Translations under genes and position numbers: made by a program
The notes under the pieces: model-generated
The model's input: the letters and a program-made list of their open reading frames with translations, nothing else
Told to the model about the DNA's origin: nothing
Database searches by the model: none
DNA from: a virus
Reading direction: 5' to 3' (one strand)
Length of the DNA: 64,000 nucleotides
Virus record (IMG/VR): IMGVR_UViG_3300012943_000029
Location: 2,176-66,175 of that record
Shown here: positions 1-64,000 of the stretch, piece after piece
How the letters are laid out: every line of letters starts with the position of its first letter
How positions within the stretch are numbered: the stretch's first letter is position 1

Positions 1-304
1 AGTAGTACTTCCACCGCAGCTTGACAATTGCTCTTTCATTGATTTCGTCTATCGTCCTCGGCTCTTCTCTAGGAGCAAGAACCTTGTTGTAGTGCTCGAT
101 GGCCAGCAGGTGTGCTTGTACTGCCGTTGCATAAACTTCTTCTGATCCCTCTCGAACTGCCCTGTTGGTCGTTAGCAGCGCAAACTCGGTGATGTTGATG
201 TGTGCCTTAAGTTCAGTGTGTTTAGCGGCGCCGAGAGCGACTGCCGCCGAATGCTTAAGCTCGGTCGTCGTGCAAAAATTCCGATCAACGTGAACGAACG
301 TCAT
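1..304 (-). CDS. hypothetical protein, 3' end runs off the window
   Basis: Manual translation: ATG at 304 preceded by GAGGAAGGA; open frame MTFVHVDRNFCTTTELKH...KLRWKYY to position 1 with no stop; not in the ORF track. Confidence 0.6.
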   Translation of the reverse strand, partial: MTFVHVDRNFCTTTELKHSAAVALGAAKHTELKAHINITEFALLTTNRAVREGSEEVYATAVQAHLLAIEHYNKVLAPREEPRTIDEINERAIVKLRWKYY

Positions 305-366
305 TGTTCCTTCCTCAACATGTTGTTAAAGAGCCCACAGTGAAGCCGCGAAGTGCTTCACTTAAC

Positions 367-395
367 ATAATATCACAGTGGAGCGTAGAAGTACA
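367..395 (-). promoter_or_regulatory. sigma70-like promoter TGTACT-17-TATTAT with extended -10 TG
   Basis: Minus-strand reading; same architecture as the promoters at 53484 and 63260. Confidence 0.5.
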
Positions 396-453
396 CGCGG
401 GCAGGGCAGCCTATGGAAATGGGCTGCGCAGTCAAAAATCCCGGTTGAGAGGC

Positions 454-480
454 AAAAAGAAGGGGACCGAAGCCCCCTTC
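454..480 (-). terminator. intrinsic terminator, UUCG loop
   Basis: GAAGGGGGC-UUCG-GUCCCCUUC followed by UUUUU, just after the stop of 502..714. Confidence 0.85.
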
Positions 481-501
481 AACATCAACATTGGAAGTTG
501 A

Positions 502-714
502 TTACAGGTGGTCGAACACACCAACGTCGTCTTCAGCAAAGGTGAAGGAAGTTGGGTCTGCGTTTGTGTTGACGGCTTCTGAGAGAACACCACGACGGTT
601 CTTGAGGTACGTAACGATGTGCTGAACGGTGTCCAGTTCATCGCCTGGGCTCATTGCGTCGATGGCTTCATCGAGAGCAGCATAGACATCTGAAAGCTTG
701 GTAAGAATTGCCAT
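502..714 (-). CDS. hypothetical protein (70 aa), probably late-expressed
   Basis: SD AGGAG, upstream TAAATA at 774-779, downstream terminator. Confidence 0.7.
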   Translation of the reverse strand: MAILTKLSDVYAALDEAIDAMSPGDELDTVQHIVTYLKNRRGVLSEAVNTNADPTSFTFAEDDVGVFDHL

Positions 715-773
715 GAGAATTTCTCCTAACTAGTGCGTGAAAACGTATGTGCGATGCACTATCAGCTGGTCGA

Positions 774-779
774 TATTTA
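774..779 (-). promoter_or_regulatory. late promoter-like TAAATA
   Basis: GTAAATAT on the minus strand between the MCP terminator and ORF 502..714. Confidence 0.5.
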
Positions 780-787
780 CAACAGGC

Positions 788-815
788 AATAAGAAAGGGG
801 CCGAAGCCCCTTTCT
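788..815 (-). terminator. intrinsic terminator after the major capsid gene, UUCG loop
   Basis: AGAAAGGGGC-UUCG-GCCCCUUUCU then UAUU. Confidence 0.85.
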
Positions 816-861
816 CTTTCATCGATGCAATCAACTTGACGTTTGCTAACGTCGTTCGGTT

Positions 862-2097
862 TTAGACGAACGAGAGGTTGGCGACGCTGATGCGACCGTA
901 GTAGTCGGCTGAGTTACCGAGCGACGTTGCCGTGCTGGTGAACGTTGCCTTACCGTAACGGGTCATGAGCGAAACGTGTGGGTTGAAGGTGTTTGGATCC
1001 ACGACCACGCCCGAGGACATCAGTGGGATGTATGGGCAGTAGAAGTAACCGGCGTCCATCTCACCAGAACCACCCTTGTAACCAAGGAGGACTGGCTCGG
1101 TGCCCTGGTCGAAGTAGATGTACGAGTACACCTTGATCGAACCGTTGAGCGTACCGACGAGCTTGGTGTTGTTTGGACCAGCGAATGAACCGGCGACAGC
1201 TGGCGCGAAGACGGACTTCGAAGCAGACTGCAGAACCGATACCACGAGTGGCGAAACAACGATCCAGTTGGCTGGACCCATGCGGGTCTTGCGAGCGATC
1301 TCGTTGGCCACCTTGTTGATCAGCACGCCGAGAACTGCGTGGCGGTCGCCAACGTAGTTTGGAACACCCGTGAAGGTGCCGGCCATGTCGAAGCTCTCAG
1401 TGGTGCCTGCGAGGGCGATGAGATCATTGATGATTTCGTTGTCGATTTCTGACACAACGGCTGCTGACAGAGATGCAGTGATCTCAGCTTCCAGGTCGAG
1501 ACCGTGGGATGCCTTGATGTCCTGCATTGCTTCTGGGGTCCAACGAGCCTGCAGCTTGCGGGAACCGGCGGTTACCGTCTGCTTGAGGACTTCGAGGGTC
1601 AGAGCACGACCACCGAATGCTTCGTAGTCAGAGGTGAGAGCACTTACACCTGCCGATGAAGCAGTTGCTGGGCCACCTGATGGTACTGGAGCGTCCGAGG
1701 TTGAGTAGAAGCGCTTGGTCTTCGAGTTGTTCGCGAAGATTTCGTCGCCTGATGCGATAGCGAATGAGTTGTCGAGGCCAGATGGCGTCGAAACTGGACC
1801 CGTAACTGCCTCAGCGAAGAGGAAGCGCAGGGAGTAGACCAGGCCGACTGGACCGCTCAGTGGCTGTACGCCAACGAGTTCGGTTGCGACGGTACCTGGG
1901 ATGATACGACGGATCATCGGGATGACGATCTTCTGGAAGTTGCCAATCGCGCCAGCGGTGGTGTTACCGGCAGCTGCAGTTTCCTGCAAGTGCTGAAGCT
2001 GGTTCTCAAGTACTGGACCGAGAATCTTCTTCTTGCTGTCGCTCAGACCCTCGAGAAGGGTCTCTTTGGTTTCTGCCCAATTTTCGAAAAGTTCCAT
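862..2097 (-). CDS. gp23: major capsid protein, T4 gp23-like
   Basis: ELVGVQPLSGPVGLVYSLR, RKLQARWTPEAMQD, YCPYIPL and MTRYG motifs; start moved to the ATG at 2097 (SD AAGGAG). Confidence 0.97.
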   Translation of the reverse strand: MELFENWAETKETLLEGLSDSKKKILGPVLENQLQHLQETAAAGNTTAGAIGNFQKIVIPMIRRIIPGTVATELVGVQPLSGPVGLVYSLRFLFAEAVTGPVSTPSGLDNSFAIASGDEIFANNSKTKRFYSTSDAPVPSGGPATASSAGVSALTSDYEAFGGRALTLEVLKQTVTAGSRKLQARWTPEAMQDIKASHGLDLEAEITASLSAAVVSEIDNEIINDLIALAGTTESFDMAGTFTGVPNYVGDRHAVLGVLINKVANEIARKTRMGPANWIVVSPLVVSVLQSASKSVFAPAVAGSFAGPNNTKLVGTLNGSIKVYSYIYFDQGTEPVLLGYKGGSGEMDAGYFYCPYIPLMSSGVVVDPNTFNPHVSLMTRYGKATFTSTATSLGNSADYYGRISVANLSFV

Positions 2098-2122
2098 TGA
2101 TTTCTCCTTAGGGACTGTGGGG

Positions 2123-3031
2123 TTAAATGCCAGCAAGTTTCTTCAGCTGAAGATACTTGTCCTGCTTGGCTGGTTCTGCTTGCTTGGCTGGAGTCTCAAC
2201 AGACTCGTCACCGGTTTTTACTGATGTTGCCGACTCGGAGAGTGGCTTGTCAGCTTCCGGCTTCGTAGCTGCGGCAGTTGATGCTGCTGGTGCAGCTTCT
2301 TCTGTCTTCAGCACTCGACCGATGAAGTGGTTGTAGGCCTCTTCGAGGCGGGCAGTCTCGACATTTGCAAGCACAAATGCCATCTGCTCACGCTTCTTGC
2401 CTTGTAGTGGGGCGAGGATCTTCTCGAGCTTTGCTTCGCGAACCATCTTGGCGTTGGTGTCCTCAAGTGCCTTGATGGCACCAGCGGCTTCCTCAACCTT
2501 CTTGGTTGCTGCAGCAAGCTGCGTCTGAATAGCATCCTCATCGACGTAGGAGCGGTTGAACTCAGATACGAAAGCTTCGAAGAGACGGCGACCGAAGTCG
2601 TTCTGCTTCACTACTTCCAGATCCTCGCGGAGCTCCTTGAACTCTTCCTCGAGACGAAGCTCGAAGAACGCGTCCATCTTGTCAATCAGCTGATCGAGTT
2701 CGCCGCTGAGCTGAGCTGCCATCGTGTGCTTCTCTTCAACGATCTTCTCGGCATACTCTGCCTCGAGATCGCGGAAACGCTCGATGTCTGACTTCAGTTC
2801 GGCAACTTCCTCTTCGAGCTTCTTGGCAACGAATGCCTCGACGTTCTCTACGAGAGCGTCACGCTCAGTCTGCCACTGCTCTGAAATTTCGTGTCTCACT
2901 TCGATGGTAACTTCTTCGCGGACGACCTTCTTGTATTCGTCGACGGCGGAAGCCCACTTAGTGGAGATTTCGGTCTTAGCCTCTTCGCTCAGGAGCTCGG
3001 AGCTAAGCAGTTGCTTTAGGATTTCATCCAT
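2123..3031 (-). CDS. gp22: prohead core scaffolding protein, T4 gp22-like
   Basis: Acidic coiled coil directly upstream of the MCP; C-terminal LKKLAGI; SD AAGGAG. Confidence 0.88.
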   Translation of the reverse strand: MDEILKQLLSSELLSEEAKTEISTKWASAVDEYKKVVREEVTIEVRHEISEQWQTERDALVENVEAFVAKKLEEEVAELKSDIERFRDLEAEYAEKIVEEKHTMAAQLSGELDQLIDKMDAFFELRLEEEFKELREDLEVVKQNDFGRRLFEAFVSEFNRSYVDEDAIQTQLAAATKKVEEAAGAIKALEDTNAKMVREAKLEKILAPLQGKKREQMAFVLANVETARLEEAYNHFIGRVLKTEEAAPAASTAAATKPEADKPLSESATSVKTGDESVETPAKQAEPAKQDKYLQLKKLAGI

Positions 3032-3039
3032 GCAATTTC

Positions 3040-3140
3040 TCCTTCATATGGGGGTGGTTAGAGACTGGTGCCGTCTCTAAGGGCTTGAACCTTACGCGTA
3101 TCGGGTCTAAACCATGTTCAGACCTGCGTGAAACGTACGG
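3040..3140 (-). promoter_or_regulatory. structured 5' leader of the scaffold-capsid operon (candidate cis-regulatory RNA)
   Basis: Stems GGUCUGAAC/GUUUAGACC, AAGG/CCUU and UUAGAGAC/GUCUCUAA between the TAAATA promoter and the SD. Confidence 0.45.
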
Positions 3141-3143
3141 TTG

Positions 3144-3149
3144 TATTTA
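3144..3149 (-). promoter_or_regulatory. late promoter-like TAAATA
   Basis: CTAAATAC on the minus strand ~110 nt upstream of the scaffold ATG. Confidence 0.55.
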
Positions 3150-3212
3150 GGGGATCACTAAAATTTTCTCAAAAAATCAAGCACTTTCGGGCGTGCTAGA
3201 GCCCTATCGAGC

Positions 3213-3428
3213 TTACTCAGGGTCGGTTTCAACCGCTGGCGTCTCGACCGCAGGGTCATCAAGATCCGCGCCATCAACCTCTTCAGGGGCTGCCTCGGCC
3301 GGAGCTGCGATGCCTGCTACGTCCTTCATCTTGGCCGTAACGTAGTTGTGAAAATCAAGGCTAGCCTCTTCAGGCTTGTCGTTGATCAGGTTGTTCAGCA
3401 TATTCTTGAGAGCGTCTCTCTTGTCCAT
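3213..3428 (-). CDS. small acidic prohead core protein (gp67/gp68-like position)
   Basis: 71 aa, acidic tail, lies between protease and scaffold as T4 core genes do. Confidence 0.6.
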   Translation of the reverse strand: MDKRDALKNMLNNLINDKPEEASLDFHNYVTAKMKDVAGIAAPAEAAPEEVDGADLDDPAVETPAVETDPE

Positions 3429-3499
3429 TTGATATCTCCTAGTGGCTGTGAGCCATGGGGTTTTGAAGAACGGAAGCCGGTCCTTCGTCGGCTAAAACT

Positions 3500-3985
3500 T
3501 TACTTGTCCTTGTCCTCATCCTCGTCGTCAGCTTCCTCATCGTCCTCATCCTCGTCTTCATCATCTTCAGAGGTGAGAGCATCCTCCCACTCCTTGACGT
3601 TGGTTTCCTTGATCCACTCGATGAGCGCCTCGATGGCGCCAGGGTTGTCTGACAAGAACGCCTCAACTGGTGTTCCGTACTTGAAGCTGTGGCCTTTGTA
3701 GCCGATCTCCTTGAGAAGCTTCTCAAGGTTGCCAACGCCACGATCACCTTCGAAATGATAGAGCTGGTTCTTGTCGAGGAACGTGTCGACGAGCTTTGGC
3801 AGCTTGCCTGCCTCAGTGATGACGCTCTCGAATGGGTTCTTCTTGAGCTCCTTCTTGGCGACGTCGAGCTCCCTAGCGGCGGCCTGCAGCTTTGCAAAGG
3901 CGGACTTGCCGTCCTTAGCATCCTTCTTGGCGGCGGTCTTGCTGGTCTCGTTGTCGAGCTTTTCGTGTAGGTCGGTAAGCTTCAT
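3500..3985 (-). CDS. putative internal head protein with poly-acidic tail
   Basis: N-terminal DLHE and internal VITE protease-site-like motifs; head operon; D/E run at the C-terminus. Confidence 0.6.
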   Translation of the reverse strand: MKLTDLHEKLDNETSKTAAKKDAKDGKSAFAKLQAAARELDVAKKELKKNPFESVITEAGKLPKLVDTFLDKNQLYHFEGDRGVGNLEKLLKEIGYKGHSFKYGTPVEAFLSDNPGAIEALIEWIKETNVKEWEDALTSEDDEDEDEDDEEADDEDEDKDK

Positions 3986-3986
3986 G

Positions 3987-4244
3987 TTATTCTCTCCACT
4001 GCGTCTCTTTCTTCTTGTCGATCACCTTCGAGACAACCTTGCGGGCCTCATTGATGGTGTCCTCTGACTTGAAGTTGAAGTAGTATGTTCCCATCGAAAG
4101 CGCGAGATCAACGGCAAGGCCGGCCTCGAGCAGCGCATCGATTGCCTTCTTCATGTTTCCGGCGTCGCTGATGGTGAAGTGCTGCCCAACTGGGATAACA
4201 GCCTCACTCAGCCCGGAAAGCTTGCGAAGAAGGGTGAGCTCCAT
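3987..4244 (-). CDS. putative internal head protein
   Basis: N-terminal LRKLSGLSE motif; coupled to its neighbours in the head operon. Confidence 0.6.
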   Translation of the reverse strand: MELTLLRKLSGLSEAVIPVGQHFTISDAGNMKKAIDALLEAGLAVDLALSMGTYYFNFKSEDTINEARKVVSKVIDKKKETQWRE

Positions 4245-4918
4245 TACTCGTCCTTCTTTTTCTTCTCATCGCCCTCGTCACCAGCTGGTGCTTCGGCGTC
4301 GTCTTCCTTCTTGTCCTTCTTTGGTTCGTCTTCCTTGGTCGACTTTACGCCGTCCTTGAAGCCGGCATCGTAGACCTTCATGAGAAGATCGGCGAGCTCT
4401 TCCTCATCCTTGCCGACCGCCTTCTTGGCGATGCGCTGCACGATCTTTGGAAGCTCGTTCTCGTCCTCAGACTTTGAAGCCTCTTCCTCACCGTCCTTTG
4501 CAGGTGGGGCATCGTCGCCCTCTGGTGGAGCTTCTTCATCGCCAGGGAGGTTCATGTCTGGATCTTCATCAGGCTTCTTGCGCTCAAGGAAGATGCCGCA
4601 GCGGCGAGCCGTCTCAGAAATTTCTTCCTGGATCGAGGCTACCTTCTTGGCGAGCTTCTCCTTGGCGTCACCGAGACGTGACTTGTCCTTGTCGGACAGC
4701 TTGTCACCAGCGCGGGTGATGTAGGTGTTGAGACGTGACAGCGCCTTTGCATGACCACCTGGAGCGGCGAGCAGGCCCTTGACAATCTCAGTTGAGCTGT
4801 TGCTGAAGAACTCTGGTGCTGGCGTCCACTTGGCGGCCTTGACCTTCTTTGATTTCTTCTTTTCAGTTAGGATGTCGGCGATACCAGCGAGGCGGCCGAG
4901 GCGTGTTTCATTGAGCAT
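4244..4918 (-). CDS. putative internal head/core protein
   Basis: MLNE, ILTE and IFLE motifs with RLAGI-like repeats; highly charged. Confidence 0.6.
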   Translation of the reverse strand: MLNETRLGRLAGIADILTEKKKSKKVKAAKWTPAPEFFSNSSTEIVKGLLAAPGGHAKALSRLNTYITRAGDKLSDKDKSRLGDAKEKLAKKVASIQEEISETARRCGIFLERKKPDEDPDMNLPGDEEAPPEGDDAPPAKDGEEEASKSEDENELPKIVQRIAKKAVGKDEEELADLLMKVYDAGFKDGVKSTKEDEPKKDKKEDDAEAPAGDEGDEKKKKDE

Positions 4919-4930
4919 GTGATTTATCCT

Positions 4931-5947
4931 TTAGGCGGCGCTGACGTTGACGTGCTTGACTTTAGCTTTTGCCCAGTCGATTGTCTTCGACTTGGCCCAC
5001 AGCTGTCCATATCCGACGGTGTCGCCGTGCGTCTTGTAGACGAACTTTACATTTGGTTGACCGATGTCTGCAACACGACCATCATCAACATGACCAACAG
5101 ACTTGTAGCCGTTGCTCTTGAGCGCCTTAGCGATCACTGAGATGAACGTGTCACCGTGCCTGCTGTCAGCGTTGTCGGTCACGATGAAGGCATCGAACTT
5201 TGGCACTGCCCTGTCGATTGCTGGCTTTACCATTGACTGACGATCATCATCATTCCAATCAGTGTTACCGGTAGCATCGCTGTCTGCAACATGCACCACG
5301 ACATCAGGTGTTGGTGCCTTAGCCGCTTCGCCAACGGCCTTGCGGCGCGTCGCGGTGAAGCTGCTGCCTGGTGTGGCAATGTGCTTGATCTTGTTCCAGT
5401 AGACGCTCTTGTCAGTGTGACCGAGACGGGCAGCCGTGCGTTCTGCATGGCCCTTGACATCATCGACGCCGAAGTCAGTATGACCACGCTCGTCGGCGAT
5501 GTCCTTCTTGATCTTTGTCAGTAGCTCGACTGGCTCCATCTTGTCGAGGCGGGCCTTGTGACCCTCACGACCGGAACCGCCGCGCGGCATCGCTGGAAGG
5601 TCAAGCGCCTTGTGGAGCTTCTCAAACCAGTTCTCCTGCACCTTTGAGTTGGAGAGATAGATCAGCCTGATCAGCTTGAATACCTTGGCAAGCTCAGCCT
5701 TCTTTTCGGCGGAGACGCCCTGCTTCTTGCCGTTGACAACAACGTGCAGCTCTCCGTCCTTGAACGATGCGAACGCGCTTGCGCTGTTCACGCCATCTGA
5801 CTTGCGAGCAAACTTTTTCCACTTGTTGGACCACTTGTGGGCCTCATCAGCGCTGAGACCGACCTTATCGGCGGCCTTGGCAAGGGTGAAGGCCTCATCA
5901 AGGCGGTTGTCTTCGGCGATGTTGCATAGTTCGACTAGTAGGCTCAT
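4931..5947 (-). CDS. putative internal head protein (multi-segment)
   Basis: LLVE/IAE/LDE N-terminus; directly downstream of gp21. Confidence 0.6.
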   Translation of the reverse strand: MSLLVELCNIAEDNRLDEAFTLAKAADKVGLSADEAHKWSNKWKKFARKSDGVNSASAFASFKDGELHVVVNGKKQGVSAEKKAELAKVFKLIRLIYLSNSKVQENWFEKLHKALDLPAMPRGGSGREGHKARLDKMEPVELLTKIKKDIADERGHTDFGVDDVKGHAERTAARLGHTDKSVYWNKIKHIATPGSSFTATRRKAVGEAAKAPTPDVVVHVADSDATGNTDWNDDDRQSMVKPAIDRAVPKFDAFIVTDNADSRHGDTFISVIAKALKSNGYKSVGHVDDGRVADIGQPNVKFVYKTHGDTVGYGQLWAKSKTIDWAKAKVKHVNVSAA

Positions 5948-5949
5948 GA

Positions 5950-6564
5950 TTACTTCTTCGTGAGGCTGTTGGCGAACTTGAGGATTGCTTCCTTGAGGTA
6001 CTTCTGTGCCTTAGGATCATTGACGACGGCTTCGGCGAGCGAGAGGATCTTCTTGTCCTCGACGGCCTCACGCACGACGTCTGGGTAGCAGCCTGGACCA
6101 GATGGCTGAGCCACGATGTCCAGCGTTACGAATGAGAAGTCTTCAACGATGCCCTCATGGTTCACGTTGCCAGTGCCGCGTGAAGAGACGCCAAGGCGAA
6201 CACCGCCGGCGATGAGGTTCTGAACGATCTGTCCAGATGGGGTGTTGAGGATCTTGCACTTGCCGACGGCGTTGTTGCCGTCCATCCAGGCCTCAGTGAT
6301 GATGTGTGAAACATTCTTGAGGTCAATGGAAAGGTTGTCTGGGTGGTTGAGCTCACCCATGATCGAGGTACCTTCCTTGATGCGGGTGTTGATCAACTGA
6401 ACTGCGCGGTCGATCTCGTTCTTTGGATAGATGCGCTGGTTGAGGTTCTTCATCTCGGCGGCCATCATGCGGCCTGCGAGGTAGAGGTTCTTTGACGCGT
6501 CGCGGCTTTCTACGAGCTGTGCTTCACTCGGGGAGAAGTGCTCGATAAGGATCTGCTGCTTCAT
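5950..6564 (-). CDS. gp21: prohead core protease, T4 gp21-like
   Basis: NQRIYP, GELNHP (His), GVSSRG (Ser) and TLDIVAQPS (Asp) motifs. Confidence 0.96.
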   Translation of the reverse strand: MKQQILIEHFSPSEAQLVESRDASKNLYLAGRMMAAEMKNLNQRIYPKNEIDRAVQLINTRIKEGTSIMGELNHPDNLSIDLKNVSHIITEAWMDGNNAVGKCKILNTPSGQIVQNLIAGGVRLGVSSRGTGNVNHEGIVEDFSFVTLDIVAQPSGPGCYPDVVREAVEDKKILSLAEAVVNDPKAQKYLKEAILKFANSLTKK

Positions 6565-6613
6565 TGGGCTCCTTAGACACGAGGATCGCGTGTCAACCTG
6601 ATAGTGTTCGTGG

Positions 6614-6620
6614 TATTTAT
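6614..6620 (-). promoter_or_regulatory. late promoter ATAAATA
   Basis: Between portal and protease, 50 nt upstream of the gp21 ATG. Confidence 0.7.
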
Positions 6621-6677
6621 ATGGAGCTGCCTAGGGAGTGTCAAAAAGTGCCAGGGCTTGAGCCGCCGGCACTTTTA

Positions 6678-8339
6678 CTATGCGACTGGAGCTTCCGGCG
6701 CTTTCGGTGCTGGTGGTTCTGATGGCTCAGCGCCACCTTCTTCAGCGCCGACTGGAGCTTCCGGCGTTTCACCACCCTCTGGGGCAGGCATTTCCTCTGG
6801 CTGTTCTACCTTGAGCTTGTCACGGTTCTCGTAGACGGCTGGGTCGTAGATCTGCTGAATTTCGTCAATGGCAGCAACGCCCTTGATGTTGCGCTCCTGC
6901 TTAACCATTGCCTCGTTCATCTGGATGTCGTCCTTGGTCAGACCGAGGAAGCGTTCCTGCATGAAGCGCTTGGACATGTAAGGCGTATCTTCAATTGCCT
7001 TGAACGACGTGATGAGCTCGGTATCGAGCGCGGCCTTGATGTAGATTGAGAAGTTCTGCGGCTCAACAAGCTTCAGAACGAACAGCTCATGGTCGACGTT
7101 GATGCCAGTCGCCGACAGGTAGTCCTTGAACTGCTTGTCGAACACGCTGTCAATGCTTGCCTGGTGGCGCTGCACGAAGTTTGCGAAGATGCGCTCTTCC
7201 ATGTACGCAACGCCGGTCTTGCCGTCATTGTCAGTTGCGCCTGGCGGTGTCTTTTCCTGGCCGCGCATGTACGAAGATGGAACGCGCAGGGCACGGAACA
7301 CACGGTCGAGGAAGTAGTCAAGCTCAGGAATTTCCCAAGTTGCTCCGCCAGGAAGCGTCTCAACGCGAGAGCCACGGCCTGAGCCGGTGACCGGGAAGAA
7401 GTAATCTTCTTGAATGCTCTCAGGGTTGTACTGACTATCCGTCTGATCCTGGTTAGCGGTGTTCGGCATGCGCTTCTGACGGATGTCGTTGCGCACTCCC
7501 TCAATGTACTGCTTTACGCGCACCGGTGGCATGTTACCAACGTCGAGGTAGAACACGCGACGTTCTGGTGCACGCACGATGCGGTAGATGATCGCGGCAT
7601 CTTCAAGCATCGTCAGCTTCTGGAAGTCCTTGAACGCTGCCTGCAGCACCGACAAACCAAACGGCGCCGAGGAACCCATGTCATCTGACATGGTGAAGTG
7701 GATCATTACCGCTGATGGGGTTACCTCAACGCTGTCAACGGTCGCGCTCTGACCAGGGTAGCGAGTTGCCTGCGCCGTCGAGTTCTGAAAGCTAGATGGG
7801 CGAATGTGGTACGCGACCTTGTTGCCCTCACGGTCCACCTCGATACCAATGACGCGCGTTGGGTCAACGTATTCCCACTGCTTGGTGTCGGACACCTTGC
7901 GGAAGAAGCAGTCGCCATACTTGATCATCGTGCGGCAGATGTTGAACACGCGCCTGTTGAGGGTGTGGAACTTTGCCCAGTGGCGAAGAGCTGCACGAAT
8001 GGTTGTCGTCGTCGTATCAGAGATCGTCTGATTTTCCTCAGTCTGGTAGTCGATGAGGAATGGAAGATTGGTGCGCTTGTCTGGCGCCGCCATTTCTTCA
8101 GCGATGATGTCAAGCGCGCGGTTGACGTCGCCAAGATCCATGGCGTCATACTGCTTGTAGCGCTGCATGCGGGCCGTCGAGCCCTTGAGAAGGTTTGAGA
8201 ACCAAGCGATCGTTGAGAACGAAGCATACCCCGCGCTGTTGAGGTCCATGCCATCGTCCATGTTAACGGACGGGCGCTTGTAGAGCTCTTTCCTTGACGC
8301 GGGGGTGATGATGCGCCAATAGTTTTGCCAGGTCGCCAT
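6678..8339 (-). CDS. gp20: portal protein, T4 gp20-like
   Basis: QKLTMLEDAAIIYRIVRAPERRVFYLDVGNMP, EDYFFP, VETLPGG and ALRVPSS motifs. Confidence 0.97.
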   Translation of the reverse strand: MATWQNYWRIITPASRKELYKRPSVNMDDGMDLNSAGYASFSTIAWFSNLLKGSTARMQRYKQYDAMDLGDVNRALDIIAEEMAAPDKRTNLPFLIDYQTEENQTISDTTTTTIRAALRHWAKFHTLNRRVFNICRTMIKYGDCFFRKVSDTKQWEYVDPTRVIGIEVDREGNKVAYHIRPSSFQNSTAQATRYPGQSATVDSVEVTPSAVMIHFTMSDDMGSSAPFGLSVLQAAFKDFQKLTMLEDAAIIYRIVRAPERRVFYLDVGNMPPVRVKQYIEGVRNDIRQKRMPNTANQDQTDSQYNPESIQEDYFFPVTGSGRGSRVETLPGGATWEIPELDYFLDRVFRALRVPSSYMRGQEKTPPGATDNDGKTGVAYMEERIFANFVQRHQASIDSVFDKQFKDYLSATGINVDHELFVLKLVEPQNFSIYIKAALDTELITSFKAIEDTPYMSKRFMQERFLGLTKDDIQMNEAMVKQERNIKGVAAIDEIQQIYDPAVYENRDKLKVEQPEEMPAPEGGETPEAPVGAEEGGAEPSEPPAPKAPEAPVA

Positions 8340-8351
8340 TATTTTCCTACG

Positions 8352-11318
8352 TTAACCGGGCGCTTGACGCCCTGTGATAAATCCATTCGCCGTTGGGATC
8401 TGTCGTGCCTGACTATTCAGCCTTGCAGCGACGGCGCGCTGTGGGCCTTCATTACCTGCAGCAGCCATGGCTTGAAGCACTGTGACCGCCTTGACCATGT
8501 TGTCGGCGATTGTCGCCAGGTAGTCGTGGGCCGTAGCGTCCTGCACGTTGGCAACGCGCTCGCCCTCATCATTCGTACTTGAGGTATCAGACAGGTTATT
8601 TACTGATGAACTTTCGGCTTCTTGACCTGGCTGACTGACGCTAGGTTGAGCTTTCGCGATGTCTCTTGCTGCCAGACCTGCGTCGATTGCCAGGCTGCCA
8701 GCCGTTCCTAGACCTGGAACGGTGCTTGCCGCACCTGAGGCAACCTCTAGACCTGCACCAGTCCAGTCTCCGGACAGCGCTCTTGAGGCACCAAATCCTA
8801 GACCTGCGAGAAGGCCGATGAGCGGGATCTTCTTGAGGAGGGACTTACCAACTGCCTTGGCGCCAATCTTACCTGCACCACCCGCGGCGAACCTGCCCAG
8901 GGCACCACCACCCCTTGTTGCCAGACCTGCACCCTTGCCCAGGACGCTACCCAGGCCACCACCAAGCTTGGTAGCTGCCTTGGCACCTAGGCCACCGATT
9001 GCTCCGAGACCCTTACCAAGCATTCCACCACCGCCGCGGACAATACCGCCAAGCATTCCACCACCACCCGGCAGTGATTTGCTTGCGCCACGAAGGCTGA
9101 AAATAAAGGCGGCCAGTGCGGCAGTACCCGATAGGAGGGCTACCACGAAGGTGTTTTTCATGACCGAACTAATTTGATTGAGCGTCTGACTGATATCTGC
9201 AACGGCAGCAGAACCTTGCGACTTATCACCCATCTTCTTAGCGGTTGCGTCGTCTACATCAAGGCCAGCGGCCTTCTTCTGCGCGAGCTCCTTACCAGCG
9301 TTGATCATGTTACCTAGCTCACCGCCAGGCGAGATAAGTTCTGCAAGCGTTTGCGCGGCTTCACCAGCACCCTCGCTCTGGCCATAAGCGTCAGTAACTC
9401 TGCGCTCAATGCCGGCGCCGGCCCTTCCGGCCAGCTGCTGAAGTTCTGTCTTCTCAGCGTCTGTTTTTCTTCCCTTGCGCGCCAGCTGCATGATGCGCAT
9501 CTGCTCTTGAGGGCTCATGCCTGCCTGAGCTGCAAGCATCATAGCCTTGGCGCCCTCACGGACGCGTGAGACTACACCTTCACGCTGCTGTGCTTCCTGC
9601 GCCTCAACAAGCTTCTGTGCCTGTGCTGTTGATAGACCAAGCTGAACATAGTTATCGCGCCGCGCGACGATCTCATCCGCGGCGGCCTCACGCTGCTGCT
9701 GGCTCATACCAAGCAGGGTGTTCTGAATTGATGAGTTGCTAAGAAGCTCAGCGTTGAGCTTCATGTAGTCGGCTGCCGAAATGTCAACGATGCCGCTGAT
9801 GCGCTTGAAGGACTGCATTGATTTGTCAATGAACTTCGGCAGCGCGTCAGCGCCCTTGAGGTTCGTGAAGCCTGACGCTGCAGCGTCCATCGCTGGGCCG
9901 ACGATCTCAGATGCCTGCTCCATGTTGTAGCCGAATTTTCTGAATGACTTACCGACGTTGCCAGTGAACGCACCAAAGTTATCGCCGTAGATACCCATCG
10001 CGCGCTTATTCTGCTGCATGAACTTGACTGTGTCCTCAAAGGACATACCCATCTTCATGCTTGCAATCTGTACGTTCTTGAACGAGGCTGGGATCTGCGC
10101 GGTGTTGAAACTGACGATCTCGCTCCAACCCTTCTTGACGGCTTCCTTGAAATCACCAAAGTATTTGGCGGCGGCACCTGCTTCAAAGAGGCTTTTACCA
10201 AAGAAGCGGGTCAGCACTCCAAGTTTCTTGAAACCGCCCTGCGTGTTTCCAAGTTCAGTCTGCAGGCCCTTGAGCTTGAACATGGCAGCGCCAAGAGGGC
10301 TGTTCGCAAGGTTGGCAGTGGCGTCAGCCTTACCAGAATACTTGGCATTCTGTTTCTGGATTTCCGCAAGTTCCTTAACGACCTCTACAAGATCGCTCAT
10401 ACCATTCTTAGTGCGGAGGTTCTCTAGCTTACCGTAATCGACTTGACCCTCAGTCATTACCTTATCGCCAACGTTGTAGCCCATGCCAGCAAGTTGTGCC
10501 GCTGCAGCGATGATCTGCTTCTTTACCTTCTTCTGGGTTTCAGTCGTGTCGCTTAGCATCTCCTTGATCTGATCTGTGCCCATCTTGGCAATGTCACCAA
10601 TGGTACCAACGTCAAGCTCAGCAACGGCGTCGTTAAGCGCAACCTCAGCCTCGCCAGCCTTGAGGCGCAACGCAGCGAACACGTTTTTGTCGAGGCCATG
10701 CTTGACACCGTTCGTGCTTTCATCCCACGCGCCCAGCGCTCTAAGAAGTCCCTGGTTAAGGGAGCCAGCAGCGCCCTGCAGCGAGCCTATCATCTCATGG
10801 TATTCTGTTGTGCCACGCTGGATCTCATGGCTTGACGCGATCATTGACGCGCTAAGCATTGATGAGCTACGCGCCTGCTGACTGAACTTGTTCGTCAGTG
10901 ACTTGACCGACGATGAGTACGACTTAAGGAAGCGGTCCTGCTCTGGCAGGCTCTTGGTGCTGAGGTACGTAACCTCGCGCTCTAGTTTTCTAAACGAGCC
11001 GGAAGAAGCAATGATGACGGCATTTGCTTTTTCAATCAGGTCTGTGTATTTCTTGTTGGTTACCTTGACGGTTGCGCCAGTATCCTGCATTGTCTCATCG
11101 ACAGTTTCAGCGGTAGTCGCAAGCTCGTCGAGAATGTCAGTGAGTTTTCCAGCGCTCTTCGCGAGCTCTTCGAGCTCTTCATCAGTGGCATCCGCTGTGC
11201 CAGACACGCCCTTGTAGACGTTCCTGGTCTTAGCAGGCCCTGTGCTCTTTGATGAGCCATAGAAGGCCTTCCTAATCAGGTCAAGGCCATTTTCAAGATC
11301 TTGATTGAGCTCAGCCAT
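8352..11318 (-). CDS. tail tape measure / gp29-like baseplate hub protein
   Basis: 988 aa, long helical Ala/Gln-rich region; Gly-rich segment followed by KSLLKKIPLIGLLAG...GDWTGAGLE, typical of T4-like tape measures. Confidence 0.75.
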   Translation of the reverse strand: MAELNQDLENGLDLIRKAFYGSSKSTGPAKTRNVYKGVSGTADATDEELEELAKSAGKLTDILDELATTAETVDETMQDTGATVKVTNKKYTDLIEKANAVIIASSGSFRKLEREVTYLSTKSLPEQDRFLKSYSSSVKSLTNKFSQQARSSSMLSASMIASSHEIQRGTTEYHEMIGSLQGAAGSLNQGLLRALGAWDESTNGVKHGLDKNVFAALRLKAGEAEVALNDAVAELDVGTIGDIAKMGTDQIKEMLSDTTETQKKVKKQIIAAAAQLAGMGYNVGDKVMTEGQVDYGKLENLRTKNGMSDLVEVVKELAEIQKQNAKYSGKADATANLANSPLGAAMFKLKGLQTELGNTQGGFKKLGVLTRFFGKSLFEAGAAAKYFGDFKEAVKKGWSEIVSFNTAQIPASFKNVQIASMKMGMSFEDTVKFMQQNKRAMGIYGDNFGAFTGNVGKSFRKFGYNMEQASEIVGPAMDAAASGFTNLKGADALPKFIDKSMQSFKRISGIVDISAADYMKLNAELLSNSSIQNTLLGMSQQQREAAADEIVARRDNYVQLGLSTAQAQKLVEAQEAQQREGVVSRVREGAKAMMLAAQAGMSPQEQMRIMQLARKGRKTDAEKTELQQLAGRAGAGIERRVTDAYGQSEGAGEAAQTLAELISPGGELGNMINAGKELAQKKAAGLDVDDATAKKMGDKSQGSAAVADISQTLNQISSVMKNTFVVALLSGTAALAAFIFSLRGASKSLPGGGGMLGGIVRGGGGMLGKGLGAIGGLGAKAATKLGGGLGSVLGKGAGLATRGGGALGRFAAGGAGKIGAKAVGKSLLKKIPLIGLLAGLGFGASRALSGDWTGAGLEVASGAASTVPGLGTAGSLAIDAGLAARDIAKAQPSVSQPGQEAESSSVNNLSDTSSTNDEGERVANVQDATAHDYLATIADNMVKAVTVLQAMAAAGNEGPQRAVAARLNSQARQIPTANGFITGRQAPG
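9016..9065. repeat. 17-bp direct repeat inside the tape measure gene
   Basis: CCAAGCATTCCACCACC at 9016 and 9049, encoding GGGMLG twice. Confidence 0.7.
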
Positions 11319-11353
11319 CTAGAAGTGCGTTCCGGTGAGGTAGTCCAGCGGCG

Positions 11354-11378
11354 TAAATAGGTGCCATAGGATATTTAT
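11354..11378. promoter_or_regulatory. pair of opposed late promoters
   Basis: TAAATA on + (11354-11359) and ATAAATA on - (11372-11378), between the divergent tape measure and gp26-like genes. Confidence 0.65.
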
Positions 11379-11416
11379 CCGCAATCCCGCATACCCAGAA
11401 CACATAGGAGACCCGG

Positions 11417-12214
11417 ATGTCTCAGACAACCAACCCACTCCTCGAAGGCCTAAAGCTGCCTGGACGCATGTTCCAGCTGCCATCAAGGGGGCTCTTCTAT
11501 AAGAATGGAGAGCTAGCTGACAACGTCAAGGACGGTGAAATTCACGTTCACCCGATGTCAGCTCTCGACGAGATCAACATGAAGAACCCAGATCAGCTCT
11601 TCAGCGGCGGCGCTGTCGAGACCGTCTTCTCACACTGCGTGGATGGCATCCTTAAGCCAGCCGAGCTCCTGTCGAAGGACGTTGACGCGGTCATGATCTT
11701 CTTGAGAACAGTAACCTACGGTCCTACGTACGAGTTTGTCGCGCGCCACACGTGCGAGAATGCCAAGGAGCATGCCAACACGGCCGACCTCGAAACTCTG
11801 ATCAACAAGATGGTGTTCCTTGATCCCACAACGATCGAGGCAACCTACACCGTCGACGTGAACATCAACAACCGCACCTTCGCGGTTAAGCTTCGCCCAA
11901 ACAAGTACCAGCAGGTGATCGATCTCATTCGAGAGAATGAGAACAAGAAGGAGATCACGTACGAGGATCAGCAGAAGAACCTCGTCGCTCTCATGATGGG
12001 CGTGGTGGAGGCCGTGAACGGCGTGACCAACACCGATCACATCCGTGAGTGGGTCGCAAGCATTCCCGCAACGGCCGTCAGCAAGATCGGTTCGAAGCTG
12101 GACAATATCAACAACTGGGGTTCGGACCTATTGGTCCCCGTGAAGTGCCGCGATTGCGGTGAAAACTTCAACGTTGAAATTCCGATCAACCCGGTGTCTT
12201 TCTTCACCGAATGA
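11417..12214 (+). CDS. gp26: baseplate hub assembly protein, T4 gp26-like
   Basis: LPSRGLFY, HPMSALDE, C-terminal CRDC and SFF ending; followed by a gp51-like ORF. Confidence 0.75.
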   Translation: MSQTTNPLLEGLKLPGRMFQLPSRGLFYKNGELADNVKDGEIHVHPMSALDEINMKNPDQLFSGGAVETVFSHCVDGILKPAELLSKDVDAVMIFLRTVTYGPTYEFVARHTCENAKEHANTADLETLINKMVFLDPTTIEATYTVDVNINNRTFAVKLRPNKYQQVIDLIRENENKKEITYEDQQKNLVALMMGVVEAVNGVTNTDHIREWVASIPATAVSKIGSKLDNINNWGSDLLVPVKCRDCGENFNVEIPINPVSFFTE

Positions 12215-12435
12215 TCTTGGCGGGCGACATGAACGCGGTCGGCGCGTTCAACGTCCGAATGGGTACAGAGGTTAGAGCGATTATCAAGTCAGTGCAGGAA
12301 ATCTCCTACTTTTCAAGAGGAGCTTGGCCATTCGATACCGTAAAGCACTGGACGCAAGCTGAAAGAGAGATGGCGGTTGACTTTATCAACGAGCGTCTTA
12401 AGCTAGCCGCAAAATCGATGTTCCCAGTCTACTGA
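12211..12435 (+). CDS. baseplate hub assembly catalyst, gp51-like
   Basis: 74 aa coupled by ATGA overlap; W-T-x-x-E-R-E-M-x-V-D-F-I pattern typical of tail chaperone partners. Confidence 0.6.
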   Translation: MILAGDMNAVGAFNVRMGTEVRAIIKSVQEISYFSRGAWPFDTVKHWTQAEREMAVDFINERLKLAAKSMFPVY

Positions 12436-12467
12436 TCGAGCCCGGAATTCAAACACTTTCACGGGCG

Positions 12468-12770
12468 TTAGTCGGAATTCAAGAGCTTGCGTAGCTCGTG
12501 GAACCTTTTCTTGTGATACCCCATTTCCTCAGCAATGAGGAACTGGCGGTGCTGCTCAGCATCCTCAACGGTATCAAAGAACTTGTGGTCCTTGTTGACC
12601 ATGTAGTAAGGGTGCGCCTTTCTATAGTCCTCAGCTGGAACTATCGTGAACTCAACATCACGCTCAATGCACCACCGGGTATCGGGTGGTGGGGTTGGGC
12701 CCTTATGCACGTCGCACAGCGCTTCACCACACTCAGGGCAAACCATCTCAGCTCTGTAGTGTCCCATCAT
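12468..12770 (-). CDS. small putative Zn-binding protein
   Basis: CPECGEALCDVH; SD GGAGGA. Confidence 0.65.
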   Translation of the reverse strand: MMGHYRAEMVCPECGEALCDVHKGPTPPPDTRWCIERDVEFTIVPAEDYRKAHPYYMVNKDHKFFDTVEDAEQHRQFLIAEEMGYHKKRFHELRKLLNSD

Positions 12771-12775
12771 TCCTC

Positions 12776-14032
12776 CTAGTCAACAGATACGCGAATAGAC
12801 GTCTCGCGAGCAATGTGGTGTATGAGCTCTTCAGGCGTCAAGTCGGATCTTACACCATCAACACCGTCATGTAGGTGCAGACCCGTCTTTCCTAGAGCAT
12901 TCCAAATCTTGTAGCGCGCCTCACGTTCCCATACGAAGTACTGTCTGAACACTTCCTTCTGGTTCTCACGCGTTGGCTTCTTGTTCACCATGAAGCATAG
13001 ATCCCGGCGCGCGGCAACAAACTGACGCACTAGCACCTGCAGCCGCTTACCAACCCGCAGCTTTTCGCTTGCGAGCATGTCAGGACAGGCCTCATGTATC
13101 AGCTGAACCGCCGTAGAGCGGCCAGAACCATTGGTCATAAGGGCAGGCGAGATGTTTGAGCCGTTGGCAATCGCCATGATGATCTTCTTCACGCGATCGA
13201 TGTTGTCATGGTTCGGCTCAATGCCTAAGGTCTCGCAGATCTCAGCCCTGAACTTTGACTTGTTGCCGTTGGCGCGCAGAAGTTCTGAATACTTAAGCTC
13301 GAGCCGCGTGCGGTTCTTGGCATACTTCTCTTCAAGGCGCTGCACTACAAACTGAAGGTACGAGTTGTCAATGTCGACAGACTGGCCAAACAGGGTACGG
13401 CGCAGCGCGGAGGGCCACAGCTCAATCGAGCGGATGGGCCAGACTGACTTGTCTCGAGCTCCAAGCTTTCCGGCTGGCTCGTAGTAGAACGTGAGCGGTG
13501 CTTCTTGCCTGCAGAGCCACTCAATAGGTGCGACGAGGTCCTGACGACCATCATGCTTCAACTCGGCGATGAGCGCCTTCACGTCGAATTTCTCGAGGTG
13601 AACCGTGCTCTTCGTCAGCTTTGGATTTGTTGGCGCAAAGCCAGGGTCGAACACGACCTCATCGGCGATGGCAGCGATGGCGTCCCACATCTTCTTGTTG
13701 AGCTTGCGTGGGGAAATAACTGATGGGGAACGGTTGCTGCTGTCGAAGCAGAAACCAATGCGCTTGACTGTGAAGAACTTATCGAGGATCTTACGGGCGT
13801 CCTTCACCTGGCGCGTGAGGTTCGTGATGAAGGTTTCGCGCTCGATGAAGCCCTCACTTCCTGGGTGGCGCTTGACGATGCGATACCACGCGAGGGCGAT
13901 GGAGATGATGAGCCCTTGGCGCGTTTTTCGCTTACGCCACCACATGCCCTTGAGAGCAAAGAAGTTTCCGACGTAGAGGGGATTGTTTCGTTCGAGCTCT
14001 CGCTCGATGTTAACCGGGTGGAATACCAGCAC
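12776..14032 (-). CDS. minimal family-A polymerase-like protein (palm/fingers only)
   Basis: Motif A-like SVDIDNSYLQF, motif B-like RVKKIIMAIANG, motif C-like LHLHDGV in the correct order; GTG start. Confidence 0.6.
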   Translation of the reverse strand: MLVFHPVNIERELERNNPLYVGNFFALKGMWWRKRKTRQGLIISIALAWYRIVKRHPGSEGFIERETFITNLTRQVKDARKILDKFFTVKRIGFCFDSSNRSPSVISPRKLNKKMWDAIAAIADEVVFDPGFAPTNPKLTKSTVHLEKFDVKALIAELKHDGRQDLVAPIEWLCRQEAPLTFYYEPAGKLGARDKSVWPIRSIELWPSALRRTLFGQSVDIDNSYLQFVVQRLEEKYAKNRTRLELKYSELLRANGNKSKFRAEICETLGIEPNHDNIDRVKKIIMAIANGSNISPALMTNGSGRSTAVQLIHEACPDMLASEKLRVGKRLQVLVRQFVAARRDLCFMVNKKPTRENQKEVFRQYFVWEREARYKIWNALGKTGLHLHDGVDGVRSDLTPEELIHHIARETSIRVSVD

Positions 14033-14513
14033 GCTTGATCCAAGCTCTTAGATTTGTAATGAGGTCAGCGTAGGTGTCAATGAGCAGAATGTTCGCACGA
14101 GAGCAGATGATCTCAATGTTGCCGCGTCGCCAAAAACCTGGTGGGCAGCAGGCGATGATGTCAGGGCGATCAGTCTCGCGCATGCCAGCAAGGTAGCCCA
14201 GCTCCATCAGCGTGATCGGTGACTTCGTGTTTGGGTCAAAGTAGAAGGCCGCGATGTCGGCCTCATAGATGAGGTGATCAAGTTCCCAGTTCACCTGCTC
14301 AGCGAAGCGAGCATCGTTGATGCTCTGCGTGATCGTGCTGTCCCAGTCGTCGCGGCGCGGGTTCAGGAAGATGACGTCGTCATCGTTGAAGTCTGCCTTG
14401 ACGCGGTCCTGCCACCTCTCGGCGGTATCCATCTCAATGGAGCCCGCGAGAAACACCGACGGCCACGAGTGATAGTGACCAGTGATGCGGTTTGGTGGCT
14501 GAACTTCAATCAT
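14010..14513 (-). CDS. nucleoside 2-deoxyribosyltransferase-like protein
   Basis: VFLAGSI, FLNPRRDDWD, EQVNWELDHL and KSPITLMELG motifs. Confidence 0.88.
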   Translation of the reverse strand: MIEVQPPNRITGHYHSWPSVFLAGSIEMDTAERWQDRVKADFNDDDVIFLNPRRDDWDSTITQSINDARFAEQVNWELDHLIYEADIAAFYFDPNTKSPITLMELGYLAGMRETDRPDIIACCPPGFWRRGNIEIICSRANILLIDTYADLITNLRAWIKRAGIPPG

Positions 14514-14519
14514 GCGGAC

Positions 14520-14528
14520 ATTCTATCA
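14520..14528 (-). promoter_or_regulatory. extended -10 promoter (TGaTAGAAT), predicted leaderless transcript
   Basis: -10 box ends 7 nt before the ATG at 14513; no SD; the element also overlaps tandem stop codons. Confidence 0.4.
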
Positions 14529-14792
14529 TCAACCGCGGCCGGACAGAACTGCCTGAACGCCGTGAACCTTCATCCTGTGGTATACGCCGCGTGGGCACAT
14601 TGGATCGAGGACGCGCGCATTCCTTGCTGCACGATGAACGATTTCCTCACCGTTCTCATCAAACTTGCCGGTGTGGATTACGTGATCACCCTGCTTCACC
14701 GCTCCGTAGCGGGTCCAAGGCTCCTTCAGAACTCCCTTCTTGAGGGCCTGACGAACTACCATTCGAATTGCCTTGGCTTTCTTGAGGTTCAT
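14529..14792 (-). CDS. hypothetical basic protein
   Basis: 87 aa, SD AAGGA, ATG start. Confidence 0.65.
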   Translation of the reverse strand: MNLKKAKAIRMVVRQALKKGVLKEPWTRYGAVKQGDHVIHTGKFDENGEEIVHRAARNARVLDPMCPRGVYHRMKVHGVQAVLSGRG

Positions 14793-15333
14793 TTGTGTTT
14801 TCCTTATTTGCTATGAGCGCACCATCAAACCAGAACTGCGGATACTTCAGCAGCTCTTCGAGATAGGTGATGTAAATTCTTTGACCATTGCCTTCAATGA
14901 CAAGCGGACATGGGTGGAACCCAATACCTGTCGTTGCCGCAAAGATCGGCGTGTTGTTCCACTTGAAGATGAGCAGCGGCCGGCGATCAATCTTGACAGC
15001 ATCGACCTCAGCTTCCTTCATCCATGCATAAACGTTAGATGTTCCGGAAACGAGTGAGGTGAATGGATCCTGGGTCTTGTAGAACTTACATTCAATGGAG
15101 TGCTTGAACGTAACGCCAGCCTCCTTCTCGTTGACAGGAACGACGTCGCCAACAAACAGCTTAAGCGCATCTGCACCGAACATCTGCCCAAGGGTCTCAA
15201 AGTTCTTACCGCCAACGCGGGCGCCAGAGCTCTGAGTGCGAATGAACTTCAGTGGCGATAGCGCCTCTGAAAGCTTCTTCGCTACTGTTCCCTCGAAGCC
15301 GTTGCCTTTCGCCTTGCCACCACCAGGTCTCAT
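14686..15333 (-). CDS. Holliday junction resolvase-like PD-(D/E)xK endonuclease
   Basis: KAKGNGFE, RTQSSGA, GDVV and IECKFYK motifs. Confidence 0.8.
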   Translation of the reverse strand: MRPGGGKAKGNGFEGTVAKKLSEALSPLKFIRTQSSGARVGGKNFETLGQMFGADALKLFVGDVVPVNEKEAGVTFKHSIECKFYKTQDPFTSLVSGTSNVYAWMKEAEVDAVKIDRRPLLIFKWNNTPIFAATTGIGFHPCPLVIEGNGQRIYITYLEELLKYPQFWFDGALIANKENTNEPQESQGNSNGSSSGPQEGSSEGALDPLRSGEAG

Positions 15334-15701
15334 GCTGCGGTATCCTTGTCGATGGCACCGATTGAGATGATGTTGTACTCGCTGACCTTGCCGTTCTCGT
15401 CGATCTTGCCGATGCCAGCGGTGCGGAACACGATCTTGTTCTCGGCGAGCAGCTTCTTCAGCTCTTCGCCTTTCTGTGTCTTCAGCACAGTCGCATTGCC
15501 AACGAGGTAGCCATCTTCAATGGAGAGGTTGTTCACAACGTGCGACACCTCTGACAGCTGGACGCTTGCTTCACTGGGCATGCCAAGGGTACCAAGCACC
15601 GCCTTGTTTTCTAGGCGATCGATGGCTGATTGAATTGTGGCTGTTGCGTAGATGCGTCCGTTTTTGTTGGCAGCGTCGAGCTTCAAAATCTTGATCTTCA
15701 T
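15330..15701 (-). CDS. degenerate prohead protease paralog (gp21 fold, catalytic positions substituted)
   Basis: NKNGRIY, LGTLGMP, VSHVV, VLKTQKGEELK and FRTAGIG align with gp21 at 5950..6564; start moved to the ATG at 15701. Confidence 0.8.
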   Translation of the reverse strand: MKIKILKLDAANKNGRIYATATIQSAIDRLENKAVLGTLGMPSEASVQLSEVSHVVNNLSIEDGYLVGNATVLKTQKGEELKKLLAENKIVFRTAGIGKIDENGKVSEYNIISIGAIDKDTAA

Positions 15702-15937
15702 TATCTGTCCTCTGACCAACGCTTATCACAAAGCGTGCAATGGAAATCTACCCAGTAGCAATCAGCTGATGGGTCGTAGTTGCCGGTGTTTGAGCGAGCT
15801 GTCTCATCTAGCCCCTCTTTGGGGTGAGTGCATTCTTTCTGAATGCGCTCAAGCTCGGCTGTTGCCTCAGCGATTATGAGCCTAATCTCATCAGCTCGCT
15901 GCTTAACCGTTTGTCCTAGTCTTGATAGTGGGATCAT
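15701..15937 (-). CDS. small putative Zn-binding protein
   Basis: CTH...CYW...CTLC pattern; coupled to gp46. Confidence 0.65.
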   Translation of the reverse strand: MIPLSRLGQTVKQRADEIRLIIAEATAELERIQKECTHPKEGLDETARSNTGNYDPSADCYWVDFHCTLCDKRWSEDR

Positions 15938-17688
15938 GCTGCTTCCTCTAGTTCTTCGCCGACCACTCGCGAAAAGCCGTTCTGCTTTTGGATACGCAGT
16001 GAGTGGTCAAATCTGCCGACCGCCTCAGGGCGGTGTGAGATGATCCACAGCGCTAGGTCCTCGTCTCGTGACTTCGTCTTGAGCAGCTTGAATACGCTCT
16101 CAACACCTGGGGCATCCAGCGACGCGTCGATCTCATCGATAAACAGGCAGTTGACGCGAGCGTGCAGGTGGTGCAGTACATCGCGGAACGCCAGCGACAG
16201 TGAGAGGTTGACGCGCTTCTTCTCACCGCTGGAAAGGTTGCCGAAGTCGAGCTCGCGGCCCATCTCAGCGACAGTGCAGCTCATGTCATCGTCGAACTTG
16301 ACGATGTGCGGCAGACCCAGTTCCTTGGTGTAATGGATCAACCGATTATTTAGGAATGGAATTGTCCTGTTGATGATCCTGCGGCGGATGAAGGAGTTCT
16401 TGTCGGTGAGCAGCTTGAGAAGGAACTGCTGATGGTCAGCCTCCTTCTTCAGGTGGTCGAGTTCCTCGTAGGAGATCTTCTTGACGGCCTGACCCTTGAG
16501 CTGCTCGTAGGCATCCTCGTGTGGGTTCTCAGCATTCGTCAACTCATCAATGCGTTGCTGTGCTGTAAGGGCAGATGTCTCTGCGGCGACAGCCTCAGCC
16601 AGGTTCTTGAAATGCGCCATCTCTTTCGCTGAGAAGCGCTCACCGTCTGCCTGTGCCCTCTCATTCTCAGCAGCATCAAGGGCAGCCTTCAACTCATCTA
16701 CCTTGATTGTCTTGTTGACGAGCGACTGTTCCTTGGCCGCCAGCTTCTCTTGGGCGCCTGCATACTGCTGCAAGCAGTAAGGGCATTGGTCACTCTTGAG
16801 GTGCGTAAGCTCATCAGAAAGCTTCTTCGCATCAGTCTGTTGTGCGACCCAGTCCTTACGTGTCGCGCTGATCTTTGTGGCAAGAATGGCGAGCTTCTTG
16901 TCCTGCTCGGTAATGAACGTGTGGAGATCCTTCTCAACAGAGAAGTCTATCGTCTCTGACAGCTCGAGAGAGCTCTTTAGGCCGGCGATCTGCGAAACGC
17001 GGTCGCGCTCCCACTTGTCGACGCGGCCCTTGGCAGCTTCAAGCTGCTTCTCAAACACCTGTGCCTGAGCTTCCTGCTCCTTGATGATCGCCTCTTGAAT
17101 GGCGATAGAGCCGTCGGTGCTGCGAATGATCTCCTTCAGCTTCACGGCCTTCTCAGAGAGCAGGGTGATATTGAAGAGCTCCTCGATCTGGTTGCGCTGC
17201 TGCGAAACAGGCATCATAAGGAATGGAACCGAGTTGCCAGAGAACACCACGATCTTTGTGAAGAGGTCGTACGAGATGCCGACGATCTCCTCGATGAGCT
17301 TGTCGTTTTCAGAAACGCTGTCAAGCGTGATGAAGTCGCCGTTCATGGTGATGTAGATGTTGTACTCTTCGCCGCGCTTGCGGTGAACGATGTACTCGTC
17401 CTCACCCTTCATGAAGCAGAGCTTCACCTCCATCATCGTGTTCTTGGTGGCGTTGGTAGAGTTGATCAGCTTCTGCAGGCCAATGTTGTCGAACGGCTTG
17501 TTGTAGATGGCGTAGCAGATGGCATTGATGATCGTCGTCTTGCCGGCACCGTTGTTGGAGCCAGTGTCAAGGTTCTCACCAATGATGAGGGTGGAACCTT
17601 TACCGCTGAGGTCGATGCGCGTGAGGATGTTGCCGAAAGACAGGAAATTTCGGATCTCCATCCACTTGAAGATTAGTGGGGTGCTCAT
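15934..17688 (-). CDS. gp46: recombination endonuclease ATPase subunit, gp46 (Rad50/SbcC-like)
   Basis: Walker A NGAGKTT, CPYC hook, signature LSSGEK, FIDEID, ISH. Confidence 0.97.
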   Translation of the reverse strand: MSTPLIFKWMEIRNFLSFGNILTRIDLSGKGSTLIIGENLDTGSNNGAGKTTIINAICYAIYNKPFDNIGLQKLINSTNATKNTMMEVKLCFMKGEDEYIVHRKRGEEYNIYITMNGDFITLDSVSENDKLIEEIVGISYDLFTKIVVFSGNSVPFLMMPVSQQRNQIEELFNITLLSEKAVKLKEIIRSTDGSIAIQEAIIKEQEAQAQVFEKQLEAAKGRVDKWERDRVSQIAGLKSSLELSETIDFSVEKDLHTFITEQDKKLAILATKISATRKDWVAQQTDAKKLSDELTHLKSDQCPYCLQQYAGAQEKLAAKEQSLVNKTIKVDELKAALDAAENERAQADGERFSAKEMAHFKNLAEAVAAETSALTAQQRIDELTNAENPHEDAYEQLKGQAVKKISYEELDHLKKEADHQQFLLKLLTDKNSFIRRRIINRTIPFLNNRLIHYTKELGLPHIVKFDDDMSCTVAEMGRELDFGNLSSGEKKRVNLSLSLAFRDVLHHLHARVNCLFIDEIDASLDAPGVESVFKLLKTKSRDEDLALWIISHRPEAVGRFDHSLRIQKQNGFSRVVGEELEEAA

Positions 17689-18716
17689 AGTCTCTGGTAG
17701 ATGTCAATCAATCTGGTTGGGTCGATGGTGCTGGTGCCGGTAATACCGCTCTGCAGCATGCCAACGACGGCGTCGTTCAGCGAGCTAAGGTCAAAGTCCT
17801 CAATGCTCTCCTCACCGGCTATGGCATCGCGCCGCTCGTAGAGGTTCTCTTCAAGTGAGAACTCACGAAGGCCGAGACCTGTCGTCATCTCATCGCGCAG
17901 CGTCTGCGCATCTGAGTAGCCGATCTCGGTATCGATGATGCAGCGAACGCGGCACTTCTCTGGAAAGTCTGGCAGCTGGTCGAGGACCGCTGAGAGCTTC
18001 ACCTTGCGGTACTTCGGGCAGTCTTCCCAGTCAATGAAGTCCACCTCGTCGGTGTCTGTGTTGAGCACGCACATGCCGCGCTCATCATCCCATGCATCGC
18101 CGTAGTCCATTGGGAAGCAGTTGCCGATGTACACGACGTTGTCGCAGGCCTGCCGCTTGTGGAAGTGGCCGCTGAAGATATACGTAGGACCAGCAAACAT
18201 CGTGTGCTCTGGCCCATGCTCCATGCGGCGGTCCGAACCGGTCACGACGAAGTTACGGAACTCAAAGTGGCCCATCCAATATGGAAGGTGCGTGTACTGT
18301 ACCAGGTCGGCGTATTCGTCCTTGAACATGAACGGCGCGAGCAACAGCTTCTGATCGATCACGATCGGTTCATTCACGAGAGCAACGTTCTGGAACTCGC
18401 TGAACACCTTCGTCGAGTAGACGCTGCGGTTTTCACGGTGATAGAGGTCGTGGTTGCCGATGATGATGAACACTGGCAGGCCGAGCGAGTTCAGCTCAAT
18501 GAGCGCCTCATGCGCAAAGTTGAGCGTCATCACGTTGACCGAGTTGCGGTTCTCGAACCAGTCGCCCATGAACACCACGCGAGAGATGTCCTTGTCCTTG
18601 CGCACGTTGGCGCAGAACCACCTAACGAAGTCAAGGCAGTCCTGGTTGTGTTGCACGGAATTGTTCTTCTTGCCGAAGTGGATATCCGTGAACATCGCTA
18701 CTTTGTTTAGCGACAC
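17685..18716 (-). CDS. gp47: recombination endonuclease nuclease subunit, gp47 (Mre11/SbcD-like)
   Basis: FTDIHFG, MGDWFE, GNHD, GHFE and SGHFH metallophosphoesterase motifs. Confidence 0.96.
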   Translation of the reverse strand: MSLNKVAMFTDIHFGKKNNSVQHNQDCLDFVRWFCANVRKDKDISRVVFMGDWFENRNSVNVMTLNFAHEALIELNSLGLPVFIIIGNHDLYHRENRSVYSTKVFSEFQNVALVNEPIVIDQKLLLAPFMFKDEYADLVQYTHLPYWMGHFEFRNFVVTGSDRRMEHGPEHTMFAGPTYIFSGHFHKRQACDNVVYIGNCFPMDYGDAWDDERGMCVLNTDTDEVDFIDWEDCPKYRKVKLSAVLDQLPDFPEKCRVRCIIDTEIGYSDAQTLRDEMTTGLGLREFSLEENLYERRDAIAGEESIEDFDLSSLNDAVVGMLQSGITGTSTIDPTRLIDIYQRL

Positions 18717-18719
18717 GGC

Positions 18720-19559
18720 TTACTTCCTCTTGGCTTGTTTCTTCGCCTTTTTCTTGGCGACCTTCTTGACTGGTTTCTTGACCGCCTTCTTCTTTTTCGT
18801 TGGCTTCTCAACGACAGCAGGTTCAGTCGGTTTTTGTTTGATGGTCAACTGCTTAGTGATCGGATCGTACTCATACTCACTAGGCTTGTAGACCTTCACT
18901 GGACCCGGGTTCATGTCATTGTAGCGGCTCAGGCGCTTCTCGCCTGGCTTACCAGGGTCCATCATCGAGAACTGCTGCTGACCAAACGAAGGCCGCTTCG
19001 TTGGAGCTTGAATACCCCGCGCCAGCCCACCGTTGTGGTTGTCAATCTGCTGCGTGGCATCGGCAAGGGCGGTGCTGTTGGTCTCTCCCTTTACCTCAAG
19101 GTGATCTTCGCTCTTGATCTCCACGTCATCCGACATGCTCGTCGTAGTGTCTTCACTTTGACGCCCGCTGTTCTCAAAGTTGTAGGACGGATTGAAGCCC
19201 GCGTCTACAAGCAGCGTGTCTCGGATCTTGCGGTGGTTTTTCTCTTCCGCCATGTACTGGAGGAATGAGTGGTAGATACCCGTGGTGTAGTAAGCAAATG
19301 GATTGCTTGACTTTTCCGGGTTGAACTTCAGCGCGTTGTTGCACAAGTTCGTGACGGCCGCAGCCACCATATCTTCTCGATATGAGTAGCCGACGAAGTT
19401 GCCCTTGTGTGAGTACCGCTCAGCAATCATCCAGATCATCCGGATGAGCTTTTCGGTTACCTTACCGAGGGCTTTGGCCTCTATTACAGCGGGGAGAAGA
19501 TCAGCATTTCGAACGTAGTGGCCTTCAGTAGAAGTACTTTTGGCTCTTTTGATTTTCAA
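18720..19559 (-). CDS. gp55: late-transcription sigma factor, gp55-like
   Basis: HYVRNADL, YSYREDM, KFNPEKSSNPFAYYT. Confidence 0.93.
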   Translation of the reverse strand: MKIKRAKSTSTEGHYVRNADLLPAVIEAKALGKVTEKLIRMIWMIAERYSHKGNFVGYSYREDMVAAAVTNLCNNALKFNPEKSSNPFAYYTTGIYHSFLQYMAEEKNHRKIRDTLLVDAGFNPSYNFENSGRQSEDTTTSMSDDVEIKSEDHLEVKGETNSTALADATQQIDNHNGGLARGIQAPTKRPSFGQQQFSMMDPGKPGEKRLSRYNDMNPGPVKVYKPSEYEYDPITKQLTIKQKPTEPAVVEKPTKKKKAVKKPVKKVAKKKAKKQAKRK

Positions 19560-19597
19560 ACTATGTCTCCAGGACGTGAACGCCAGGAGATTGATAC

Positions 19598-19625
19598 ATT
19601 ATACATCATCTCCATCCCTTTAAAA
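19598..19625 (-). promoter_or_regulatory. sigma70-like promoter for the gp55-gp47-gp46 operon
   Basis: Perfect TATAAT at 19598-19603; TTTTAA 16 nt upstream. Confidence 0.5.
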
Positions 19626-19653
19626 CTGCTGCCTGGTGAAGGCATCCTGATTG

Positions 19654-19660
19654 ATAAATA
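19654..19660 (+). promoter_or_regulatory. late promoter ATAAATA
   Basis: ~30 nt upstream of the ATG at 19692, at the start of the plus-strand late block. Confidence 0.7.
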
Positions 19661-19691
19661 CCTCGCCCACTCAATCAGCGGCAGGACCACA

Positions 19692-20378
19692 ATGAGCGTC
19701 ATCGTAGAAAAGCAAGACGAACCAGAAAAGGAGATCTATCCTGTAGGTTCAAAGAAGGTCGCTGTCGTCATTGGGCGCTTCAACCCTCCGACGAAAGGTC
19801 ATTACGCGGTGATTGACCAGGTGAAGAAGTTCATTCGCAAGAACCCGAGCCTTGGGCTCGAGGCAGCTCCAGCAGTGGTGATCATTGGTGGGAGCAAGTC
19901 GGATGATGACAAGAAGAGAAATCCTCTTTCGGCTCATGAACGCCAGGTATTTATGAAGGCCTCTGGGCGCACAAATGGCGTCAACTTTTTCGTAGCGCCA
20001 AACGCATTTGCTGCCTTCGTGCTGCTCCGAAAAGAGGGTCTGGAGCCAATAGCAGTCGCGGCAGGTTCCGATAGGGTTCAAGATTACATGCGCATTCTCA
20101 ATGGCTCCTTCAAGAATGGTGAGGAGCCGATCAAGCACTACAAGATACACCTGCCTCGCGACGAGAGCGCCATCGACGGTGAAAAGAGCTCGAGCGACAG
20201 CGTGCTAAATGACATGAAGGGTGGCGACATAGAGACTGATCTCGTATCAGGTTCACTCGCGCGCCGCGCGGTCGAGCTCGGCTACCTGCCAGAGTTCACC
20301 AAGATTGTCGGCCTCGAGGACAAACCCGAGCTCGCTAAGAAGCTGTTCGACAAGATCGCAGCGTCGATCAAGGAATAA
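19692..20378 (+). CDS. cytidylyltransferase-like (HIGH-family) nucleotidyltransferase
   Basis: GRFNPPTKGH, KRNPLS, AGSDR and SGSLARR; start moved to the ATG at 19692, downstream of the promoter. Confidence 0.85.
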   Translation: MSVIVEKQDEPEKEIYPVGSKKVAVVIGRFNPPTKGHYAVIDQVKKFIRKNPSLGLEAAPAVVIIGGSKSDDDKKRNPLSAHERQVFMKASGRTNGVNFFVAPNAFAAFVLLRKEGLEPIAVAAGSDRVQDYMRILNGSFKNGEEPIKHYKIHLPRDESAIDGEKSSSDSVLNDMKGGDIETDLVSGSLARRAVELGYLPEFTKIVGLEDKPELAKKLFDKIAASIKE

Positions 20379-20381
20379 GCA

Positions 20382-21506
20382 GTGGCAAGTCCTGGTTCAC
20401 CAATAGTTCCGAAGAAAGGCACCGTACCAGCAGGATCGCCTGACACGGCGGTCGACGTGCAGAACAGCCAGACGACCGTTGATTACTCAACGCCGACCGG
20501 CATAACGCACCATGCTGAGCTCGGTGACAAGATGCTTGAGCGCGGCGACGCCGCCAACTTCTCTGGAATGTCAAGCGATGTTGGGCTCAAGAACGTAAAT
20601 GGTAACATTGTCGCCACTCAAGTCGGCTCAAACCAAGCGCTAGGCGTTGTTGGTGACGTCGAGAGCGGCGACATTCCGGCTTCAGCCGTCTATCAACCGC
20701 ACGACGACAACACAGCCGCCTACAAGGTCAGGCTAACGTCGCAGGTGGACGGACAGACGATCATGTTCGAGGTGATGCCAGAGATCGGTGAAAGCCGTAG
20801 CGCAGACTACGATGATTTCACCCCTATCCAGCATCCAGGTTCCATCCTCAAGTACAAGGGAACATCGACGCGCGAGTGGAGCGTTACTGTCCGCCTCGCA
20901 TCAAGAACAGCGTCTGAGGCAACTGAAAATCTGAGGAAGATCAACCTACTGCGCTCATGGGTGATGCCGTACTACGGTCAAGGAACAGCCGACGACCCTG
21001 AGACATCACAGTTCCTCGGCGCGCCACCGCCAGTGCTAACGCTTAGCGCGTATGGCAAACGAATGATCGGCCCAACCAAGGTGGTGCTCACGAGCTACCA
21101 GTGGAACTGGCCGAATGACATTGACTACATTCAAACTACTACCTCACCACCTGTGCCATTCCCCGTTCTCGTGCAGCTTCAGCTGACCCTACGCGAGGCG
21201 TTCTCACCACGTGAGTACAGCGCGTTCAACTTGAAGGCGTTCAGGCGCGGAGAGATGGAGGCGGCCTTCACCTCCTCGTCAAGCAGCCCTCAGAACAGCA
21301 AGCCGGCGAATGGTAAGACAACCGGCGACGCAACAAAGATAAACACCGCTGAGGCCACGAACGCAACGCAGGATGCTAAGAACGCCGCCAGCACGGTGGC
21401 TAACACGCGAGCTGCTGGAAACGTAACAGCACAAGGTGCTGCTCTTGTTCAGCAGGGATCAGCGAAACTATCTAGCATCAACCAGAACCCTGGCGGAGGT
21501 AGCTAA
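20382..21506 (+). CDS. baseplate tube-initiator / tube-like protein
   Basis: ESRSADY...KYKGTSTREWSVTVRL and PPPVLTLSAYG...VLTSYQWNWP tube-fold pattern, upstream of gp53. Confidence 0.6.
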   Translation: MASPGSPIVPKKGTVPAGSPDTAVDVQNSQTTVDYSTPTGITHHAELGDKMLERGDAANFSGMSSDVGLKNVNGNIVATQVGSNQALGVVGDVESGDIPASAVYQPHDDNTAAYKVRLTSQVDGQTIMFEVMPEIGESRSADYDDFTPIQHPGSILKYKGTSTREWSVTVRLASRTASEATENLRKINLLRSWVMPYYGQGTADDPETSQFLGAPPPVLTLSAYGKRMIGPTKVVLTSYQWNWPNDIDYIQTTTSPPVPFPVLVQLQLTLREAFSPREYSAFNLKAFRRGEMEAAFTSSSSSPQNSKPANGKTTGDATKINTAEATNATQDAKNAASTVANTRAAGNVTAQGAALVQQGSAKLSSINQNPGGGS

Positions 21507-21916
21507 TGGCCGGCACCGTTAAGACGACGAAACCAACGTCGAACAACAACAAGAACAGCCTCTACAACCGCTACTCACGCTACGTTGCTGGTGGTTCAAC
21601 TGAACACGCCAATGACATGCTTGAGTGGTGGGAGCGCGCCAACTTCCAGCGCGATGACAGCGACATCGTCTACGCCGTGGAAAACTTCTACGCCCAGCGC
21701 CTCGACCTCATCGCGTCGGTGTTCTACAATGAGCCGCGCTACTGGTGGTTCCTGGCACAATACAACAGCATCCTCGATCCGTTTACCGAGATCACCCCAG
21801 GTCGCATCCTCCTTATTCCTACCGCTGACCGTCTATCGCTCCTGCTCGGAAGCGCCAAGGGCGGTGTCGCCTCCACGCGTGAGGCCGTTACTGTCATCTC
21901 ACCGATTATCACATGA
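21506..21916 (+). CDS. gp53: baseplate wedge protein, gp53-like
   Basis: QRLDLIASVFYNEPRYWWFLAQYNSILDP. Confidence 0.75.
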   Translation: MAGTVKTTKPTSNNNKNSLYNRYSRYVAGGSTEHANDMLEWWERANFQRDDSDIVYAVENFYAQRLDLIASVFYNEPRYWWFLAQYNSILDPFTEITPGRILLIPTADRLSLLLGSAKGGVASTREAVTVISPIIT

Positions 21917-24138
21917 CAACCATCGATCCAGCACAGATCAAGAACAACTACGCAAACCCGCTAGACGCCTACCGCTCCTACTCATACCAGTTCATCCTCA
22001 CCCTGTCGTCAACAACGCAGGCGTTTGCAGAGATGATCGGCAACTACAAGGGTGGGCGTGGTGGGCCGGTCAGCAGCGCCTCACCGCTGCTGGCGGCTGT
22101 GCGAAATGCGAAAAAGCCAGGTGATGCATTCACCGTGAACGGCCAAACAGCGTACCTTCTTGTTGACACCCGCCGCTTCTCACAGTACGGCATCACTAAC
22201 CTTGAGATGGAACACGTCTACGGTGCCGGCTCACAGAACAACCCATCAGTTCCAGCCAACACCACGAGCATGGAGCTGATCGACACGACAGGCATGTCAT
22301 TCTTTAATATGCTCATGGAAACGTTCCGTGAGAAGCTGCAGACAACCCGCGCCTCAGCGTTCTTCCTGCTGACCATCCTTTTCACCGGTCACAAGGATGA
22401 CGGTACAACTGAGACCATCTCCACGTGCTTCATTCCGCTGATACTGCTCACCATGGAGTTCACCCTGGACCACCGGGGCACCACCTTCCAGATCCAGTTC
22501 ATGGAGACCGAGGGTGGTCCACAGCGTGGTGCCGCGATGGAGGTCTTGAACTACATGGGCGGCGTGCGCTCGATTACCTCAAAAGGAACGTCATCAACCA
22601 TCGGCGGCATGCTGTCATCGCTTGAGAAGCAGCTCAACATCAAGTCACTTGAGTTCTACAACAAGTACACAAACACCGCTCAGAGCATGAATGGTGGGAC
22701 GGCAACAAAGTCTGGAAAGCTTGTGCAGTACATGATCACGGTCAACAAGGACTGGGAACAGTTTCCCGTGTCGCTTGCTGGTAGGTCGAAGTACCGTGAG
22801 CAGACGTTCACCGCGTTCAGCATGGATCCTGTTAGCGCGGGTGGTGCGTTCACGGCATTTGACCAATCACCGTTCGACGGCAGCGGCGATGGCCTCTACG
22901 CGCAGATGGCGTTCTCAGAGACAACGCTCATCACCGACGCCATCAAAACCGTTCTCGAGGCATCTCCTGATTTTCTCGCGCTGTCAAGCGAAGAGAAGGT
23001 GAAGGCTGGAACTGCCTCAACCAACAAGATCCTGATCAACATCACGTGCGATGACGACACCTACGTTGTGCACTTTGACGTGCTGCCGTACTTTCTACCG
23101 AAGGTGAACACCGACAAGAAGGATGAGCCAGCAAACACCGTCAGCATTCCAGCCGGTGGCAAATCGACCATCGGCGGTGCAAACGAGATCAAGAACCTCA
23201 TCACCTACGATTACATCTTTACTGGCAAGAACAGCCACATCAAGAACCTAGATATCAAGTATCTTCCAGAAAGCGCAATCGCCCTTGATACAAACCTGCA
23301 GCTAGGGCAGGCGCGGCTTGCCTATAACGCAAACATTGGTCAGACGACAGCGAAGGTGAAGGAGGCGTCTGAAAGCACGGCAACAAAGTCGGCCAGCTAC
23401 GCCCCAGACATTCGTGGCAGCGATCCAATCTTCTTCTCATATCGCTCGCAGGATCAGAAGAACAACATTGCCACCCACAAGAATGAGCAGATGCCAAAGG
23501 ACGAGGCCATTGACGCGCTGCGCAAGAAGCAGGAATACACCAACACAATGGCGTATGTGCACTTCATCAGCTCTCTTGAGCTGACGGCGACTGTGCGTGG
23601 CAACCCAAACATCATCAAGAAGTTTGCGGATCGCAACGAGCGCGGCGGTGTCCCACCTCACAGCTCAATCATCGACGCCAAGGGCATTAGCAACCTCAAT
23701 GACCTGATCAACACCAGCAACAACGCTGAGGCGGTCTACAACCAGAAGCTTCAACAGGGTGTGTCAACGGCGAAAGGTCTTTACTACTCGAAGTACGTAG
23801 CACCTCGCATCAAGGCATACACCGACGCTCACGTGCCAGGCTCTGATCCTCTGCTTAGCGGTCCAGATATCTCAGTGAACCCCGTCTTCTGTAAGCTCAA
23901 CATCTTTGCGCCGAACGTTGACAGCATGGGCGACACAAAGCGCAACGAGGACGGCTCGCAGCAGTCGCTGTTCACCGACGAGTTCTTCTTCAACGGCCCA
24001 TACATGGTTCTGTACATCAAGACGACGTTCACGAACGGCGAGTTTGAGCACGTCATCACAATGATCCCATACATTGTATCGGACACGCTGACAAAATCGA
24101 ACGGCGCGCCTAAGCCTACCGGAACGACAGTAAAATGA
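21913..24138 (+). CDS. baseplate hub protein (gp27/late-control-D-like position)
   Basis: NPLDAYRSYSYQFIL N-terminus, LTATVRGNP, GPYMVLYIKTTFTNGEFEH C-terminus; lies between gp53 and gp5. Confidence 0.6.
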   Translation: MTTIDPAQIKNNYANPLDAYRSYSYQFILTLSSTTQAFAEMIGNYKGGRGGPVSSASPLLAAVRNAKKPGDAFTVNGQTAYLLVDTRRFSQYGITNLEMEHVYGAGSQNNPSVPANTTSMELIDTTGMSFFNMLMETFREKLQTTRASAFFLLTILFTGHKDDGTTETISTCFIPLILLTMEFTLDHRGTTFQIQFMETEGGPQRGAAMEVLNYMGGVRSITSKGTSSTIGGMLSSLEKQLNIKSLEFYNKYTNTAQSMNGGTATKSGKLVQYMITVNKDWEQFPVSLAGRSKYREQTFTAFSMDPVSAGGAFTAFDQSPFDGSGDGLYAQMAFSETTLITDAIKTVLEASPDFLALSSEEKVKAGTASTNKILINITCDDDTYVVHFDVLPYFLPKVNTDKKDEPANTVSIPAGGKSTIGGANEIKNLITYDYIFTGKNSHIKNLDIKYLPESAIALDTNLQLGQARLAYNANIGQTTAKVKEASESTATKSASYAPDIRGSDPIFFSYRSQDQKNNIATHKNEQMPKDEAIDALRKKQEYTNTMAYVHFISSLELTATVRGNPNIIKKFADRNERGGVPPHSSIIDAKGISNLNDLINTSNNAEAVYNQKLQQGVSTAKGLYYSKYVAPRIKAYTDAHVPGSDPLLSGPDISVNPVFCKLNIFAPNVDSMGDTKRNEDGSQQSLFTDEFFFNGPYMVLYIKTTFTNGEFEHVITMIPYIVSDTLTKSNGAPKPTGTTVK

Positions 24139-25532
24139 CCCTCCTCTACCGCCCAAATCAGACGACAGCTGACTACTTTCCAGACAACATTCCATTCATC
24201 ATGGAAGGTCAGGTGGTATCTACTGCCGACCCAGACCAGATGGGTCGCGTTCAGGCTTGGGTGCCCGCGCTTGATGGTGAGAACTACAACATTGAGCAGA
24301 TCCCATGGGCCGACTACGCGTCACCGTTCATGGGCTTCACAGTTGATATGCCGGCTGGACAGGGCACAGTCAAGAACAGCTCACACTCAGCGTATGGCTT
24401 CTGGGCAATTCCAAAGGTCGGCGCAACAGTGCTCGTGTTCTGCTTGAACGGTAACCCAACGTCACGCTTTTACTTCGCATCAACCGTCCGCCTGCACCGC
24501 AACCGCTCGCTTCCAGCCGGCCGCAACACCGACGCTGCTGGAAAGCAGGGCCCGTGGGGCGATGCTGGCGATGGTCAGGGCAACCTCAACCCAATTCAGC
24601 CAGCGTTCAACAACCTTCGCGCTCAGTTCCAAAACAAGCTCGATCAGTCTGAGGCTGCAACGCGCGGCGCGTACGAGCGGCAGGCAGCTCAGGCGAAGGA
24701 AGACAAGGACGGTCTCGAGGGCTACTCAATCAGCCCAGTTGACAACAGCTACCTTGATCCGCAAACGTACTGCATCACGACGCCTGGTCGCCACGCGATC
24801 ATCATGCAGGACAACCCAAGCTTCGCGCGACTGCGCTTCAAGACGGCCGAGGGCCACCAGATTATCTTTGATGATGCGAACGAGCGCATCTATGTTTCGA
24901 CGTCAAACGGCAACAGCTGGTTTGAGATGGACAAGGACGGCCACGTCAACTGCTATGGTGCAAAGTCCATCAGCTACCGTTCCGGCGGCGACATCAACCT
25001 CTATGCTGATGGCAACATCAACATGGAAGCTGGCAAGGGCATCAACGCGAAGGCGCTCACCGCCGACATTCGCATGACCACGCAGACAAAGTTTCAGGTG
25101 AAGGCCAACGACAGCATCGTCATGTCGGCGTGCGGCATCTTCGACCTGGATACTGAGAAGAGCTTCAAGCTAACGGCCGCCCAGGCCATTGACGTCTACG
25201 CTGGCAGCACCACGAACATCACGGCTGCCTCAAGCCTGCACATTAAGTCTGGAGCCACCATGGCTGCTCAGGCTGAGAAGATGACGCTGAACGGCGGTGA
25301 TGCTTTCACAGCCTCAGCCGGCAAGATGGATCTTAACGGTGGCAGCACCCTCACTCAGTCTGCCGGCAAGATCAACCTCAACAGTGGCTCGGCCGCCAAG
25401 GCTGGGGCTGCAAACACCGCTGCAAAGGCTTCTTGCGCCGAGCTGGCTGATGATCCAGCAATCGTCCCAGGTCACGAGCCATGGGTACGCCCGGTGTCTG
25501 AGACACCGCGCGGCCCTCGCTGGAAAGCATGA
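24135..25532 (+). CDS. gp5: baseplate central spike, gp5/VgrG-like (no lysozyme domain seen)
   Basis: DPDQMGRVQAWVP OB-fold, IPKVGATVLVFC, TAEGHQIIFDD, beta-helix repeats. Confidence 0.85.
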   Translation: MTLLYRPNQTTADYFPDNIPFIMEGQVVSTADPDQMGRVQAWVPALDGENYNIEQIPWADYASPFMGFTVDMPAGQGTVKNSSHSAYGFWAIPKVGATVLVFCLNGNPTSRFYFASTVRLHRNRSLPAGRNTDAAGKQGPWGDAGDGQGNLNPIQPAFNNLRAQFQNKLDQSEAATRGAYERQAAQAKEDKDGLEGYSISPVDNSYLDPQTYCITTPGRHAIIMQDNPSFARLRFKTAEGHQIIFDDANERIYVSTSNGNSWFEMDKDGHVNCYGAKSISYRSGGDINLYADGNINMEAGKGINAKALTADIRMTTQTKFQVKANDSIVMSACGIFDLDTEKSFKLTAAQAIDVYAGSTTNITAASSLHIKSGATMAAQAEKMTLNGGDAFTASAGKMDLNGGSTLTQSAGKINLNSGSAAKAGAANTAAKASCAELADDPAIVPGHEPWVRPVSETPRGPRWKA

Positions 25533-25553
25533 CCTGGGAGCCTAGTTGGTTCG

Positions 25554-25560
25554 ATAAATA
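25554..25560 (+). promoter_or_regulatory. late promoter ATAAATA
   Basis: Intergenic, 25 nt upstream of gp25. Confidence 0.7.
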
Positions 25561-25584
25561 TCGCATCAACGGCGTGGTGAAGGC

Positions 25585-25956
25585 ATGAACAAGGTCATCT
25601 ACAAGGGGTTCTCGACAGCCAACTGGCTGAAGAACAAGACGTTTGCCCTGAACAACATGGAGCTGGTGAAGCAAGATCTGCTTCAGCACATCTATACGAT
25701 CAAGGGTGAGCGCATTATGATGCCGAACTTTGGCACCAGGATCCCAACGCTGACCTTTGAGCCGAACGATGAGCAGACCAGAAAGATCATTGAGGACGAC
25801 CTAACTGAGGTGTTCAACTATGATCCGCGCGTCAAGCTCATCTCGCTGAACGTGTTGACGCTGCCTGACAACAATGCCATCCTTGCGATGGCTGACCTGC
25901 TGTACGTTGAGCTGAACGTTACTGACGTCCTTCACATTGAGATCTCTTCACAATGA
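25585..25956 (+). CDS. gp25: baseplate wedge protein gp25-like
   Basis: KGERIMMPNFGTRI...LTFEP...YDPRV. Confidence 0.92.
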   Translation: MNKVIYKGFSTANWLKNKTFALNNMELVKQDLLQHIYTIKGERIMMPNFGTRIPTLTFEPNDEQTRKIIEDDLTEVFNYDPRVKLISLNVLTLPDNNAILAMADLLYVELNVTDVLHIEISSQ

Positions 25957-28900
25957 CGATTATCAACACCTACGCCGCCGAAAGTTGGGACAAGGTTTAC
26001 TCTGCTTTCCAGCAGATCAACTTCACGTCTTATGACTACGACACCGTCAAAGAGAGCTTGCTGCAGTACCTGCAGATCTACCATCCTGAGGACTTCAACG
26101 ACTTCATTGAAAGCTCGGAGCTTATCGCGCTCCTTGAGCTGTTCGCCTACACCGCCGAGCTCATGGCGTACCGCACCGACATGGCGGCCCATGAAAACTT
26201 CATCACGACGGCGCAGCGCAAGCAGTCAGTGCTGCGCCTCGCCAAGCTGATCTCGTACAACGCAGCGCGCAACATTCCTGCTCGCGGTCTTGTAAAGATC
26301 AACACGGTCCGCACCGCTGAAACCATCTTCGACAGCCTCGGCAACAACCTTGCTAACATCACAATCACGTGGAACGATCCGAACAACACCAACTGGAAGG
26401 AACAGTTCTTCCTGGTGATGAACCTCATTCTCACGTCGCGCTTCGGTCAGCCATCGAAGTCGTTCCAGATCGCCGATGTTCTGATGCAGCTGTACACCTT
26501 CAATAACTCACCTTCAGCTTTCCGCAATGGCGTGTTCTCGTTCAACGCCACCGGCACAACTGAGAGCCTGCCAATGGAGGTCGTGCCAATCGACATCGAC
26601 CAGAACGGTCCATTCGAGCGCGCGCCGGACATCAACGCTCAGTTTAACATCGTCTACGCATCTGACGGTCGCGGAGATGGCTCTGACTATACCGGCTTCC
26701 TGATGTTCGTCAAGCAGGGAACTCTCGTCCTTACGAACTACACGATCACCGAGCCAACGGCCAACCGCCGCCTTGTGCTCAACCAGATCAACGTCAACGA
26801 CACCGACGTTTGGGTCTACAGCGTTGACGACATTGGCACCATCACGTCAAAGTGGACAGCCGTAGACAGCATCGCTGACCAGACCCTCGCCTTCAACAAT
26901 CAGGAGGGCCGCACGAAGTACGAAATTGAAACCCTCGAGAACGACCAGATTGCCCTGCTCTTTGGTGACGGTAACTTCAGCGACGTTCCAGTTGGTAACT
27001 TCCAGCTGTGGACGCGCGCCTCTGCAAACCAGGACATCACAGTTCCAAAGAACCGCGTGTCAGGTCAGGCAATGCAGTTTACCTACCAGAACGCGCAGAA
27101 CGTTCAGCAGAACTTCAACCTTACCTTCTCGCTTACCTCGGCGCTGCAGAACAACTCAGCCTCTGAGACCATCGAGCACGTTCGTCAGTCCGCCCCTTCG
27201 ACCTACTATGCGCAGAACCGCATGGTCAACGGCCAGGACTACAACACGTTCATGCTCAAGGACAGCACGATCCTCAAGCTGAACACGATCAACCGCACGT
27301 TCGCTGGTCAGCCAAAGTACATTGAGTGGAACGACGCATCAGGCGCGTACCAGAACATCAAGCTCTTCGGTGACGACCTCACCATGCGCCTAGATACCAG
27401 CGTCAACCTCGTTCAGACGACGGTGGCCGCCAAGGGAATTATCGACGGCTTCATTGAACCGGTGCTTTCATCGAACGCCATCCTCAACGTGCTCACGCAC
27501 GTCATGGCTACGGCACCAGCATCTGATGGCATTATCAGCTACCCGCGCCGCAAGTTCATTGAGGATAACAGAAAGATCTACAAGGACGTCAACGGCGACA
27601 ACGTAATGCCGTATGGCTATCTCAGTGATGATCCGAATGATGCCCAAATAACACAAGCCCTTCCAGGATCTGACGACGGCTCGCTGCTTGAGAAGACCGT
27701 GATCCAGTCGGCGCTCGACAATCACTGGTACGGTGATCCGCTTTCAACCGTCTCGATCAACAGCACGCTGCATGGCGTCATCCCTGACCCGATCCTCAAC
27801 CCATCTGACGACAGCAAGCTGTACCTCGCCGACCTCCCACGTACAATCGACGGCGTCAACACGTATCCACCAGGCGATACTGGTTCTGGTCTTCAGACCG
27901 CTGGTCGTCAGCAGTATTTTGGTCTTCAGTTCAACCGCTTCCTAAGTGGATTTGGTGATAGCACCATAACCCTTTACGAGATTGGCTCGCCAACGGCTTA
28001 CCCTGGCCCTGGTCCGGCACCAACTAGTGATGGTATTGATGAGCTGAAGATTGAAACACTCACAATCGAAATGACGTCTGACGGAACGACTTTCACGGTT
28101 GTCAGCAATCTCCGTGGACAACTACCAAACTACAGCCTCACGCTTGCGCTTTCGCCATCAATGGCACGCTGGTCAGAGCAAAATCCTAACGTCTCGCTAC
28201 CAACCGATTTCGCCATCGACACGACATCAAGCACCACTCCATTCGAAGCGGGCGATGCGTTTGTTGTGGACATTGAATTCACTGGAACATGGAATGCAAC
28301 AGTAAGACAGTTCGGAACGCCATCTCCTATCATGTGTGTCAACCTTTCCGGTTGGTGGCAGCTTATCCCTGGCAGCGTGATAACTGGACAGCTTGGCATC
28401 TTCACCAGCGGTGAGAGCGATGGCCCGGACCTTGTTCAACAGCAACAGTTCGACCAGTCGACCAATGGTGGTGCATGGGTGTTCCTCATCTCGCGTGTTG
28501 ACGAGCTCCCATCTGGCGACACGAAGAGCTGGAACATCTACAACCGTGACATGCGTGTTCTTGTCTCAAGCCCGACGACAAAATTTTGGTACAACACTGA
28601 CGCGCAGCTTATCGACAGCGAAACGCTCAAGCCGCTGTACGACAAGATCCGCATCCTTCGCTCAAACCTTGACGAGAATGGCATGCCTCTTAAGAAGGCA
28701 GATATCTATGACTGCGTCGGCTTCGTATACGACGAGAATGGCGTAGTAGACCCAAACAGCCTAGAGGTTGTACCGACTGACACCATCAACTTCACTCAGG
28801 CCGGTGATGGCGCTCCAGATAACATCCTTCAGTTTGAGGCGTTCGCTAAACAGGCATATCGCTACTTCACAGTGAACGTGTCTACGCCTACAAATCCAGT

Positions 28901-29738
28901 AATCTCGAATGAGCCGGTTAATTGCGATGATGTTGACGATATCACGTATGGCACATATCCATCTAATGACACCGTTGAAGTTGTAGGATTTGGCACCTTC
29001 ACATTCAAGATTGGCGACTTCATGTCGATTAATGAAATTAGCAGCACCAAGCTGCTGCGTCAGCCATATGTTCCCGCTCCAACAGTGTTCGTAGATAGTG
29101 AATTCATCTGCAACATCATAAACGGTCTTGACTTCATGTGGCAGCACTTCACGCCTGATGCAAACCTCGTTGACCCATCAGTGTCTAACATCCATGATGC
29201 GTTCATTCTCACCAGCGGTTACTACAACAGCGTGATTGACTACGTACGCGGCCTGACGAACATCACCCCAACACCACCTACACCGCTCGACCTTCGTACG
29301 TCGTACGGCTACCTGCTCGACAACAAGATGCTGTCAGACACGGTCGTGTTGCACCCTGGCAAGGTCAAGCTGCTCTTTGGTTCGCTTGCCGACCAGAAGC
29401 TGCGCGCCAAGTTCAGGGTCGTGCTCGCACCTACTGCAACGTTCTCTGCCGAGCGCGTCAAGCAGGAGGTCATCAACGTCATCAATCAGTACTTTGAGAT
29501 CTCAAACTGGGACTTCGGTGACACCTTCTACGCGACTGAGCTCATCGCCCTGATCCACCAGGCTCTGCCAACGCAGATCGCCTCAGTGGTCATCGTGCCA
29601 ACGTACTCGGTCAACTCGTTTGGTTCTCTGTTCACGATTAACTCCGGTCTTGATGAAGTTCTTCAGTCAGCTGCCACGATCGGCGATGTTGAGATAGTGT
29701 CAGCCCTGACACCTACTGTTCTGCGCCAGAACGTCTAA
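25953..29738 (+). CDS. gp6: baseplate wedge protein gp6 / baseplate J-like
   Basis: YDYDTVKESL, NDFIESSE, ENFITTAQRKQSVLRLAKLISY, QNRMVNGQDY. Confidence 0.85.
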   Translation: MTIINTYAAESWDKVYSAFQQINFTSYDYDTVKESLLQYLQIYHPEDFNDFIESSELIALLELFAYTAELMAYRTDMAAHENFITTAQRKQSVLRLAKLISYNAARNIPARGLVKINTVRTAETIFDSLGNNLANITITWNDPNNTNWKEQFFLVMNLILTSRFGQPSKSFQIADVLMQLYTFNNSPSAFRNGVFSFNATGTTESLPMEVVPIDIDQNGPFERAPDINAQFNIVYASDGRGDGSDYTGFLMFVKQGTLVLTNYTITEPTANRRLVLNQINVNDTDVWVYSVDDIGTITSKWTAVDSIADQTLAFNNQEGRTKYEIETLENDQIALLFGDGNFSDVPVGNFQLWTRASANQDITVPKNRVSGQAMQFTYQNAQNVQQNFNLTFSLTSALQNNSASETIEHVRQSAPSTYYAQNRMVNGQDYNTFMLKDSTILKLNTINRTFAGQPKYIEWNDASGAYQNIKLFGDDLTMRLDTSVNLVQTTVAAKGIIDGFIEPVLSSNAILNVLTHVMATAPASDGIISYPRRKFIEDNRKIYKDVNGDNVMPYGYLSDDPNDAQITQALPGSDDGSLLEKTVIQSALDNHWYGDPLSTVSINSTLHGVIPDPILNPSDDSKLYLADLPRTIDGVNTYPPGDTGSGLQTAGRQQYFGLQFNRFLSGFGDSTITLYEIGSPTAYPGPGPAPTSDGIDELKIETLTIEMTSDGTTFTVVSNLRGQLPNYSLTLALSPSMARWSEQNPNVSLPTDFAIDTTSSTTPFEAGDAFVVDIEFTGTWNATVRQFGTPSPIMCVNLSGWWQLIPGSVITGQLGIFTSGESDGPDLVQQQQFDQSTNGGAWVFLISRVDELPSGDTKSWNIYNRDMRVLVSSPTTKFWYNTDAQLIDSETLKPLYDKIRILRSNLDENGMPLKKADIYDCVGFVYDENGVVDPNSLEVVPTDTINFTQAGDGAPDNILQFEAFAKQAYRYFTVNVSTPTNPVISNEPVNCDDVDDITYGTYPSNDTVEVVGFGTFTFKIGDFMSINEISSTKLLRQPYVPAPTVFVDSEFICNIINGLDFMWQHFTPDANLVDPSVSNIHDAFILTSGYYNSVIDYVRGLTNITPTPPTPLDLRTSYGYLLDNKMLSDTVVLHPGKVKLLFGSLADQKLRAKFRVVLAPTATFSAERVKQEVINVINQYFEISNWDFGDTFYATELIALIHQALPTQIASVVIVPTYSVNSFGSLFTINSGLDEVLQSAATIGDVEIVSALTPTVLRQNV

Positions 29739-29760
29739 CAGTGTGATTTCTAACGAACCT

Positions 29761-29784
29761 GCTGTGGGATAAATACCCCACAGC
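29761..29784 (+). promoter_or_regulatory. late promoter ATAAATA in the loop of a perfect 8-bp inverted repeat
   Basis: GCTGTGGG-ATAAATAC-CCCACAGC, 16 nt upstream of the 3010-aa gene. Confidence 0.7.
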
Positions 29785-29800
29785 AATCTGGCACGAGACA

Positions 29801-32800
29801 ATGGCTCAAAATATCGACTTCAATAAGCTGGTTCCAGGCACCCTCAAAAATGAGATGCTTGACAGCCTCGTCAAGAACCTGTTCAACCGCTTCGTTTCCC
29901 AAGAAGATAGCGTCCTTGTCTCCGGCAGAATTGGAACCCCGGTTGAAGGTGACAGTGACATCAAGCAGCCAAACCTTGAGCGCCAGGAGAACGAGCTTGT
30001 TCCAGGCCTGACCTTCTCGGCCGGCAAAGAGCGCTTTGTTTTCACGTTCGATGACCTCGTCAACAAGATGGAGGTCCTCGGTATCGATGTTGCCAGCCTG
30101 CGTGGCTGGATGGCAGAGCAGACCTTCAACTACTCGCCACCAATCGACTACGATCGCTTCATCAACTACGCGAACTACTACTGGACTGGCAAGGCGATCA
30201 ACGACGCTGCTCCAGTGTGGAGCCCAGACAACTCACCCGAGTATTACGTCATTGAGCGCCCACGCCCAAACGATCTCGTAAAGATGCCAGTGCGCCTTGC
30301 TACAACGCGCAACATCAATCGTCAGATCAACGATCGCCCAACCGAAACGCTCACCATCGAGTTCACATCGACAACGACGTTCGGCGTTACGAGTGACATT
30401 GATCCAAACGTTTTCGGCAGCGTGGGTTCAATCTCACCAACGCCAGGCGATCAGACGCTTGTCGTCGTGAAGACGAATGACACAGGCACGGCACCATCGC
30501 TAGACGCACCAGGCCTGCCGGACTATGACCTTGTGCAGCTGTACATCATCGGCGGCACCATGCCGTTCGCCGCTGGCGACCAGATCGTAATTGAGATCAC
30601 GTACTACACCAGCAACATCTACATCTCAGTCGTTTCACCGAACCTAATTGGTAAGGGAACCGCAAGCGGTGTGGCAACGCTCTCGCCATTCATGTACATT
30701 GATGGTGAGCAGGTGGAGATTGGTGATCGCATCCTCGTCAAGGACCAGACCGATGCGTCTGAGAACGGCATCTACACGGTAGTTCGTGGCTCGCAGTGGG
30801 TAAGAACATTTGACGCGGTGTCTGTGGACAACCTCCAGGACGGTGTAAAGGTGTATGTCAATGGCGGTGCCACCCTCGCTGGCAACACCTACACCCTCAC
30901 GAATACCGCAAACGCCGGTATTCCACCATACGATTTCCCAACTGACCTCAACTTCGCGCTCACGTCGACAACTGACCCGAGCCCAGTGAATGAGTGGCAG
31001 ATCTACAACTACTGGGTGCATAAGGACGACATCTACCAGTACGCTAATCTCGGCGTCACGCTTGGTAATGTTCAGCAGGCAAACCGTCCGATCATCGAAT
31101 ACAACAACCGCCTGCACCTCAACTCAGCGATTGACGGTGCTGGTGGCCCAGCTGAGCCAGGCGTAGGCCATATTGATGTTCAGCAGGTAAAGACGCGCTT
31201 CAACCAGATCCCACAGTTTGATCTCTATCGCTACGATGGCACTCACGCTGGTGCAACATCTGGCATCTGGTACTTCCTTGAGGATCCAAACTTTGAGACT
31301 GACGCCGTGCTCCAGCGCCGCGTTGCTATCACAGCGAACAGCGACTACATCTTTGGCTGCGCCGCAACTGATGATGCTGGGCGCCTTTACTACTACAAGG
31401 TTGATGGCGAACTTCAGTCGATCTGGGCACCAGGTCCTGACGTTACTGCCACTTCCACGCCGCTCTTCGTCGGTGTCAGCGTTGATAGCGCAGGTACCGT
31501 GGTATTCAACTCACTCGGCGCAACAGCCGACAACCAGCACTGGACAGTTCGCTTCAGCAGCGCCACATCAGCTGAGGTCATTGGCTCAAGGAGCGGCAGC
31601 GTTGGTACCCTGACCGTTGGCACCGCCTTTACGTGCGATGACTTCAATGTTACCATCAGCGCAGGCGTTGATCCATATGCTGACGGTGATGTGTTCACGT
31701 TCAACGTCTACAACAAGCTTGCCCCTCGCTACATCAAGGAAGATGTCGATGGCAGCATTATCAACTACCCAGGCGGCTACGCAGCCGACCAAGCGCTGAC
31801 AGAGCCGGTAGGCGCGTGGCTCACGCCATCACGCATGTTCCAGAACATGTTCCGTGAAACGCGTGAGGAGATCGCATTCGGTGACTTCCTTACGCATGCC
31901 CGATCTGTGCTCAAGTGGCAGGACGGTTTCACCGGTTCTTCGTTCGGCAACAACAATTCTCGCACCCTCGATTTTGATCCAGGTCTGGGCGGTCAGATCC
32001 GTGAGTTCGGCAGCAACTTCCCGCTGCTCGCCTCCATGCTCATTGAGCAGGATATCTCGCCGCTGACGATCCTCACGTTTGCTGAGCAGCAGTACAACGT
32101 TGCGCTGTCGAGCATTGATCAGTTCATCATTGATGAAGTTCCTGGTTACCTCTCAGCGATTGGTCAGATTGAAACCACCGTCATCAACGCCAGCGCCCCA
32201 GACATTCTTGCGCTCGAAGCGTACTTTGAAAAGCTGCGCGGTGAGGACGTCAATCTTTCTGGTATCTACAGCGACAGCACATCGCTCGTGGAGAACTGGC
32301 CAGCCACGCTGCCAATGATCGGTCTTCTTCCTAAGGTTCAGCCTGACATCGTTCTCGACAACGAGATGAACGCCTACGTCATCAGGCACCATGATGGCCA
32401 CGTATCTACGCTCGCCGCATTTGACCAAGTGATGAACACCAAGCTTGCGAAGACCGTCGTGAAGCGCTCAGATGGCAACACGACGCCTGGCTTTTTCTTG
32501 TCGACCACGCCAGCCTACCCAACAAACACGCCATACGCAAGTCAGCTGTGGTTCAAGACCACCGATGGAACGCTGATGGTGTTCAACGTCAGGTACGATG
32601 CTGAGCCGCTTAGCCCACTTGATGGTGAGACATGGTACAAGCGCGACGTAAACCAGGTTTGGATCTGGGACGCCACCTTCAACACGTGGTCCCCATCTGT
32701 AAATCCACCGTCATCTTACTGGATCCCATTCACGCCTGAGAACGTGCGCAACAGCCTTGTGCTTGCAGTCGAGCAGAAGCTCTACAACAGCGTGCACCCT

Positions 32801-35800
32801 GCGCAGCAGATCAACCTCGACATGGCGACAGATGTCAATGCGTCGCCGCAGGCTGGTACCTATGCCGAGATTGAGCTTGCAACGTTTGCCGCCAAGTACA
32901 ACTACGACATCTACGGTCCCGACTACGATGCCGCCAACGCGTTCACATGGAACTACTCACAGGCGGTTCCTACGCTCAGCGATTTCCCAGGCTTTGTAAC
33001 GGTTCCTGCTCGCTGGAACAAGATCCTTGAAGAATACTTCGGCGCTCAGGTAAACACCATCTCAACAGACCGCCCAGATCTCTTCCCATGGAGGCTTGGT
33101 ACCGCGGCATGTCCAGCCGTTGACAGTGATGTGGCGCCAACAAGCCCTATCGACTGGAACGCTACCTACAAGAACACCATCGCTGCTACATCAAACGCCG
33201 TTGCGGCAAAGGTAGTGAGCATCGCCGACGTCCCGACACCGCTCATGGGTCTCATCACCATCGACGGCTACGTGCTGCAAGCCGGTGATCGTGTGCTGCT
33301 GCTCGGTCAGCTGCTTCCAGAACAGAACGGCCTGTACGTCGCTGCGGCTGGCGGTTGGTCAAGAACTGCTGACCCAATTGTCACTGGTCTTACCGTCAAC
33401 GTTTCAGCCGGTGCCTCACAGGCGGGTACCACTTGGGTGCTCACAACGATCGGTGCCATCACTGTCAACATCACACCGCTCACCTTTGATCAGTCGAGAA
33501 TTTGGTCAAACCAGATGTGGGCTGACATCAAGGTCTACAACCCTGGCGTTCGCCTAAGCGTGAACACCGTCACCGATGCACTGCTGGCACCGTACGTGGC
33601 AAGCGCCATTCAGCCTGGCTACACGCTCCCACCAGCTCAGGCCGTTGAAGCGCTGACATCTACGATACCAGCAGGCACCAACCTTGGTTACCAGTTTGGC
33701 GATGATGGCCCAGTAGAGCTCGTGTGGACGAAGTCGCTTGAGTACAACTACGGCATCGCTCGTACCTACTTCAAGCTGTTCCCACTCAAGTTCCTTGACG
33801 CAAGCTGGGGTGAGACCTACGTTTCGACTGGTGACAATCTCCGAATTGAGCGCAACCTCGCGACATCTCTTTCATCGAAGAAGTTCCTGCTGCACGGTGA
33901 GCGCCTCAACATCATCAACTCATATCGCCCACAGCTCAAGGCGCAGTTCGACCAGTACGTTCTAGACGGTGACATCGTCTGGGGCGCCGACTTCGGCGGC
34001 GTTGTTGAGTTCAAGGTTACTCACGTCGCATCGACTGGTCAAGTCGGACCGCTTCCTACATTCGCTAATCTTGGTCCATCAGCAACCGTCTTCAACATCA
34101 TCATTGACGGTGTTCCGACGAACACCTACGTCTATGAGGGTGTTCCATTCACCTTCACATATGGAACTGCGCCTGATGATGTTGCGTTCACGAGCATCAC
34201 CATCGATGACTTTGGTATCCCATTCGAGCTGAATGACGTCATCACCATCGGCTTCTCACCTGACACCATCACGACTGAGATCCCAACTATCGGCACCGAC
34301 TTCGTCTACGGCTTGCTCGGTTGCGAGGGCTGCGTTGCCGACGCAACACCGGATCCTTCGACCATCATCACGATCATTCCTGGTGCTGCTGCCTTTGGCT
34401 TTACCGCTGGTCAGGTGAAGGTGTTTAAGGGAACTGGTCAGTGGTTCACAAACCTGATGCGCTACAGCACCGTTGATACAAACGCGTCGACATCGGCGCT
34501 CGCCTACCGTGGCTGGGACATCCGCCTTGTGCACCGTCTCGGCGCCCTTATCCGCCCAGAAACGCTGAACATCATCGCGGCTGCTGGAAAGATGCCGACA
34601 ACCGGCTACAGCATGCTGCTCAAGCGCTCTGAGAAGACGAAGAGCCTGTGGATCTCTGGTCTCCGCGTTCAGGTGGTGCAGATGGGCGCCAAGATCCTGA
34701 ACCCAGGCGGTCTGTACGTTCCAAAGAACGACGCATCAGATTGGATCTTCCGCCTTGAGGTCTACAACCCATATCACCCGCTCATCGAGTACAACATCTT
34801 TGGTGGCGACCCTACGCTCAATCAGCCAGCGGTCGGCACGTTCACGACCTTCAACGTTCTCGACCAGCGTACGACTTCCCTCGTTTGGAAACGCTACAAC
34901 CAGCCGACCGCAACTGAGACATCCACGATGCCAGTTCAGATCATCGGCCTTCAGAACCTTCTCAACTTGATCTACGGCTATGTTGGTCAGCTCGAGGAGC
35001 AGGGGTTCCTAACGAACACTGGTAAGGCGCTCATCGACAAGGCAACGGGCCGCGCCGTTGATTGGCAGCTTGAGGTTGAGAAGCTCATCAACACCATCTA
35101 CACGGGTGTGAACGCTGGCTCAGGTATCATCGTGAACCCGTTCATGGAGAAGCTGTTCCTCGATACCCCTATCGGCCTCATGAGCCGCTACACTGAGACA
35201 AAGTTCATCGACCATAGCTCGGCGCAGGCATGCTACGACGTCATCGGGTCTGTGATCCCAGTCAACAAGCTTAGCGTGATCCGTACCGACCCTAACACGA
35301 TCACCTACTCGAAGACCCCAATTTTCTCAGCTCACGTCTTCATTGACGAGTACGAACATGCGATCCTGTTCAACGATCACTTCTCTGGTGATCCAACATC
35401 AGCCGCGATCTTTGATCAGTTCCTTGGCTCGTACATGAACACGGCTGCCCTGTCGTTCAACCGCCAGAACCGCGTTGACGGCAAGCCAACGTTCGACGGC
35501 TTCTTCCTCAATGATGACAACATCATCAGGAACCCAACATCAAACGTTGACGCTCTTGCCCGCGCGTACGACGCCGGTCAGACCTTCAACGAGCCGAAGA
35601 TGGCTGAGCACGCGCTCGCCCTGATCGGCTACAAGAGCAAGGACTACTTCAACAACATCAACATCAGCGACCAAACGCAGCTTGACTTCTGGCGTGGCAT
35701 GATCGGTGCGAAGGGAACGAACCTCACCATCGATGCCTTCACGAACTACAAGGAGTTCCTCAACTCATCTGTTGATGAGTTCTGGGCGTACAAGCTTGCC

Positions 35801-38800
35801 ACCTATGGTGATGATCGTGAGCGCTCATTCCCCGAGGTGAAGATTGAGCCGAACGACTGCACACGCCAGTTCACGGGCATTCAGTTTAACTCAACAGAAT
35901 ATCCTCAGTCTGCGCTGCCGCTCTATATGCAGGTAGCCGAGTATGACGACACTCGTTGGTTCAGCATTGACGACCTCGGCACCATGCTGCGCTTTGATGC
36001 CGATGCGCTCACTGAGACGGTAGTTGTTTCAGCCGACGATTTTGCTGCCAGCCCATACGTCATTCTTCAGAACATCTTCCACACCGGCGATGCAGCTCCA
36101 ATCACAAGCGGTGGTTCATCTCTTGTTGCGGCGAACATCCTTGAAGTCCCATCAGCTGGCACATACACCGTGACTGGCTTCACATGGATCAACCCAACGA
36201 AGCTGTCACCGATCAAGCTGTTCGACTACTCAACTGATACGCTCGTAACGCAGGTAAGCCTGTGGCATCCAGCCATCGGCATCCATGAGCCAACCGCTCT
36301 TGAGCTGGTGAACATCCGCTCGAGCGGTGATCCAGCCCACTACAGCTACACTACACTGACGACTGACAACCCTAACTACCTGGCCCTCAAGCCATGGAAT
36401 GAGCAAGAGGTTGGTCGCGTCTGGTGGGATACAAGCACGCTTGCCTACACGCCGTACTATGACGCTCTCACCTTCCCTAACCGTGAAACGCGCCACAACC
36501 GCTGGGGTTCCCTCGCCGAATACGCAAGCGTTGATCTCTACCAGTGGACAGCATCTGACTACCACCCATCTGAGTACAATGAGGCAGCAGCTGAGCAGGA
36601 GGGTGACAGCAGCATTGACCAATCAGTGCGCCTCTCTGGTGAAGTTGGCTTCACGAACTACTATCGTGCTGAGCGCAGCATCACGATCAAGCCAATCGCG
36701 TGGTCGCAGACAAGCTCATCGAACGGTCTCGCGCACCCAGCGTTTGGTCCTGCCACGTTCGTCAAGGTGTTCAACTCAAACAATCGCCTCGTGGTTGATA
36801 CTGGCCGTCTTGCAAGCATCAACATTGTCACTGGATACAACTTCGGTGGTTGGTCAGATGATGGCATCACGCAAAAGCCAGTCGGCGAGGTAGTAATTGG
36901 AACTGACGTCATCTACGATGTCGGCTCATCGGTATCTCCAGCCGCGCCAGTTGTGCTGTCAAACGATGTCACCATTGATGACATTGAAGTTACCGGCATT
37001 GACGACAGCATTGCGTTCGGTACACGCATCGGTCAGATTTCCATTGCCGGTGTTGAAACATCTCCGTTCGTTCCAGCCATTCCGTATGATGACAATGGAA
37101 CACCTGGTGATCCATCAGATGACACCTTGGCAGTCGATGCAGTTCCAGCAACATACGTTGCTCGCCTCACAGATCAGAACGGCTTCTTCCAAGATCTGCC
37201 GCTCTCTGACTGGAGCTCAGCTGATCTGTCTACGAACTCGAAGATCGTTCTTGCCTTCGACAAGTTCGGCCTGCAGCTCACGCTGACGCGCGCGGGTGTC
37301 GGTATCGTCACCGCGCAGGAGCTTGCCAACTCTCTCAACGGCACAGCCAATGACGTGTTCGTGCGCGAGGCCGTCGACTACACCTCTATCGTTGCGCTAC
37401 CTGATGTGATGTTCAGCAACAACGCATCTGACAGCCCCAACTACGGTTGGAAGGTATGGCAGATACCAACTCAGGCGCAGCTTCGCGCTGACCTCGCATA
37501 CCCAAACAACAAATGGCAGCCATACATCGGCGACAGCAGCACGGTGTTGATCACGGCTGACGTTGCTGCTGCCATGAACAGCTCAGCAAACACGTGGAAC
37601 CTTGTCAACGGCATCACGATCAATCGCTACACCTCAGCATGGAGCGAGTGGGTCAAGCTTCAGAACACGTCAAAGACCATCGTCTCAGACAGCCTAACAG
37701 CACCGACATTCACCTTCGAGAACGAAACTGAGCTCGACGCAAACCGCCTGTCGATCTACGCAAATGGCATTCAGATTGCTCCAGCCCAGATTGTGATCTC
37801 CGACAACACTGCCACGGCCGTAAATACGCAGCCAGAAGGCACGCTGATGTACGCGCTGTACCGCCCTTACCAGCCAACTGCAAGCGATCTCGCCTTTGAC
37901 CCAACGGTAGAGGATGACTTCCAGGTGCAGACGTGGTACAAGGTGGACTACCAGTACACCGAGCGCGTCATTCGCAACTCAGCCGGAAATATCTCTGGCA
38001 AGAAGTACTACTTCTGGGTTAAGAACAAGACGGTTCCGGAGACCAACAAGTCAATGTCGCTCGAGCAGGCCGCCGACCTTCTAAGGTATGGCTCATCCAC
38101 CTACATGATCTTCTCACGGCTCGTGACTGACACGAATGCTGAGAGCGGAACTGCGTATGATAGCTGCGCTATCTCCGGTCTCACTCGCCTTATCACCAAG
38201 ACTGGCTCTTATAAGCTGCGCTTCCTTCGCGACTTCACGCTGCGTGATGATCCAGAGGAGCTCAAGCTCAAGAACGTTCACACTGAGTGGAAGCTCATTC
38301 GCCAGCACATGTCAGACAAGATCCCGGCCCAGCTGTGGGCGCTGCTCACCAACTCGGTCTGCGCACAGGATGTGGCTGGCAACCCTCTGCCATCAACCAC
38401 CCGCATCAACTACGATGAGAAGTACGGCACCAACACCCGCTTTGGCTTTGAGAGCGATCAGATCTTTGTTGACAGCACCCTCGCAATCAACTCGATCGTG
38501 AACACCATCCTTAACACGTCACTCACGATTACCATTGGCAACATCAGCATCGTCGACTACATTACGGCGCTCAACATCAGCTCAAGCACCACTGAAGACC
38601 AGCTGAAGGCAATGTGGTTCTCAACGCCAGCTCAGTCTCGCGCCACGATGAACCTCATCTACTCGACCTCGCGCGCGTCACAGATCAATGAGATCTTCTT
38701 CAGCGTGCTGAGCGACGCCCTCGCCAACAACTACGAGTTCACCGATCTCTTCAAGACCTCACTGATCACCGTCAACTCGACGACGATCGTTAAGGCGCAG

Positions 38801-38833
38801 ACATCTGGTGAACAGTCTGACGAGTTCTACTAA
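29801..38833 (+). CDS. giant virion structural protein (3010 aa), probable baseplate wedge/fibre-attachment protein
   Basis: Uninterrupted ORF right after gp6, own late promoter, two TIDG..GDRVL modules. Confidence 0.75.
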   Translation: MAQNIDFNKLVPGTLKNEMLDSLVKNLFNRFVSQEDSVLVSGRIGTPVEGDSDIKQPNLERQENELVPGLTFSAGKERFVFTFDDLVNKMEVLGIDVASLRGWMAEQTFNYSPPIDYDRFINYANYYWTGKAINDAAPVWSPDNSPEYYVIERPRPNDLVKMPVRLATTRNINRQINDRPTETLTIEFTSTTTFGVTSDIDPNVFGSVGSISPTPGDQTLVVVKTNDTGTAPSLDAPGLPDYDLVQLYIIGGTMPFAAGDQIVIEITYYTSNIYISVVSPNLIGKGTASGVATLSPFMYIDGEQVEIGDRILVKDQTDASENGIYTVVRGSQWVRTFDAVSVDNLQDGVKVYVNGGATLAGNTYTLTNTANAGIPPYDFPTDLNFALTSTTDPSPVNEWQIYNYWVHKDDIYQYANLGVTLGNVQQANRPIIEYNNRLHLNSAIDGAGGPAEPGVGHIDVQQVKTRFNQIPQFDLYRYDGTHAGATSGIWYFLEDPNFETDAVLQRRVAITANSDYIFGCAATDDAGRLYYYKVDGELQSIWAPGPDVTATSTPLFVGVSVDSAGTVVFNSLGATADNQHWTVRFSSATSAEVIGSRSGSVGTLTVGTAFTCDDFNVTISAGVDPYADGDVFTFNVYNKLAPRYIKEDVDGSIINYPGGYAADQALTEPVGAWLTPSRMFQNMFRETREEIAFGDFLTHARSVLKWQDGFTGSSFGNNNSRTLDFDPGLGGQIREFGSNFPLLASMLIEQDISPLTILTFAEQQYNVALSSIDQFIIDEVPGYLSAIGQIETTVINASAPDILALEAYFEKLRGEDVNLSGIYSDSTSLVENWPATLPMIGLLPKVQPDIVLDNEMNAYVIRHHDGHVSTLAAFDQVMNTKLAKTVVKRSDGNTTPGFFLSTTPAYPTNTPYASQLWFKTTDGTLMVFNVRYDAEPLSPLDGETWYKRDVNQVWIWDATFNTWSPSVNPPSSYWIPFTPENVRNSLVLAVEQKLYNSVHPAQQINLDMATDVNASPQAGTYAEIELATFAAKYNYDIYGPDYDAANAFTWNYSQAVPTLSDFPGFVTVPARWNKILEEYFGAQVNTISTDRPDLFPWRLGTAACPAVDSDVAPTSPIDWNATYKNTIAATSNAVAAKVVSIADVPTPLMGLITIDGYVLQAGDRVLLLGQLLPEQNGLYVAAAGGWSRTADPIVTGLTVNVSAGASQAGTTWVLTTIGAITVNITPLTFDQSRIWSNQMWADIKVYNPGVRLSVNTVTDALLAPYVASAIQPGYTLPPAQAVEALTSTIPAGTNLGYQFGDDGPVELVWTKSLEYNYGIARTYFKLFPLKFLDASWGETYVSTGDNLRIERNLATSLSSKKFLLHGERLNIINSYRPQLKAQFDQYVLDGDIVWGADFGGVVEFKVTHVASTGQVGPLPTFANLGPSATVFNIIIDGVPTNTYVYEGVPFTFTYGTAPDDVAFTSITIDDFGIPFELNDVITIGFSPDTITTEIPTIGTDFVYGLLGCEGCVADATPDPSTIITIIPGAAAFGFTAGQVKVFKGTGQWFTNLMRYSTVDTNASTSALAYRGWDIRLVHRLGALIRPETLNIIAAAGKMPTTGYSMLLKRSEKTKSLWISGLRVQVVQMGAKILNPGGLYVPKNDASDWIFRLEVYNPYHPLIEYNIFGGDPTLNQPAVGTFTTFNVLDQRTTSLVWKRYNQPTATETSTMPVQIIGLQNLLNLIYGYVGQLEEQGFLTNTGKALIDKATGRAVDWQLEVEKLINTIYTGVNAGSGIIVNPFMEKLFLDTPIGLMSRYTETKFIDHSSAQACYDVIGSVIPVNKLSVIRTDPNTITYSKTPIFSAHVFIDEYEHAILFNDHFSGDPTSAAIFDQFLGSYMNTAALSFNRQNRVDGKPTFDGFFLNDDNIIRNPTSNVDALARAYDAGQTFNEPKMAEHALALIGYKSKDYFNNINISDQTQLDFWRGMIGAKGTNLTIDAFTNYKEFLNSSVDEFWAYKLATYGDDRERSFPEVKIEPNDCTRQFTGIQFNSTEYPQSALPLYMQVAEYDDTRWFSIDDLGTMLRFDADALTETVVVSADDFAASPYVILQNIFHTGDAAPITSGGSSLVAANILEVPSAGTYTVTGFTWINPTKLSPIKLFDYSTDTLVTQVSLWHPAIGIHEPTALELVNIRSSGDPAHYSYTTLTTDNPNYLALKPWNEQEVGRVWWDTSTLAYTPYYDALTFPNRETRHNRWGSLAEYASVDLYQWTASDYHPSEYNEAAAEQEGDSSIDQSVRLSGEVGFTNYYRAERSITIKPIAWSQTSSSNGLAHPAFGPATFVKVFNSNNRLVVDTGRLASINIVTGYNFGGWSDDGITQKPVGEVVIGTDVIYDVGSSVSPAAPVVLSNDVTIDDIEVTGIDDSIAFGTRIGQISIAGVETSPFVPAIPYDDNGTPGDPSDDTLAVDAVPATYVARLTDQNGFFQDLPLSDWSSADLSTNSKIVLAFDKFGLQLTLTRAGVGIVTAQELANSLNGTANDVFVREAVDYTSIVALPDVMFSNNASDSPNYGWKVWQIPTQAQLRADLAYPNNKWQPYIGDSSTVLITADVAAAMNSSANTWNLVNGITINRYTSAWSEWVKLQNTSKTIVSDSLTAPTFTFENETELDANRLSIYANGIQIAPAQIVISDNTATAVNTQPEGTLMYALYRPYQPTASDLAFDPTVEDDFQVQTWYKVDYQYTERVIRNSAGNISGKKYYFWVKNKTVPETNKSMSLEQAADLLRYGSSTYMIFSRLVTDTNAESGTAYDSCAISGLTRLITKTGSYKLRFLRDFTLRDDPEELKLKNVHTEWKLIRQHMSDKIPAQLWALLTNSVCAQDVAGNPLPSTTRINYDEKYGTNTRFGFESDQIFVDSTLAINSIVNTILNTSLTITIGNISIVDYITALNISSSTTEDQLKAMWFSTPAQSRATMNLIYSTSRASQINEIFFSVLSDALANNYEFTDLFKTSLITVNSTTIVKAQTSGEQSDEFY

Positions 38834-38834
38834 G

Positions 38835-41800
38835 ATGGCAACATACAGCGTCGCATCACAGTCAAGCCAATACCTGCAATCGCTGGTAGACTACGTTCTT
38901 GATGTCAAGCCTTACCACACCAAGGTAAGCCAGTCCGGTGCGGTTTCCGAAAGCTACATCTTCTCTGATGCCATCAATGTCAGCCTCACTGAGAACAACG
39001 TTGCGCGCACCTACCTTGGTGCCGACCTCATGCCAGACAGCTTCACGCTGCTTGGTGTTCGCGAGCGTGAGACATACAGCTGGTGGCAGGAACTTGTTTC
39101 GGACGGCGTGCGCCTCTCATGGCCGATGCCGCTCTTCTCAAACCCAAAGTTCGCCTCACAGGCGCGCCTTGAGAAGTTCGTCAACGCTCCAGATACGCTC
39201 GCGCTCCACAACAGCGAGTTTGCTACTGGTCAGCTTCAAGAAATTCCAGGTCTCACGTCAGGCGTCTTCAACCAAAAGCGCTGGGACGGACCAGGTATCA
39301 CCGACGTTCGCCTCAACGATACCCATCTTCAGGACACGATTGATTACACGCTTAGCCATGGTGTGTTTACGTTCGACATCCTAAACGCTGGTGCCACGAT
39401 GCAGTGGATCAGGCACGACCTCAACACCGACTGGAACGTTGAGATCGGCTACGACGGCCTGCCAGCTCCGCCACCAATGAACCCATTCGGTGGCAATGAT
39501 GGCTCACTCATCTACAAGGACGTCGTCAGCCAGTCAGGCATGCTCATCGACGTTACTGGCGAAACGTTTGAAGAGTTCAAAGCAGTCTGTACCTTCGGCA
39601 CTGATAGCATCGGCTACGTTGAAGGTTCTACACCGACTGTTCTCACGATCTACGCCGCATCGGACGACTTCACGGCACCTCTCGGCACTGTAAACTTTGG
39701 TGACACCTTCACGCTCACGAGCGGTCCAGATACCCGCATTGAGTTCACCTTCACGTTCGCGCCTGGTGAAACTCAGGAGACGGCGCTCGTTGATGATGAG
39801 TGGCTCATCTCACCGTTCAACCGCATCACGATCGCTCCTGGCGCCACCGAGGAAACGTGGTCGCTTATCAAGAGCAACCCTATCCGCCTCGTTGGTGCAC
39901 CGCTCTTCAACGGCAACCCAATGGTTGCTGGTGGACCGGCCATCGAGATCCACACCCGCTCAATTGAGCTGACGCCAGCCTCCACGTGGAGCTTGACGTT
40001 CGTTGGTGATGGCACCTACACCCTGAACTCATCGCTTCCTGGCTACCCAAAGACAATCAGCCTCATTGATGGTTGCTCATACAAGAGCGTCATCGATGTT
40101 GGAGCCAGCGAGTACATCGACATTGCCTTCACCATCATCCCGACGGTCGATGGCTGGGCTGCAGGTGACGTGTTCACCTGGGAAATTGGCGCAGATGAAG
40201 CGCACTACAAGGTATTCGGCAGCGTGTCTGGTTGGCAGGCTGATGCCACGGTTGGTGAATGGTACTGGAACGGCAGCATTGGCTTCAAGATCCCAAAGCT
40301 TGACTACTTTACGCAGGCCTCCACATCCACAATCGCCGTGTCAGAGGACGATGGTACCACGTGGAACATCGCGATCAGCAACCCACAGGTGCTCAAGTCG
40401 GTCATCTTCAGCAACGGCGCCTTCTTCACCACTGGTTCGGACTCGGTCGTTGCAGCTTCTAGCGACGGCTACACCTGGACATCTGATGTTCAGTCACTCT
40501 TCGTGCCAAACCCTAACGAGGTTCTCGTCATTCAAGGCGAGGCCGGTGTTGTGGCAGTTTCTGAGGACGGTGACACGTGGGTAATTGAAACCACGAACGT
40601 CATCTATGATCTTCACAGCTCAACGATGATCCCTGACTTCCTCTCATCAACGATCTTGGGTCCTAACGACCTTAACTGCATCATCGTCGTAGGTGATGGT
40701 GGTACGATCATCACGTCTACAAATGGTACCGGCTGGGCAATTCAGAACAGCGGCACCACGCTGAACCTCAACTCAGTAACATGGTCTGACGACGGCGCGA
40801 TCGGTCCAGATGACGGCATCATTGCCGTCGGTGTCAATGGCACGATCCTTCGCTCAACTGACCGCATCACCTGGACCCCAATCGTATCGAACACGACTGA
40901 GGATCTCCGCTGCGTCATCTATGAGCCAACGTCAAACGCCTTCATCGCCGTCGGTGATGGTGGTACGATCATCCGCTCGACCGACAAGGGTCTGACATGG
41001 GTCAACCTTGGCATCTTTGCTGACGGTGACTTCAGCTCTGTCGCGTATGGTGATGGCACGTTCATCGCCGTCGGCCCATCAGGCTACATCGCCACCTCCA
41101 CCGACGGCGTCGCCTGGACGCGTGTGGCTGGTCGCCCATTCAACTCAATCGCCTACGGTCCACCGGGTCCAGGCGGAAAGTTTGTCGCTGTAGGTGGAAC
41201 GCTGAACCTCCAGGTTCCATTCACCCCAGCAAACATTCGCACGCACGCTCTCACTGGTCCACGCCGTGAGCCAAGCGCAATGCTTGAGCCATCTGTCTAC
41301 ACGATCACCTTCACAAAGGGCTCTGACACCGGACTTGGTGTTCCAGCTCAGGGCAAGGTGTTCAACAGCATTCATGGCTACGGCCCGAACCTTACTACGG
41401 GTGAGGTGTGGACCGACGGCTTCACTGCCTTCCAAATCGACACGATCCTCGATGAGCTCGAGTTCAATCCTGGCGATACCGTTGCGGTGTACATAGCGCC
41501 AAACCTAGACGTCACAGTCGATGCCGGCTACGATGCATTCCCATACGACAGCATGCGTTACGACGCCAACAACACGAACGTCACCGTTCCATGGCTGTAC
41601 AGCAGCGAGCTGTACCCACTGTACCACGCGCATGGCGCGGTCATTATCCCTTCTGCTGCGAACAACGATGACGTCATCATTGACAAGGCATTCCTTGATC
41701 GCGTGAAGTTCAGGATCGTCGGCGCAACAGCTAACTTCCCAGAGCTCGGAGCCGTCGGCGACTGGCTGCCGCTGTTCTTCAAGTACTCGGACAACGTTGA

Positions 41801-42848
41801 CAGCAACCTCGTCTCAACGTCGGTCGCCGACTTCTCAGACCTCGGTATGTTCGTTGAGGCGTTCAGCGCCGCAACTGGTCAGCGCGTCTTTAAGATCATC
41901 TCACCTCGCTTCAACAAGACCAACCGCGCGTCGATGACGACGCTGGTGCTTGATGAGGACTTCTTCGCCGACTACATGCCGTTCAACACGAGGTACTCAA
42001 TCCTCGTTGAGCCAGATCAGACCTACGGTCAGACAATCCGCGTGAAGGTGACTGAAGAGCTGAAGGTGTTCGCTCGTGTCAACCTCATCTTTGATGAGAT
42101 CATGCCGATCGTTATCAGCGAGGACCCTGTCCAGTGGTTCATCACTGGCGGCTCGATCATGTTCACCGACCTTATGAACGTCGAGTTCATTGAGGGCGGC
42201 GCTCTTCCAGTTGCTGGCTACGACTACCTCGGTTACGACGACTTCCCATATGACTTCTCGGCCGCCGTCGTTCTAGGTGGTAACAATGAGCCACACTACG
42301 TGCCGGCGCTTCTCGTTGGCTGGGTTGAGACGTCGCCTGGCGTGTTCACCTACACTGGTGACAACAATGACTGGGTCATTCCAAATGGAACACCTGGCAC
42401 CACGTTCGGTACCTCAGTAAGCGAGGAGCCAGCAAACGTCGTCGGATCAAGCATGACCGAGGGCCTGTCCATCGTGATGCAGGAAGTTATCGCTGGCGCC
42501 CTGCCAGTTGGCACCCGCCACATCACGGTCATCTACGACTTTGCCCTTGCAGATCAGGCCCAACCTGGCTACCTGTTCAACAAGAAGGGCGTCAGCATTG
42601 ACCTTCCATTCCCAATCACTGCCAACGACGTTCTATCGGTCAAGATGCTCAACGTCCCAGGCATGCCAGATGAATGGTTCCTTGCCACGCAGGCAGCTCC
42701 AGGTGTGTCCATCAAGAGCGACTATGTGGTGCTGACCAGGACCGAGATTGACTTCGGTATCGTCATCACGGACCCGAACTCGTTCGACGCCGACCTGTCT
42801 GGAATACCTGCCCCTGGCCTCTTCCGGCTGTGGATCACAACCCTCTAA
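38835..42848 (+). CDS. large virion structural protein with BNR/beta-propeller-like repeats
   Basis: DVKPYHTK N-terminal motif; repeated (I/V)AVG.GGTI.(R/T)S.D..TW blades; start moved to the ATG at 38835. Confidence 0.75.
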   Translation: MATYSVASQSSQYLQSLVDYVLDVKPYHTKVSQSGAVSESYIFSDAINVSLTENNVARTYLGADLMPDSFTLLGVRERETYSWWQELVSDGVRLSWPMPLFSNPKFASQARLEKFVNAPDTLALHNSEFATGQLQEIPGLTSGVFNQKRWDGPGITDVRLNDTHLQDTIDYTLSHGVFTFDILNAGATMQWIRHDLNTDWNVEIGYDGLPAPPPMNPFGGNDGSLIYKDVVSQSGMLIDVTGETFEEFKAVCTFGTDSIGYVEGSTPTVLTIYAASDDFTAPLGTVNFGDTFTLTSGPDTRIEFTFTFAPGETQETALVDDEWLISPFNRITIAPGATEETWSLIKSNPIRLVGAPLFNGNPMVAGGPAIEIHTRSIELTPASTWSLTFVGDGTYTLNSSLPGYPKTISLIDGCSYKSVIDVGASEYIDIAFTIIPTVDGWAAGDVFTWEIGADEAHYKVFGSVSGWQADATVGEWYWNGSIGFKIPKLDYFTQASTSTIAVSEDDGTTWNIAISNPQVLKSVIFSNGAFFTTGSDSVVAASSDGYTWTSDVQSLFVPNPNEVLVIQGEAGVVAVSEDGDTWVIETTNVIYDLHSSTMIPDFLSSTILGPNDLNCIIVVGDGGTIITSTNGTGWAIQNSGTTLNLNSVTWSDDGAIGPDDGIIAVGVNGTILRSTDRITWTPIVSNTTEDLRCVIYEPTSNAFIAVGDGGTIIRSTDKGLTWVNLGIFADGDFSSVAYGDGTFIAVGPSGYIATSTDGVAWTRVAGRPFNSIAYGPPGPGGKFVAVGGTLNLQVPFTPANIRTHALTGPRREPSAMLEPSVYTITFTKGSDTGLGVPAQGKVFNSIHGYGPNLTTGEVWTDGFTAFQIDTILDELEFNPGDTVAVYIAPNLDVTVDAGYDAFPYDSMRYDANNTNVTVPWLYSSELYPLYHAHGAVIIPSAANNDDVIIDKAFLDRVKFRIVGATANFPELGAVGDWLPLFFKYSDNVDSNLVSTSVADFSDLGMFVEAFSAATGQRVFKIISPRFNKTNRASMTTLVLDEDFFADYMPFNTRYSILVEPDQTYGQTIRVKVTEELKVFARVNLIFDEIMPIVISEDPVQWFITGGSIMFTDLMNVEFIEGGALPVAGYDYLGYDDFPYDFSAAVVLGGNNEPHYVPALLVGWVETSPGVFTYTGDNNDWVIPNGTPGTTFGTSVSEEPANVVGSSMTEGLSIVMQEVIAGALPVGTRHITVIYDFALADQAQPGYLFNKKGVSIDLPFPITANDVLSVKMLNVPGMPDEWFLATQAAPGVSIKSDYVVLTRTEIDFGIVITDPNSFDADLSGIPAPGLFRLWITTL

Positions 42849-42853
42849 GTCCC

Positions 42854-42860
42854 ATAAATA
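42854..42860 (+). promoter_or_regulatory. late promoter ATAAATA
   Basis: Intergenic, upstream of 42897. Confidence 0.7.
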
Positions 42861-42896
42861 TAGCACGTAGGTGAAAAGTGCACCAATGGAGAAATC

Positions 42897-43529
42897 ATGA
42901 GCTCAGTCAATCTTAACTTCAAGGTCAAGGGTCACGTCCTTATCAAGGACAAAAAGACCGGCGAGGTTCTTCTAGACAAGAACAACGCGATCCACAACCA
43001 GAACATGGCAGTGTCGATCGCCCGCGGCCTTTCAAACACTGACTTTGACGCCATCGGCACTCACCAAATCTTCGCCCTCGCGCTTGGTAATGGTGGCTCT
43101 GACGTCAACAACATGAGCCAGATCACGTACCTCCCGCCGAACGTGAACAACGGCGCTGCAGACCGCCTCTACAACCAGACGTACTACGAAGTGGTTGATG
43201 AGCAGCAGGTAGGAACTCCAGCGGCCAACTCAGTTACGTACCAGCAGAGCGGCATCGACACCACGTCGATCGTCATCATCACGGCAACGATCGCCGCTGG
43301 TGAGCCACTCGGTCAGGACATCTCAGACAGCCCACCAGATCCAAACCCGAACTCAGAGTTTGCGTTCGACGAGCTGGGTCTCTACACTTACGGCACGAAC
43401 GGTGCATTCAGCAACAGCGCTGTCCCACTTGACAGCCTTCTTCTGACGCACATCATCTTCTCGCCAATCTTGAAGACAGCCAATCGTGAGCTCGTCATAA
43501 CATATACCCTCACCGTGAGCGTAAGCTAA
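42897..43529 (+). CDS. baseplate/tail-fibre attachment structural protein
   Basis: LALGNGG, FAFDELGL, THIIFSPILKT pattern resembling fibre N-terminal adaptor domains. Confidence 0.55.
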   Translation: MSSVNLNFKVKGHVLIKDKKTGEVLLDKNNAIHNQNMAVSIARGLSNTDFDAIGTHQIFALALGNGGSDVNNMSQITYLPPNVNNGAADRLYNQTYYEVVDEQQVGTPAANSVTYQQSGIDTTSIVIITATIAAGEPLGQDISDSPPDPNPNSEFAFDELGLYTYGTNGAFSNSAVPLDSLLLTHIIFSPILKTANRELVITYTLTVSVS

Positions 43530-43574
43530 GACAGCACACTTGCGGTGGTATCACCACCTTAACAGAGGTATCAA

Positions 43575-44555
43575 GTGAAGCTGTCATTTCGCCAGGGCAT
43601 CATTCGAAAGGAAACAAACGCTGCGCCCACGCTAATCACGTGGAACTCAATGGCGCACACTGGCGTTGACCTCAATATTGGCCTTGGAAATTCCTTCAGC
43701 CCAGTCTCAGTGGCGTTCGGCCATTACGGTGCCAACTACGTCATTGATGAAACGAAGGACGTTGTCAATGCATGGACAGGATTTCCGCCTGCCTCAAACG
43801 TTTACCTCTATTGGGATGTTGATCTCGCTACCGGCGCGCTGTCGCGTGGCTGGACAACTATTCCATGGGTGCAAAGCTCAATAGAGCCGAACAGCCCCGT
43901 CAACAACCTCCACTGGTGGGACAACGTCAACACTCGCATGCGCGTATGGCGCAAACCAACACCGGCGTCAACTGGTGTTTGGCAAGATAAGATCCGCGTG
44001 TTTGTTGGTTGGATCCAGGGTGGCGCGACGCTGCACATCTATGCGCTTGGCTCTCAAGTCGGCATCAGCGGTAATTTTGAGGGTGGTAACCTCATTCTCG
44101 GCGCAAACAACGTACCGCTAAAGCAGCAGAACGGCACGTTCGTTACGACGGCAACTAACCTAATCATTCAGCAGACCACTGGACAGAACGTTCAGTTTGA
44201 TGCTGCCCTCATTTTCGCCGAGGCTGAAGAAGAAATTCCTGCCTTTGCATGCGTTGCGTTTCGCCCATACAAGATGGTAGCTCTCGCTGGCTTTAATCCA
44301 ACTGAGCGCTTTGTAAATGGCCTCAGTGTGCAGTCAATGGCTCAAGAAGAAGTTGGGCAGATCGTTGCTAACGGCGTGCTGCGCAATGACCAGTGGATGT
44401 GGACGCCTGCTCAAATCGGTGCACCACTTTTCTGCGGACCTACTGGTGAGGTGCAGCTCAATCCACCCATGGCCGGCTTCGTACAACAGATCGGAACTGT
44501 GTATGACACCGATGCAATCTATGTCAACATCTTTCCGCCGGTACGCGTATCATGA
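43575..44555 (+). CDS. virion structural protein
   Basis: GTG start with SD GAGG; C-terminal G.PLFCGPTGEV...QQIG module of decoration/fibre type. Confidence 0.55.
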   Translation: MKLSFRQGIIRKETNAAPTLITWNSMAHTGVDLNIGLGNSFSPVSVAFGHYGANYVIDETKDVVNAWTGFPPASNVYLYWDVDLATGALSRGWTTIPWVQSSIEPNSPVNNLHWWDNVNTRMRVWRKPTPASTGVWQDKIRVFVGWIQGGATLHIYALGSQVGISGNFEGGNLILGANNVPLKQQNGTFVTTATNLIIQQTTGQNVQFDAALIFAEAEEEIPAFACVAFRPYKMVALAGFNPTERFVNGLSVQSMAQEEVGQIVANGVLRNDQWMWTPAQIGAPLFCGPTGEVQLNPPMAGFVQQIGTVYDTDAIYVNIFPPVRVS

Positions 44556-45649
44556 GTAAGCCTGTAATTCTAGAAGATGATGGCGTATTTGGTCAGCTGC
44601 CCGACGGCGGTATCATCAACGCTGGTGGTACGACAAACCCAACATGGACGGTGGATGGTCAGGGCGTTATCCTCGATGATGGCTCTAGCAGCGGTGGTGG
44701 TTCAGGCATCACGCTACAGAAGGTCTACGACAACACACCTAACCTTGGCGGCCAGGCCTCGCTCATCCTCCAGGATGGTAAGGACCTCGTCATCAAGGAC
44801 CCAGACGATGGCACCTTCGTGTCCATATCTGGAAAGACGGGCAATACGCCAGGCAACAAGTGCAAGGTAACCATCAACGGCGACCTCATCGTCAACGGTG
44901 ACACCACTCAGATTGATACTGTAATCCAGGACAGCGACCACTGGACCATCACACCGGCATCTGGCAGCACTAAGGCACTGTCGATCTACCCAGACAACGG
45001 CGTCACGTTGACCGTTGACCTTGTTGCCATTCGCAAGATCTACGGTGGTTCGCCGATCTTTAGGATCACCAAGGATGGCGACCTTATCGCCACTGAAAAT
45101 CTTACAGTTGGCAAGGCGCTCAGCGTCGACAATGGTGATCTCGTTTGGGACCCAGCGACAAGGGCTCTAAGGCTCGGTTCTACGACCGGCACGAACAACG
45201 TTTACTACATTGGCACCCCTGGAAGCCTCTATCTGTATGGTGGTTCTAACTTGTTTGGTGTTGCGGTTGCGATCGGCTATGGCAACCCAGGTGGCGCTCC
45301 AACTGGCACAATCAGGATAAATACAACAGGTGCATGGGCATTTGACGGTGTGAACTACGGTACTACCGGGCAGGTCCTTACATCAAATGGTCCATTGACA
45401 CCACCAACTTGGCAGAACGGTGGAAGCAGTGGCCCAGGAAATGCTTCTGGCTATCAGCACATTCAAAGCAGCCCGTCCCTAACATGGACAGTCGTCCATA
45501 ACGGCAACACGCTGAGAGCCTCTGCCACCATATATGATATCTCATACGAGCAGATCATCCCAGAGCGGGTTCAAATCATTGACGCTAACACGATGACGAT
45601 CACCTTTGCATCGCCAATTGCTGGAAGTGCAGTGATTTTCATGTTCTAA
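44552..45649 (+). CDS. tail fibre-like protein
   Basis: Beta-rich; GTTGQVLTSNG motif; C-terminal Q..PS.TW...H module. Confidence 0.6.
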   Translation: MSKPVILEDDGVFGQLPDGGIINAGGTTNPTWTVDGQGVILDDGSSSGGGSGITLQKVYDNTPNLGGQASLILQDGKDLVIKDPDDGTFVSISGKTGNTPGNKCKVTINGDLIVNGDTTQIDTVIQDSDHWTITPASGSTKALSIYPDNGVTLTVDLVAIRKIYGGSPIFRITKDGDLIATENLTVGKALSVDNGDLVWDPATRALRLGSTTGTNNVYYIGTPGSLYLYGGSNLFGVAVAIGYGNPGGAPTGTIRINTTGAWAFDGVNYGTTGQVLTSNGPLTPPTWQNGGSSGPGNASGYQHIQSSPSLTWTVVHNGNTLRASATIYDISYEQIIPERVQIIDANTMTITFASPIAGSAVIFMF

Positions 45650-45662
45650 ACCTGCTCTAACC

Positions 45663-45669
45663 ATAAATA
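45663..45669 (+). promoter_or_regulatory. late promoter ATAAATA
   Basis: Intergenic, upstream of 45714. Confidence 0.7.
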
Positions 45670-45713
45670 TGTTCGACAGTCTATCATAGCACAAGCTTCA
45701 TAGGACTATTCGA

Positions 45714-45944
45714 ATGTCAAAGAAAAATATCGAGACGCAGGACATTGTTCTTGCGGCTACGCTCAAGGTTTTGGGTTACCGTCTGGAAACCATTCAGAAG
45801 GTCGGAAACAAGGGCATCTTCTTCTTCAACGATGTTGACGAGGCGGTTGTCAATGACTACGACCTCGGAAATCTGAAGGTAGAGCCAGTTGCGTTTAACT
45901 CGGCGATCAAGGCGCTCACTACGGCAAGCCGTAGGATCCTGTAA
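45714..45944 (+). CDS. small hypothetical protein (DUF5659-like pattern)
   Basis: TQDIVLAATLKVLGY...KGIFFF...YDLGNLKVEP. Confidence 0.55.
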   Translation: MSKKNIETQDIVLAATLKVLGYRLETIQKVGNKGIFFFNDVDEAVVNDYDLGNLKVEPVAFNSAIKALTTASRRIL

Positions 45945-45972
45945 GTACTAGGCTCTCAAGGGGAGAACACGA

Positions 45973-48609
45973 ATGAAGATTAATGGCAGTTTGGTATTCA
46001 ATGCTGACGCATCTGGCCAAATCGAGAATGTATACATCGATCGCCGCGCCTCTGCACCAGCGTTCAATGCTATGGAAGAGGGCCGTCTCTACTACGACAC
46101 CACGCTGGCGTTGTACTACTACAACGATGGCGCCGCATGGGTCCCATTTGCAACTGGCGGTAACGCTGCTGCACTTCAGACCGAAGTCGACAACATTGAA
46201 ACCTCCCTCGGTGCCGGTGTCAACTCGAACGGCGTATTCCAGGTCGGTGCGTTCTCAACTGGCTCCATCATCGATGATGCAACGAGCTTCACGAACGCGC
46301 TTCTCCAGCTTGACGCAGCAACAGCAGGCCACGACACCCTTGGTGAGCTTGAGGACGTCAACCTTGGTTCACTATCCGCAGGTGAGTTCCTCCAGTACGA
46401 CGGTAGCGAGTGGGTAAACCACGAGCTGGTTCTTGCTGACGTCTCAGACGTAACTGCAACAGCCGCCGAGGTCAACATCCTCGATGGTGCAACTCTCACG
46501 ACCACTGAGCTGAACTACGTCGATGGCGTAACGTCAGCAATTCAGGATCAGCTTGATGGCAAGCAGCCACTCGACGCAACGCTGACGGCTCTCGCAGGTC
46601 TCAACGCTACCCCAGGTATCGTTGTTCAGACTGGCGCAGACACCTTCACGAAGCGCACGCTCGTTGCTCCAGCAGCTGGCATCACGATCACCGATCCAGC
46701 TGGTACCGCTGGCAACCCAACCTTTGCTCTCGCCAACGATCTTGGCGCGCTTGAAGGTCTTGCCACGACCGGCATCATCGTTCGCACCGGCGACGGCACT
46801 GCAACCACCCGCCAGGTAACTGGCACGGCTGGTCGCGTCGTTGTTTCTGATGGTGATGGTGTAGCATCTGACGTCAACGTCGATCTCGCCACGCTTTCAG
46901 ACTCGGGTTCAGGCACGTTCCTTAAGCTCACCCGCGACGCCTACGGCCGCGTATCTGGCACACAGGCCGTTCTTGCTGGCGACATTACTGCCCTCGTTGA
47001 CAGCACATATGTGAACATTGCTGGCGACACGATGACGGGTGCCCTCAACATGGGTGCCAACCTCATCTCAGGTCTTGCACCTGGTATTACTGGCACTGAC
47101 GCCGTCAACAAGAACCAGTTGGACTCTCTCGTCGCTGGTCTCTCATGGAAGAACTCAGCACGCGCTGCTACCGACGCAAACCTCAACGGCTTCGTTATTG
47201 GTGCAGGCAGCTATGACGCTGATGACACCTTCGTTGTTCCAGAAGCTGACCTCCCAGCAGGCGACGCTCTCACGATTGACGGCATCGAGCTTCAGGTTGG
47301 TGATCGCGTTCTCGTCAAGAGCCAGACAGAGCCTAAGGAAAACGGCATCTACATCGTCACCGTCGCTGGTGAGGGTGGAGTAACCGACGCCGAGCTCTCA
47401 CGCACGACTGACGCCGACACTGGTCCAGATCTCGTCAATGCTACCATCTTCGTTGAAGAGGGTACTCTGTACGCTGATACCGGTTGGACGCAGACGACCC
47501 CATCATCCGCCGTCTTCACCTCGACTGGTCTCGTATGGGTACAGTTCACCGGTGCAGGCACCTACACCGCCGGTGTTGGTCTCGATCTCTCAGGCAACAC
47601 CTTCAACGTTAACCTCGGTGCTGGTATCGTCGCACTGCCATCTGATGAAGTCGGTATCGACCTCTACGATGCAGCAACTGGCGCAATCATCCTCACAGAG
47701 AATGGCACCGCACGTGCTACCACAACCGGTTCGAAGCTCCACCTCCTGCTTCCAGCAGGCAGCGGTCTCGCCCAGGATGTAACTGGTCTCTACGTTCCAG
47801 CTGATGGCATCACCAACGCGATGCTTGTCAACGACTACGTCGGCCTCAACGCAGACACTGGCACTAGCACGCTTGTTCTCGGTCAGACGCTCCTCGTCGC
47901 AGGTGACAGCGTACAGGGTATCAACACCTCAGTAGCTGGTCAGACCGTAACGGTTACCGCCGCCAACGCATCGACCTCTCAGAAGGGTGTCGCGAGCTTC
48001 GCATCTGCGGACTTCGACGTCACCGCTGGTGTGGTTACGATCAAGGCTGCAGGCGTAGACAACGCACAGCTCGCCAACAACACCTTTGGTATTGTTGGTA
48101 CTGACGCATCGACCGACACGATCGCCCTTGGCGAGAGCGTTACCTTTGCATCAACTGTAACTGGTCTTGTTGCTGCAACGGTTGCTACCAACACTGTAAC
48201 CCTCAACGTCCGCCTCGCAACTGCATCACTCACCGGTGTTGCAAGCTTCGATGCTGCAGACTTCGTGGTTACTGCCGGTGCGGTCACGATCGTTCCTAAG
48301 GATCTCGACAGCCTTACCGACGTCGCAGTCACCTCGCCAGCTTCTGGTGAGACGCTTGTGTACAACGACGCTGAGGATGAGTTCCAGAACGCGAAGATCT
48401 ACCACCTCTACACCTCTGGTGCACCATCAACCAGCCACACGGTTACTCACAACATCGGTCAGAAGTACTGCAACGTTACCGTTGTTGACGACACCGACGA
48501 AGTGGTCATTCCACAGTCGATCACCTTCGACGATGAGAATGGTCTCACTGTAACCTTCACCTCAGCAATCGATTGCACGATCGTTGTCATGGGTGTTCCA
48601 CAGCTCTAA
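45973..48609 (+). CDS. long fibre protein (tail or head fibre)
   Basis: 878 aa, Ala/Gly/Thr/Val-rich repeats ([16 protein letters not shown] twice), TIDG..GDRVL module, C-terminal H..G module. Confidence 0.7.
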
Positions 48610-48635
48610 ACAGCTGCTGGATATCAAATTGAACT

Positions 48636-48657
48636 GGGGCTCTCACGAGCCCCTTTT
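48636..48657 (+). terminator. intrinsic terminator
   Basis: GGGGCTC-TCAC-GAGCCCC-TTTT. Confidence 0.85.
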
Positions 48658-48677
48658 CATTTGGCAGGCCATGTGGG

Positions 48678-48684
48678 ATAAATA
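48678..48684 (+). promoter_or_regulatory. late promoter ATAAATA
   Basis: After the terminator, upstream of 48712. Confidence 0.7.
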
Positions 48685-48711
48685 GATGATCGGATACAAG
48701 GGGACCCCTCC

Positions 48712-49314
48712 ATGAAGTTTTACGGCGACGCACACCTCCAGCAGAACTACCTCAGAGAGGCGGTCATCCCGCTGGATGAGAACTTCCCATCAGTTCCAGT
48801 CGTTGGACAGCTCGTGTTCACACAGGGTATTCTCTACATCTGCGTTCAGATTGTAGATGACATCCCATACTGGGTTCCACTTACTCAGGTCATCACGTCC
48901 TACGCTCACTACCAAAGCTCGGCGCTGGCAACATGGAACATCAACCACGCCCTGAACAGCACCGCGGTCAGCGTCACCATCTACGACACGCTAAACCGCG
49001 TCGTCGTTCCTAACGATGTGACGATCATCAACGCCAACAACGTTACGGTTACCTTTGGTGCCCCATTCCAGGGTAAGGCAGTCGTTCTTACTGGCAACCC
49101 AGATGGCGCCATCGCCCCAACATACGCCTTCGAGTTCATGCAGACAACCCCGTCAGACACGTGGGTAATCAACCATGGTCTCGGCCGCTACCCAATCGTT
49201 CGCGTGTTTATCGGCAATCAGGAAGTTCAGCCTTCATCTGTCGTCTTCAACACCGTCGACACCGTTACCCTGACCTTCAGCACACCGCAAGTTGGTCAGG
49301 TAAAGCTGATCTAA
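48712..49314 (+). CDS. structural protein with two tandem ~65-aa modules
   Basis: Two Q....TW.I.H.L...V...P..V......V..TF..P..G modules. Confidence 0.65.
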   Translation: MKFYGDAHLQQNYLREAVIPLDENFPSVPVVGQLVFTQGILYICVQIVDDIPYWVPLTQVITSYAHYQSSALATWNINHALNSTAVSVTIYDTLNRVVVPNDVTIINANNVTVTFGAPFQGKAVVLTGNPDGAIAPTYAFEFMQTTPSDTWVINHGLGRYPIVRVFIGNQEVQPSSVVFNTVDTVTLTFSTPQVGQVKLI

Positions 49315-49323
49315 GGAGCCCAC

Positions 49324-49569
49324 ATGCCTGGCAAGATTTATCACGCAGCTACTTACCGTTACGTTCAAGCGTCTCCTTCGGCATCATGGGCTATCGAGCA
49401 CGGTCTCGGCGGAAACGGTTCAGCTGGTGTTCCTGTGATCGACGTGTTCGTTGATTATGAGGGCAGCCTGCAGAAGATCATCCCAAACACTGTCACAATG
49501 GTTGACGCTAATAACGTCCTCATTGAGTTTACCACGCCGTATAGCGGTTACGCTATGATCGTCGTTTAA
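49324..49569 (+). CDS. single-module small structural protein
   Basis: QASPSASWAIEHGLG...IIPNTV...F..PYSG; SD AAGGAG. Confidence 0.65.
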   Translation: MPGKIYHAATYRYVQASPSASWAIEHGLGGNGSAGVPVIDVFVDYEGSLQKIIPNTVTMVDANNVLIEFTTPYSGYAMIVV

Positions 49570-49579
49570 GGAGATCGTC

Positions 49580-49846
49580 ATGCCTTGGTCACCAACACCA
49601 TTCACCGCCGGCGTCCGCACGTGGGAACACGTACAGAGCTCACCAGCTTCAACGTGGAACGTTAACCACGGCTTGGGCATTGAGCCGCTCGTTGACGTCA
49701 ACGCATATGACGACAGCGAAGTTCTGCAAAAGGCTTTCCCACTTGCCATCGTGCAGGTAGATGAGAACAACACCCAGATCACATGGTCTAGCCCACGCAA
49801 GGGTATCGCTACATTCGTTGCACCACCACTTTGGACGATTGAATAA
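49580..49846 (+). CDS. single-module small structural protein
   Basis: QSSPASTWNVNHGLG...AFP...W.SP.KG; SD AAGGAG. Confidence 0.65.
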   Translation: MPWSPTPFTAGVRTWEHVQSSPASTWNVNHGLGIEPLVDVNAYDDSEVLQKAFPLAIVQVDENNTQITWSSPRKGIATFVAPPLWTIE

Positions 49847-49880
49847 GACGCGCTGCTAGCAGCATCACATATCATAGGAG

Positions 49881-50333
49881 ATGACAATGGGATTTTTGAC
49901 AAACCTTATCCCTGGCGTTGGACAAGCCAAGCTGATCGGAATTGGTATCGCCGCTGCTGGCGTTCTTGCCCTTGCGATCTACATCGGCGTGCTTAGGCAC
50001 CAGGTGAAGAGCCTACGCGAGGATAACGTCGTTCTCGTGCAGAACAACAAGGTCCTTCAGGACAACAACGACACGCTCAAGGGCAACCTTAAGACGGCAG
50101 TCGATGCGAACAAGACCAACGACGAAACAATTGAGAAGCTGAAGAGCGAGCGTGCCGATGCGGTGAAGGCCGTTGAGACCCTTGCCAAGAAGCAGAAGTC
50201 AAACGCTGCCACCATCGGTCAGCTTCAGACGCAGCTTGCTGACATGCGCAAGGACGAAGCGAACAATGGACCTCTGGCCCCAGTTCTGCGCGAGACCATT
50301 CGCGGCATTCAGAAAACTAAGAGGACCCCATAA
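49881..50333 (+). CDS. inner-membrane spanin (Rz-like)
   Basis: N-terminal TM helix (IGIGIAAAGVLALAIYIGVL) plus periplasmic coiled coil; followed by a lipoprotein. Confidence 0.8.
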   Translation: MTMGFLTNLIPGVGQAKLIGIGIAAAGVLALAIYIGVLRHQVKSLREDNVVLVQNNKVLQDNNDTLKGNLKTAVDANKTNDETIEKLKSERADAVKAVETLAKKQKSNAATIGQLQTQLADMRKDEANNGPLAPVLRETIRGIQKTKRTP

Positions 50334-50734
50334 TGAAGACGATCATCATCACAGCTGTCGCGCTTGCCCTCGTCGGCTGCGGCATCAACCCAGTCAAGCC
50401 TGAGCACCAGACCGTCAAGGAAACCCACTTCATCGTGGCTGTTCCACCAAAGGAATGCTCAACCCTCCCAGACCAGGTGGCCGATATCGACGTCGACAAG
50501 GCAGACCAGGCCATAGTATCTGAGTGGCTCCTCAGGAAAGAGAAGTACCTGCGCGACATGGAAGACCTGAACATCTGCACAATGGTGTTCCTAGTTGGCG
50601 AGCAGGCAAAGCTTGACGCGGCGGCTAAGGCCTTCAACGCGGCGGCAATCAAGGCAGCTGAAGAGTACGACGCGAACGCTGCGAAGCGCGCGAAGGCCAA
50701 GCCCGTTGAGCTGAACGCACAGCCATCGAGGTAA
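50333..50734 (+). CDS. outer-membrane spanin lipoprotein (Rz1-like)
   Basis: Signal peptide with lipobox LVGC; TAATG coupling to the upstream spanin. Confidence 0.8.
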   Translation: MKTIIITAVALALVGCGINPVKPEHQTVKETHFIVAVPPKECSTLPDQVADIDVDKADQAIVSEWLLRKEKYLRDMEDLNICTMVFLVGEQAKLDAAAKAFNAAAIKAAEEYDANAAKRAKAKPVELNAQPSR

Positions 50735-50738
50735 TCAG

Positions 50739-52367
50739 ATGGGGTGCGATTGCGCCAAGGTTGAACGCACCCCGCTCTGGAGCTCCATTCCTGAGTACAG
50801 GCAGCCGACCGAGATCCAGCCAGGTGAGAACATTGACTGCTACGCAAGCCGCAGCGGTTCACCATCTGGTCTGAAGAACGACATCGGTTCACAGCCGCCG
50901 AACCAGATTAAGAACACGTCGTTCACTTCCAGCCTTAGCGCGGTCGTCAACACAACCTTTCAGCTCACGCCAACGTCCACACCAGTTGGTGCCGTGACGT
51001 GGCAGTTCGTCATAGACGGTACCAACCGCACCAACACGCTCTTCATGGGCATCACATGGAGCTCGACTGGGGTTCTTAGCGGCACCATTGACGATGCCTT
51101 TATCAACACGGCGTACCAGGTTCTTGTGTCGGCTTCAGACACAAATGGTGCACTTGACAGCCGCACGTTCACCTTCTACCCAAAGAAAGACGCACCTAAG
51201 GGTGAGACGATTAAGTTTGTGAAGCCGCTTATTGGTGGCTCTCCAGCAAGAATTACCTGTGCCTTCGGTCCTCGCACCCCACCTGCACCTGGCGCAAGCT
51301 CGATGCACAACGGCATTGACATGGCGCTCACTGACCATTCACAGGGCACGATCGTATCTGCAGCTGACGGTGTTGTCGTGAAGGCTGGCCCGGCAACCGG
51401 CTTTGGTAACTGGGTGGTCATTGAGCACTACGACGCACAGGAACGGCTTGTTGCCACGACCGTGTATGGCCACATGAAGACGATCTTCGTAACCGTTGGT
51501 GACAAGGTTGCCGCAGGCCAAAAGATCGCGCTCGAGGGAAATGAGGGCATCGGTTCCGGCATGCACCTCCACTTTGAGATGCACAAGGGAAAGTGGAGAG
51601 CCCCCACAGATCCAGTGCCGTACTTTGATGGTACTACCGACGTGGCGGTAGACAACGACCCTAACACCATCAGCGAGGACGGTGTCGCAACACCGACAGG
51701 CTATGAGACCGTCTCGGTGTCAAATTCTGGCATGACGACTGGCGAGGCCAACGCTAACGACGGCTGCCCAGGCGAGACTGCTGAGAGCGGCGCTCTTGCT
51801 GAGCCGGACCCAGACCAGCAGCGCACGTACGCCGACGGTGCACCAACGATCACCGGCACTTCACCTGCCCAAGATGATGTGCTTGCGCTGATCGATGCCG
51901 AGCTGAATGGACCGCATGGAGCTGGCCTTACGACTGACGATAAGAACTTTATCAGGACTGTGGCACTCATTGAGAGCAACCTCAACCCTACAGCAAAGAA
52001 CCCTACATCGTCAGCGCTTGGTCTTTACCAGTTCCTCGATGCGCTGGCTATCAAGTACTACGGCATAATTGGTCAGTCACCAACGTATGCCAACAGAACT
52101 GATGCTTCTATTGCCACGCACGCAATGATTGAGTTCTACAATGCGGAGATAAAGCCGTACTGGACCGGATTTGTCAGCTCAGGCAAGACGAAGATTGCCA
52201 ACAAACCAATCAACGCTACTGACTGGTCTGGCGCATCAGCCCCATTCTACTCGGGCTTCTCGCAGGGAGACTTCATGTACGGGTTGGTGCACCATGACGG
52301 CGTAGGGAATGCCGTCAAGGGAAAGGATCTAGGCGGCGTCGCCTACTGGCGCAAGAAGTCCGTCTAA
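50739..52367 (+). CDS. multidomain peptidoglycan hydrolase: Ig-like + M23 peptidase + lysozyme/SLT-like domain
   Basis: HNGID, TTVYGHM and HLHFE (M23); IESNLNPTAKNPTSSALGLYQF (SLT-like); TGVLSGTI (Ig-like). Confidence 0.85.
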   Translation: MGCDCAKVERTPLWSSIPEYRQPTEIQPGENIDCYASRSGSPSGLKNDIGSQPPNQIKNTSFTSSLSAVVNTTFQLTPTSTPVGAVTWQFVIDGTNRTNTLFMGITWSSTGVLSGTIDDAFINTAYQVLVSASDTNGALDSRTFTFYPKKDAPKGETIKFVKPLIGGSPARITCAFGPRTPPAPGASSMHNGIDMALTDHSQGTIVSAADGVVVKAGPATGFGNWVVIEHYDAQERLVATTVYGHMKTIFVTVGDKVAAGQKIALEGNEGIGSGMHLHFEMHKGKWRAPTDPVPYFDGTTDVAVDNDPNTISEDGVATPTGYETVSVSNSGMTTGEANANDGCPGETAESGALAEPDPDQQRTYADGAPTITGTSPAQDDVLALIDAELNGPHGAGLTTDDKNFIRTVALIESNLNPTAKNPTSSALGLYQFLDALAIKYYGIIGQSPTYANRTDASIATHAMIEFYNAEIKPYWTGFVSSGKTKIANKPINATDWSGASAPFYSGFSQGDFMYGLVHHDGVGNAVKGKDLGGVAYWRKKSV

Positions 52368-53261
52368 CTTCTTCACTACGCCTTCAGCTATCTTCTGCTT
52401 GAAGCGCTCAACGTACGTGCTGTCGTACATCGCCAGGATTTCCTCATAGTGTTCCCATGCGAACTCGCGGAACCAGCCAGAGGTAATGGACGTGCACACT
52501 TTCTCGAGGGCGATCTTGAAGCTGTCAAATGGATCGACGCTGTCACCATACGGGATCTGTGAGCGCTCTAGCGCCAGCACGTACGCTTCTTCAAGCACCG
52601 CGTAGCACCTTGTCTTGAGCGGCAGCCGCTCGAACAGCCGCCTGTCGGTCATTACCTCGGCCACAAGCGGCTTGAAGTAGTTGTAGGCTGGCTTCTCAAG
52701 GTGCTTCATTGCCTCATGCAGCGTGTCATGGTCGTACACGTACTTCACGCTTCCGGCTGGCACGAAGAACTCTTTCTTGCTGACGTTCAACTTTGGGTGC
52801 AGCGCAGCAATCTCTTCTTCCCTCAGCCTTAGGATCTCCTCATGCTCAGGGCGCAGCTTCGCACCGAGGCGCCGCATCAGCCTGATGTCAGCCATCGTCT
52901 TGAGGAAGTGCTTTGAGTTCTTGCGGTAACGATGAGAGAGCTTCAGCGCGTAGAGGAAGTCCAGGCTTGGAACGCTGTAGGTGTTAATTACCTGCGTCTC
53001 TGGATCTGCCAACACGAAGTCACGCACTTGCTCAGCGGTGCTACCTGGCCACGCCACCTCAAACTCGTAGTTGAAGGATGGCGTCTGAACATGAAACTTA
53101 CGGCCATCGTGCTGCGGTCTGATCTTTACGAGGATCATGATGTTCTTGAACAGCTTGATGATATCGCGGTACTCTTGATCCGTACCAATGATGTCAACAT
53201 CGGCAGGCTCACGATCGTGATGGCCAAGAAGCCAAAGCGCCTTGCTGCCGATGAGGATCAT
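52329..53261 (-). CDS. Pol-beta-superfamily nucleotidyltransferase-like protein
   Basis: N-terminal LIGSKAL...ADVDII (GS + DxD), then a helical C-terminal region. Confidence 0.55.
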   Translation of the reverse strand: MILIGSKALWLLGHHDREPADVDIIGTDQEYRDIIKLFKNIMILVKIRPQHDGRKFHVQTPSFNYEFEVAWPGSTAEQVRDFVLADPETQVINTYSVPSLDFLYALKLSHRYRKNSKHFLKTMADIRLMRRLGAKLRPEHEEILRLREEEIAALHPKLNVSKKEFFVPAGSVKYVYDHDTLHEAMKHLEKPAYNYFKPLVAEVMTDRRLFERLPLKTRCYAVLEEAYVLALERSQIPYGDSVDPFDSFKIALEKVCTSITSGWFREFAWEHYEEILAMYDSTYVERFKQKIAEGVVKKLDGLLAPVGDAA

Positions 53262-53262
53262 G

Positions 53263-53460
53263 CTAGCAGTCGCTGGCTTCCCAGCTGTCGTCGTAGTTGG
53301 CTGGATCGACGTCGCTCACGATGTCGCTGATGTTCTCAGCATAGAACAGGTCGTCGCCATGCTCCGTGTTAAGGTCAAAGCATTCCTTGACCAAGCTCTT
53401 GATGAGCTCGAGATTGGCGGCGATCTTGGCGGCCGCCTGCTGACGTGCAGACTTGGGCAT
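53263..53460 (-). CDS. small hypothetical protein
   Basis: ATG at 53460 with SD GGAG, directly downstream of a sigma70-like promoter. Confidence 0.65.
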   Translation of the reverse strand: MPKSARQQAAAKIAANLELIKSLVKECFDLNTEHGDDLFYAENISDIVSDVDPANYDDSWEASDC

Positions 53461-53483
53461 GGCTGTCTCCAAAGTAGAGGGCT

Positions 53484-53512
53484 ATTCTAACACGAACCTG
53501 ATCTAACGTAAA
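53484..53512 (-). promoter_or_regulatory. sigma70-like promoter TTTACG-17-TAGAAT, extended -10
   Basis: Exact 17-nt spacer; TG upstream of the -10. Confidence 0.65.
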
Positions 53513-53976
53513 CAGGTCTTCAATACGTCGATCAGCTCGTATGGTTTCTTGTTCTTGAACCGCTTGTGAAACTGTGGGTGAGACACCTTCAGGCACGGGT
53601 ACCCGTACAGGCGGCACCACTTCTCGGCATTGCCACCAAGCGCGATCACCGCGTTGAACTTGACATAGTCGAGTGAGCTGTCAAATGGACGGCCAGAGGT
53701 ATCGTAGGCATTTAGCCACACGAGATCGCGCTCTTGAATGCCATTGTCCTCAAGCAAGCGGTTTAGCCAGCCTGAGCAATTGTTGATCGCGTAGAACGGT
53801 GTGTGATGATATGTGGGATCTGTTGGCGCTCCAGGACCTGGACGGTCCCCAACAATGAGCACCTTTGCCTTCACCCTCTTGAGGTTTAGCACGCTTTGGT
53901 AGCGAGCCTTGCGCAGCCTAAGCCGCTGAAGGATTGCCTTCTTGGCAGCCGTTGAGAGCTCGTCGAATGCGCTCAT
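53503..53976 (-). CDS. uracil-DNA glycosylase superfamily protein
   Basis: VLIVGDRPG (motif A-like), VWLNA, VIALGGNAEKW, KVSHPQ (motif B-like). Confidence 0.7.
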   Translation of the reverse strand: MSAFDELSTAAKKAILQRLRLRKARYQSVLNLKRVKAKVLIVGDRPGPGAPTDPTYHHTPFYAINNCSGWLNRLLEDNGIQERDLVWLNAYDTSGRPFDSSLDYVKFNAVIALGGNAEKWCRLYGYPCLKVSHPQFHKRFKNKKPYELIDVLKTCLR

Positions 53977-54107
53977 TCAACGATGAGATCTTTCGTCTTC
54001 TGCTCGAGAAGATTTACACGTTTCTCAAGCCGCTTGAAGCGGAAGTGATCGATCACATTGAAGACAATGAGAAGGACCAGAACGAATGCGGTGAATAGAT
54101 TTTGCAT
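53973..54107 (-). CDS. 44-aa single-pass membrane protein
   Basis: Manual translation MQNLFTAFVLVLLIVFNVIDHFRFKRLEKRVNLLEQKTKDLIVE; stop overlaps the next ATG; not in the ORF track. Confidence 0.6.
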   Translation of the reverse strand: MQNLFTAFVLVLLIVFNVIDHFRFKRLEKRVNLLEQKTKDLIVE

Positions 54108-54143
54108 GATGGCATCATATCTTAAGAAGGTGATCGAGTAAAC

Positions 54144-54779
54144 TTAGAAGTGACCCTTGAACCAGTCCTGCCACGTACCAGGGAACTGGTTGGGTTGGTA
54201 GAACCAACGTCCGCCGCCCTTAGGCTGGATGCAGACAGTCAGCTTGATCTGGTAAAGGTCGCTCACTAGGATCGGTGAGATGACGGTGATGAAGTGTGGT
54301 CCAGCTGGATAGAGGACCAAGGTACCGCGCTGCGGTACGAGGCTGAAGTTGTGAACCGGGAACTCAAGCTTACCGCCAAACACCTCAAATCGTGGATCAA
54401 CTGGGACGTTTTCATTGTAGTCCTTCAACCAGACAAATCCTACAAGATCAACGTCCTTGTACTGCACCCACTTCTTACGCACGAACCTTGCGTTCTCACA
54501 GCCTGGCGGTTCAGCTGGTGTCTTTGCGTTCTCAGGGTAAATCTGGAACACTGGCTTCTCAAGACCACGATAATCACAGTTGTATGTTTCTTCCACCTGA
54601 GGAACTATGGCGCGGAAGCGCTCAGCGATCTCGATGTCCCATGACAGGCTGTGGCGTTCCATCTTTTTTGGATTGCCGTCCTTGTCTCTGTCTGGAGCCC
54701 CCACATGGATGCTCTCAACGATGCGCTCACACGTGAGCGGTGATAGGAAGTCTTGTACTACTATGAACGGGCTTTTCAT
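54144..54779 (-). CDS. 2OG-Fe(II) oxygenase-fold protein, apparently lacking metal ligands
   Basis: VVQDFLSPLTCERI, GGKLEFP, VPQRGTLVLYPA; the HxD/E position reads GCE. Confidence 0.65.
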   Translation of the reverse strand: MKSPFIVVQDFLSPLTCERIVESIHVGAPDRDKDGNPKKMERHSLSWDIEIAERFRAIVPQVEETYNCDYRGLEKPVFQIYPENAKTPAEPPGCENARFVRKKWVQYKDVDLVGFVWLKDYNENVPVDPRFEVFGGKLEFPVHNFSLVPQRGTLVLYPAGPHFITVISPILVSDLYQIKLTVCIQPKGGGRWFYQPNQFPGTWQDWFKGHF

Positions 54780-54819
54780 GATGCCTCTATGATAATTTTG
54801 ATGCGTACGGGTGTTGGCG

Positions 54820-55047
54820 TTACTTTCCCACGAAGAACTTTAGGAACGAAACAATACCACCAACTACCATGGACATGCCAACGGCAATCCACTTTACTTT
54901 GTTCTGGTTGTTTTCCAACGTAGTGACGCGACCATTGGTCTTCTTGACCTCGGTCAGCATCGTTTCCTGCGTCGCTTGGATACCACCAAGGATTTTGTTC
55001 TGCTCCATCAGAGTTTGCAGAATTAGATCATTCGAAGCACTTGACAT
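54820..55047 (-). CDS. small coiled-coil protein with C-terminal TM (hemolysin XhlA/holin-like)
   Basis: TNGRVTTLEN coiled coil, then WIAVGMSMVVGGIVSFL. Confidence 0.55.
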   Translation of the reverse strand: MSSASNDLILQTLMEQNKILGGIQATQETMLTEVKKTNGRVTTLENNQNKVKWIAVGMSMVVGGIVSFLKFFVGK

Positions 55048-55060
55048 TTCGCTTTACCCT

Positions 55061-55735
55061 TCATTTGTTTGCAGTTGCCTCCATGATACGGCCGACAGTC
55101 TCTGACATGTCTGTGCCGAACACGACCCCACAGTTTGTATCCTCAACCAGCTTGAGCACGACAGGAAGCGTATCGGCACCAGTGCCAACAAGCTCAAGCA
55201 TAACTCGTATCGAAGTATCGTCTACTTGCGGGTTAACATTTGCCACTTCAAGCACGCTAGACTTAGCGAGTGGAAACTTGAATGACATTTCGAAACACGA
55301 AAAAGTGACATGATCTTCATGAACAGTAAGCCCCTGAACTTTGAGCTGACTGTGGCTGAGAGATGGATCAACAAAAAATGGTACTGCATTAACAGATGAA
55401 AGGTCTTTGATGTGAACTTCACCGCTCGGTGGTGGCGGTGGCGCAGGGTCCGTTGCTACGGCCTCGGCGTCTGAAGGTGAAATTGCTACTGTGAGCTCAG
55501 CTGGTGCTTGATCTGTTGCAGTGGTCTGTGGAAGTTCTGGAGATGGTGGTGCATCGTAGTGATCCTTGACAGGCTCAGCGCACGAAGTTTCTTTGTAGGC
55601 ACGGAGAAGAACATGGTCATCACCCGAGGTCAGCTTATTGACTTGCGCGCCATACGAGCGCAGCAAGCTCTCAACTGCCTCTTGAAAGGCGGCCTGCTCA
55701 CATTCGGGAAGCTTTACGCTTATGACTATGCCCAT
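55061..55735 (-). CDS. hypothetical protein with Pro-rich linker
   Basis: 224-aa ORF in the operon. Confidence 0.7.
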   Translation of the reverse strand: MGIVISVKLPECEQAAFQEAVESLLRSYGAQVNKLTSGDDHVLLRAYKETSCAEPVKDHYDAPPSPELPQTTATDQAPAELTVAISPSDAEAVATDPAPPPPPSGEVHIKDLSSVNAVPFFVDPSLSHSQLKVQGLTVHEDHVTFSCFEMSFKFPLAKSSVLEVANVNPQVDDTSIRVMLELVGTGADTLPVVLKLVEDTNCGVVFGTDMSETVGRIMEATANK

Positions 55736-55738
55736 TTT

Positions 55739-56410
55739 TCAGATGTCCTTATAAAGCTTCTGGTAGAACTCGTCAATGCGAGCTAGCAGTTGGTCTACGT
55801 ATTTATTGAGGTCGACCCTAAATTCCTGCGGAAACCCGCCAGCCGATGTCATCAATATGACGCCATCTTCAATCTCGGTACCAAAAAGTTCATTATGCAT
55901 GATGCTGTAGGCACAGATCTGCAACCGGTAATCCTCAATGTCCTTCTGCGACTTGAGGCGCATAGAGGTCTTGAAGTCAATGATGCTTGGCTTACCGTCG
56001 TAGATGCCGACGCAGTCGATGCGGCCAGCCAGCTCTAGAAGATCGGAATAGAGTGAGACCTCTTGTCCCCACACCTCATCAACCTTCTTGAGCTTCATCT
56101 TGAGGGCATTGAAGCCAGACTTGTCAGCCTGAGAAAAGGTGTCGCCAGGCTGGTCGAGCGGCTGTTTGTTGAGGTAGCGCTCAGCAAGGAGGTGGACCAT
56201 GGTGCCGTTATGGGCGGCTGTGCGGGTGATCTCGTCGGCCTTGGTAGCGCCGAGAGAATTTTGCCAGCTCTTGAGCGCCTTGGCTTTCTCCTCAGGCATC
56301 GTGCCACCAAGAATGGTGGTGATGGATGGGTAGAATTTTCCAGACGGCGTTTCGTAGAACCGCATCCCCTTGAAGGGAACGGTATCAAGCTGCGGATATT
56401 CAAACTTCAT
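55739..56410 (-). CDS. PD-(D/E)xK exonuclease
   Basis: YPSITTIL, GTMVH, LAGRIDC, IIDFKTS, YRLQICAY. Confidence 0.9.
   Translation of the reverse strand: MKFEYPQLDTVPFKGMRFYETPSGKFYPSITTILGGTMPEEKAKALKSWQNSLGATKADEITRTAAHNGTMVHLLAERYLNKQPLDQPGDTFSQADKSGFNALKMKLKKVDEVWGQEVSLYSDLLELAGRIDCVGIYDGKPSIIDFKTSMRLKSQKDIEDYRLQICAYSIMHNELFGTEIEDGVILMTSAGGFPQEFRVDLNKYVDQLLARIDEFYQKLYKDI
55800..55806 (-). promoter_or_regulatory. possible intragenic late promoter ATAAATA
   Basis: 65 nt upstream of the 55735 start, inside the exonuclease 3' end. Confidence 0.35.
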
Positions 56411-56432
56411 CTGTATTATTTCTTATGTGGTG

Positions 56433-59400
56433 TCAGGTGTTTACTTTGAGCCTATCCTGCACGCGCGCCTTAATATGCGCCATGCGATTTAACGCCTCAA
56501 CCTCTGGAATTTTTGGGTTGATGTGTTCGGTGTTCTTGAGCAGCTCTACTATCTCACTTTCAGTCCAACCTTCTTTCGAAAGTTTTTCAATTTCGGATTT
56601 TGTAAGCTTAGCCTCATCGTCCGTGATATCACCGCCATTGATTTCTGCCATATTAACGAGGCGTTCCCAAGCACCTTCACTCAGCATGGATCCAATCAAT
56701 GTGAACTTTATCGCTTCAGCTGGTGCGGATGCGGCGGCGTTCACTGCTCCAGGCGCAAGCTTAGCGGCGTTCGTGAGAGCATCACGCGCCATCTTCTGCT
56801 TGGAAACAACTGAGCTGTTCTTGGCAGCGATCAGACCTGGTGAGTTGCGAGCCTGAAGTGTCTTAGCCTGATATGCGAACGAGCGGTTTGCCATGAGGTC
56901 AAAGCCCATCGTGATGAGCATGTCGCTGATGGCCTGAAGTGTTGGGTTCGGGAATGAAAGCTCGCCATCTTCAGCAAGCACCTGCTTGTGCAGTGAGACG
57001 CTCTCTTCTGTCTTCTCAACCTTCTTCTTTTTCTTCTTCTTTGGCTTATCGTCGCCACCATCATTGTCATCGCCGGCGACTTCCTCACCACCTTCTACCT
57101 CATCGGTATCAGCATCAGCATCAGCATCGGCTTCTTCGTCAGAGGTTTCATCACCGTCAGTCTCTTCGTCAGACGCCTCTTCCTCACCACCTTCCTCGTC
57201 AGAGGTGGTAGCATCGGCATCTTCGTCTTCATCCTCGTCGCCGCCCTTCTTTTTCTTGATCTGGCCGAAGTCGTCGCGCTCCTCGCCGTCATCAATCTCT
57301 TCGTCGTCGCCATCCTCGCCAGTTCCCTCACCATCAGGCGAGGCCTCACCGTCAGATGAAATGGCTGCGTCTAGTGGGATAGCGTTCTGAGCTTCTTCAC
57401 TGTCATTGTCATGCACGGTGAAGTCGAGACCGTCTTGCGTAGGGGTGTCGCCAGGCTGGCCGTCTACTGGGGTTCCCTCTGGGCCATTGAGGTCAGCCGG
57501 CCATTCGACGTCGACGATGTCAAACTTCTGAGCCAGCGTGTTGACGGCTGCCTCGATGTCATCTTCTTGGCCGAGGAGCTCACTCATGGCCTTCTCAAAT
57601 GCTTCTGCCTGCGAGGCGTTCACATAGACCTTTACAACCTTGCCAGTATCAGTCTCAAGACCGTAGGCAACGGTATCTACTTGATCATTGATCTCATGCG
57701 CCTTGTCGAGGTACTTGCTGACGTCCATCTGGTTGATGTTGTCGCCAACGTTCACATTGTTACGAAGCTGTTTGAACTCTACGTCGCCCTTGGCCTGCGC
57801 GGTATCATCCACGTCAGTGGCAAACTTCATGTCACCGACATGGGCCCAATCCTCATTCACTGACTTGATCAGTGAGTACCCGCCGCTTGGGGCTGGAAAC
57901 TTCGGTGGCTTGACGAAGTTGCGCTTACGCTTGATGATCTCCTTACCGCCCTGAAATAGGCGCTTTTCTGGAGGAGCTACATCACCAGCTGATGTGGTGG
58001 CGGAGCCGCCACCATCATCCTCGCTGACTGACTTGATTAGTACGAATGCCTCTTTCACTTCAGTATCTCCTTCGTCGAAGAGCGAGTTGATCGTTCTTCC
58101 ATAAAGCGCCAGCAACAGCTGGGCAGCGGTGCGGCTTGATAGAACCTTTGAGATGATCTCGTTGATCTCTTTCTTTGTTTCTGCAAACGCAGTAAGCGTG
58201 CGTGACATTACCTCTGGGGTGATGCCGACTTCCTTACCGGTCTTGAGCTTGAGCTTGTACTCGCCAGCTTCTTTCTTGAACTGACCAAGGATGTTGTCGA
58301 TCTCCTGGAGAGATCCTTTCAGGATCGACGCGATCTTTGTGCGGGCTGCTGGCACGCTCTTAATATCGAGGTGGTTGGCCAACGCGAGGGCAGTGGCCGA
58401 TACGTCAGACTTCTTGTAATGCTGTACGTAGCGGCGTGCCTGCGATGCGACGGCTAGTTCCTTTGCACCGATCAGCTCAGCAATGCGGATCTTGGCATCG
58501 CCAAACACACCACCTCTTGCCTCAAGCGGTGCGGTGCTGTCAGCAGTACGAACCATGCTTGAAATACCGCTGCGCACGCCGGCATTGAATGAGTTGATGG
58601 CAGTGAACACATCGCGGTCGACGATCTTGGTTTGGTTGCCAGTGATAGGGTCGCGAACGACAACACCCTCAACACCGATGTCCTCAGACGGGTGAAGCTC
58701 AGGGTCCTGAAGCACAGGCTTGATCTTGCGAACGAACCTATCGAGCAGCAGCTCTTTGATTGGCTGCTTGTACTGCTTCAAGATGATCTCATTGACGCGG
58801 TCACGCTCGTTCTTTGCTTCAGCGCGCTCGCCCTTTGGAACTGACGTGAGCGACATTTCCGCCACATCACCATTCGTCTTGTCAGAGAACGCTTTGTTTG
58901 ACTGCTCAAGGTAGCTCTTCAGCTTAGCGAGCTGCGCAAGAGCTTCTTTTGTATTGATGGTCGATGCCGAGATCGGCTTGACCTTGGTAAACTTCCAGTG
59001 AAGATCTTCGTCATGCATCTTGACTGAGTTGCCATCCTCTGACGAGGCGATCGCCGACTTTACGGTGATCTCTTTACCATCGAGGGCATCAGCCAGGTTT
59101 TGAACACGATCTTCTGGCGTACCATGAACACCACGAAGGATGACGATGTAGTTCTTTCCCTCGGCTCCATACACAACAGTATTTGGCTGGCGGCCGAAGA
59201 GAACCTCTATCTCAACCGCATCGCCCTGCTTGAGGTACTTGCGAATGGTAGGTTCGACCTTCTCTAGGGCGAGGTGCGCAGCTCTAAAGCCATTGTAGGC
59301 AGCAAGCGGCTTGTAGTCGCTGACATTGTAGAAGCGACTTGAGTGAGAGGACTTGCCCTCACGTGATGTGTACAGACCCTTGTCGTCTAGGCCGAACCAG

Positions 59401-59537
59401 AGGTTCGCCCCATCAAGCTTCTCAGTGATGATCTTGTCGTTGAGGGTCTCGACTGTGCGGATGAACTCCCTAACTGGGAGGTCCTCGATGTGCGAGATGC
59501 CTTCTGCCAAGATGATTGTCTTAAGAAGTTTGGTCAT
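56433..59537 (-). CDS. 1034-aa protein with N-terminal ATP-dependent ligase (covalent nucleotidyltransferase) fold, probably virion-internal
   Basis: TEKLDGAN (KxDG), EIEVLF, EGVVVRD and TKIVDR; long acidic linker; ILAE N-terminus; exact TATAAATA promoter. Confidence 0.7.
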   Translation of the reverse strand: MTKLLKTIILAEGISHIEDLPVREFIRTVETLNDKIITEKLDGANLWFGLDDKGLYTSREGKSSHSSRFYNVSDYKPLAAYNGFRAAHLALEKVEPTIRKYLKQGDAVEIEVLFGRQPNTVVYGAEGKNYIVILRGVHGTPEDRVQNLADALDGKEITVKSAIASSEDGNSVKMHDEDLHWKFTKVKPISASTINTKEALAQLAKLKSYLEQSNKAFSDKTNGDVAEMSLTSVPKGERAEAKNERDRVNEIILKQYKQPIKELLLDRFVRKIKPVLQDPELHPSEDIGVEGVVVRDPITGNQTKIVDRDVFTAINSFNAGVRSGISSMVRTADSTAPLEARGGVFGDAKIRIAELIGAKELAVASQARRYVQHYKKSDVSATALALANHLDIKSVPAARTKIASILKGSLQEIDNILGQFKKEAGEYKLKLKTGKEVGITPEVMSRTLTAFAETKKEINEIISKVLSSRTAAQLLLALYGRTINSLFDEGDTEVKEAFVLIKSVSEDDGGGSATTSAGDVAPPEKRLFQGGKEIIKRKRNFVKPPKFPAPSGGYSLIKSVNEDWAHVGDMKFATDVDDTAQAKGDVEFKQLRNNVNVGDNINQMDVSKYLDKAHEINDQVDTVAYGLETDTGKVVKVYVNASQAEAFEKAMSELLGQEDDIEAAVNTLAQKFDIVDVEWPADLNGPEGTPVDGQPGDTPTQDGLDFTVHDNDSEEAQNAIPLDAAISSDGEASPDGEGTGEDGDDEEIDDGEERDDFGQIKKKKGGDEDEDEDADATTSDEEGGEEEASDEETDGDETSDEEADADADADTDEVEGGEEVAGDDNDGGDDKPKKKKKKKVEKTEESVSLHKQVLAEDGELSFPNPTLQAISDMLITMGFDLMANRSFAYQAKTLQARNSPGLIAAKNSSVVSKQKMARDALTNAAKLAPGAVNAAASAPAEAIKFTLIGSMLSEGAWERLVNMAEINGGDITDDEAKLTKSEIEKLSKEGWTESEIVELLKNTEHINPKIPEVEALNRMAHIKARVQDRLKVNT

Positions 59538-59562
59538 GTTTCCGGTGCCCGTTTCAACAGAG

Positions 59563-59570
59563 TATTTATA
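59563..59570 (-). promoter_or_regulatory. late promoter TATAAATA (exact T4 consensus)
   Basis: 25 nt upstream of the ATG at 59537. Confidence 0.8.
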
Positions 59571-59595
59571 GCCTCAGGTCGCAGGGCAGGCACAG

Positions 59596-59623
59596 ATGGA
59601 GGGGCCCTTTCGAGCCCCTCCAT
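59596..59623. terminator. GC-rich hairpin, probable terminator of the primase-helicase operon
   Basis: ATGGAGGGGC/GCCCCTCCAT 10-bp stem; U tract weak. Confidence 0.55.
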
Positions 59624-59644
59624 ACGCTCAACAGGCGCTGGTGA

Positions 59645-59902
59645 TTAGCCTGCAGCCGCCTCAGCAGCTGGAGCTGCCGGTGCTGCCTTCTCGGCGAGCT
59701 CCTTCGCTACAGTCTGTGAGAGCTCGGCGTCGAGGGCGCGCAGGGCGGCCTCAGTCTTGGCGATTGCCAGGCGCTCGGCGGCCAGCTCATTGCGCCATTC
59801 CGTGTGGATGGCAACGAGGCGCTGTACGACCTCGCTGAACGTGCCGACTGGGTATTCGTTGCCATCTACAGTGATGGTCTTTGGGGCTTCTTGCTGCTGC
59901 AT
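59645..59902 (-). CDS. hypothetical coiled-coil protein
   Basis: 85 aa, SD AGGAG, ITVDGNEY N-terminus. Confidence 0.7.
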   Translation of the reverse strand: MQQQEAPKTITVDGNEYPVGTFSEVVQRLVAIHTEWRNELAAERLAIAKTEAALRALDAELSQTVAKELAEKAAPAAPAAEAAAG

Positions 59903-59918
59903 TATCGTCTCCTGTGGA

Positions 59919-61265
59919 TTACGTGTTCATCAAGTTGAGAACGCTATTGTTCTCTTTCGGTTTTTCAAACACTGTGCCTTCAGTGCTGAGAGTTGGTGTC
60001 GTCCTTCTCTTGAGGGACAAACCACCAGCCTTCGCCTTAACTGATTTGATCAGCAAGGAGATTGGATCCCAGCCCAAGAAGATGCGCTTGCCGGTTCCGG
60101 TGCCGTTTCTAACCTTGAGGATCTCAAAGTTGATCTCACCGGAGGCTCGCATTAGATCGTCCTGCTTGACGGCCACCGTGTAGTCGGATGTATTTATCTT
60201 GGAGATACCACCCTGAATATGCCGCTGGCTAAGCTTCTCTGCGTCAATGGCATCACGACCAAGCTGCGAGGCTGAGATCATGATGCAGTCATAGTCGAAA
60301 CCCAGGCTGCGGATTTCCTCAGTCACGAACTTGTCCTTGATGAACAGGTTGTCAGCTGAGATCTGGTGCGTGGTGCCCATGATGTCAACGTAGTCGACGA
60401 CGATGAAGTCTGGACGGAAGCCATGCTGCTGCTCAAGCTGCGTGATGTATGCACGAATGTGGTTGATGTTGGTGCGGTTCTCAGGCATGCGTTTGATAAA
60501 GAACTGACCCATTGTGCCGCTGGCGTTGTTGATCGACGCAACGACCTTCTCGAGTTCCTTGAGCAGGTTTTCCTGAGCGATGTGCGAGATCATGCTGTCA
60601 AGACGCTTCGACACAACGCCGTCGGCCATTTCAAGCGATATGTAGACGCCGTTCAACCCCTTCGAAAGAAGGTTGCGGGCGAGGTTCAACATCGTCATTG
60701 ACTTACCGCCACCCGAGTTGGCAGCAAAGAGGATCAGCTCTTGGCGACCAAGCCCGCCGCCGATGGCGTCGTCAAGCTCAGGCCAGCCAGTTGAGATCTT
60801 CGCCTCAGTAATGAGCGTCTTGCGAAGGCGCTCCTCTGGATCCTTGAAGTAGTCAATGCCGCTATCCTTCTGTAGGCTAACGGCGGTGGCGGCCTTGAAC
60901 AGCTCAAGGATCTTACCGAACTCTCCCTTCTGCAGGAGCTCGGCGCCCTGCTGAAGTGCCTCAACAGCTGCGCGGTCTTGGCAGAATTTTTCCACCTCAG
61001 TGGCAACGTATGCGACGTCGGCGCGCTCAATCTTGCCGCTGTCCTCGAGCACCGAGCCTGTCTCGGCTCGGATTGTCTGGATCTTTGGCACGTCCTTGTA
61101 CGTACTGAAGTACTCGGCCATGAACTTGACCGTCTTCTTCAGTGATGGGTCAAAGTAGGATGGCTTGAGAATTCCAGCGGTCAGCGCCATGAGATCGCGG
61201 TTGCCGGCGATAAGGCTAAGGACTAGGCGTTGCTTTTCCAGCTCCATTAGAAGTTCTTCCTCCAC
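59919..61265 (-). CDS. gp41: replicative DnaB-like helicase, gp41-like
   Basis: Walker A ANSGGGKS, YISLEM, IVVDYVD, ISASQLGR. Confidence 0.96.
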   Translation of the reverse strand: MEEELLMELEKQRLVLSLIAGNRDLMALTAGILKPSYFDPSLKKTVKFMAEYFSTYKDVPKIQTIRAETGSVLEDSGKIERADVAYVATEVEKFCQDRAAVEALQQGAELLQKGEFGKILELFKAATAVSLQKDSGIDYFKDPEERLRKTLITEAKISTGWPELDDAIGGGLGRQELILFAANSGGGKSMTMLNLARNLLSKGLNGVYISLEMADGVVSKRLDSMISHIAQENLLKELEKVVASINNASGTMGQFFIKRMPENRTNINHIRAYITQLEQQHGFRPDFIVVDYVDIMGTTHQISADNLFIKDKFVTEEIRSLGFDYDCIMISASQLGRDAIDAEKLSQRHIQGGISKINTSDYTVAVKQDDLMRASGEINFEILKVRNGTGTGKRIFLGWDPISLLIKSVKAKAGGLSLKRRTTPTLSTEGTVFEKPKENNSVLNLMNT

Positions 61266-61504
61266 GTAGCATGCTTCTCCACCTCTTCGCGTGTGGTGCT
61301 GGTTCTAACGCATGCATCGTCAAAGATGCTGTGAAGCACGTTCATTGTAAATCCAGAGGCATTACCTCCCCACACGCACCAGTCCAGTACCTCTAGCACC
61401 TGAAGCGGTGTAGGCTCATCGTCCCACTTCTCAATGAGTGGCTTCATGCTTGCGTCAAGCTGTCCATCCGGCGCTTCAAGCAAAAGCTGCTTCAGCTCAC
61501 TCAT
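61247..61504 (-). CDS. hypothetical protein
   Basis: 85 aa, coupled between primase and helicase. Confidence 0.65.
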   Translation of the reverse strand: MSELKQLLLEAPDGQLDASMKPLIEKWDDEPTPLQVLEVLDWCVWGGNASGFTMNVLHSIFDDACVRTSTTREEVEKHATWRKNF

Positions 61505-62526
61505 TTTCCAGCTCCACAGTGAATGTTGATAGCGATCTTTGCATAGTCGGCATCTTTAGGGATTGACTTGAAAAGCTCACGCGTTGTGTAGCAGAGGCCG
61601 AAGCGACGAACGCTTTCATTCAGGTCCTCTGTCCCATCTGGTGAGAAAGCGATCTCCCACCCATGTTCGATGACAGTCTCAGCGAGATGCTTCCCGTTGC
61701 TGTCTTTATCTATCACGAAAACAATCCTGCGGTTTGACTTAGACAGCAGGTCGATCTTAGCGTCGTTGAGGCGGCTGCCGAGAAGGGCCACACCATCAAC
61801 CATCATGGCATCAAACACACCCTCACAGACGAAGAGCGGTAGGTCAGAATAGCGAGTGAGCTCATCCATGTTGAACATCACTGCCTCGCGCCCGACAGGT
61901 GCGTTGTCGTAGCGGAGCTTCTCTTTAGGATCCGTGTGGCGCCCCTGCCAATAGATGAGGTTGCCGTTGCGGTAGTATGGAATGATGACGCGATTTATAA
62001 AGCGCTGCTCAAGTGAGAAGAACATCTGGTACTTTGAGATGTCAATCTTGCGGTCGAGCAGGTAGTCAACGAGCTTCTCTTGGTAGTCGAGGAACTCAGT
62101 GTGGCCTAGTGGAAAGCTTTTGGCTGGCAGCTTAATCGTCGGTGTTGTGGTGTTCACCTTCGTGAGCTTGCTTAGCGTGATCTTGTCGCTCTCACCCTTC
62201 TTGAAGAAGAGGGCGGTGTTGACTATTGGGCGAATGTCATCGTCATCAATGTCTAGCGCTCGAAGGATCGTCTTGAACTTGTTCGACATCTTACCGCTGA
62301 ACTCGGTGTAGCGGCTTGCAGTCGAGCAATTCCAGCAATTGTAAATTACCTGATCGTCTTCAAACTTGAAGCCACCTCGCACCTTGTAGTCGTTGCAAAG
62401 CGGACACTTGCCAACCCGCCAGCCTGTGCCGCTGGATTGCCAAGGAACTCGGGCCTCAATGAGGGATTGAAGGGTGGTTTTCTCGAACACGTTCTTGTTG
62501 TAGTCAGGCAAAAGAAAGGCCTGCAT
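61501..62526 (-). CDS. gp61: DNA primase, gp61-like
   Basis: Zn finger CPLC...CWNC, RVIIPYY, YWQGR, TOPRIM CEGVFD and DKD. Confidence 0.93.
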   Translation of the reverse strand: MQAFLLPDYNKNVFEKTTLQSLIEARVPWQSSGTGWRVGKCPLCNDYKVRGGFKFEDDQVIYNCWNCSTASRYTEFSGKMSNKFKTILRALDIDDDDIRPIVNTALFFKKGESDKITLSKLTKVNTTTPTIKLPAKSFPLGHTEFLDYQEKLVDYLLDRKIDISKYQMFFSLEQRFINRVIIPYYRNGNLIYWQGRHTDPKEKLRYDNAPVGREAVMFNMDELTRYSDLPLFVCEGVFDAMMVDGVALLGSRLNDAKIDLLSKSNRRIVFVIDKDSNGKHLAETVIEHGWEIAFSPDGTEDLNESVRRFGLCYTTRELFKSIPKDADYAKIAINIHCGAGK

Positions 62527-62536
62527 CAGCAGGCCT

Positions 62537-62565
62537 ATTCTAAGTCAGTAGCTGTCAGCTTAAAA
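62537..62565 (-). promoter_or_regulatory. sigma70-like promoter TTTTAA-17-TAGAAT
   Basis: -10 box 11 nt upstream of the primase ATG. Confidence 0.45.
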
Positions 62566-62571
62566 CTTGGT

Positions 62572-63198
62572 TCAGTGAGCGATCGTCTTTACGAGGACAG
62601 CCTGCGCGTAATCATTGGTCTCAGCGTCTTGACCCTCGGCACCGCCAGGTCCCTTGTTGTACGCCATCGCCAGTTGCGCCGCAGATGAGAAGCCGTACGT
62701 GTCGCGCAGGATCAGAAGGTACTTGCTGGCTATCGTCATGTTGAAGACGTCGTCCTCGATCAGCTTGGCTATCAGCTCATCGTCGGTGCGAGTGTGGAAC
62801 CTAAACTTTGTCCACAGTGCTGGCCATTTCTTCATGACGTCCCATGTGGCGCTCAGCTTGATCTGTGAAACACCGTAGTAGCGCTTCGTCGGTTTGAGCC
62901 CATACTCTTGACCAACCACGTTGTAGCGCTTGAGCGTTCCAGCATGGCTCTCTTGAAGGATGATGCCTTGAAGAAGCTGTGGGTGTTCGAGACCATCCTT
63001 GTTGGCGATGTCATACGCCATGCCAAGGAGCTGTGCCTGGGACGGGGTCGGGTCCTTCGGGTACTCGAAGGAGAACATCTGTGCTTCAGTGATGCTCTCT
63101 TTTGGTGGTGCGCTTTGCCCTTTAGCAGCGCTTGTGAAAACTCCACCAATGTACGCAACAATCGATAGTGCTAGCAACGCAAAGTGGCTTAGCTTCAT
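62572..63198 (-). CDS. lytic transglycosylase (SLT/lysozyme-like) with N-terminal signal peptide
   Basis: ILQES (catalytic Glu), YGVSQIK, IASKYL, AYNKGPG; hydrophobic N-terminus. Confidence 0.82.
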   Translation of the reverse strand: MKLSHFALLALSIVAYIGGVFTSAAKGQSAPPKESITEAQMFSFEYPKDPTPSQAQLLGMAYDIANKDGLEHPQLLQGIILQESHAGTLKRYNVVGQEYGLKPTKRYYGVSQIKLSATWDVMKKWPALWTKFRFHTRTDDELIAKLIEDDVFNMTIASKYLLILRDTYGFSSAAQLAMAYNKGPGGAEGQDAETNDYAQAVLVKTIAH

Positions 63199-63259
63199 TG
63201 GGTTTCTCCTTTCCTTGTGGGTTAGGTTGACTTACTGATGAGCTCCCAGCTCGTTGATT

Positions 63260-63288
63260 ATTCTATCAATCTGTCGCAGAAAAGTAAA
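63260..63288 (-). promoter_or_regulatory. sigma70-like promoter TTTACT-17-TAGAAT, extended -10
   Basis: Exact 17-nt spacer; TG upstream of the -10. Confidence 0.65.
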
Positions 63289-63323
63289 CGGGATCCCACT
63301 TAACATAATGTGGGATCCCGTTT
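63286..63323. terminator. perfect 14-bp inverted repeat; probable terminator or operator
   Basis: AAACGGGATCCCAC-TTAACATAAT-GTGGGATCCCGTTT, followed on the minus strand by ACTTTT. Confidence 0.65.
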
Positions 63324-63338
63324 GATCAGCGTGGCTGC

Positions 63339-63599
63339 TTATGGTGCGCCGAAGTATGGACCTTTGATGACTGTAATCTCAACTGCAGGCTTTCCATCTC
63401 TCATTGCGTTCACGAGAAGGTCTGTGTTTTCAGGAAAGAACCTCTTGAGAGAAGTTTTAACCTCGTTGATGTAGTCACGCACCCGGCCTGGCGGCATCTT
63501 GCCAATTTCAACATTGGCAATGATCTTATCGCCTGGACTAATCTCGAGCTTGGCAATGGAGCCGATGGTGACCGGCTCTCTTACCTCACCCTCGATCAT
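63339..63599 (-). CDS. 86-aa protein resembling the portal clip domain
   Basis: VEIGKMPPGRVRDYINEVK aligns without gaps to portal LDVGNMPPVRVKQYIEGVR. Confidence 0.7.
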   Translation of the reverse strand: MIEGEVREPVTIGSIAKLEISPGDKIIANVEIGKMPPGRVRDYINEVKTSLKRFFPENTDLLVNAMRDGKPAVEITVIKGPYFGAP

Positions 63600-64000
63600 G
63601 ACCTGCCGAAGACCTTAGATGTTGGGTCGAGCTGAACTTCGGCTGGGTTGGTGCCGAACTCAGTGCCTACCATCTTGTCGCCACCGTATGACTGCACGTT
63701 CTCGAGCGAACCAGTCGAAGCGCGTGCACCCTTTGGACGCTTGGCCTTGACGTTGTTCGTGTGGAAGAAGTCGAGGGCGTTCATGCCGTTCGAAAGCTTC
63801 GACTGCGAGAGGAGCTCCCAGCACTCGTACTTGTCAGCGTGCTGTGAAGAGACGATCTTCTTGATGCGGCCCTTGTCGATGGAGTGCAGTGGGTCGATGT
63901 CGACGTAGTAAATTGTGCCGTCCTTGAACTTCTTGACTACGAGGATTTCCTTGAGAAGTCCACTGTCGTCAATGTCGCACAGGTAAACGTGCGGGAGGCT
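63596..64000 (-). CDS. hypothetical protein, 5' end outside the window
   Basis: Frame open from 64000 (SLPHVYLCDIDDSGLLKEILVVKK...SNGMNALDFFH...); the ORF track's 63784 start is internal. Confidence 0.75.
   Translation of the reverse strand, partial: SLPHVYLCDIDDSGLLKEILVVKKFKDGTIYYVDIDPLHSIDKGRIKKIVSSQHADKYECWELLSQSKLSNGMNALDFFHTNNVKAKRPKGARASTGSLENVQSYGGDKMVGTEFGTNPAEVQLDPTSKVFGRS

Follow-up and report, generated by a model that had tools for sequence, protein, structure and literature searches.

The window, i.e. the whole stretch of 64,000 nucleotides analysed here, comes from an uncultured soil T4-like giant (jumbo) phage and carries on its minus strand, at positions 12776..14032, an open reading frame (ORF) for a protein of 418 amino acids that probably constitutes a minimal PolA/TV-Pol-like polymerase. 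The ORF, which had already been noted in a preliminary description of the sequence, is genuine: we found 106 metagenomic homologues with 36-74% identity (50 clusters at 50% identity), in which the motif residues are invariant far beyond chance, and the GTG start is supported since the homologue alignments begin at residue 1. The contigs with homologues are all T4-like and mostly jumbo-sized, and the gene is single-copy within the phage record. Neither Pfam nor PHROGs gave a match to the protein at E ≤ 10, and no relevant match was obtained with phmmer or a profile hmmsearch against the PDB. Likewise, a tblastn search of 50,697 phage records yielded no match with either the target or two distant family members as query, and a second, word-indexed search with wide alignment added no further family members. 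Being invisible to Pfam and PHROGs, the family is at present annotated just as "hypothetical". The stretch is present in one soil DNA sequencing run, probably the source of the contig, and no RNA run is listed as containing it in the sequencing-run search.

The gene is surrounded by a deoxyribosyltransferase-like gene, a PDDEXK nuclease gene, gp46, gp47 and gp55, and a baseplate hub gene. Directly upstream, the nucleoside 2-deoxyribosyltransferase-like gene (PF15891; 14010..14513, minus strand) overlaps the start of the polymerase gene by 23 nt, followed by the PDDEXK_15 nuclease gene (14686..15333, minus strand) and, as part of this gene string and likewise on the minus strand, the genes for gp46 (Rad50/SbcC-like) and gp47 (Mre11/SbcD-like) at 15934..18716. 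The polymerase gene is located at the distal end of this gp55-gp47-gp46-PDDEXK nuclease string. The order of PDDEXK_15 and polymerase gene is kept in all nine context-bearing loci (the window and eight metagenomic loci), including members at 22-26% identity, and the PF15891 gene is linked to the polymerase in four of the nine. Upstream, gp47 and gp46 are found in the window and six other loci, and downstream the baseplate hub gene is found in the window and six others, the remaining loci ending at contig edges. A downstream 100-residue CxxC ORF is not conserved in the other loci, nor are two neighbours of 87 (w87) and roughly 200 residues (p200) constant, both of which persist in the cultured relative RsoM2USA without the polymerase. 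In RsoM2USA and PA5oct the polymerase is absent with the gp47-gp46...hub-portal synteny otherwise kept, and a family profile search of the RsoM2USA record gave no match. The gene therefore belongs to the accessory genes of a single uncultured T4-like jumbo phage clade; synteny inside one such clade is no proof of a functional link to gp46/47.

The same phage record encodes a gp43-like PolB, so that the 418-residue protein is an accessory enzyme and not the replicase, which fits the earlier view that it is not a replicative polymerase. The phage also possesses a gp61-type primase, a gp41 helicase and gp55, the latter implying that it presumably uses the host RNA polymerase (RNAP). The primase/helicase genes, however, are located at 59919-62526, about 46 kb from the polymerase gene, and not beside it as the preliminary description had it, so that the argument drawn from their adjacency fails.

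The AlphaFold2 model of the protein (pLDDT 90.8, pTM 0.78) comprises a small α/β domain at the N-terminus (residues 1-131; 13640..14032, minus strand) and a polymerase domain (residues 132-418; 12779..13639, minus strand) in which, based on VIA and Foldseek, a two-helix thumb stub, a palm and fingers are predicted. The best 50 Foldseek matches in the PDB are all family-A DNA polymerases (DNAPs) with E values of 0.01-0.1, modest matches with E about 0.01 at best and TM about 0.35. In a VIA search of 48,161 chains the top 15 were all PolA DNAPs or T7-like RNAPs (Z 10.4 to 6.2), with residues 132-418 of the model aligned to polymerases over ~245 residues. In a second VIA search Pol theta reached a Z of 11.4 and KlenTaq one of 11.0, 144 chains had a Z of at least 8, and all 50 matches shown were polymerases. 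The alignments to Pol theta, Taq and Klenow (Z 10.4-11.4) cover 241-256 residues at an rmsd of about 5 Å, and RNAPs are found as well, namely the mitochondrial enzyme (Z 8.0), T7 RNAP (Z 7.4) and N4 RNAP (Z 5.4 and 5.0). The comparison with Klenow, T7 DNAP and T7 RNAP, which had been suggested on the basis of the sequence, is thus positive. Among predicted viral structures (Foldseek, BFVD), virophage TV-Pol-helicase fusions match with E values of 1e-4 to 8e-4, ranking below uncharacterised phage proteins, and canonical phage PolAs are weaker (E of at least 7e-3); an ESM Atlas cluster with DUF5906/VapE matches residues 137-418. In addition, ferredoxin-like (HMA) domains align to residues 216-418 (VIA Z 5-6, rmsd 2.3-2.9), which assigns the β-α-β-β-α-β elements of the palm to strand 218-221, helix 224-236, hairpin 383-392, helix 400-411 and strand 415-417, the fingers being inserted within this palm core in the model.

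The protein lacks exonuclease domains, as proposed earlier: residues 1-131 form a separate small domain without any exonuclease-like match. Folded alone, this region shows no clear known fold (best VIA Z 4.1 for an AFV1 ORF; Foldseek E of at least 0.27). This domain may take the place of most of the thumb. Its weak matches are for the most part winged-helix DNA-binding domains, many VIA rows with Z about 3 being winged-helix proteins, which we regard as a lead only.

R193, R211, D220, K282, G291, E369 and H388-D389-G390 are invariant in 17 diverse sequences, down to 17% identity, and these residues occur in the order and secondary-structure setting expected for a family-A core. The β-hairpin segment PAGKLGARDKSVWP (residues 186-199; 13436..13477, minus strand) contains R193 and is equivalent to the T/DxxGR...P region in PolA and in T7 RNAP; the AGKL..R..WP element of the preliminary description corresponds to its residues 187-199, and LRRTLF and WERE are found in the translation at residues 210-215 and 368-371. 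In motif A, VDIDNSYLQF (residues 219-228; 13349..13378, minus strand), D220, encoded within VDID at 13367-13378, sits where strand 218-221 ends, and helix 224-236 comes next. Motif B, i.e. the O-helix KKIIMAIANGS (residues 282-292; 13157..13189, minus strand), harbours K282 and G291 (KKIIMAIANG, 13160-13189), which are correctly spaced for a family-A motif B. The invariant E369 is part of WEREAR (residues 368-373; 12914..12931, minus strand) in the long helix preceding motif C, LHDGVD (residues 387-392; 12857..12874, minus strand), whose H388-D389-G390 (HDG, 12863-12871) forms the turn of a β-hairpin. The motifs thus lie where they had first been recognized, and the two Asp residues singled out at that time, D220 and D389, are invariant in the 55 homologues as well and occupy palm-like motif A and motif C settings in the predicted model. 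D194, to which a single weak hhalign alignment had pointed as the Asp of motif A, was rejected because it varies in distant members whereas D220 does not.

The spacing between motifs A and B is 62 residues and that between B and C 107, as compared to 47 and 132 in T7 DNAP. The palm/fingers fold and both Asp residues agree with PolA, whereas a complete motif B (R-x3-K-x7-Y-G) and HDE are lacking: residue 278, the Arg position of RxxxK, varies between I, L, M and V (Ile in the target), the invariant Arg nearest to K282 being R262 in the preceding helix; the canonical Tyr position of motif B is occupied by N290, with Tyr in just two distant members; and in motif C G390 replaces the Glu of HDE. 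Moreover, the Glu at position +5 of motif A, the steric gate of PolA DNAPs, is absent.

The absence of the Arg of RxxxK, the Tyr of YG and the Glu of HDE, three residues that are canonical, together with the fact that no sequence-profile method ties the family significantly to any polymerase, would be compatible with a catalytically dead polymerase fold serving as DNA-binding or regulatory factor, or with a misleading fold match to a protein that is no polymerase. We regard this as highly improbable, as the residues that do not vary even at 17-20% identity are those to be expected for catalysis, i.e. both Asp, the Lys of the O-helix, the Arg of the hairpin and His-Asp-Gly, and only polymerases are found among the top 15 matches of the first and the 50 matches shown of the second VIA search. 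The invariant catalytic residues also make an origin-binding derivative, one of the options put forward initially, unlikely. The predicted fold and the invariant residues agree with the catalytic core seen in DNA polymerase I and in T7 RNAP.

Thus, we tentatively favour, with slightly less than an even chance, that the protein is an active, template-dependent, proofreading-less TV-Pol-like polymerase with an accessory role, most likely in short-patch DNA synthesis during recombination or repair. It would represent an enzyme of the Pol I/T7 RNAP superfamily cut to a minimal palm-plus-fingers core, as in TV-Pol, to which an N-terminal domain of 131 residues, specific to the family, is attached. 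The two catalytic metals would be bound by D220 of motif A and D389 of motif C, the phosphates of the incoming nucleotide by K282 of the O-helix, and the β-hairpin residue R193 would contact primer/template. Judging from the conserved gene order in the ORF's neighbourhood, the synthesis of short patches of DNA would most likely be coupled to double-strand-break processing, recombination or repair. Of the activities listed in the preliminary description (priming, repair, template-independent synthesis, DNA modification), the general idea of a specialised polymerase is supported, but the list is broad and can hardly be narrowed further.

The case for DNA over RNA as product is weak and draws on the higher Z values of the DNAPs (10-11.4, as compared to 8.0 and 7.4 for RNAPs) and on the lack of multi-copy, T7-promoter-like repeats in the window. 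Several motif details, however, appear closer to T7 RNAP than to DNAPs. Motif B, KKIIMAIANGS, aligns with K631-S641 of T7 RNAP, KRSVMTLAYGS, with K, M, A, G and S being identical, and thus carries Met, as T7 RNAP does, at a position that is Phe or Tyr in DNAPs; motif A shows the D-x6-Q-aromatic spacing of T7 RNAP, motif C is HDG/HDS-like, i.e. HD plus a small residue instead of HDE, and the Glu gate is missing. These features would suit a minimal single-subunit RNAP or RNA primase of the T7/N4 RNAPII type that makes RNA on phage DNA, an alternative that we consider unlikely, albeit one to be taken seriously. The N-terminal domain would then provide template or site recognition, and the products might be primers, R-loops or a few transcripts, perhaps on single-stranded DNA resected by gp46/47. 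RNAPs are indeed among the structural matches, but they are outscored by DNAPs in VIA Z. In hhalign comparisons with 11-sequence T7-like profiles from IMG/VR loci the RNAP profile (E 0.02-0.09) is slightly ahead of the DNAP profile (E 0.18-0.4; 0.02 vs. 0.4), none of these values being significant; motif B is in register with both profiles, motif A with the DNAP profile, where D220 falls, again without significance, on D475 of T7 DNAP, and motif C with neither. hhalign against the single T7 RNAP and T7 DNAP sequences was not significant, and a family profile search of the T7 record gave no match. Furthermore, Y639 of T7 RNAP, which reads the 2'-OH, corresponds to Asn in the target, PF00940 does not match the protein or its 55 homologues at E ≤ 10 (hmmscan), and the phage already has gp55, presumably making use of the host RNAP, and a gp61-type primase. 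In a specific form, which we likewise deem unlikely, an RNAP or primase with T7-like O-helix and motif A and with Asn for Tyr639 would act on gp46/47 recombination intermediates, e.g. by priming recombination-dependent replication. If true, a T7-type RNA-synthesising enzyme would exist in a phage lineage believed to depend entirely on the host RNAP and a gp61 primase.

Alternatively, the enzyme might start DNA chains de novo as a TV-Pol-type primase-polymerase and thereby open a second, origin- or recombination-linked route of replication initiation. The closest named viral structural matches being virophage TV-Pol-helicase fusions, as well as the DUF5906/VapE cluster of the ESM Atlas, are in line with this idea; TV-Pols are predicted primase-polymerases (PMC2579912), primase activity of CcPol-MP was shown by experiment (PMC10061031), and the N-terminal domain could provide the template grip that priming requires. 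Nevertheless, we judge this scenario rather improbable, as the link to a helicase, on which the primase prediction for TV-Pol is based, is found neither as fusion nor as neighbour in the context-bearing loci. Moreover, we found no conserved OB-fold partner, w87 and p200 occurring also without the polymerase, the phage is already equipped with gp61 primase and gp41 helicase, and the polymerase gene is dispensable in related phages.

The favoured accessory polymerase resembles several known systems. The core of TV-Pol consists of a two-helix thumb, a β-hairpin with an absolutely conserved Arg, and two conserved Asp residues in an RRM palm (PMC2579912), and TVpol is carried by virophage V13-type proteins (PMC3671162). 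Like TV-Pol (Iyer, Abhiman and Aravind 2008; e.g. the N-terminal domain of Sputnik V13-type proteins), the target has a minimal family-A core without nuclease domain, with helices 151-160 and 164-175, hairpin 180-198 with R193, D220 and D389 as likely equivalents in the model, and helical fingers that carry an invariant Lys. Some TV-Pols also bear an extra N-terminal domain, that of the target being α/β and not all-helical. Unlike in TV-Pol, the Arg of RxxxK is absent, there is no link to a D5/S3H helicase, resolvase, integrase or transposase in the nine context-bearing loci, and the host genome is a T4-like jumbo phage with a full replisome. The record of Ma-LMM01 holds a TV-Pol (PMC2579912), and a family profile search of this record gave no match. 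No link at the sequence level was found in this or the word-indexed search, whereas by structure virophage TV-Pol fusions are among the best viral matches. Similarly, CcPol-MP of SCCmec is an A-family core on a mobile/viral genome that acts outside normal chromosome replication, but CcPol depends on MP, a small partner with an OB fold, and adjoins a helicase (PMC10061031), whereas the target has no conserved partner or linked helicase.

The divPolA2 proteins of barbaviruses and Vibrio phages (AUR84708) share with the target a length of about 430 amino acids, a novel N-terminal globular domain, palm and fingers, the lack of an exonuclease and a regular PolB in the genome, and their authors were undecided between a repair DNAP and an RNAP, the RNA-synthesising option being raised there for a phage protein of comparable architecture (PMC11348598, 2024). 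Comparison of two family profiles (A1, A2) with a 21-sequence divPolA2 alignment by hhalign was not significant (E 0.3-0.4), and a family profile search of the record of Vibrio phage 1.063.O (MG592441) gave no match. As the profile comparison finds no relatedness, only the architecture is common to both. Motif A of divPolA2 is DNAP-like (D-Y-K-A-F-E), that of the target family D-I-E-N-A-Y-x-Q-F, and divPolA2 belongs to another phage group and gene context.

The polymerase domains of Pol I (Klenow, KlenTaq), of Pol theta and of the DNA polymerase of T7 are the best matches among solved structures (Z 10.2-11.4 over 240-256 residues) and have a similar order and spacing of motifs. In contrast to them, the target has no exonuclease domain, a much reduced thumb, N for Y in motif B, HDG for HDE and no Glu gate, and PF00476 (DNA_pol_A) matches neither the protein nor its 55 homologues at E ≤ 10 nor the record in a six-frame search. 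With T7 RNAP and the two-subunit N4 RNAPII (PDB 6dt7; Z 5.0) the target shares the superfamily fold, a motif B that is nearly superposable in sequence with that of T7 RNAP, D-x6-Q in motif A and HD plus a small residue in motif C. The protein is, however, too short for the N-terminal promoter-binding domain and the specificity loop of T7 RNAP, and it has no Tyr639 equivalent. N4 RNAPII demonstrates that a T7-like enzyme can function even when very small.

To our knowledge, almost none of the stripped-down family-A polymerases (TV-Pol, CcPol, divPolA1/2) has been assayed, and what is new here is one more family of this already known type. The gene context points to a coupling, in some T4-like jumbo phages, between a dedicated polymerase devoid of proofreading and Mre11/Rad50-type break-processing genes, and the polymerase may prove a useful small enzyme. 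Taken together, TV-Pol, CcPol and divPolA1/2 mark the minimal catalytic unit common to Pol I and T7 RNA polymerase, to which the 418-residue family adds a compact version with unusual substitutions at positions involved in sugar selection, i.e. Asn in place of Tyr on the O-helix, the lack of the Glu gate and a Met shared with T7 RNAP, and which could thus shed light on the switch of this fold between making DNA and making RNA.

The ORF at 12776-14032 (minus strand) encodes 418 residues and starts with GTG, a start supported by the homologue alignment, which begins at residue 1 (ML.FHPV...). The preliminary description had read its product as a family-A polymerase-like protein, and all motifs it named are found in place; only the claimed adjacency to primase/helicase genes does not hold, as these genes are located at 59919-62526, i.e. 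~46 kb away. The polymerase interpretation is supported by the fold matches of an AlphaFold2 model and by the invariant residues. Built from 55 sequences, the model has high confidence (pLDDT 90.8, pTM 0.78), and its best 50 Foldseek matches in the PDB are exclusively family-A DNA polymerases (E 0.01-0.1, TM ~0.35), weak scores being expected when a 418-residue query is compared with targets of 540-830 residues. In VIA, a structure search independent of Foldseek (48,161 chains), the top 15 matches are family-A DNA polymerases or T7-like RNA polymerases, with Z scores of 10.4 for SFM4-3/Taq, 10.3 for Klenow, 10.2 for Pol theta, 8.2 for T7 DNAP, 8.0 for yeast mitochondrial RNAP and 7.4 for T7 RNAP, each polymerase match aligning ~240-255 residues across model residues 132-418. 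A second VIA search gave Z 11.4 for Pol theta and 11.0 for KlenTaq, with 144 chains at Z of at least 8 and the best 50 all PolA.

Further down in the first VIA search, small domains of the ferredoxin-like (HMA) type align with model residues 216-418 (Z 5-6, rmsd 2.3-2.9), which points to a beta-alpha-beta-beta-alpha-beta palm core with helical fingers (241-379) inserted. Accordingly placed, the predicted core shows a strand (218-221), a helix (224-236), a hairpin (383-392), a second helix (400-411) and a final strand (415-417). In palm folds of this type the C-terminal end of strand 1 adjoins the turn between strands 2 and 3, and in the model D220 and H388-D389 are predicted at exactly these places. 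Residues 1-131 were also confidently modelled alone (pLDDT 90.9) and have no convincing fold match in VIA (best Z 4.1) or Foldseek (E at least 0.27), many of the weak rows being winged-helix DNA-binding domains. Both searches thus agree with the earlier statement that exonuclease domains are missing, the N-terminal fold not being that of an exonuclease.

In a set of 17 sequences reaching down to 17% identity, the sole invariant positions are G93, R193, P199, P207, R211, D220, K282, G291, E369 and H388-D389-G390, R262 being nearly invariant. This set corresponds to the hairpin Arg, the R..FG element before motif A, motif A, the O-helix Lys and Gly, and motif C, with K282 and G291 keeping the canonical K-x8-G spacing. 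Several motifs depart from the canonical form: the Arg position of RxxxK is Ile, the Tyr position of YG is Asn (Tyr in two distant members), motif C reads HDG instead of HDE, and motif A lacks the Glu at +5. A dead or misread polymerase fold is nevertheless very improbable, as the invariant pattern speaks strongly for a functional active site; the likeliest reading is an active, template-dependent polymerase without proofreading.

Compared with the motifs in the T7 record itself, motif B (KKIIMAIANGS) is identical to that of T7 RNAP (KRSVMTLAYGS) at K, M, A, G and S, and the D-x6-Q spacing of motif A is common to both (D-x6-Q-F and D-x6-Q-H in T7 RNAP). These details speak for an RNA polymerase or primase, a rival reading that we take seriously but consider rather unlikely, the structural scores leaning towards DNA polymerases. 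With hhalign the family profiles gave non-significant E values against profiles of 11 sequences each, i.e. 0.18-0.4 for T7-like DNAPs and 0.02-0.09 for T7-like RNAPs. The DNAP register places R211, D220, K282, N290 and G291 on R, D475, K522, Y530 and G531 of T7 DNAP, and the RNAP alignment has motif B exactly in place. It is thus structure and motif logic, rather than sequence statistics, that tie the family to polymerases.

Among 5.8 billion proteins searched there are 106 homologues (36-74% identity), all nameless or 'hypothetical' and without Pfam domains, many of them from contigs 230-368 kb long. When 1.84 billion representatives were searched exhaustively with an HMM, only 50 clusters emerged, the remotest at 17-22% identity, and ten members checked, chosen as longer and most divergent, contain no additional recognizable domain. 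Even at E = 10 and with 55 members compared, Pfam, PHROGs and PDB sequences contain no match to the family, nor does tblastn find one in 50,697 phage records. The protein is an unannotated, sequence-isolated but structurally clear branch of the minimal PolA/TV-Pol kind.

The IMG/VR record comprises 156,921 bp with a CheckV completeness estimate of 44%, which implies a jumbo phage; a soil metagenome is the only listed sequencing run containing the stretch and probably the contig source. The record carries T4-type head, portal, gp46/47, gp55, gp41 and gp61 genes, and a gp43-like family-B DNA polymerase (PolB; G000:C1:70313-71563 of the whole record, minus strand; 957-aa open frame; PF00136, E 6e-28) lies ~4 kb beyond the right end of the window, close to the helicase/primase genes. 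Very large ORFs of 1261, 3010 and 1346 aa (25953-29738, 29801-38833 and 38808-42848, all plus strand) are found in the structural region.

The minus-strand genes upstream of the polymerase-like gene are a nucleoside 2-deoxyribosyltransferase-like gene (14010-14513), overlapping the ORF start by 23 nt, a small basic 87-aa ORF (14529-14792), a PDDEXK_15 nuclease gene (14686-15333), a gp21-like fragment of 129 aa (15330-15719; PHROG 207, Pfam Peptidase_S77 below cut-off) and the gp46, gp47 and gp55 genes; on the other side follow a baseplate hub gene, a 988-aa gene, the portal gene and head genes. Informative context comes from the window plus eight non-redundant loci of metagenomic origin, nine in all, some with members at 22-26% identity. 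The PDDEXK_15 gene is upstream in all nine, the deoxyribosyltransferase-like gene is present in four and the 87-aa protein in five. Farther upstream gp47 and gp46 occur in the window and six of the eight metagenomic loci, and equally often the hub follows on the opposite strand, usually then a gene of ~950-1200 aa and the portal; where gp46/47 or the hub are out of view, contig ends cut them. We tentatively favour DNA synthesis tied to recombination or repair, since the structural scores lean as described, the gene ends a break-processing gene string, and PolB, gp61 and gp55 already cover the standard jobs. The cultured relatives RsoM2USA and PA5oct keep the gp47-gp46 ... hub-portal order and lack the gene, which marks it as an accessory and dispensable gene belonging to one uncultured clade. 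At the syntenic place the Ralstonia phage RsoM2USA has 1.4 kb without annotated CDS (L099:12287-13687 = MG752970.1 251624-253024), in which no ORF >77 aa, tRNA, Rfam match or family remnant was found; it might be a decayed gene or an origin, or else encode an unknown RNA.

The genes lying between the conserved ones vary from locus to locus. The 87-aa ORF, read in another frame, shares 107 nt with the 3' end of the PDDEXK_15 ORF, and the latter exceeds its homologues by 14-41 residues; either the overlap is genuine or one of the two ends may be miscalled. The gp21-like ORF, which resembles part of the gp21 prohead protease, sits within the gp46 gene string and has homologues in three related loci, in L010 (7278-7670) directly downstream of the polymerase-like gene. 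An unannotated family of ~200-217 aa, A5, absent from the window's record, immediately follows the PDDEXK_15 gene in six of the nine loci (L012:5054-5701, L004:6561-7157, L005:6989-7588, L011:3832-4473, L093:2570-3223, L096:6095-6733); it has invariant RPK..K...WE and DS..NP motifs, no PHROG match and no Pfam on record. A 100-aa ORF (12468-12770, minus strand), 5 nt beyond the polymerase-like ORF, has a strong AGGAGG ribosome-binding site and carries a CxxC...C motif near its N terminus; found in none of the related loci examined, it is unique to this phage.

In BFVD, a set of predicted viral structures, the top-ranking proteins come from uncultured tailed phages and are uncharacterised (E 1.3e-8 and 5.5e-6), followed by virophage 'helicase/primase/polymerase' proteins (Qinghai Lake virophage, Zamilon; E 1e-4 to 8e-4), canonical phage PolAs ranking behind (E at least 7e-3). 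An ESM Atlas cluster with DUF5906/VapE domains (Preplasmiviricota) aligns to residues 137-418. Virophage V13-type proteins fuse an N-terminal TVpol domain to an S3H helicase (PMC3671162). TV-Pol was described in 2008 as the superfamily's minimal core (PMC2579912): its thumb consists of two helices, its beta-hairpin bears an invariant Arg, its RRM palm holds two Asp and its fingers contain RxxxK. Thumb, hairpin Arg and both palm Asp are present in the 418-aa protein, whereas of RxxxK the Lys is kept and the Arg is gone. A primase-polymerase of the TV-Pol/CcPol type (PMC10061031) is considered rather improbable. divPolA2 is similar in that it has ~430 aa, combines a novel N-terminal domain with palm and fingers and comes with a PolB at another place of its genome, and its authors likewise left undecided whether it is a DNAP or an RNAP (PMC11348598). 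However, a profile comparison of an alignment of 21 divPolA2 sequences, built around its representative, with the target family revealed no similarity, and motif A of divPolA2 is DNAP-type, unlike that of the target family, which is thus, judged by sequence, a lineage separate from divPolA2.

Follow-up and report, generated by a model that had tools for sequence, protein, structure and literature searches.

The psi21 gene lies on the minus strand of the 64,000-nucleotide stretch of viral DNA analysed here (the window), and encodes a protein of 123 amino acids that is predicted to be a truncated and catalytically dead relative of the T4 prohead protease, gp21. The window is part of a virus record in IMG/VR (156,921 b), which comes from a soil metagenome and is estimated to be 44% complete. 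The reading frame of psi21 extends from an ATG at 15701 to a TGA stop that ends at 15330. A TTG at 15719 is an alternative start that would add six residues, giving a protein of 129 amino acids, but the ATG is favoured as homologues of psi21 start with MK(I/V)K(I/V)L. The gene sits within a string of minus-strand genes in the order gp55, gp47, gp46, a 78-aa ORF rich in Cys and His, psi21 and a PDDEXK nuclease, after which the string continues with an 87-aa ORF, a deoxyribosyltransferase-like gene and a 418-aa ORF (Table 1). This confirms the order in the initial annotation, in which psi21 was placed downstream of gp46 in the gp55 operon. The stop codon of the 78-aa ORF overlaps the ATG of psi21 (TAATG), while the psi21 stop codon overlaps the ATG of the nuclease gene (ATGA), and from these overlaps psi21 is predicted to be translationally coupled with its neighbours. 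The gene is embedded in a group of non-structural genes, outside the head module (portal-protease-scaffold-capsid), which is ∼9 kb distant. A scaffold-like protein is encoded at 4931-5947 of the window.

Table 1. Features of the psi21 gene string and of the gp21 gene, with positions in the window.
Feature	Position	Strand	Basis
gp21, genuine prohead protease, 204 aa, His74/Ser127/Asp149 intact, catalytic paralogue of psi21	5950..6564	-	
TATAAATA, late promoter motif of the T4 type, located 50 nt ahead of gp21	6614..6621	-	
PDDEXK_15 / RusA-like nuclease gene, downstream of psi21	14686..15333	-	
psi21 CDS, 123-aa truncated catalytically dead gp21-like protein (predicted)	15330..15701	-	ORF, homology, model
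78-aa Cys/His-rich ORF upstream of psi21, phrog_4837	15701..15937	-	PHROG match
psi21 ribosome-binding site GAGGA, 6 nt before the ATG	15708..15712	-	sequence read
gp46 (SbcC/Rad50-like), same string as psi21	15934..17688	-	
gp47 (SbcD/Mre11-like), same string as psi21	17685..18716	-	
gp55, late sigma factor, which opens the string	18720..19559	-	
TATAAT, perfect hexamer resembling a -10 element, 39 nt ahead of the start of gp55, poor -35; candidate promoter only	19598..19603	-	

Two matches to S77 proteases, gp21 and psi21, occur within the 156.9-kb record. The portal protein of the record is most similar, among cultured phages, to that of the Ralstonia giant phage RsoM2USA (344 kb), with which it shares 48% identity. 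A nucleotide search with the psi21 locus against cultured phages returned no match, and a search of sequencing runs listed a single DNA run, from a soil metagenome, and no RNA run.

Comparison of psi21 with the gp21 encoded by the same window revealed that the two proteins are homologous. BLASTP aligned them over 117 residues with 23% identity (E 8e-12), the alignment starting at residue 32 of gp21 and ending near residues 148-160. The colinear pairs NKNGRIY/NLNQRIY, VSHVV/VSHII and LKTQKG/LNTPSG, from which the relationship had originally been proposed, are present in this alignment. The head maturation protease family phrog_207 matched psi21 at 9e-14, while the Pfam S77 model (PF03420) gave an E value of 2.4e-4 and 21.1 bits, which is below its gathering cut-off of 27. 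Alignment of a profile of psi21 and its short homologues (118 sequences, described below) with a gp21 profile (61 sequences) by hhalign returned a probability of 99.9% and an E value of 4.4e-33. A PDB sequence search with psi21 found no match, whereas the fold search reached gp21. The AlphaFold2 model of psi21, generated from the family alignment, has a mean pLDDT of 97.2, and its best Foldseek match is the T4 gp21 structure 5JBL (TM 0.85). In VIA-align residues 1-120 of the model were superposed on residues 40-173 of T4 gp21 with a Z score of 15.0 and an rmsd of 1.7 Å over 120 residues; herpesvirus proteases followed gp21 in the structure comparison, with Z scores of 6-8.5. T4 gp68, which was also considered as a relative of psi21, displayed no similarity.

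The fold of psi21 is common to T4 gp21 (Peptidase S77, 5JBL) and the gp21 of the window, and the motifs NxNxRxY, GxxG.P, VSH, TPxG and GxG are common to psi21 and gp21s. In contrast to gp21, psi21 lacks both ends of the protein: the ∼30-40 N-terminal residues that hold the LxE self-cleavage sites and the C-terminal tail of ∼40 residues. As modelled, psi21 is predicted to be the bare protease core of a T4-type prohead protease (MEROPS/Pfam S77), equivalent to approximately residues 40-173 of T4 gp21.

The catalytic triad of prohead proteases comprises His, Ser and Asp (PMC5694885), which in T4 gp21 correspond to His85 in the sequence GELNHP, Ser140 in GVSSRG and Asp168 in VDAV (the numbering of Asp168 is that of this analysis); in the crystal structure 5JBL the His and Ser positions are occupied by Ala. 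In the profile alignment Met41, Arg93 and Gly115 of psi21 are located opposite His85, Ser140 and Asp168, respectively. This is in agreement with the substitutions recognized previously (GELNHP to GTLGMP, GVSSRG to VFRTAG and TLDIV to SIGAI), and a triad was restored by neither the profile alignment nor the structural superposition. Replacement of these residues is widespread among the 118 short homologues. At the His position there is Met in 59 proteins, Val in nine, Tyr in eight and Ile in seven, with other residues in the remainder and His in none. The Ser position is occupied by Arg in 95 members (81%) and by Ser in four, and at the Asp position Asn is found in 52, Asp in 26 and Ser in 17. 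Within the 21 genuine gp21s collected, His74, Ser127, Ser128, Arg129 and Asp149 are invariant (21/21). As none of the 118 members has the His and 81% have Arg at the Ser site, the loss of the triad in psi21 does not reflect recent decay. The protein is therefore predicted to be catalytically dead by residue replacement, and the proposal in the initial annotation that it is a pseudo-protease holds for psi21 and for its family. The residues that are conserved in the short family comprise N12, N14, R16, Y18, G37, S53, H54, T75, G78 and G96.

The breadth of this family became apparent in an exhaustive HMMER search, as a word-indexed search with psi21 returned only the query itself. Against 1.84 billion representative sequences, the exhaustive search identified 1702 proteins with E<1e-3, 282 of which had E<1e-10. 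The best 150 of the 1702 share 33-51% identity with psi21 and nearly all contain 115-179 amino acids. Clustering of the short family at 50% identity gives 140 clusters or more, with members of ∼115-145 amino acids, and psi21 conforms to its consensus, PNxNGRIY ... GxxGMP ... VSHxVxNLRIEDG ... TPxG ... FRxxGxG ... SIxAV. Nearby in the ESM Atlas are 44 clusters, each with 50 or more members, that are viral and unnamed. None of the NCBIfam models match the short family, while Pfam S77 matches 54 of the 118 members (E<=0.01). In a quick maximum-likelihood tree with SH-aLRT support, the short family is split from the gp21s by a branch with a support of 96; P0095, a short protein on a long branch, groups with the gp21s. 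Because the short family forms a separate clade, psi21 is not a duplicate of the resident gp21. The earlier description of the gene as a second copy of gp21 was thus correct with respect to homology, but psi21 is not a copy of this particular gp21 and belongs instead to a family of truncated, dead paralogues that is old, distinct from gp21 and widely distributed. Judged from its sequences, the short family is an old, populous and unnamed group of metagenomic phage proteins that has been kept under selection.

Short, diverged paralogues of prohead proteases were described by Ali et al. 2017 in phiKZ-like giant phages, examples of which are SPN3US gp117, 201phi2-1 gp206 (145 aa) and PhiPA3 gp143 (136 aa) (PMC5694885). 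These authors referred to such paralogues, which lack the C-terminal region, as "unprecedented" and left their function open (PMC5694885); in the literature no functional study of protease paralogues of this type was found beyond that report. The gp117 type and psi21 are alike in several respects. In each case a short protein duplicates the protease fold in a giant-phage genome that also encodes a genuine protease, and this protein lacks the C-terminal region and the catalytic His and is encoded away from the gene for the genuine enzyme. By contrast, the gp117 type is derived from S80 proteases (phiKZ gp175-like) and has kept the aligned Ser and Asp, whereas the psi21 family is derived from S77, psi21 itself lacks all three triad residues and the family presents Arg at the Ser site. 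In the structure search, short proteins from the phiKZ-like phages Psa21 and Phabio were reached with E values of about 5e-5 to 8e-5. The closest cultured homologue of psi21 is g109 (144 aa) of the Yersinia phage fHe-Yen9-04 (Eneladusvirus), with 34% identity and a TM score of 0.90 in BFVD. Like psi21, g109 is short, lacks the catalytic His and is encoded outside the head module, where its neighbours are PhoH and unannotated genes. Unlike psi21, it retains the Ser and Asp, in the sequences LSSRG and TVDIL, and lies on a very long branch of the tree. Pseudoenzyme partners of active proteases are known in other systems, exemplified by the inactive ClpR beside ClpP and by the iRhoms. By analogy, psi21 would be a dead paralogue that selection maintains alongside an active protease with which it shares its fold.

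The distribution and genomic context of the short genes differ from those expected of a head-assembly enzyme. A psi21 homologue is retained in the same region of two related phage contigs, L005 and L006. In L006 the order is gp46, the psi21 homologue, a GIY-YIG-like ORF and the nuclease, while in L005 the homologue has shifted to a position after the 418-aa ORF; the 78-aa ORF (phrog_4837) was not detected in either contig. The identity between psi21 and its counterparts in L005/L006 is 41-46%, compared with 78% for gp21, 72% for gp20 and 63-74% for gp46/47. In other contigs the homologue adjoins ThyX and an exonuclease (L022), a phosphoesterase and a clamp loader (L057), ribonucleotide reductase (L007), or DNA polymerase and DnaB (L092), and a further neighbourhood contains PhoH/Sir2/Nudix genes. 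No head genes were observed beside psi21 homologues on the giant-phage contigs examined; the contigs of two family members, P0039 and P0004, are shorter than 1.5 kb and provided no context. A genuine S77 protease is present alongside the short copy in each of the records checked (the window, L005, L090, G001, G002 and G003). Among cultured phages, RsoM2USA and Atu_ph07 encode the genuine protease and no short copy, while XacN1 (ORF386) and RAS14 (WAX21586) contain short copies that are more degenerate. These comparisons indicate that psi21 is accessory in character, patchy and fast-evolving, unlike a gene encoding a head-assembly enzyme.

A minor branch of the family has an additional N-terminal feature. 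Twelve of the 150 listed homologues (∼8%) begin with M(D/N)RR(D/E/Q)F(L/F/I/V), followed by a moderately hydrophobic stretch of 12 residues (Kyte-Doolittle 1.1-2.1). This pattern is of the twin-arginine signal peptide type, and these Tat-like proteins would be exported. One member that was traced is encoded by a 241-kb phage contig in which a genuine S77 protease and gp23 are located ∼9 kb away, while the gene for a second adjoins DNA polymerase and DnaB. Several of the Tat-like leaders also read F-L-x-E, resembling gp21 cleavage sites, and these may alternatively be capsid-targeting sequences. [quoted passage not shown]

The promoter motifs in the window provide some indication of when psi21 may be expressed. 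Thirteen copies of ATAAATA, the core of the T4-type late promoter, are present in the window, compared with an expectation of 1.1, and gp21 is preceded by the T4-type motif TATAAATA. By contrast, no ATAAATA late motif is present on the minus strand between 11372 and 19948, a region that includes the psi21 string, and the ATAAATA at 19948 (minus strand) falls inside a plus-strand gene. The initial annotation had assigned the gp55 operon to a sigma70-type promoter. A perfect TATAAT is indeed located ahead of gp55, but it is associated with a poor -35 element, and a scan of 12000-20500 for consensus promoters and terminators showed that such sites were no commoner than in shuffled sequence. The genes for gp55, gp46 and gp47 of T4-like phages can also be read late, and the absence of the motif therefore points to, rather than establishes, non-late expression of psi21. 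The most consistent view is that psi21 is made from the gp55-gp47-gp46-nuclease string and not from the late head operon.

These data are consistent with the view, to which we assign a probability of roughly 0.55, that psi21 is a folded, conserved and non-catalytic S77 derivative that binds its target outside the prohead in an accessory role. The protein would act as a binding protein rather than as an enzyme that cuts. The roles put forward in the initial annotation, an immune decoy, a dominant-negative brake or a substrate-binding chaperone, are hypothetical. The retained face of the protease (NxNxRxY, GxxG, VSH and TPxG, together with the conserved Arg) may hold a peptide that is left uncut, and the Arg at the site of the nucleophile could pair with the acidic residue at P1 of cleavage sites of the gp21 type. 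That psi21 is absent from the prohead is suggested by its missing termini, while the proposed binding of a ligand we infer from the conserved motifs.

It is conceivable, but unlikely, that such binding serves as a shield against host immunity. Here psi21 would bind the gp21-cleavable activation loop of a CD-NTase, or another tripwire, and block its cleavage, such that head maturation could be reached without triggering abortive defence. The initial annotation had pointed to the prohead protease as a trigger of CBASS, and this is borne out by the literature: cleavage of the CD-NTase activation loop by T4 gp21 switches on CBASS and requires the active site of the protease (Hobbs and Kranzusch 2026, PMC12991175), and escape mutations fall within the prohead protease (bioRxiv 10.1101/2023.05.21.541620). 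As activation needs the gp21 active site, psi21 is unlikely to be a decoy that mimics the trigger, while a competitor or shield is conceivable. Such a role would be in keeping with the retention of motifs beyond the catalytic residues, and with an accessory, patchy and fast-evolving family encoded in non-structural regions, features shared by many anti-defence genes. The Tat-leader members, however, are predicted to be exported, and would thus be removed from the cytoplasmic CD-NTases, and no anti-defence family was among the matches to psi21 in libraries of general scope. The broader proposal that the whole family is a counter-measure to protease-sensing immunity, with the Tat-leader variants acting likewise on a periplasmic target, is marginally less probable again.

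A dominant-negative brake on gp21 is as improbable as the shield. In such a model psi21 would join gp21 oligomers, or occupy gp21 substrates, keeping free cytoplasmic gp21 quiet until proheads are available. The core of gp21, whose fold psi21 shares, assembles into pentamers (PMC9958956), and a genuine S77 protease accompanies the short copy in all six records that were checked. T4 gp21, however, is already inhibited by a segment at its own N terminus (PMC9958956). Furthermore, psi21 has only 23% identity to the gp21 of its own phage and belongs to a separate, old clade, and thus gives no indication of having co-evolved with the resident enzyme. Close cultured relatives do without a short copy, and the Tat-leader members would, as predicted, be exported away from gp21. 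Prediction of a complex between psi21 and the gp21 of the window returned a score of 0.01 and a mark of 0.32, values that count neither for nor against binding.

Less probable than either of these is that psi21 is incorporated, as a minor constituent of the head or core, at the core or a vertex of the prohead and that its gene simply resides elsewhere. Giant phages contain many families of head paralogues, gp21-fold proteins are components of the core, and the short paralogues reported in 2017 were discussed in the context of head evolution (PMC5694885). The absence of both gp21 termini, including any leader ending in LxE, is difficult to reconcile with such a role, as are the lack of a late-promoter motif and the location of short copies among DNA-metabolism genes across phages. 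It is very improbable that psi21 has kept enzymatic activity by means of a reconstructed active site, based for example on the near-invariant Ser53-His54 pair, which is present as Ser in 100 and His in 103 of the 118 family members. The VSH motif that contains these residues is also found without exception in this group's genuine gp21s, where it occurs beside a normal triad, and is absent from the active T4 gp21, suggesting that its role is structural; in addition, adjacent Ser and His residues on one strand would be poorly placed to act as a dyad. Finally, although all the catalytic residues and both ends of the protein have been lost, the view that psi21 is a decaying, functionless duplicate of gp21 is strongly disfavoured by its intact and translationally coupled frame, the very high confidence with which its fold is predicted, the hundreds of diverged homologues of the same length and with the same motifs, and its position in a separate clade, which shows that it is not a copy of the resident gp21.

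When selection retains a dead paralogue of an enzyme, the protein usually functions in regulation or binding. The psi21 proteins comprise a large family of this type that has no Pfam or NCBIfam model of its own, and the family derives from the one phage enzyme known at present to trigger CBASS by cutting a host sensor. If its members bind gp21 substrates without cutting them, they would represent a natural substrate trap that could define how prohead proteases recognize their targets, and candidates for a group of proteins acting in anti-defence or in the timing of assembly. The family may be studied in the cultured phages fHe-Yen9-04, through g109, and, more remotely, XacN1, through ORF386. 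Even if psi21 were only a minor accessory protein, its assignment would be of use in annotation, as the labels ‘prohead protease' and ‘scaffold' carried by such proteins in some records are inappropriate.

The histidine of the VSH motif (His87 in gp21, the prohead protease of the window) is invariant in all 21 gp21 sequences of the group (alignment A5), and it is retained in 87% of the dead family, the short homologues of the catalytically dead gp21-like protein. T4 gp21, in contrast to the proteins of this group, has Ala-Ile at the VSH position.

The dead-protease gene is translationally coupled to a 78-aa Cys/His-rich ORF that carries the motif CTHP...C...HCTLC; tblastn did not find this ORF in L005 or L006, two contigs of related phages that encode the dead protease. 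At the thresholds applied, neither Pfam nor PHROG matched a 418-aa ORF of the same gene string; the counterpart of this ORF in L005 displays 54% identity. In L006 a 250-aa ORF lies between the dead-protease and PDDEXK nuclease genes. Its N-terminus looks GIY-YIG-like by eye, and the ORF could be a source of local gene-order shuffling.

The late-promoter core ATAAATA is ∼12-fold enriched in the window (13 sites found versus 1.1 expected). Those sites that were compared with the ORF list (for example 6614, 11372 and 19654) are located immediately 5' of late-type ORF starts. Just two of the window's sites have the full T4 form, TATAAATA: 6614, 5' of gp21, and 59563. The site at 19654 precedes a cytidylyltransferase-like gene divergent from that of the late sigma factor gp55, and a similar ORF in L006 is likewise divergent from gp55. 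The PHROG match to gp55 spans only residues 24-157; the C-terminal third of the protein is a low-complexity extension ending in a Lys-rich tail (KKKKAVKKPVKKVAKKKAKKQAKRK).

Features discussed in the text, with their locations
Feature	Location	Strand	Remark
gp21	window 5950-6564	-
418-aa ORF	window 12776-14032	-
418-aa ORF counterpart	L005:6703-7992
78-aa ORF	window 15701-15937	-	phrog_4837, unknown function
gp55, 279 aa	window 18720-19559	-	PHROG match
Cytidylyltransferase-like	window 19692-20378	+	GRFNPPTKGH, by eye
Similar ORF	L006:3552-4250	-
250-aa ORF	L006:8493-9245	+	GIY-YIG-like by eye
ATAAATA	window 6614, 11372, 19948, 55800, 59563, 60191	-
ATAAATA	window 19654, 25554, 29769, 42854, 45317, 45663, 48678	+
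Leader-bearing member	L090:10001-10522	+
Leader-bearing member	L092:10001-10507	+
XacN1 ORF386	L104:2825-3247	-	annotated hypothetical
RAS14 WAX21586	L105:2858-3220	+	annotated hypothetical

The cultured giant phages XacN1 (Xanthomonas) and RAS14 (Stenotrophomonas) have short protease-fold ORFs that are degenerate still further; that of RAS14 is near thymidylate synthase. One branch of the dead-protease family (P0039, P0055, P0060, P0082, P0103, P0111, P0117, P0118, P0135, P0139 and P0148, and the members in phage contigs L090 and L092) displays the leader M(D/N)RRxF(L) at the N-terminus, followed by a mildly hydrophobic stretch. Several of these leaders contain FLxE, which is similar to a gp21 cleavage site. 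By sequence, the leader and hydrophobic stretch together look like a Tat export signal, here on a phage protein.

Follow-up and report, generated by a model that had tools for sequence, protein, structure and literature searches.

Why should a phage encode, at a distance from its own prohead protease and portal genes, small look-alikes of both proteins? The question is raised by two genes on the minus strand of the stretch of DNA analysed here (64,000 nucleotides, referred to as the window), namely ORF1 (15330..15701) and ORF2 (63339..63599), which lie 9 kb and 55 kb, respectively, from their parent genes. The source is an uncultured soil jumbo phage, and the stretch was present in only one soil-metagenome DNA run, with no RNA run listed as carrying it.

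ORF1 encodes a 123-aa protein that BLASTP, PHROG and Pfam comparisons and an alignment of the catalytic triad identify as homologous to the gp21-type prohead protease, but truncated and catalytically dead. Its parent is a gp21-like protease of the active type (5950..6564, minus strand; 204 aa). It carries the motifs GELNHP and GVSSRG and has matches to phrog_207 (E = 5e-56) and Pfam S77 (E = 9e-26); a TATAAATA motif is located just upstream of the parent gene (6614-6621). ORF1 aligned with this protease over 117 aa at 23% identity (BLASTP, E = 8e-12) and matched phrog_207, annotated as "head maturation protease" (E = 9e-14). Its match to Pfam Peptidase_S77 (PF03420; E = 2.4e-4) reached 21.1 bits, under the gathering cut-off of 27 bits. 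At the positions of T4 His85, Ser140 and Asp165, the alignment places Met, Arg and Gly, i.e. the S77 catalytic triad is absent. About 30 N-terminal and 55 C-terminal residues of the protease are also missing, leaving ORF1 short of the S77 length of about 200-225 aa including the tail. The N-x-N-G-R-x-Y and VSH motifs, common to active proteases, are kept. A word-based homologue search with ORF1 returned only the query itself, and a single-sequence locus search returned no relatives. T4 gp68 was considered as a counterpart of ORF1 and rejected, as it shows no similarity to gp21 or ORF1. On sequence grounds, ORF1 is confirmed as a real gene and a real partial look-alike of the head protease that has lost the catalytic residues.

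Short ORF1-like genes were found in genome G001 (52% identity), in L039 and in five further genomes. All of them encode proteins of 123-144 aa without the triad. A cultured phage with a gene of the dead-protease type is Yersinia phage fHe-Yen9-04 (g109). Within the clade, the triad was missing from all eight short proteases and kept in all 20 full-length ones, and an FRxxG motif was present in 8/8 short proteases. In a phylogenetic tree, the short proteases of the clade formed their own group on long branches, apart from every full-length protease (support 93/91), with branches about ten times the length of those of the full-length enzymes. ORF1 is, by these comparisons, a member of an old and fast-evolving clade of mini-proteases without catalytic residues represented in seven of 13 related jumbo phage genomes.

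ORF1 belongs to a tightly overlapping operon, whose genes upstream of it (15701..19559, minus strand) encode a gp55-like late sigma factor, gp47 (SbcD-like), gp46 (SbcC-like) and a 78-aa protein. The stop codon of ORF1 is overlapped by a PDDEXK endonuclease gene (14686..15333, minus strand; Pfam PDDEXK_15, E = 2e-18). A motif search of the coding strand of the ORF1 operon detected no ATAAATA, the sole near form being a CTAAATA inside gp46 (16347). The first-pass annotation had placed both small genes in replication or recombination operons with no late promoter nearby, and for ORF1 this description holds on both counts.

The parent of ORF2 is a T4-type portal protein of 553 aa (6678..8339, minus strand; Pfam Portal_T4, E = 1e-83). 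Residues 21-54 of the 86-aa ORF2 protein copy the strand, tip and helix of the portal clip (G-x-M-P-P plus helix). According to hhalign and HMM comparisons, the copied segment corresponds to portal residues 256-289, at the clip tip (7473..7574, minus strand), and the likeness is limited to these approximately 34 residues. As a single pair, ORF2 and the portal aligned weakly (BLASTP, 9/24 identical, E = 1e-4). ORF2 alone had no Pfam match, and tblastn against 50,697 cultured-phage records gave no match. The family of ORF2 comprises 24 representatives in 1.8 billion proteins, all with G-x-M-P-P plus helix, and its tip residues G, M and P are nearly invariant and map to G290, M292 and P293 of T4 gp20. 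An HMM built from 22 relatives, with the window copy left out, found the window portal among 480 ORFs (E = 3e-7), and the best PDB matches of the family profile were T4 gp20 chains at residues 281-310 (E = 8e-4). Alignment of the family with 14 portals by hhalign gave a probability of 96.7% (E = 4.5e-10; 34 columns aligned). The family profile recovered the portal clip in 12/12 related genomes, and 12 of the 24 members weakly touched Pfam Portal_T4. ORF2 thus has the clip-tip motif of Portal_T4 (PF07230; strand, G-N-M-P, helix) but, at 86 aa, not the wing-stem-clip-crown architecture of a dodecamer-forming protein of about 500 aa. Therefore, the earlier statement that both genes are shortened copies of head proteins is correct for ORF1, whereas for ORF2 it fails for the portal as a whole and stands for the clip tip. 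As judged from the sequence families, the view of ORF2 as a real gene with a portal likeness at family level holds.

An AF2 model of ORF2 (pLDDT 79) showed a strand (residues 25-31), a loop bearing the tip, a helix (37-52) and two more strands, the last two of which do not align to the remaining clip in hhalign. Fold searches with this model (Foldseek PDB and VIA wide) returned generic small alpha/beta folds only (Z up to 5) with no portal listed, and such searches are uninformative for a likeness of 34 residues. A relationship of ORF2 to T4 gp40 was rejected (hhalign probability 0.3%).

The surroundings of ORF2 differ from those of ORF1. The preceding gene encodes a 164-aa protein and overlaps the ORF2 start (ATGA). 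Its 3' part occupies 63596..64000 (minus strand), and its true start lies outside the window at the equivalent of position 64090. A GATAAATA late-promoter motif is located 19 nt ahead of it (window-equivalent 64110-64117, minus strand). The first-pass annotation could not have seen this motif, because it lies about 110 nt past the window end. The 164-aa gene is core to the clade, being found in 12/12 genomes with TAAATA upstream in every one. Pfam and PHROG gave nothing for its product beyond a weak DUF7141 match, an Atlas search was empty, and its AF2 model (pLDDT 39) was unusable. The ORF2 stop is directly followed by a 14-bp hairpin and then a U-rich tract (63286..63323, minus strand), likely the terminator of a late cassette. 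The hairpin has a folding energy of -25.1 kcal/mol (z = -5.1; 0/200 shuffles as good) and is kept in G001 with compensatory changes. Downstream, a sigma-70-like promoter (TTTACT-17-TAGAAT with TG; 63260..63288, minus strand) would serve the SLT-like, primase and helicase genes, and G001 has a TATAAT at the same place. From these signals, ORF2 is predicted to sit outside the replication operon, in a separate cassette that runs from the late-promoter motif over the 164-aa gene and ORF2 to the hairpin, and is probably expressed late, in translational coupling with the core late gene. Both parts of the earlier description of the locus, the replication setting and the missing late promoter, consequently do not apply to ORF2. 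The proposal that ORF2 pre-loads the cell early in infection is likewise unlikely, because its cassette carries the late-promoter motif and hairpin.

The two genes had also been proposed as one possible system. Their distribution over 13 related genomes is that of independent genes: ORF1-like genes occurred in seven and ORF2-like genes in four, with both in three genomes, ORF1-like alone in four, ORF2-like alone in one, and neither in five. ORF1 and ORF2 are 48 kb apart and show neither linkage nor co-inheritance, and the slot after the core 164-aa gene varies among relatives: it is occupied by ORF2 or by an unrelated small ORF, or is empty. The gene contents indicate two independent accessory genes rather than one system. 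Both evolve fast. Between G000 and G001, the identity was 52% for ORF1 and 56% for ORF2, a level at which synonymous sites are saturated, against 90% and 85% for the parents and a genome median of 69%. ORF1 and ORF2 are accordingly accessory, patchy and fast-evolving, as expected of anti-defence decoys. Orthologues of both were intact even in genomes with a TerL of only about 50% identity. This, together with the near-invariant tip of ORF2, suggests that both are real genes under selection.

The core of the first-pass annotation, that both ORFs are non-functional look-alikes of head-assembly proteins, is thus borne out by their conserved orthologues, by the lost triad and by the clip-only match. 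Further self-mimics were also found in this lineage: a 93-aa copy of capsid residues 64-107 is encoded outside the window, and G001 has a second clip mini-gene.

What, then, might the look-alikes do? We consider it possible, with a probability of roughly 0.4, that both mini-genes encode decoys or shields against host sensors, acting through non-productive competitive binding. Each would present one interaction surface of a head-assembly protein, ORF1 without the catalysis of its parent and the tail that targets it to the prohead, and ORF2 without the wing, stem and crown that form the ring. The likeliest targets would be host proteins that recognise the parents or are cut by them: for ORF2, sensors that dock on the clip, as SpbK or Avs4 do, and for ORF1, CBASS-type sensors with a loop cleaved by the protease. 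In this reading each would be made together with its trigger, ORF2 not ahead of it. The portal clip helix serves as the docking site of SpbK, and EcAvs4 contacts the stem, clip and wing (PMC12847820). In CBASS, CD-NTases are activated through cleavage by the prohead protease (PMC12991175). The first-pass annotation named portal and protease among the proteins that anti-phage systems detect, and the pieces copied here fall on sites sensed by published defence systems: both parents are published immune triggers and, for the portal, the match is to the exact sub-domain copied. Together with accessory status and fast evolution, this match keeps a decoy role for ORF1 and ORF2 plausible. The match may, however, be partly an ascertainment bias, because the best-conserved stretch of a parent is the easiest to detect in a diverged copy. 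The roughly 34 portal-like residues of ORF2 are also too few for the stem-clip-wing surface of Avs4, and a dead ORF1 could not mimic protease activity but only shield substrates. None of the papers found describes a phage-encoded self-mimic blocking SpbK, EcAvs4 or CBASS sensors. A broader version is doubtful: the lineage may keep a changing set of "self-epitopes" (the clip tip, the dead protease and the best-conserved part of the capsid protein, which corresponds to the T4 Gol region), each blunting the sensor that reads that piece (clip-docking TIR/STAND proteins, protease-activated CBASS and Lit-like proteases, respectively). If true, this would be a general self-mimicry counter-defence, which has not yet been described.

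In the one precedent with direct biochemistry, a free clip tip binds the phage's own terminase, and this favours a different view, in which the two proteins are phage-internal regulators. ORF2 would bind the large terminase or a neck protein at the surface where the portal clip docks and time or buffer packaging, and ORF1 would bind gp21 or LxE-type substrates in the cytoplasm and restrain proteolysis outside proheads. In T4, residues N291, M292, R295 and K296 of gp20 contact gp17, the M292I change blocks packaging initiation, and a free peptide of residues 288-311 both binds to gp17 and has an inhibitory effect on packaging (PMC4493910). The stretch copied by ORF2 is T4 gp20 281-310, and the nearly invariant residues of its family fall on G290, M292 and P293. 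Probable late expression with a core late gene and the active-protease motifs kept in ORF1 are consistent with internal regulation as well. However, close relatives that share the portal, the terminase and the protease, complete genomes included, lack ORF2 (9/13) or ORF1 (6/13). Neither mini-gene is therefore needed for assembly. Both also evolve much faster than their would-be partners, and inhibition of the phage's own packaging calls for an extra explanation. When the terminase and the ORF2 orthologue of G001 were entered as alignments into a complex prediction, the score was 0.00, which weighs neither way. Taken together, we see internal regulation as possible but somewhat unlikely.

The inhibition of packaging by the free T4 clip peptide (PMC4493910) would also suit a weapon, i.e. 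dominant-negative fragments that poison head assembly or packaging of co-infecting relatives or satellites while the phage's own proteins are tolerant, and genes of this kind might well be accessory, patchy and fast-evolving. This is improbable: there is no sign of specificity, and self-poisoning would be hard to avoid because the clip tip is so highly conserved across the clade. It is just as hard to regard the two proteins as ordinary minor components of the prohead or virion, such as extra scaffold or core subunits sharing ancestry with the protease and portal. ORF2 is probably a late gene and T4 gp21 itself is located in the prohead core, but ORF1 lacks the C-terminal tail thought to bring the protease into the prohead (PMC5694885) and lies in a recombination operon without ATAAATA, and both genes are absent from close relatives. 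Least credible, and very improbable, is that these small, diverged and patchy genes are decaying, functionless leftovers of partial gene duplications, for which T4 offers a precedent in alt.-1 and alt.-2, whose annotation is that of an old duplication of the beginning of gene alt. Their frames are intact over deep divergence, the subfamily motifs are kept (FRxxG in eight short proteases and, in 24 relatives of ORF2, G-x-M-P-P plus helix), both ends of the genes overlap with the start or stop codons of their neighbours, and the promoter motif and hairpin are conserved.

Portal, terminase, capsid and protease are the main protein patterns read by bacterial immunity. If phages counter this with free look-alikes of the sensed surfaces, these would constitute a new class of counter-defence, whose members could easily be found by searching small ORFs against the head proteins of the phage itself. 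Mimics that instead bind the terminase or protease of their own phage would be natural inhibitors of packaging and maturation, useful for studying these motors. Either reading yields short, testable proteins.

Among known systems, the T4 genes alt.-1 and alt.-2 resemble the mini-genes in that they are small and that their annotation traces them to an old, partial duplication of a gene for a head-internal protein. Their parent gene is adjacent, in contrast to the 9 and 55 kb that separate ORF1 and ORF2 from theirs. T4 gp40, a chaperone of head vertex assembly whose gene lies between uvsX and the helicase gene 41, is like ORF2 in position only, near helicase and primase genes. In T4 gp20, the clip domain (279-358) docks gp17 (Sun et al. 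2015, PMC4493910), and the inhibitory peptide 288-311 was described by Lin, Rao and Black 1999 (cited in PMC4493910). ORF2 21-54 corresponds to gp20 281-310 in its strand, exposed G-N-M-P tip and helix alpha6. Unlike the peptide, ORF2 is a natural stand-alone protein of 86 aa that is predicted to fold, with no wing, stem or crown. For ORF1, cryptic truncated paralogues of the prohead protease are known from phiKZ-like giant phages, i.e. SPN3US gp117, 201phi2-1 gp206 (145 aa) and PhiPA3 gp143 (136 aa) (Ali et al. 2017, PMC5694885). The gp117 type has no catalytic His and no C-terminal part for prohead targeting, and is presumed inactive (PMC5694885). By description, ORF1 is similar: a short protease-like gene (about 125-145 aa) without the catalytic His, present beside a full-length active protease. 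It differs in that none of the three triad residues is left, Ser and Asp being retained in gp117, and it belongs to a T4-core jumbo lineage near Ralstonia phage RsoM2USA with an S77 protease, whereas that of phiKZ-like phages is S80. The dead mini-protease is thus a kind already published for phiKZ-like phages, which is now extended to a second jumbo lineage.

The phage carries conserved, accessory and fast-evolving mimic genes, independent of each other, each of which retains a binding surface of one of its own head proteins without the parent's function. It is a jumbo phage from soil, uncultured and with a core of T4 type, represented by a 156,921-bp IMG/VR contig (G000) that is about 44% complete. 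Among cultured phages, Ralstonia phage RsoM2USA is its closest relative (47.6% portal identity), and a complete 358-kb relative (G001) was retrieved whole. The capsid protein (862-2136), prohead protease (5950-6564) and portal (6678-8339) genes lie on the minus strand of the window. On the same strand follow an operon of gp55, gp47, gp46, a 78-aa gene, ORF1 (15330-15701) and a PDDEXK nuclease. ORF2 (63339-63599) is at the far end, together with helicase, primase and an SLT-like gene.

ORF1 (123 aa) is, on sequence comparison, a true homologue of the phage's own gp21-type protease (BLASTP E = 8e-12), also matching phrog_207 (E = 9e-14) and, under the cut-off, Pfam S77. An initial idea, the T4 core protein gp68, was found wrong on comparison. 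The T4 triad His85/Ser140/Asp165, present in all 20 full-length proteases aligned, is Met/Arg/Gly in ORF1, which is moreover about 30 residues shorter at the N-terminus and has no counterpart of the C-terminal tail of about 55 residues. ORF1 is no recent duplicate of the resident protease: seven of 13 related genomes (G000, G001, G002, G003, G006, G008 and G010) encode it as an intact protein of 123-144 aa, always with FRxxG in place of SSRG and lacking the His. In a maximum-likelihood tree, the short proteases cluster and all full-length ones, including T4 and cyanophage types, form a separate clade (98/94), with the caveat of long-branch effects because the short-protease branches are about ten times longer. 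Short His-less copies are also found in a 595-kb uncultured phage and in Yersinia phage fHe-Yen9-04 (g109, 144 aa, neighbouring PhoH, Nudix, Sir2 and RNA-ligase genes). In a protease-like protein of 297 aa (L018:3872-4765; LR756511.1, 595-kb uncultured phage), the catalytic His is changed to Met as in ORF1, the N-terminus resembles a Tat signal (N-R-R-C-F-I) and the C-terminus carries a long extension. Such genes are already published: phiKZ-like phages encode truncated, presumably inactive protease paralogues, named cryptic proteases (Ali et al. 2017, PMC5694885).

The first-pass annotation described both ORFs as shortened copies of head proteins, which is correct for ORF1, but ORF2 (86 aa) is a free-standing copy of the portal clip tip and not a shortened portal, because only the strand-loop-helix of the clip aligns. 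Compared pairwise with the 553-aa portal, it gives a short match (9 identities in 24 residues). ORF2 is a member of a small-protein family (24 representatives, 66-204 aa, the unit doubled or tripled in some) whose profile specifically matches T4-type portals, aligning ORF2 residues 21-54 with portal 256-289 and T4 gp20 281-310, within the clip domain (279-358; PMC4493910). The near-invariant G, M and P of the family map to gp20 G290, M292 and P293. In T4, tip residues N291, M292, R295 and K296 touch the terminase gp17, the M292I change prevents packaging from starting, and a free gp20 peptide (288-311) bound gp17 and inhibited packaging (PMC4493910). An AF2 model of ORF2 (pLDDT 79) predicts the motif as a strand, an exposed loop and a helix against two more strands, which did not align to the remainder of the clip.

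Promoters in the window were read from motifs. There are 13 copies of ATAAATA where 1.1 would be expected (e.g. at 6614, 11372, 19654, 25554, 29769, 42854, 45663, 48678 and 59563), mostly 20-30 nt upstream of structural genes; the motif is likely a T4-type late promoter, in keeping with a gp55-like sigma factor gene at 18720-19559. Both ORFs had been placed in replication/recombination operons with no TAAATA nearby. This fits ORF1, which is retained in the post-gp46 operon in three genomes and in whose operon a motif search found no ATAAATA, but not ORF2, which seems to sit in a separate cassette. The start of ORF2 overlaps (ATGA) the stop of a 164-aa gene (window 63596-64000 and beyond; G000 65771-66265), and a GATAAATA motif lies 19 nt upstream of that gene's start, about 110 nt past the window end. 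The motif is kept ahead of the gene pair in three related genomes (G001, G003, G011) and contig L012. Directly 3' of ORF2, a hairpin of 14 bp (-25.1 kcal/mol, z -5.1) runs into a U-rich tail; it is kept in G001 with compensatory changes. Beyond it lies a predicted sigma-70-like promoter that would serve the SLT-like gene, the primase and the helicase. ORF2 thus adjoins the replication genes yet seems transcriptionally distinct from them and late, which argues against the proposed early pre-loading. A 1034-aa gene of no known family (56433-59537, minus strand) also looks late amid replication genes, with an exact TATAAATA motif in front (59563-59570).

The 164-aa gene, putatively late, is clade core (12 of 12 related genomes, loci L174-L185, 50-86% identical), with TAAATA upstream in all 12; it matched no known family and gave no usable structure model. 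The position 3' of it, a hot spot of small accessory genes, holds an ORF2-like gene in G000, G001, G003, G011 and L012, an unrelated small ORF in G005 and G006, and nothing in G002, G004, G007, G008, G010 and RsoM2USA. ORF1-like and ORF2-like genes are not co-inherited among related genomes, which does not support a coordinated system of the two. Between G000 and G001, ORF1 and ORF2 are 52% and 56% identical, their parents 85-96%, and the genome median is 69%.

An all-against-all ORF comparison yielded two more mimics. One is a 93-aa capsid mimic outside the window (G000:C1:79189-79470, minus strand; window-equivalent about 77014-77295; L173:390-671), whose N-terminus is Tat-like (S-R-R-A-F-F before a hydrophobic run) and which has a 68% identical orthologue in G001. 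Over the 44 residues after the hydrophobic run, it shares 57% identity with residues 64-107 of the major head protein (E = 3e-16); its other matches are phrog_138 and a PHROG whose entries are small "major head protein" sequences. Residues 64-107 are the most conserved capsid stretch and align to T4 gp23 95-131; we take the Gol region of gp23 to be about residues 93-122. No part of gp23 is better conserved than Gol, the trigger of Lit (review PMC3014915). The other is the second free-standing clip gene of G001 (63 aa; G001:C1:55170-55361, minus strand; L153), which aligns with residues 259-315 of the G001 portal at 35% identity over 57 aa and was not found in the 157-kb G000 fragment. An RNA-ligase gene of 413 aa (phrog_968) is directly followed by the capsid mimic in G000 (78800-81000, L173) and G001, and by a dead mini-protease in G003 (L171, G003:C1:210950-214318); the dead protease of fHe-Yen9-04 likewise lies near an RNA-ligase gene. 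A 100-aa ORF adjoining the large terminase gene of G001 (G001:C1:74920-75222, minus strand) may be another partial copy: over 94 aa it shares 31% identity with the C-terminal part of a protein of 313 aa encoded 3 kb away (G001:C1:78394-79335, minus strand). The terminase match itself spans about 2.3 kb rather than 1.55 kb in many relatives (L077, L079, L081-L083, L085, L087, L088, L092 and others), which, with the intein-type domain PF14890 in two related proteins, suggests that some members of the clade carry inteins in their large terminase.

As to mechanism, we infer that the mimics act by non-productive competitive binding, the reading we favour. Their targets could be host sensors or the phage's own terminase or protease, and the two are about equally defensible. 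For the phage's own proteins, T4 gp20 peptide 288-311 offers a precedent (PMC4493910), but complete close relatives manage without these genes, which puts host sensors slightly ahead. Host sensors as targets would also agree with genes that evolve fast and occupy an accessory slot, and with copied sites that match published triggers of SpbK and Avs4 (PMC12847820) and of CBASS (PMC12991175).

Follow-up and report, generated by a model that had tools for sequence, protein, structure and literature searches.

The stretch of viral DNA analysed here (64,000 nucleotides of a giant T4-related phage, hereafter the window) encodes an 86-residue protein that, judged from sequence comparison, is a soluble single-domain homolog of the clip of T4-type portal proteins, in which the exposed tip of the clip is conserved. 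Profile comparisons indicate that its open reading frame, which we call the mini-clip, is a genuine gene and a copy of the portal clip, and homology between the two is very probable. We consider it likely, with a probability of roughly 0.6, that the protein is a competitive mimic acting on some ligand of the clip. The features concerned are as follows.

6678..8339, minus strand: portal gene of the T4 gp20 type, 553 amino acids (Pfam PF07230 Portal_T4, E 9.8e-84; gp20 in PDB entries 3ja7 and 6uzc, E ~1e-22)
7338..7577, minus strand: clip segment of the portal, residues 255–334, homologous to the mini-clip (hhalign; family profile E 1.2e-7; AF2 elements)
61501..62526, minus strand: DNA primase (Toprim, T4 gp61 type), a marker of the replication module
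62572..63198, minus strand: downstream neighbour, 208 amino acids, with a signal-peptide-like N terminus and a weak SLT (lytic transglycosylase) match
63339..63599, minus strand: mini-clip gene, 86 amino acids, ATG start, from the list of open reading frames; stand-alone homolog of the T4-type portal clip
63366..63422, minus strand: mini-clip residues 60–78, a beta-hairpin with an R-D-G-K turn (AF2 strands 60–66 and 73–78)
63438..63542, minus strand: mini-clip residues 20–54, comprising a strand, the G-K-M-P-P tip and a helix (hhalign columns; AF2 strand 25–31 and helix 37–52, pLDDT 85–92)
63489..63503, minus strand: mini-clip tip motif G33-K34-M35-P36-P37, read from the sequence
63596..64000, minus strand: 3' part of the coupled upstream gene (~146 amino acids when whole), which continues to window-equivalent position 64036

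The resemblance between this small protein and the phage's own portal had been noticed in an earlier reading of the sequence (the original prediction), and its description holds up. The two peptides that it compared are residues 26–52 of the mini-clip and residues 261–287 of the portal, a recount confirms 9 identities over the 15 positions that run from G to V, and the mini-clip lies ~55 kb from the portal, upstream of primase. BLASTP aligned mini-clip residues 30–53 with portal residues 265–288 without gaps (9/24 identities and 17/24 positives), at an E-value of 1e-4 for that single comparison. Taken alone, this match is marginal, because the earlier reading amounted to a comparison of all parts of the window with one another. 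With hhalign, the confidently aligned core comprised mini-clip residues 20–54, which match portal residues 255–289.

Far stronger evidence came from the family to which the mini-clip belongs. A word-indexed search found one homolog, P0002, which is 56% identical and lies on a 358-kb contig (the complete relative G001). Exhaustive HMMER searching of 1.84 billion representatives yielded a family of ~50 small metagenomic proteins, with 53 at E ≤ 1e-3; most of the 53 are 54–130 amino acids long, and none is a full-length portal. When an alignment of 42 family members (A2) was compared with 35 close portals by hhalign, mini-clip residues 20–54 matched portal residues 255–289 with a probability of 96.5% and an E-value of 9.4e-10. 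Against 66 diverse portals, including that of T4, the E-value was 3.6e-10 and the score 68.5, whereas the reversed query scored 20.3 and 20 column-shuffled queries scored at most 18.2. Pfam Portal_T4 was matched individually by 24 of the 42 members, below the Pfam threshold (best E 2.2e-5), and each other Pfam family by no more than one. The family consensus, V-[ED]-V-G-N-M-P-P-Q-[KR]-[AV]-K-E-Y-L-E-x-[VI]-K-[DN]-x-L-K, is nearly the same as the consensus of the 66 diverse T4-type portals, I-D-V-G-N-M-P-P-Q-R-V-K-Q-Y-L-E-Q-I-K-N-[ED]-I-R. The mini-clip itself matches PHROG 23805 (function unknown) at E 6.5e-6, through residues 12–60 and profile positions 5–53 of 72, and phrog_12349 is touched by the portal clip and by family members alike.

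Some members of the family hold more than one copy of the domain. P0049, a tandem of two, matches the portal PHROG 213 at E 1.7e-11, and P0023, a tandem of three, matches it at E 1.7e-6; tandem members match phrog_23805 at 5e-19 and 1.8e-10. Two or three clip-like domains in tandem were seen in P0018, P0023, P0047, P0049, P0017 and P0034, with some copies degenerate and lacking M-P-P. P0039 (202 amino acids, L005:387-995) has a crown-like helix, residues 5–35, that matches portal residues 454–483 at E 6e-7, together with a clip-like domain, the two pieces standing in the reverse of the portal order. We considered whether P0039 is a portal C terminus fused to a clip domain and rejected this, as the upstream gene is an SbcC/gp46-like C terminus; from its sequence, P0039 is a separate small protein with two portal-like pieces. 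Among 50,697 cultured phage records, tblastn found no match to the mini-clip at E ≤ 0.01 and none to P0023 or P0049 at E ≤ 0.001, and for P0020 it gave weak partial matches alone (E 0.1–0.7). Looking up the exact sequence of P0002 likewise returned no record.

The portals had a peculiarity of their own. Many of the close portal homologs, including P0073, P0085, P0088 and P0095, are 720–960 amino acids long and carry Pfam PF14890, which we take to be an intein family, and the homolog P0148 is labelled 'intein/homing endonuclease' by its source. Because local alignments to portals of this type cover only 54–69% of the queried central stretch (residues 200–400), the PF14890 insert probably lies in or near that stretch. 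The portal of the phage studied here is without such an insert.

The match is also specific at the scale of whole genomes. We ran the family profile in six frames over 12 phage genomes, ~3.9 Mb in all, where it matched only 11 portals and 3 stand-alone copies, with nothing else past E 0.01. On the phage's own 157-kb contig it found the mini-clip and the portal (E 1.2e-7), and in T4 its sole match was gp20 residues 280–310 (E 1.8e-6). Five complete relatives (332–368 kb) all yielded the portal, with an ortholog of the mini-clip in G001 only. Among five cultured jumbo relatives (RsoM2USA, XacN1, PA5oct, Atu_ph07 and GAP32), the portal was matched in four, and the same six-frame search with the family profile found no stand-alone clip copy in any. 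Because it is absent from four complete and five cultured relatives, the mini-clip is not a core packaging factor. The 358-kb genome of G001 also has a second clip-tip paralog of 63 amino acids (L096:1411-1602, minus strand) between nrdB-like and glutaredoxin-like genes; it matches the portal PHROG 213 at E 1.1e-5, and its start, R-K-V-F-Y-I-D-V-G-D-M-P, is very portal-like.

One reading of these data is that the similarity arose by chance, or that the open reading frame is not a true gene. The pairwise match, at 24 residues and an E-value of 1e-4 for one comparison, is short enough to suggest this. However, the 53 family representatives, the conserved synteny and translational coupling described below, the profile E-values of 1e-9 to 1e-10 with clean controls and a family profile that in ~3.9 Mb of phage DNA matches only portals and stand-alone copies make this explanation extremely improbable. 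The portal-clip resemblance that had been proposed is thus far beyond chance for the family, and weaker for the single sequence.

Much is known of the corresponding domain in T4. The gp20 clip comprises residues 279–358, which form three strands and helix alpha6 (PMC4493910). At its tip, N291, M292, R295 and K296 project beyond the capsid, where they touch the terminase gp17; packaging is abolished by N291A-M292A and by R295A-K296A, and M292I is cold-sensitive (PMC4493910). Moreover, a 24-residue gp20 peptide, 288–311, binds gp17 and inhibits packaging (PMC4493910). The inner clip loop contributes R338 and K342, both basic and facing the DNA channel, which are required for packaging (PMC4493910). 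Once packaging is over, the neck protein gp13 docks on the clip (PMC9958956). The portal of the window aligns to gp20 and the T4 tip residues contact gp17, so the segment matched by the mini-clip is not only part of the clip, as had been claimed, but specifically its exposed, motor-docking tip. The stretch of gp20 to which the family profile maps, 280–310, holds all four contact residues and overlaps the inhibitory peptide.

Consistent with this placement, the tip contains the columns that vary least in the family. The mini-clip motif G33-K34-M35-P36-P37 is the counterpart of gp20 G290-N291-M292-P293-A294, and in A2 the tip residues G33 and P36 are the most conserved columns, the start methionine aside. 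The pattern G-x-M-P-P...Y, singled out in the original prediction, is kept among the homologs, with G in 39/42, P in 40/42, M or L in 36/42 and Y, H or F in 34/42. At the columns of T4 N291, M292, R295 and K296, where the mini-clip has K34, M35, G38 and R39, the family has N as its commonest residue (14/42), M or L (36/42), a variable residue and K or R (33/42), respectively; the column of R295 is variable among portals as well. The equivalent of N291 differs among the closest orthologs, being K in the mini-clip, M in P0002 and N in P0003, and in P0002 the tip glycine is replaced by S.

Structure prediction was consistent with a clip, although it is not specific by itself. The AF2 model of the mini-clip, made with A2 as input, has a mean pLDDT of 76 (85–92 in the core) and consists of strand 25–31, helix 37–52 and strands 60–66 and 73–78. 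The AF2 model of the portal has strand 261–266, helix 272–288 and strands 313–317 and 325–328, so that the order strand, helix, strand, strand is common to both, with elements of similar length. After the helix, the portal carries an extra 17–25 residues that are missing from the mini-clip; a permissive hhalign alignment spans this insertion and pairs mini-clip residues 60–83 with portal residues 311–334 at a posterior confidence near zero. By eye, the hairpin turn of the mini-clip, M-R-D-G-K-P, resembles the T4 inner clip loop Q-R-R-D-G-K-A, with alignment confidence again near zero, and the R-D-G-K turn is a gap in about a quarter of members (10–11/42). P0034 and P0049 carry G-R-G-S-x-[VI]-E-V, as local portals do. 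Homology of the second half of the mini-clip, the hairpin, with the portal hairpin 313–328 is probable but not proven.

In Foldseek searches of predicted viral structures (BFVD), T4-type portals came out on top, with TM scores of 0.52–0.57 over 72–78 columns. The best match was a 613-aa portal vertex protein (E 2e-3, TM 0.55, 75 columns), and matches at probability 1.0 included the portals of Escherichia phage Bp7, Salmonella phage 38, Bacillus phage SP-15 and Serratia phage phiMAM1. The ESM Atlas returned a Portal_T4 fragment cluster (TM 0.56, residues 23–86) amid generic matches. No solved portal was among the matches when the PDB was searched with the AF2 model (Foldseek, VIA wide and VIA re-ranking); these searches returned common small alpha/beta folds only, such as the FtsZ C-terminal domain (Z ~5.4), DinI (Z 4.4–4.8) and MamM. 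The clip fold that had been predicted is therefore supported by the shared order of elements and by the leading rank of predicted T4-type portal models, but not by retrieval of solved gp20 from the PDB. We rejected an assignment to DinI, as a Z score of 4.4–4.8 over 55 residues is in the stated noise range of the tool and Pfam DinI is matched by 1 of the 42 members (E 0.16). An assignment to TOBE or Mop was likewise rejected: it came from a single 27-residue match to 1fr3 (E 0.0026, two-sequence profile against the PDB), Pfam TOBE is matched by 0/42 members, and the predicted fold is alpha/beta rather than a beta-barrel of about 65 amino acids.

We surveyed the gene contexts of the homologs, as the original prediction had proposed, and the non-structural setting upstream of primase recurs in every context recovered. 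The slot is constant: DNA polymerase B, RNase H further on, then the ~146-aa gene, the mini-clip, an SLT-like or other small open reading frame, primase and a DnaB-type helicase. The ATG of the mini-clip overlaps the TGA of the upstream open reading frame as ATGA, an arrangement typical of translational coupling. Across relatives the ~146-aa gene is 53–84% identical (another copy lies at L103:1749-2186), and across contigs where it is 74–84% identical the mini-clips are only 32–52% identical. In the complete relatives G002 and G003, the SLT-like gene directly follows the ~146-aa gene, without a mini-clip. Some relatives have a mini-clip in the slot and others do not, and the mini-clips diverge more than the upstream gene; the mini-clip is therefore a fast-evolving accessory gene, inserted at a constant place.

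Pfam, PHROG and Atlas searches gave no assignment for the ~146-aa gene, and the idea that it is a gp40-like portal-assembly chaperone was dropped, as there is no detectable relation. The 208-aa SLT-like protein downstream is kept beside primase in relatives and, by its signal-peptide-like N terminus, is probably exported, though encoded within the replication module. The helicase–primase interval of T4, with dmd, 61.4, sp, 61.2 and 61.1, resembles the slot here in having variable small genes near primase and helicase. Equating the mini-clip with T4 gp61.4 (85 aa) and its 208-aa neighbour with gp61.2 (208 aa) was also tried and rejected: length and position agree, but there is no resemblance by eye.

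Two further genes of this phage are unusual. Downstream of gp46/gp47-like genes, a 129-aa open reading frame (15330..15719, minus strand) is a shortened second copy of the prohead protease at 5950..6564 (BLASTP E 1e-11; phrog_207 E 1e-13). In this copy the protease motif G-E-L-N-H-P has become G-T-L-G-M-P and G-V-S-S-R-G has become V-F-R-T-A-G, so that it seems to be without the catalytic His and Ser. Directly upstream of the portal, in place of the T4 tail tube and sheath genes, a 988-aa gene (8352..11318, minus strand) encodes a protein with a glycine/alanine-rich C-terminal part and matches to endolysin/peptidase PHROGs.

On the timing of expression, the original prediction needs a correction. 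It had reported no TAAATA directly upstream of the mini-clip. There is indeed none at that place; a conserved late-type motif does, however, stand before the coupled upstream gene. The likely start of the ~146-aa gene is an ATG after AAAGGAG, and a GATAAATA / TATAAATA motif lies upstream of the gene, at window-equivalent positions 64110–64117, just past the end of the window. In seven of eight orthologous loci, [G/A/T]ATAAATA occurs 72–89 nt upstream of the ~146-aa gene, and the late-type motif is present even at distant loci with otherwise dissimilar leaders. Within the window, exact TATAAATA occurs twice against 0.18 expected, before the prohead protease gene and before a 1034-aa gene, and a gp55-like late sigma factor is encoded at 18720..19559. 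The implied non-late timing is probably wrong, given a late-type promoter conserved across relatives before the two-gene unit. We think it rather likely that the unit is late, and it would follow that the mini-clip is co-expressed with the portal and the terminase. A sigma70-like site lies further upstream of the two-gene unit, and earlier read-through from it is possible. We had favoured early expression on the basis of this site and of the position in the replication module, and withdrew that reading after the conserved late-type promoter was found. The leader of the ~146-aa gene contains the palindrome AACGTGCGCACGTT in this genome and in closer relatives.

How might such a protein act? In the explanation that we favour, the mini-clip would descend from a T4-type portal clip, from which it would retain the strand, the exposed G-x-M-P-P tip, the helix and the beta-hairpin, whereas the stem, wing and crown parts needed for joining a ring are missing. 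Made together with portal and terminase, probably from the late-type promoter, it would present the packaging motor with the same surface as the portal does. Because it displays this surface, it would bind the large terminase at the portal-docking site and compete with or tune the docking of the motor. Its target may be the phage's own terminase, for example free terminase kept in a portal-bound-like state, or the terminase of co-infecting relatives. The soluble portal-clip mimic of the original prediction thus keeps its basis in clip-tip homology, motif conservation and order of structural elements; solved portals were not retrieved, and the non-late timing attached to it is probably wrong.

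Terminase is the leading candidate for the ligand because it is the only one demonstrated for the isolated segment, in the form of the T4 peptide, and we regard this identification as possible but tentative. Several observations point to it. The profile match covers exactly the clip tip, with clean controls, and its only T4 counterpart, gp20 280–310, includes the gp17-contact residues and overlaps the free peptide 288–311 that binds gp17 and inhibits packaging. The best-conserved columns of the family (G33, P36, M/L35 and K/R39) belong to the tip and correspond to positions exposed on the portal surface, both AF2 models have the same order of secondary structure, and predicted portals lead the BFVD matches. 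The late-type promoter in 7/8 loci, in a phage that encodes a gp55-like late sigma factor, fits this target too, and members with two or three tandem domains would suit an oligomeric one. On the other hand, a self-encoded competitor of motor docking carries an obvious fitness cost, the gene is missing from the nine relatives without an ortholog listed above, the N291 equivalent varies even among the closest orthologs, and solved gp20 was not retrieved from the PDB, the beta-alpha-beta-beta fold being a common one. Moreover, a PF03237 search and a scan of three large open reading frames found no terminase gene on this phage's contig, which is 44% complete; the closest complete relative, G001, has a large terminase of 550 amino acids.

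Nearly as likely, though again more doubtful than not, is that the mini-clip is an immune decoy. A soluble, monomeric copy of the clip would bind a host sensor of the portal clip and, unable to build the dodecameric ring, would occupy it without setting off the oligomerisation that activates the sensor. Sensing of the clip has a precedent in SpbK, which binds this domain of YonE, the SPbeta portal, and apparently has to oligomerise on the ring (PMC11984713); Avs4 and RAZR likewise sense portals. An accessory, fast-evolving gene (32–52% identity beside an upstream gene at 74–84%), present or absent in a fixed slot between conserved genes, would fit a decoy, and the analogous T4 helicase–primase interval includes the anti-toxin gene dmd and the exclusion gene sp. 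Another head-assembly protein of this phage, the prohead protease, likewise has a shortened copy, with apparent loss of catalytic residues, and late co-expression with the portal fits a decoy needed when the portal appears. However, a conserved tip would be expected just as much if terminase is the ligand.

Two other explanations were weighed. In the less probable one, which we hold to be quite unlikely, the protein acts on the portal or the neck: it would bind the inter-subunit surface of the clip, or a gp13-type neck protein, and would either help assembly as a chaperone or poison head assembly or completion in rival phages through a dominant-negative effect. The docking of gp13 on the clip after packaging (PMC9958956) and the late-type promoter are compatible with such a role, and P0039, which joins a crown-like helix (E 6e-7) to a clip-like domain, hints at contacts within the ring; the sporadic distribution of the gene speaks against an essential part in assembly. 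It is also conceivable, but unlikely, that a clip fragment was reused for an unrelated job in DNA replication or recombination (for instance as a DinI-like recombinase regulator) or elsewhere, with the tip motif kept for folding rather than for mimicry. In all contexts seen the gene lies within the replication module, between RNase H and primase, and its model has a weak structural likeness to DinI (Z 4.4–4.8) and to the FtsZ C-terminal domain (Z ~5.4), with the N-terminal 27 residues weakly resembling a Mop/TOBE strand pair (E 0.0026). Yet these likenesses are at the level of common small folds, Pfam DinI is matched by 1/42 members (E 0.16) against 24/42 for Portal_T4, the best-conserved residues are the exposed portal epitope, and the promoter is late-type. 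Competitive mimicry of the clip, with terminase ahead of a host sensor as the ligand, is thus the reading that we prefer.

The portal clip tip is the docking place of the packaging motor and then of the neck, and is one surface that host immunity can read. A free-standing, recurrently duplicated copy of it would serve as a probe for how terminase and portal recognise each other despite their 12:5 symmetry mismatch, and for whether phages use copies of their own conserved proteins to blunt protein-sensing immunity. As a ligand of terminase, the mini-clip would be a natural modulator of packaging; as a ligand of a sensor, it would represent a new class of anti-defence decoy. Taken more broadly, and as a speculation to which we give rather low odds, giant T4-related phages may carry 'self-mimic' decoys, soluble copies of the portal tip and here also an apparently dead mini prohead protease, that saturate host sensors of conserved head-assembly proteins or disarm the packaging motors of rivals. 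If true, this would amount to a new principle of counter-defence or competition, in which a phage makes copies of an epitope found on its own virion machinery. In either case, the family of PHROG 23805 and 12349 would gain a first functional hypothesis, one testable by simple binding and co-expression assays.

Our literature search turned up no published account of free-standing portal-clip proteins; stand-alone clips have no Pfam family, and PHROGs lists the clusters as of unknown function. PHROG 23805 and PHROG 12349, both matched by the mini-clip family, are clusters without annotation or a stated link to portals. On present evidence from sequence, the mini-clip would be a case of protein mimicry or domain exaptation by phages, with a putative function. 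By its architecture and by the Pfam threshold it is not a portal, and we class it as a homolog of one portal domain. It has 86 amino acids where T4-type portals have more than 500, lacks stem, wing and crown, and has a counterpart for portal residues 254–334 only. It has no Pfam match at E ≤ 1 and falls below the Pfam gathering threshold. Its family, unlike the portal clip, has motifs of its own, F-P after the helix and an R-D-G-K-P turn, and its gene is accessory rather than essential and belongs to the replication module, ~55 kb away from the portal gene.

The closest parallels are with T4 and SPbeta. As in the mini-clip, the T4 gp20 clip has strand, helix and hairpin in that order, and the part of it spanned by the family profile comprises the strand, the G-N-M-P tip and helix alpha6; the equivalents of gp20 M292 and K296 are conserved in the family, and at the N291 column asparagine occurs most often. 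The gp20 peptide 288–311 is like the mini-clip in presenting this segment free of the ring. In the SpbK/YonE system of SPbeta, the portal clip is read by host immunity and phages carry accessory counter-measures (PMC11984713). The SPbeta inhibitor of SpbK, Nip, differs from the mini-clip in that it binds the TIR domain and is not a portal mimic, and the SPbeta portal is of a different family (PMC11984713).
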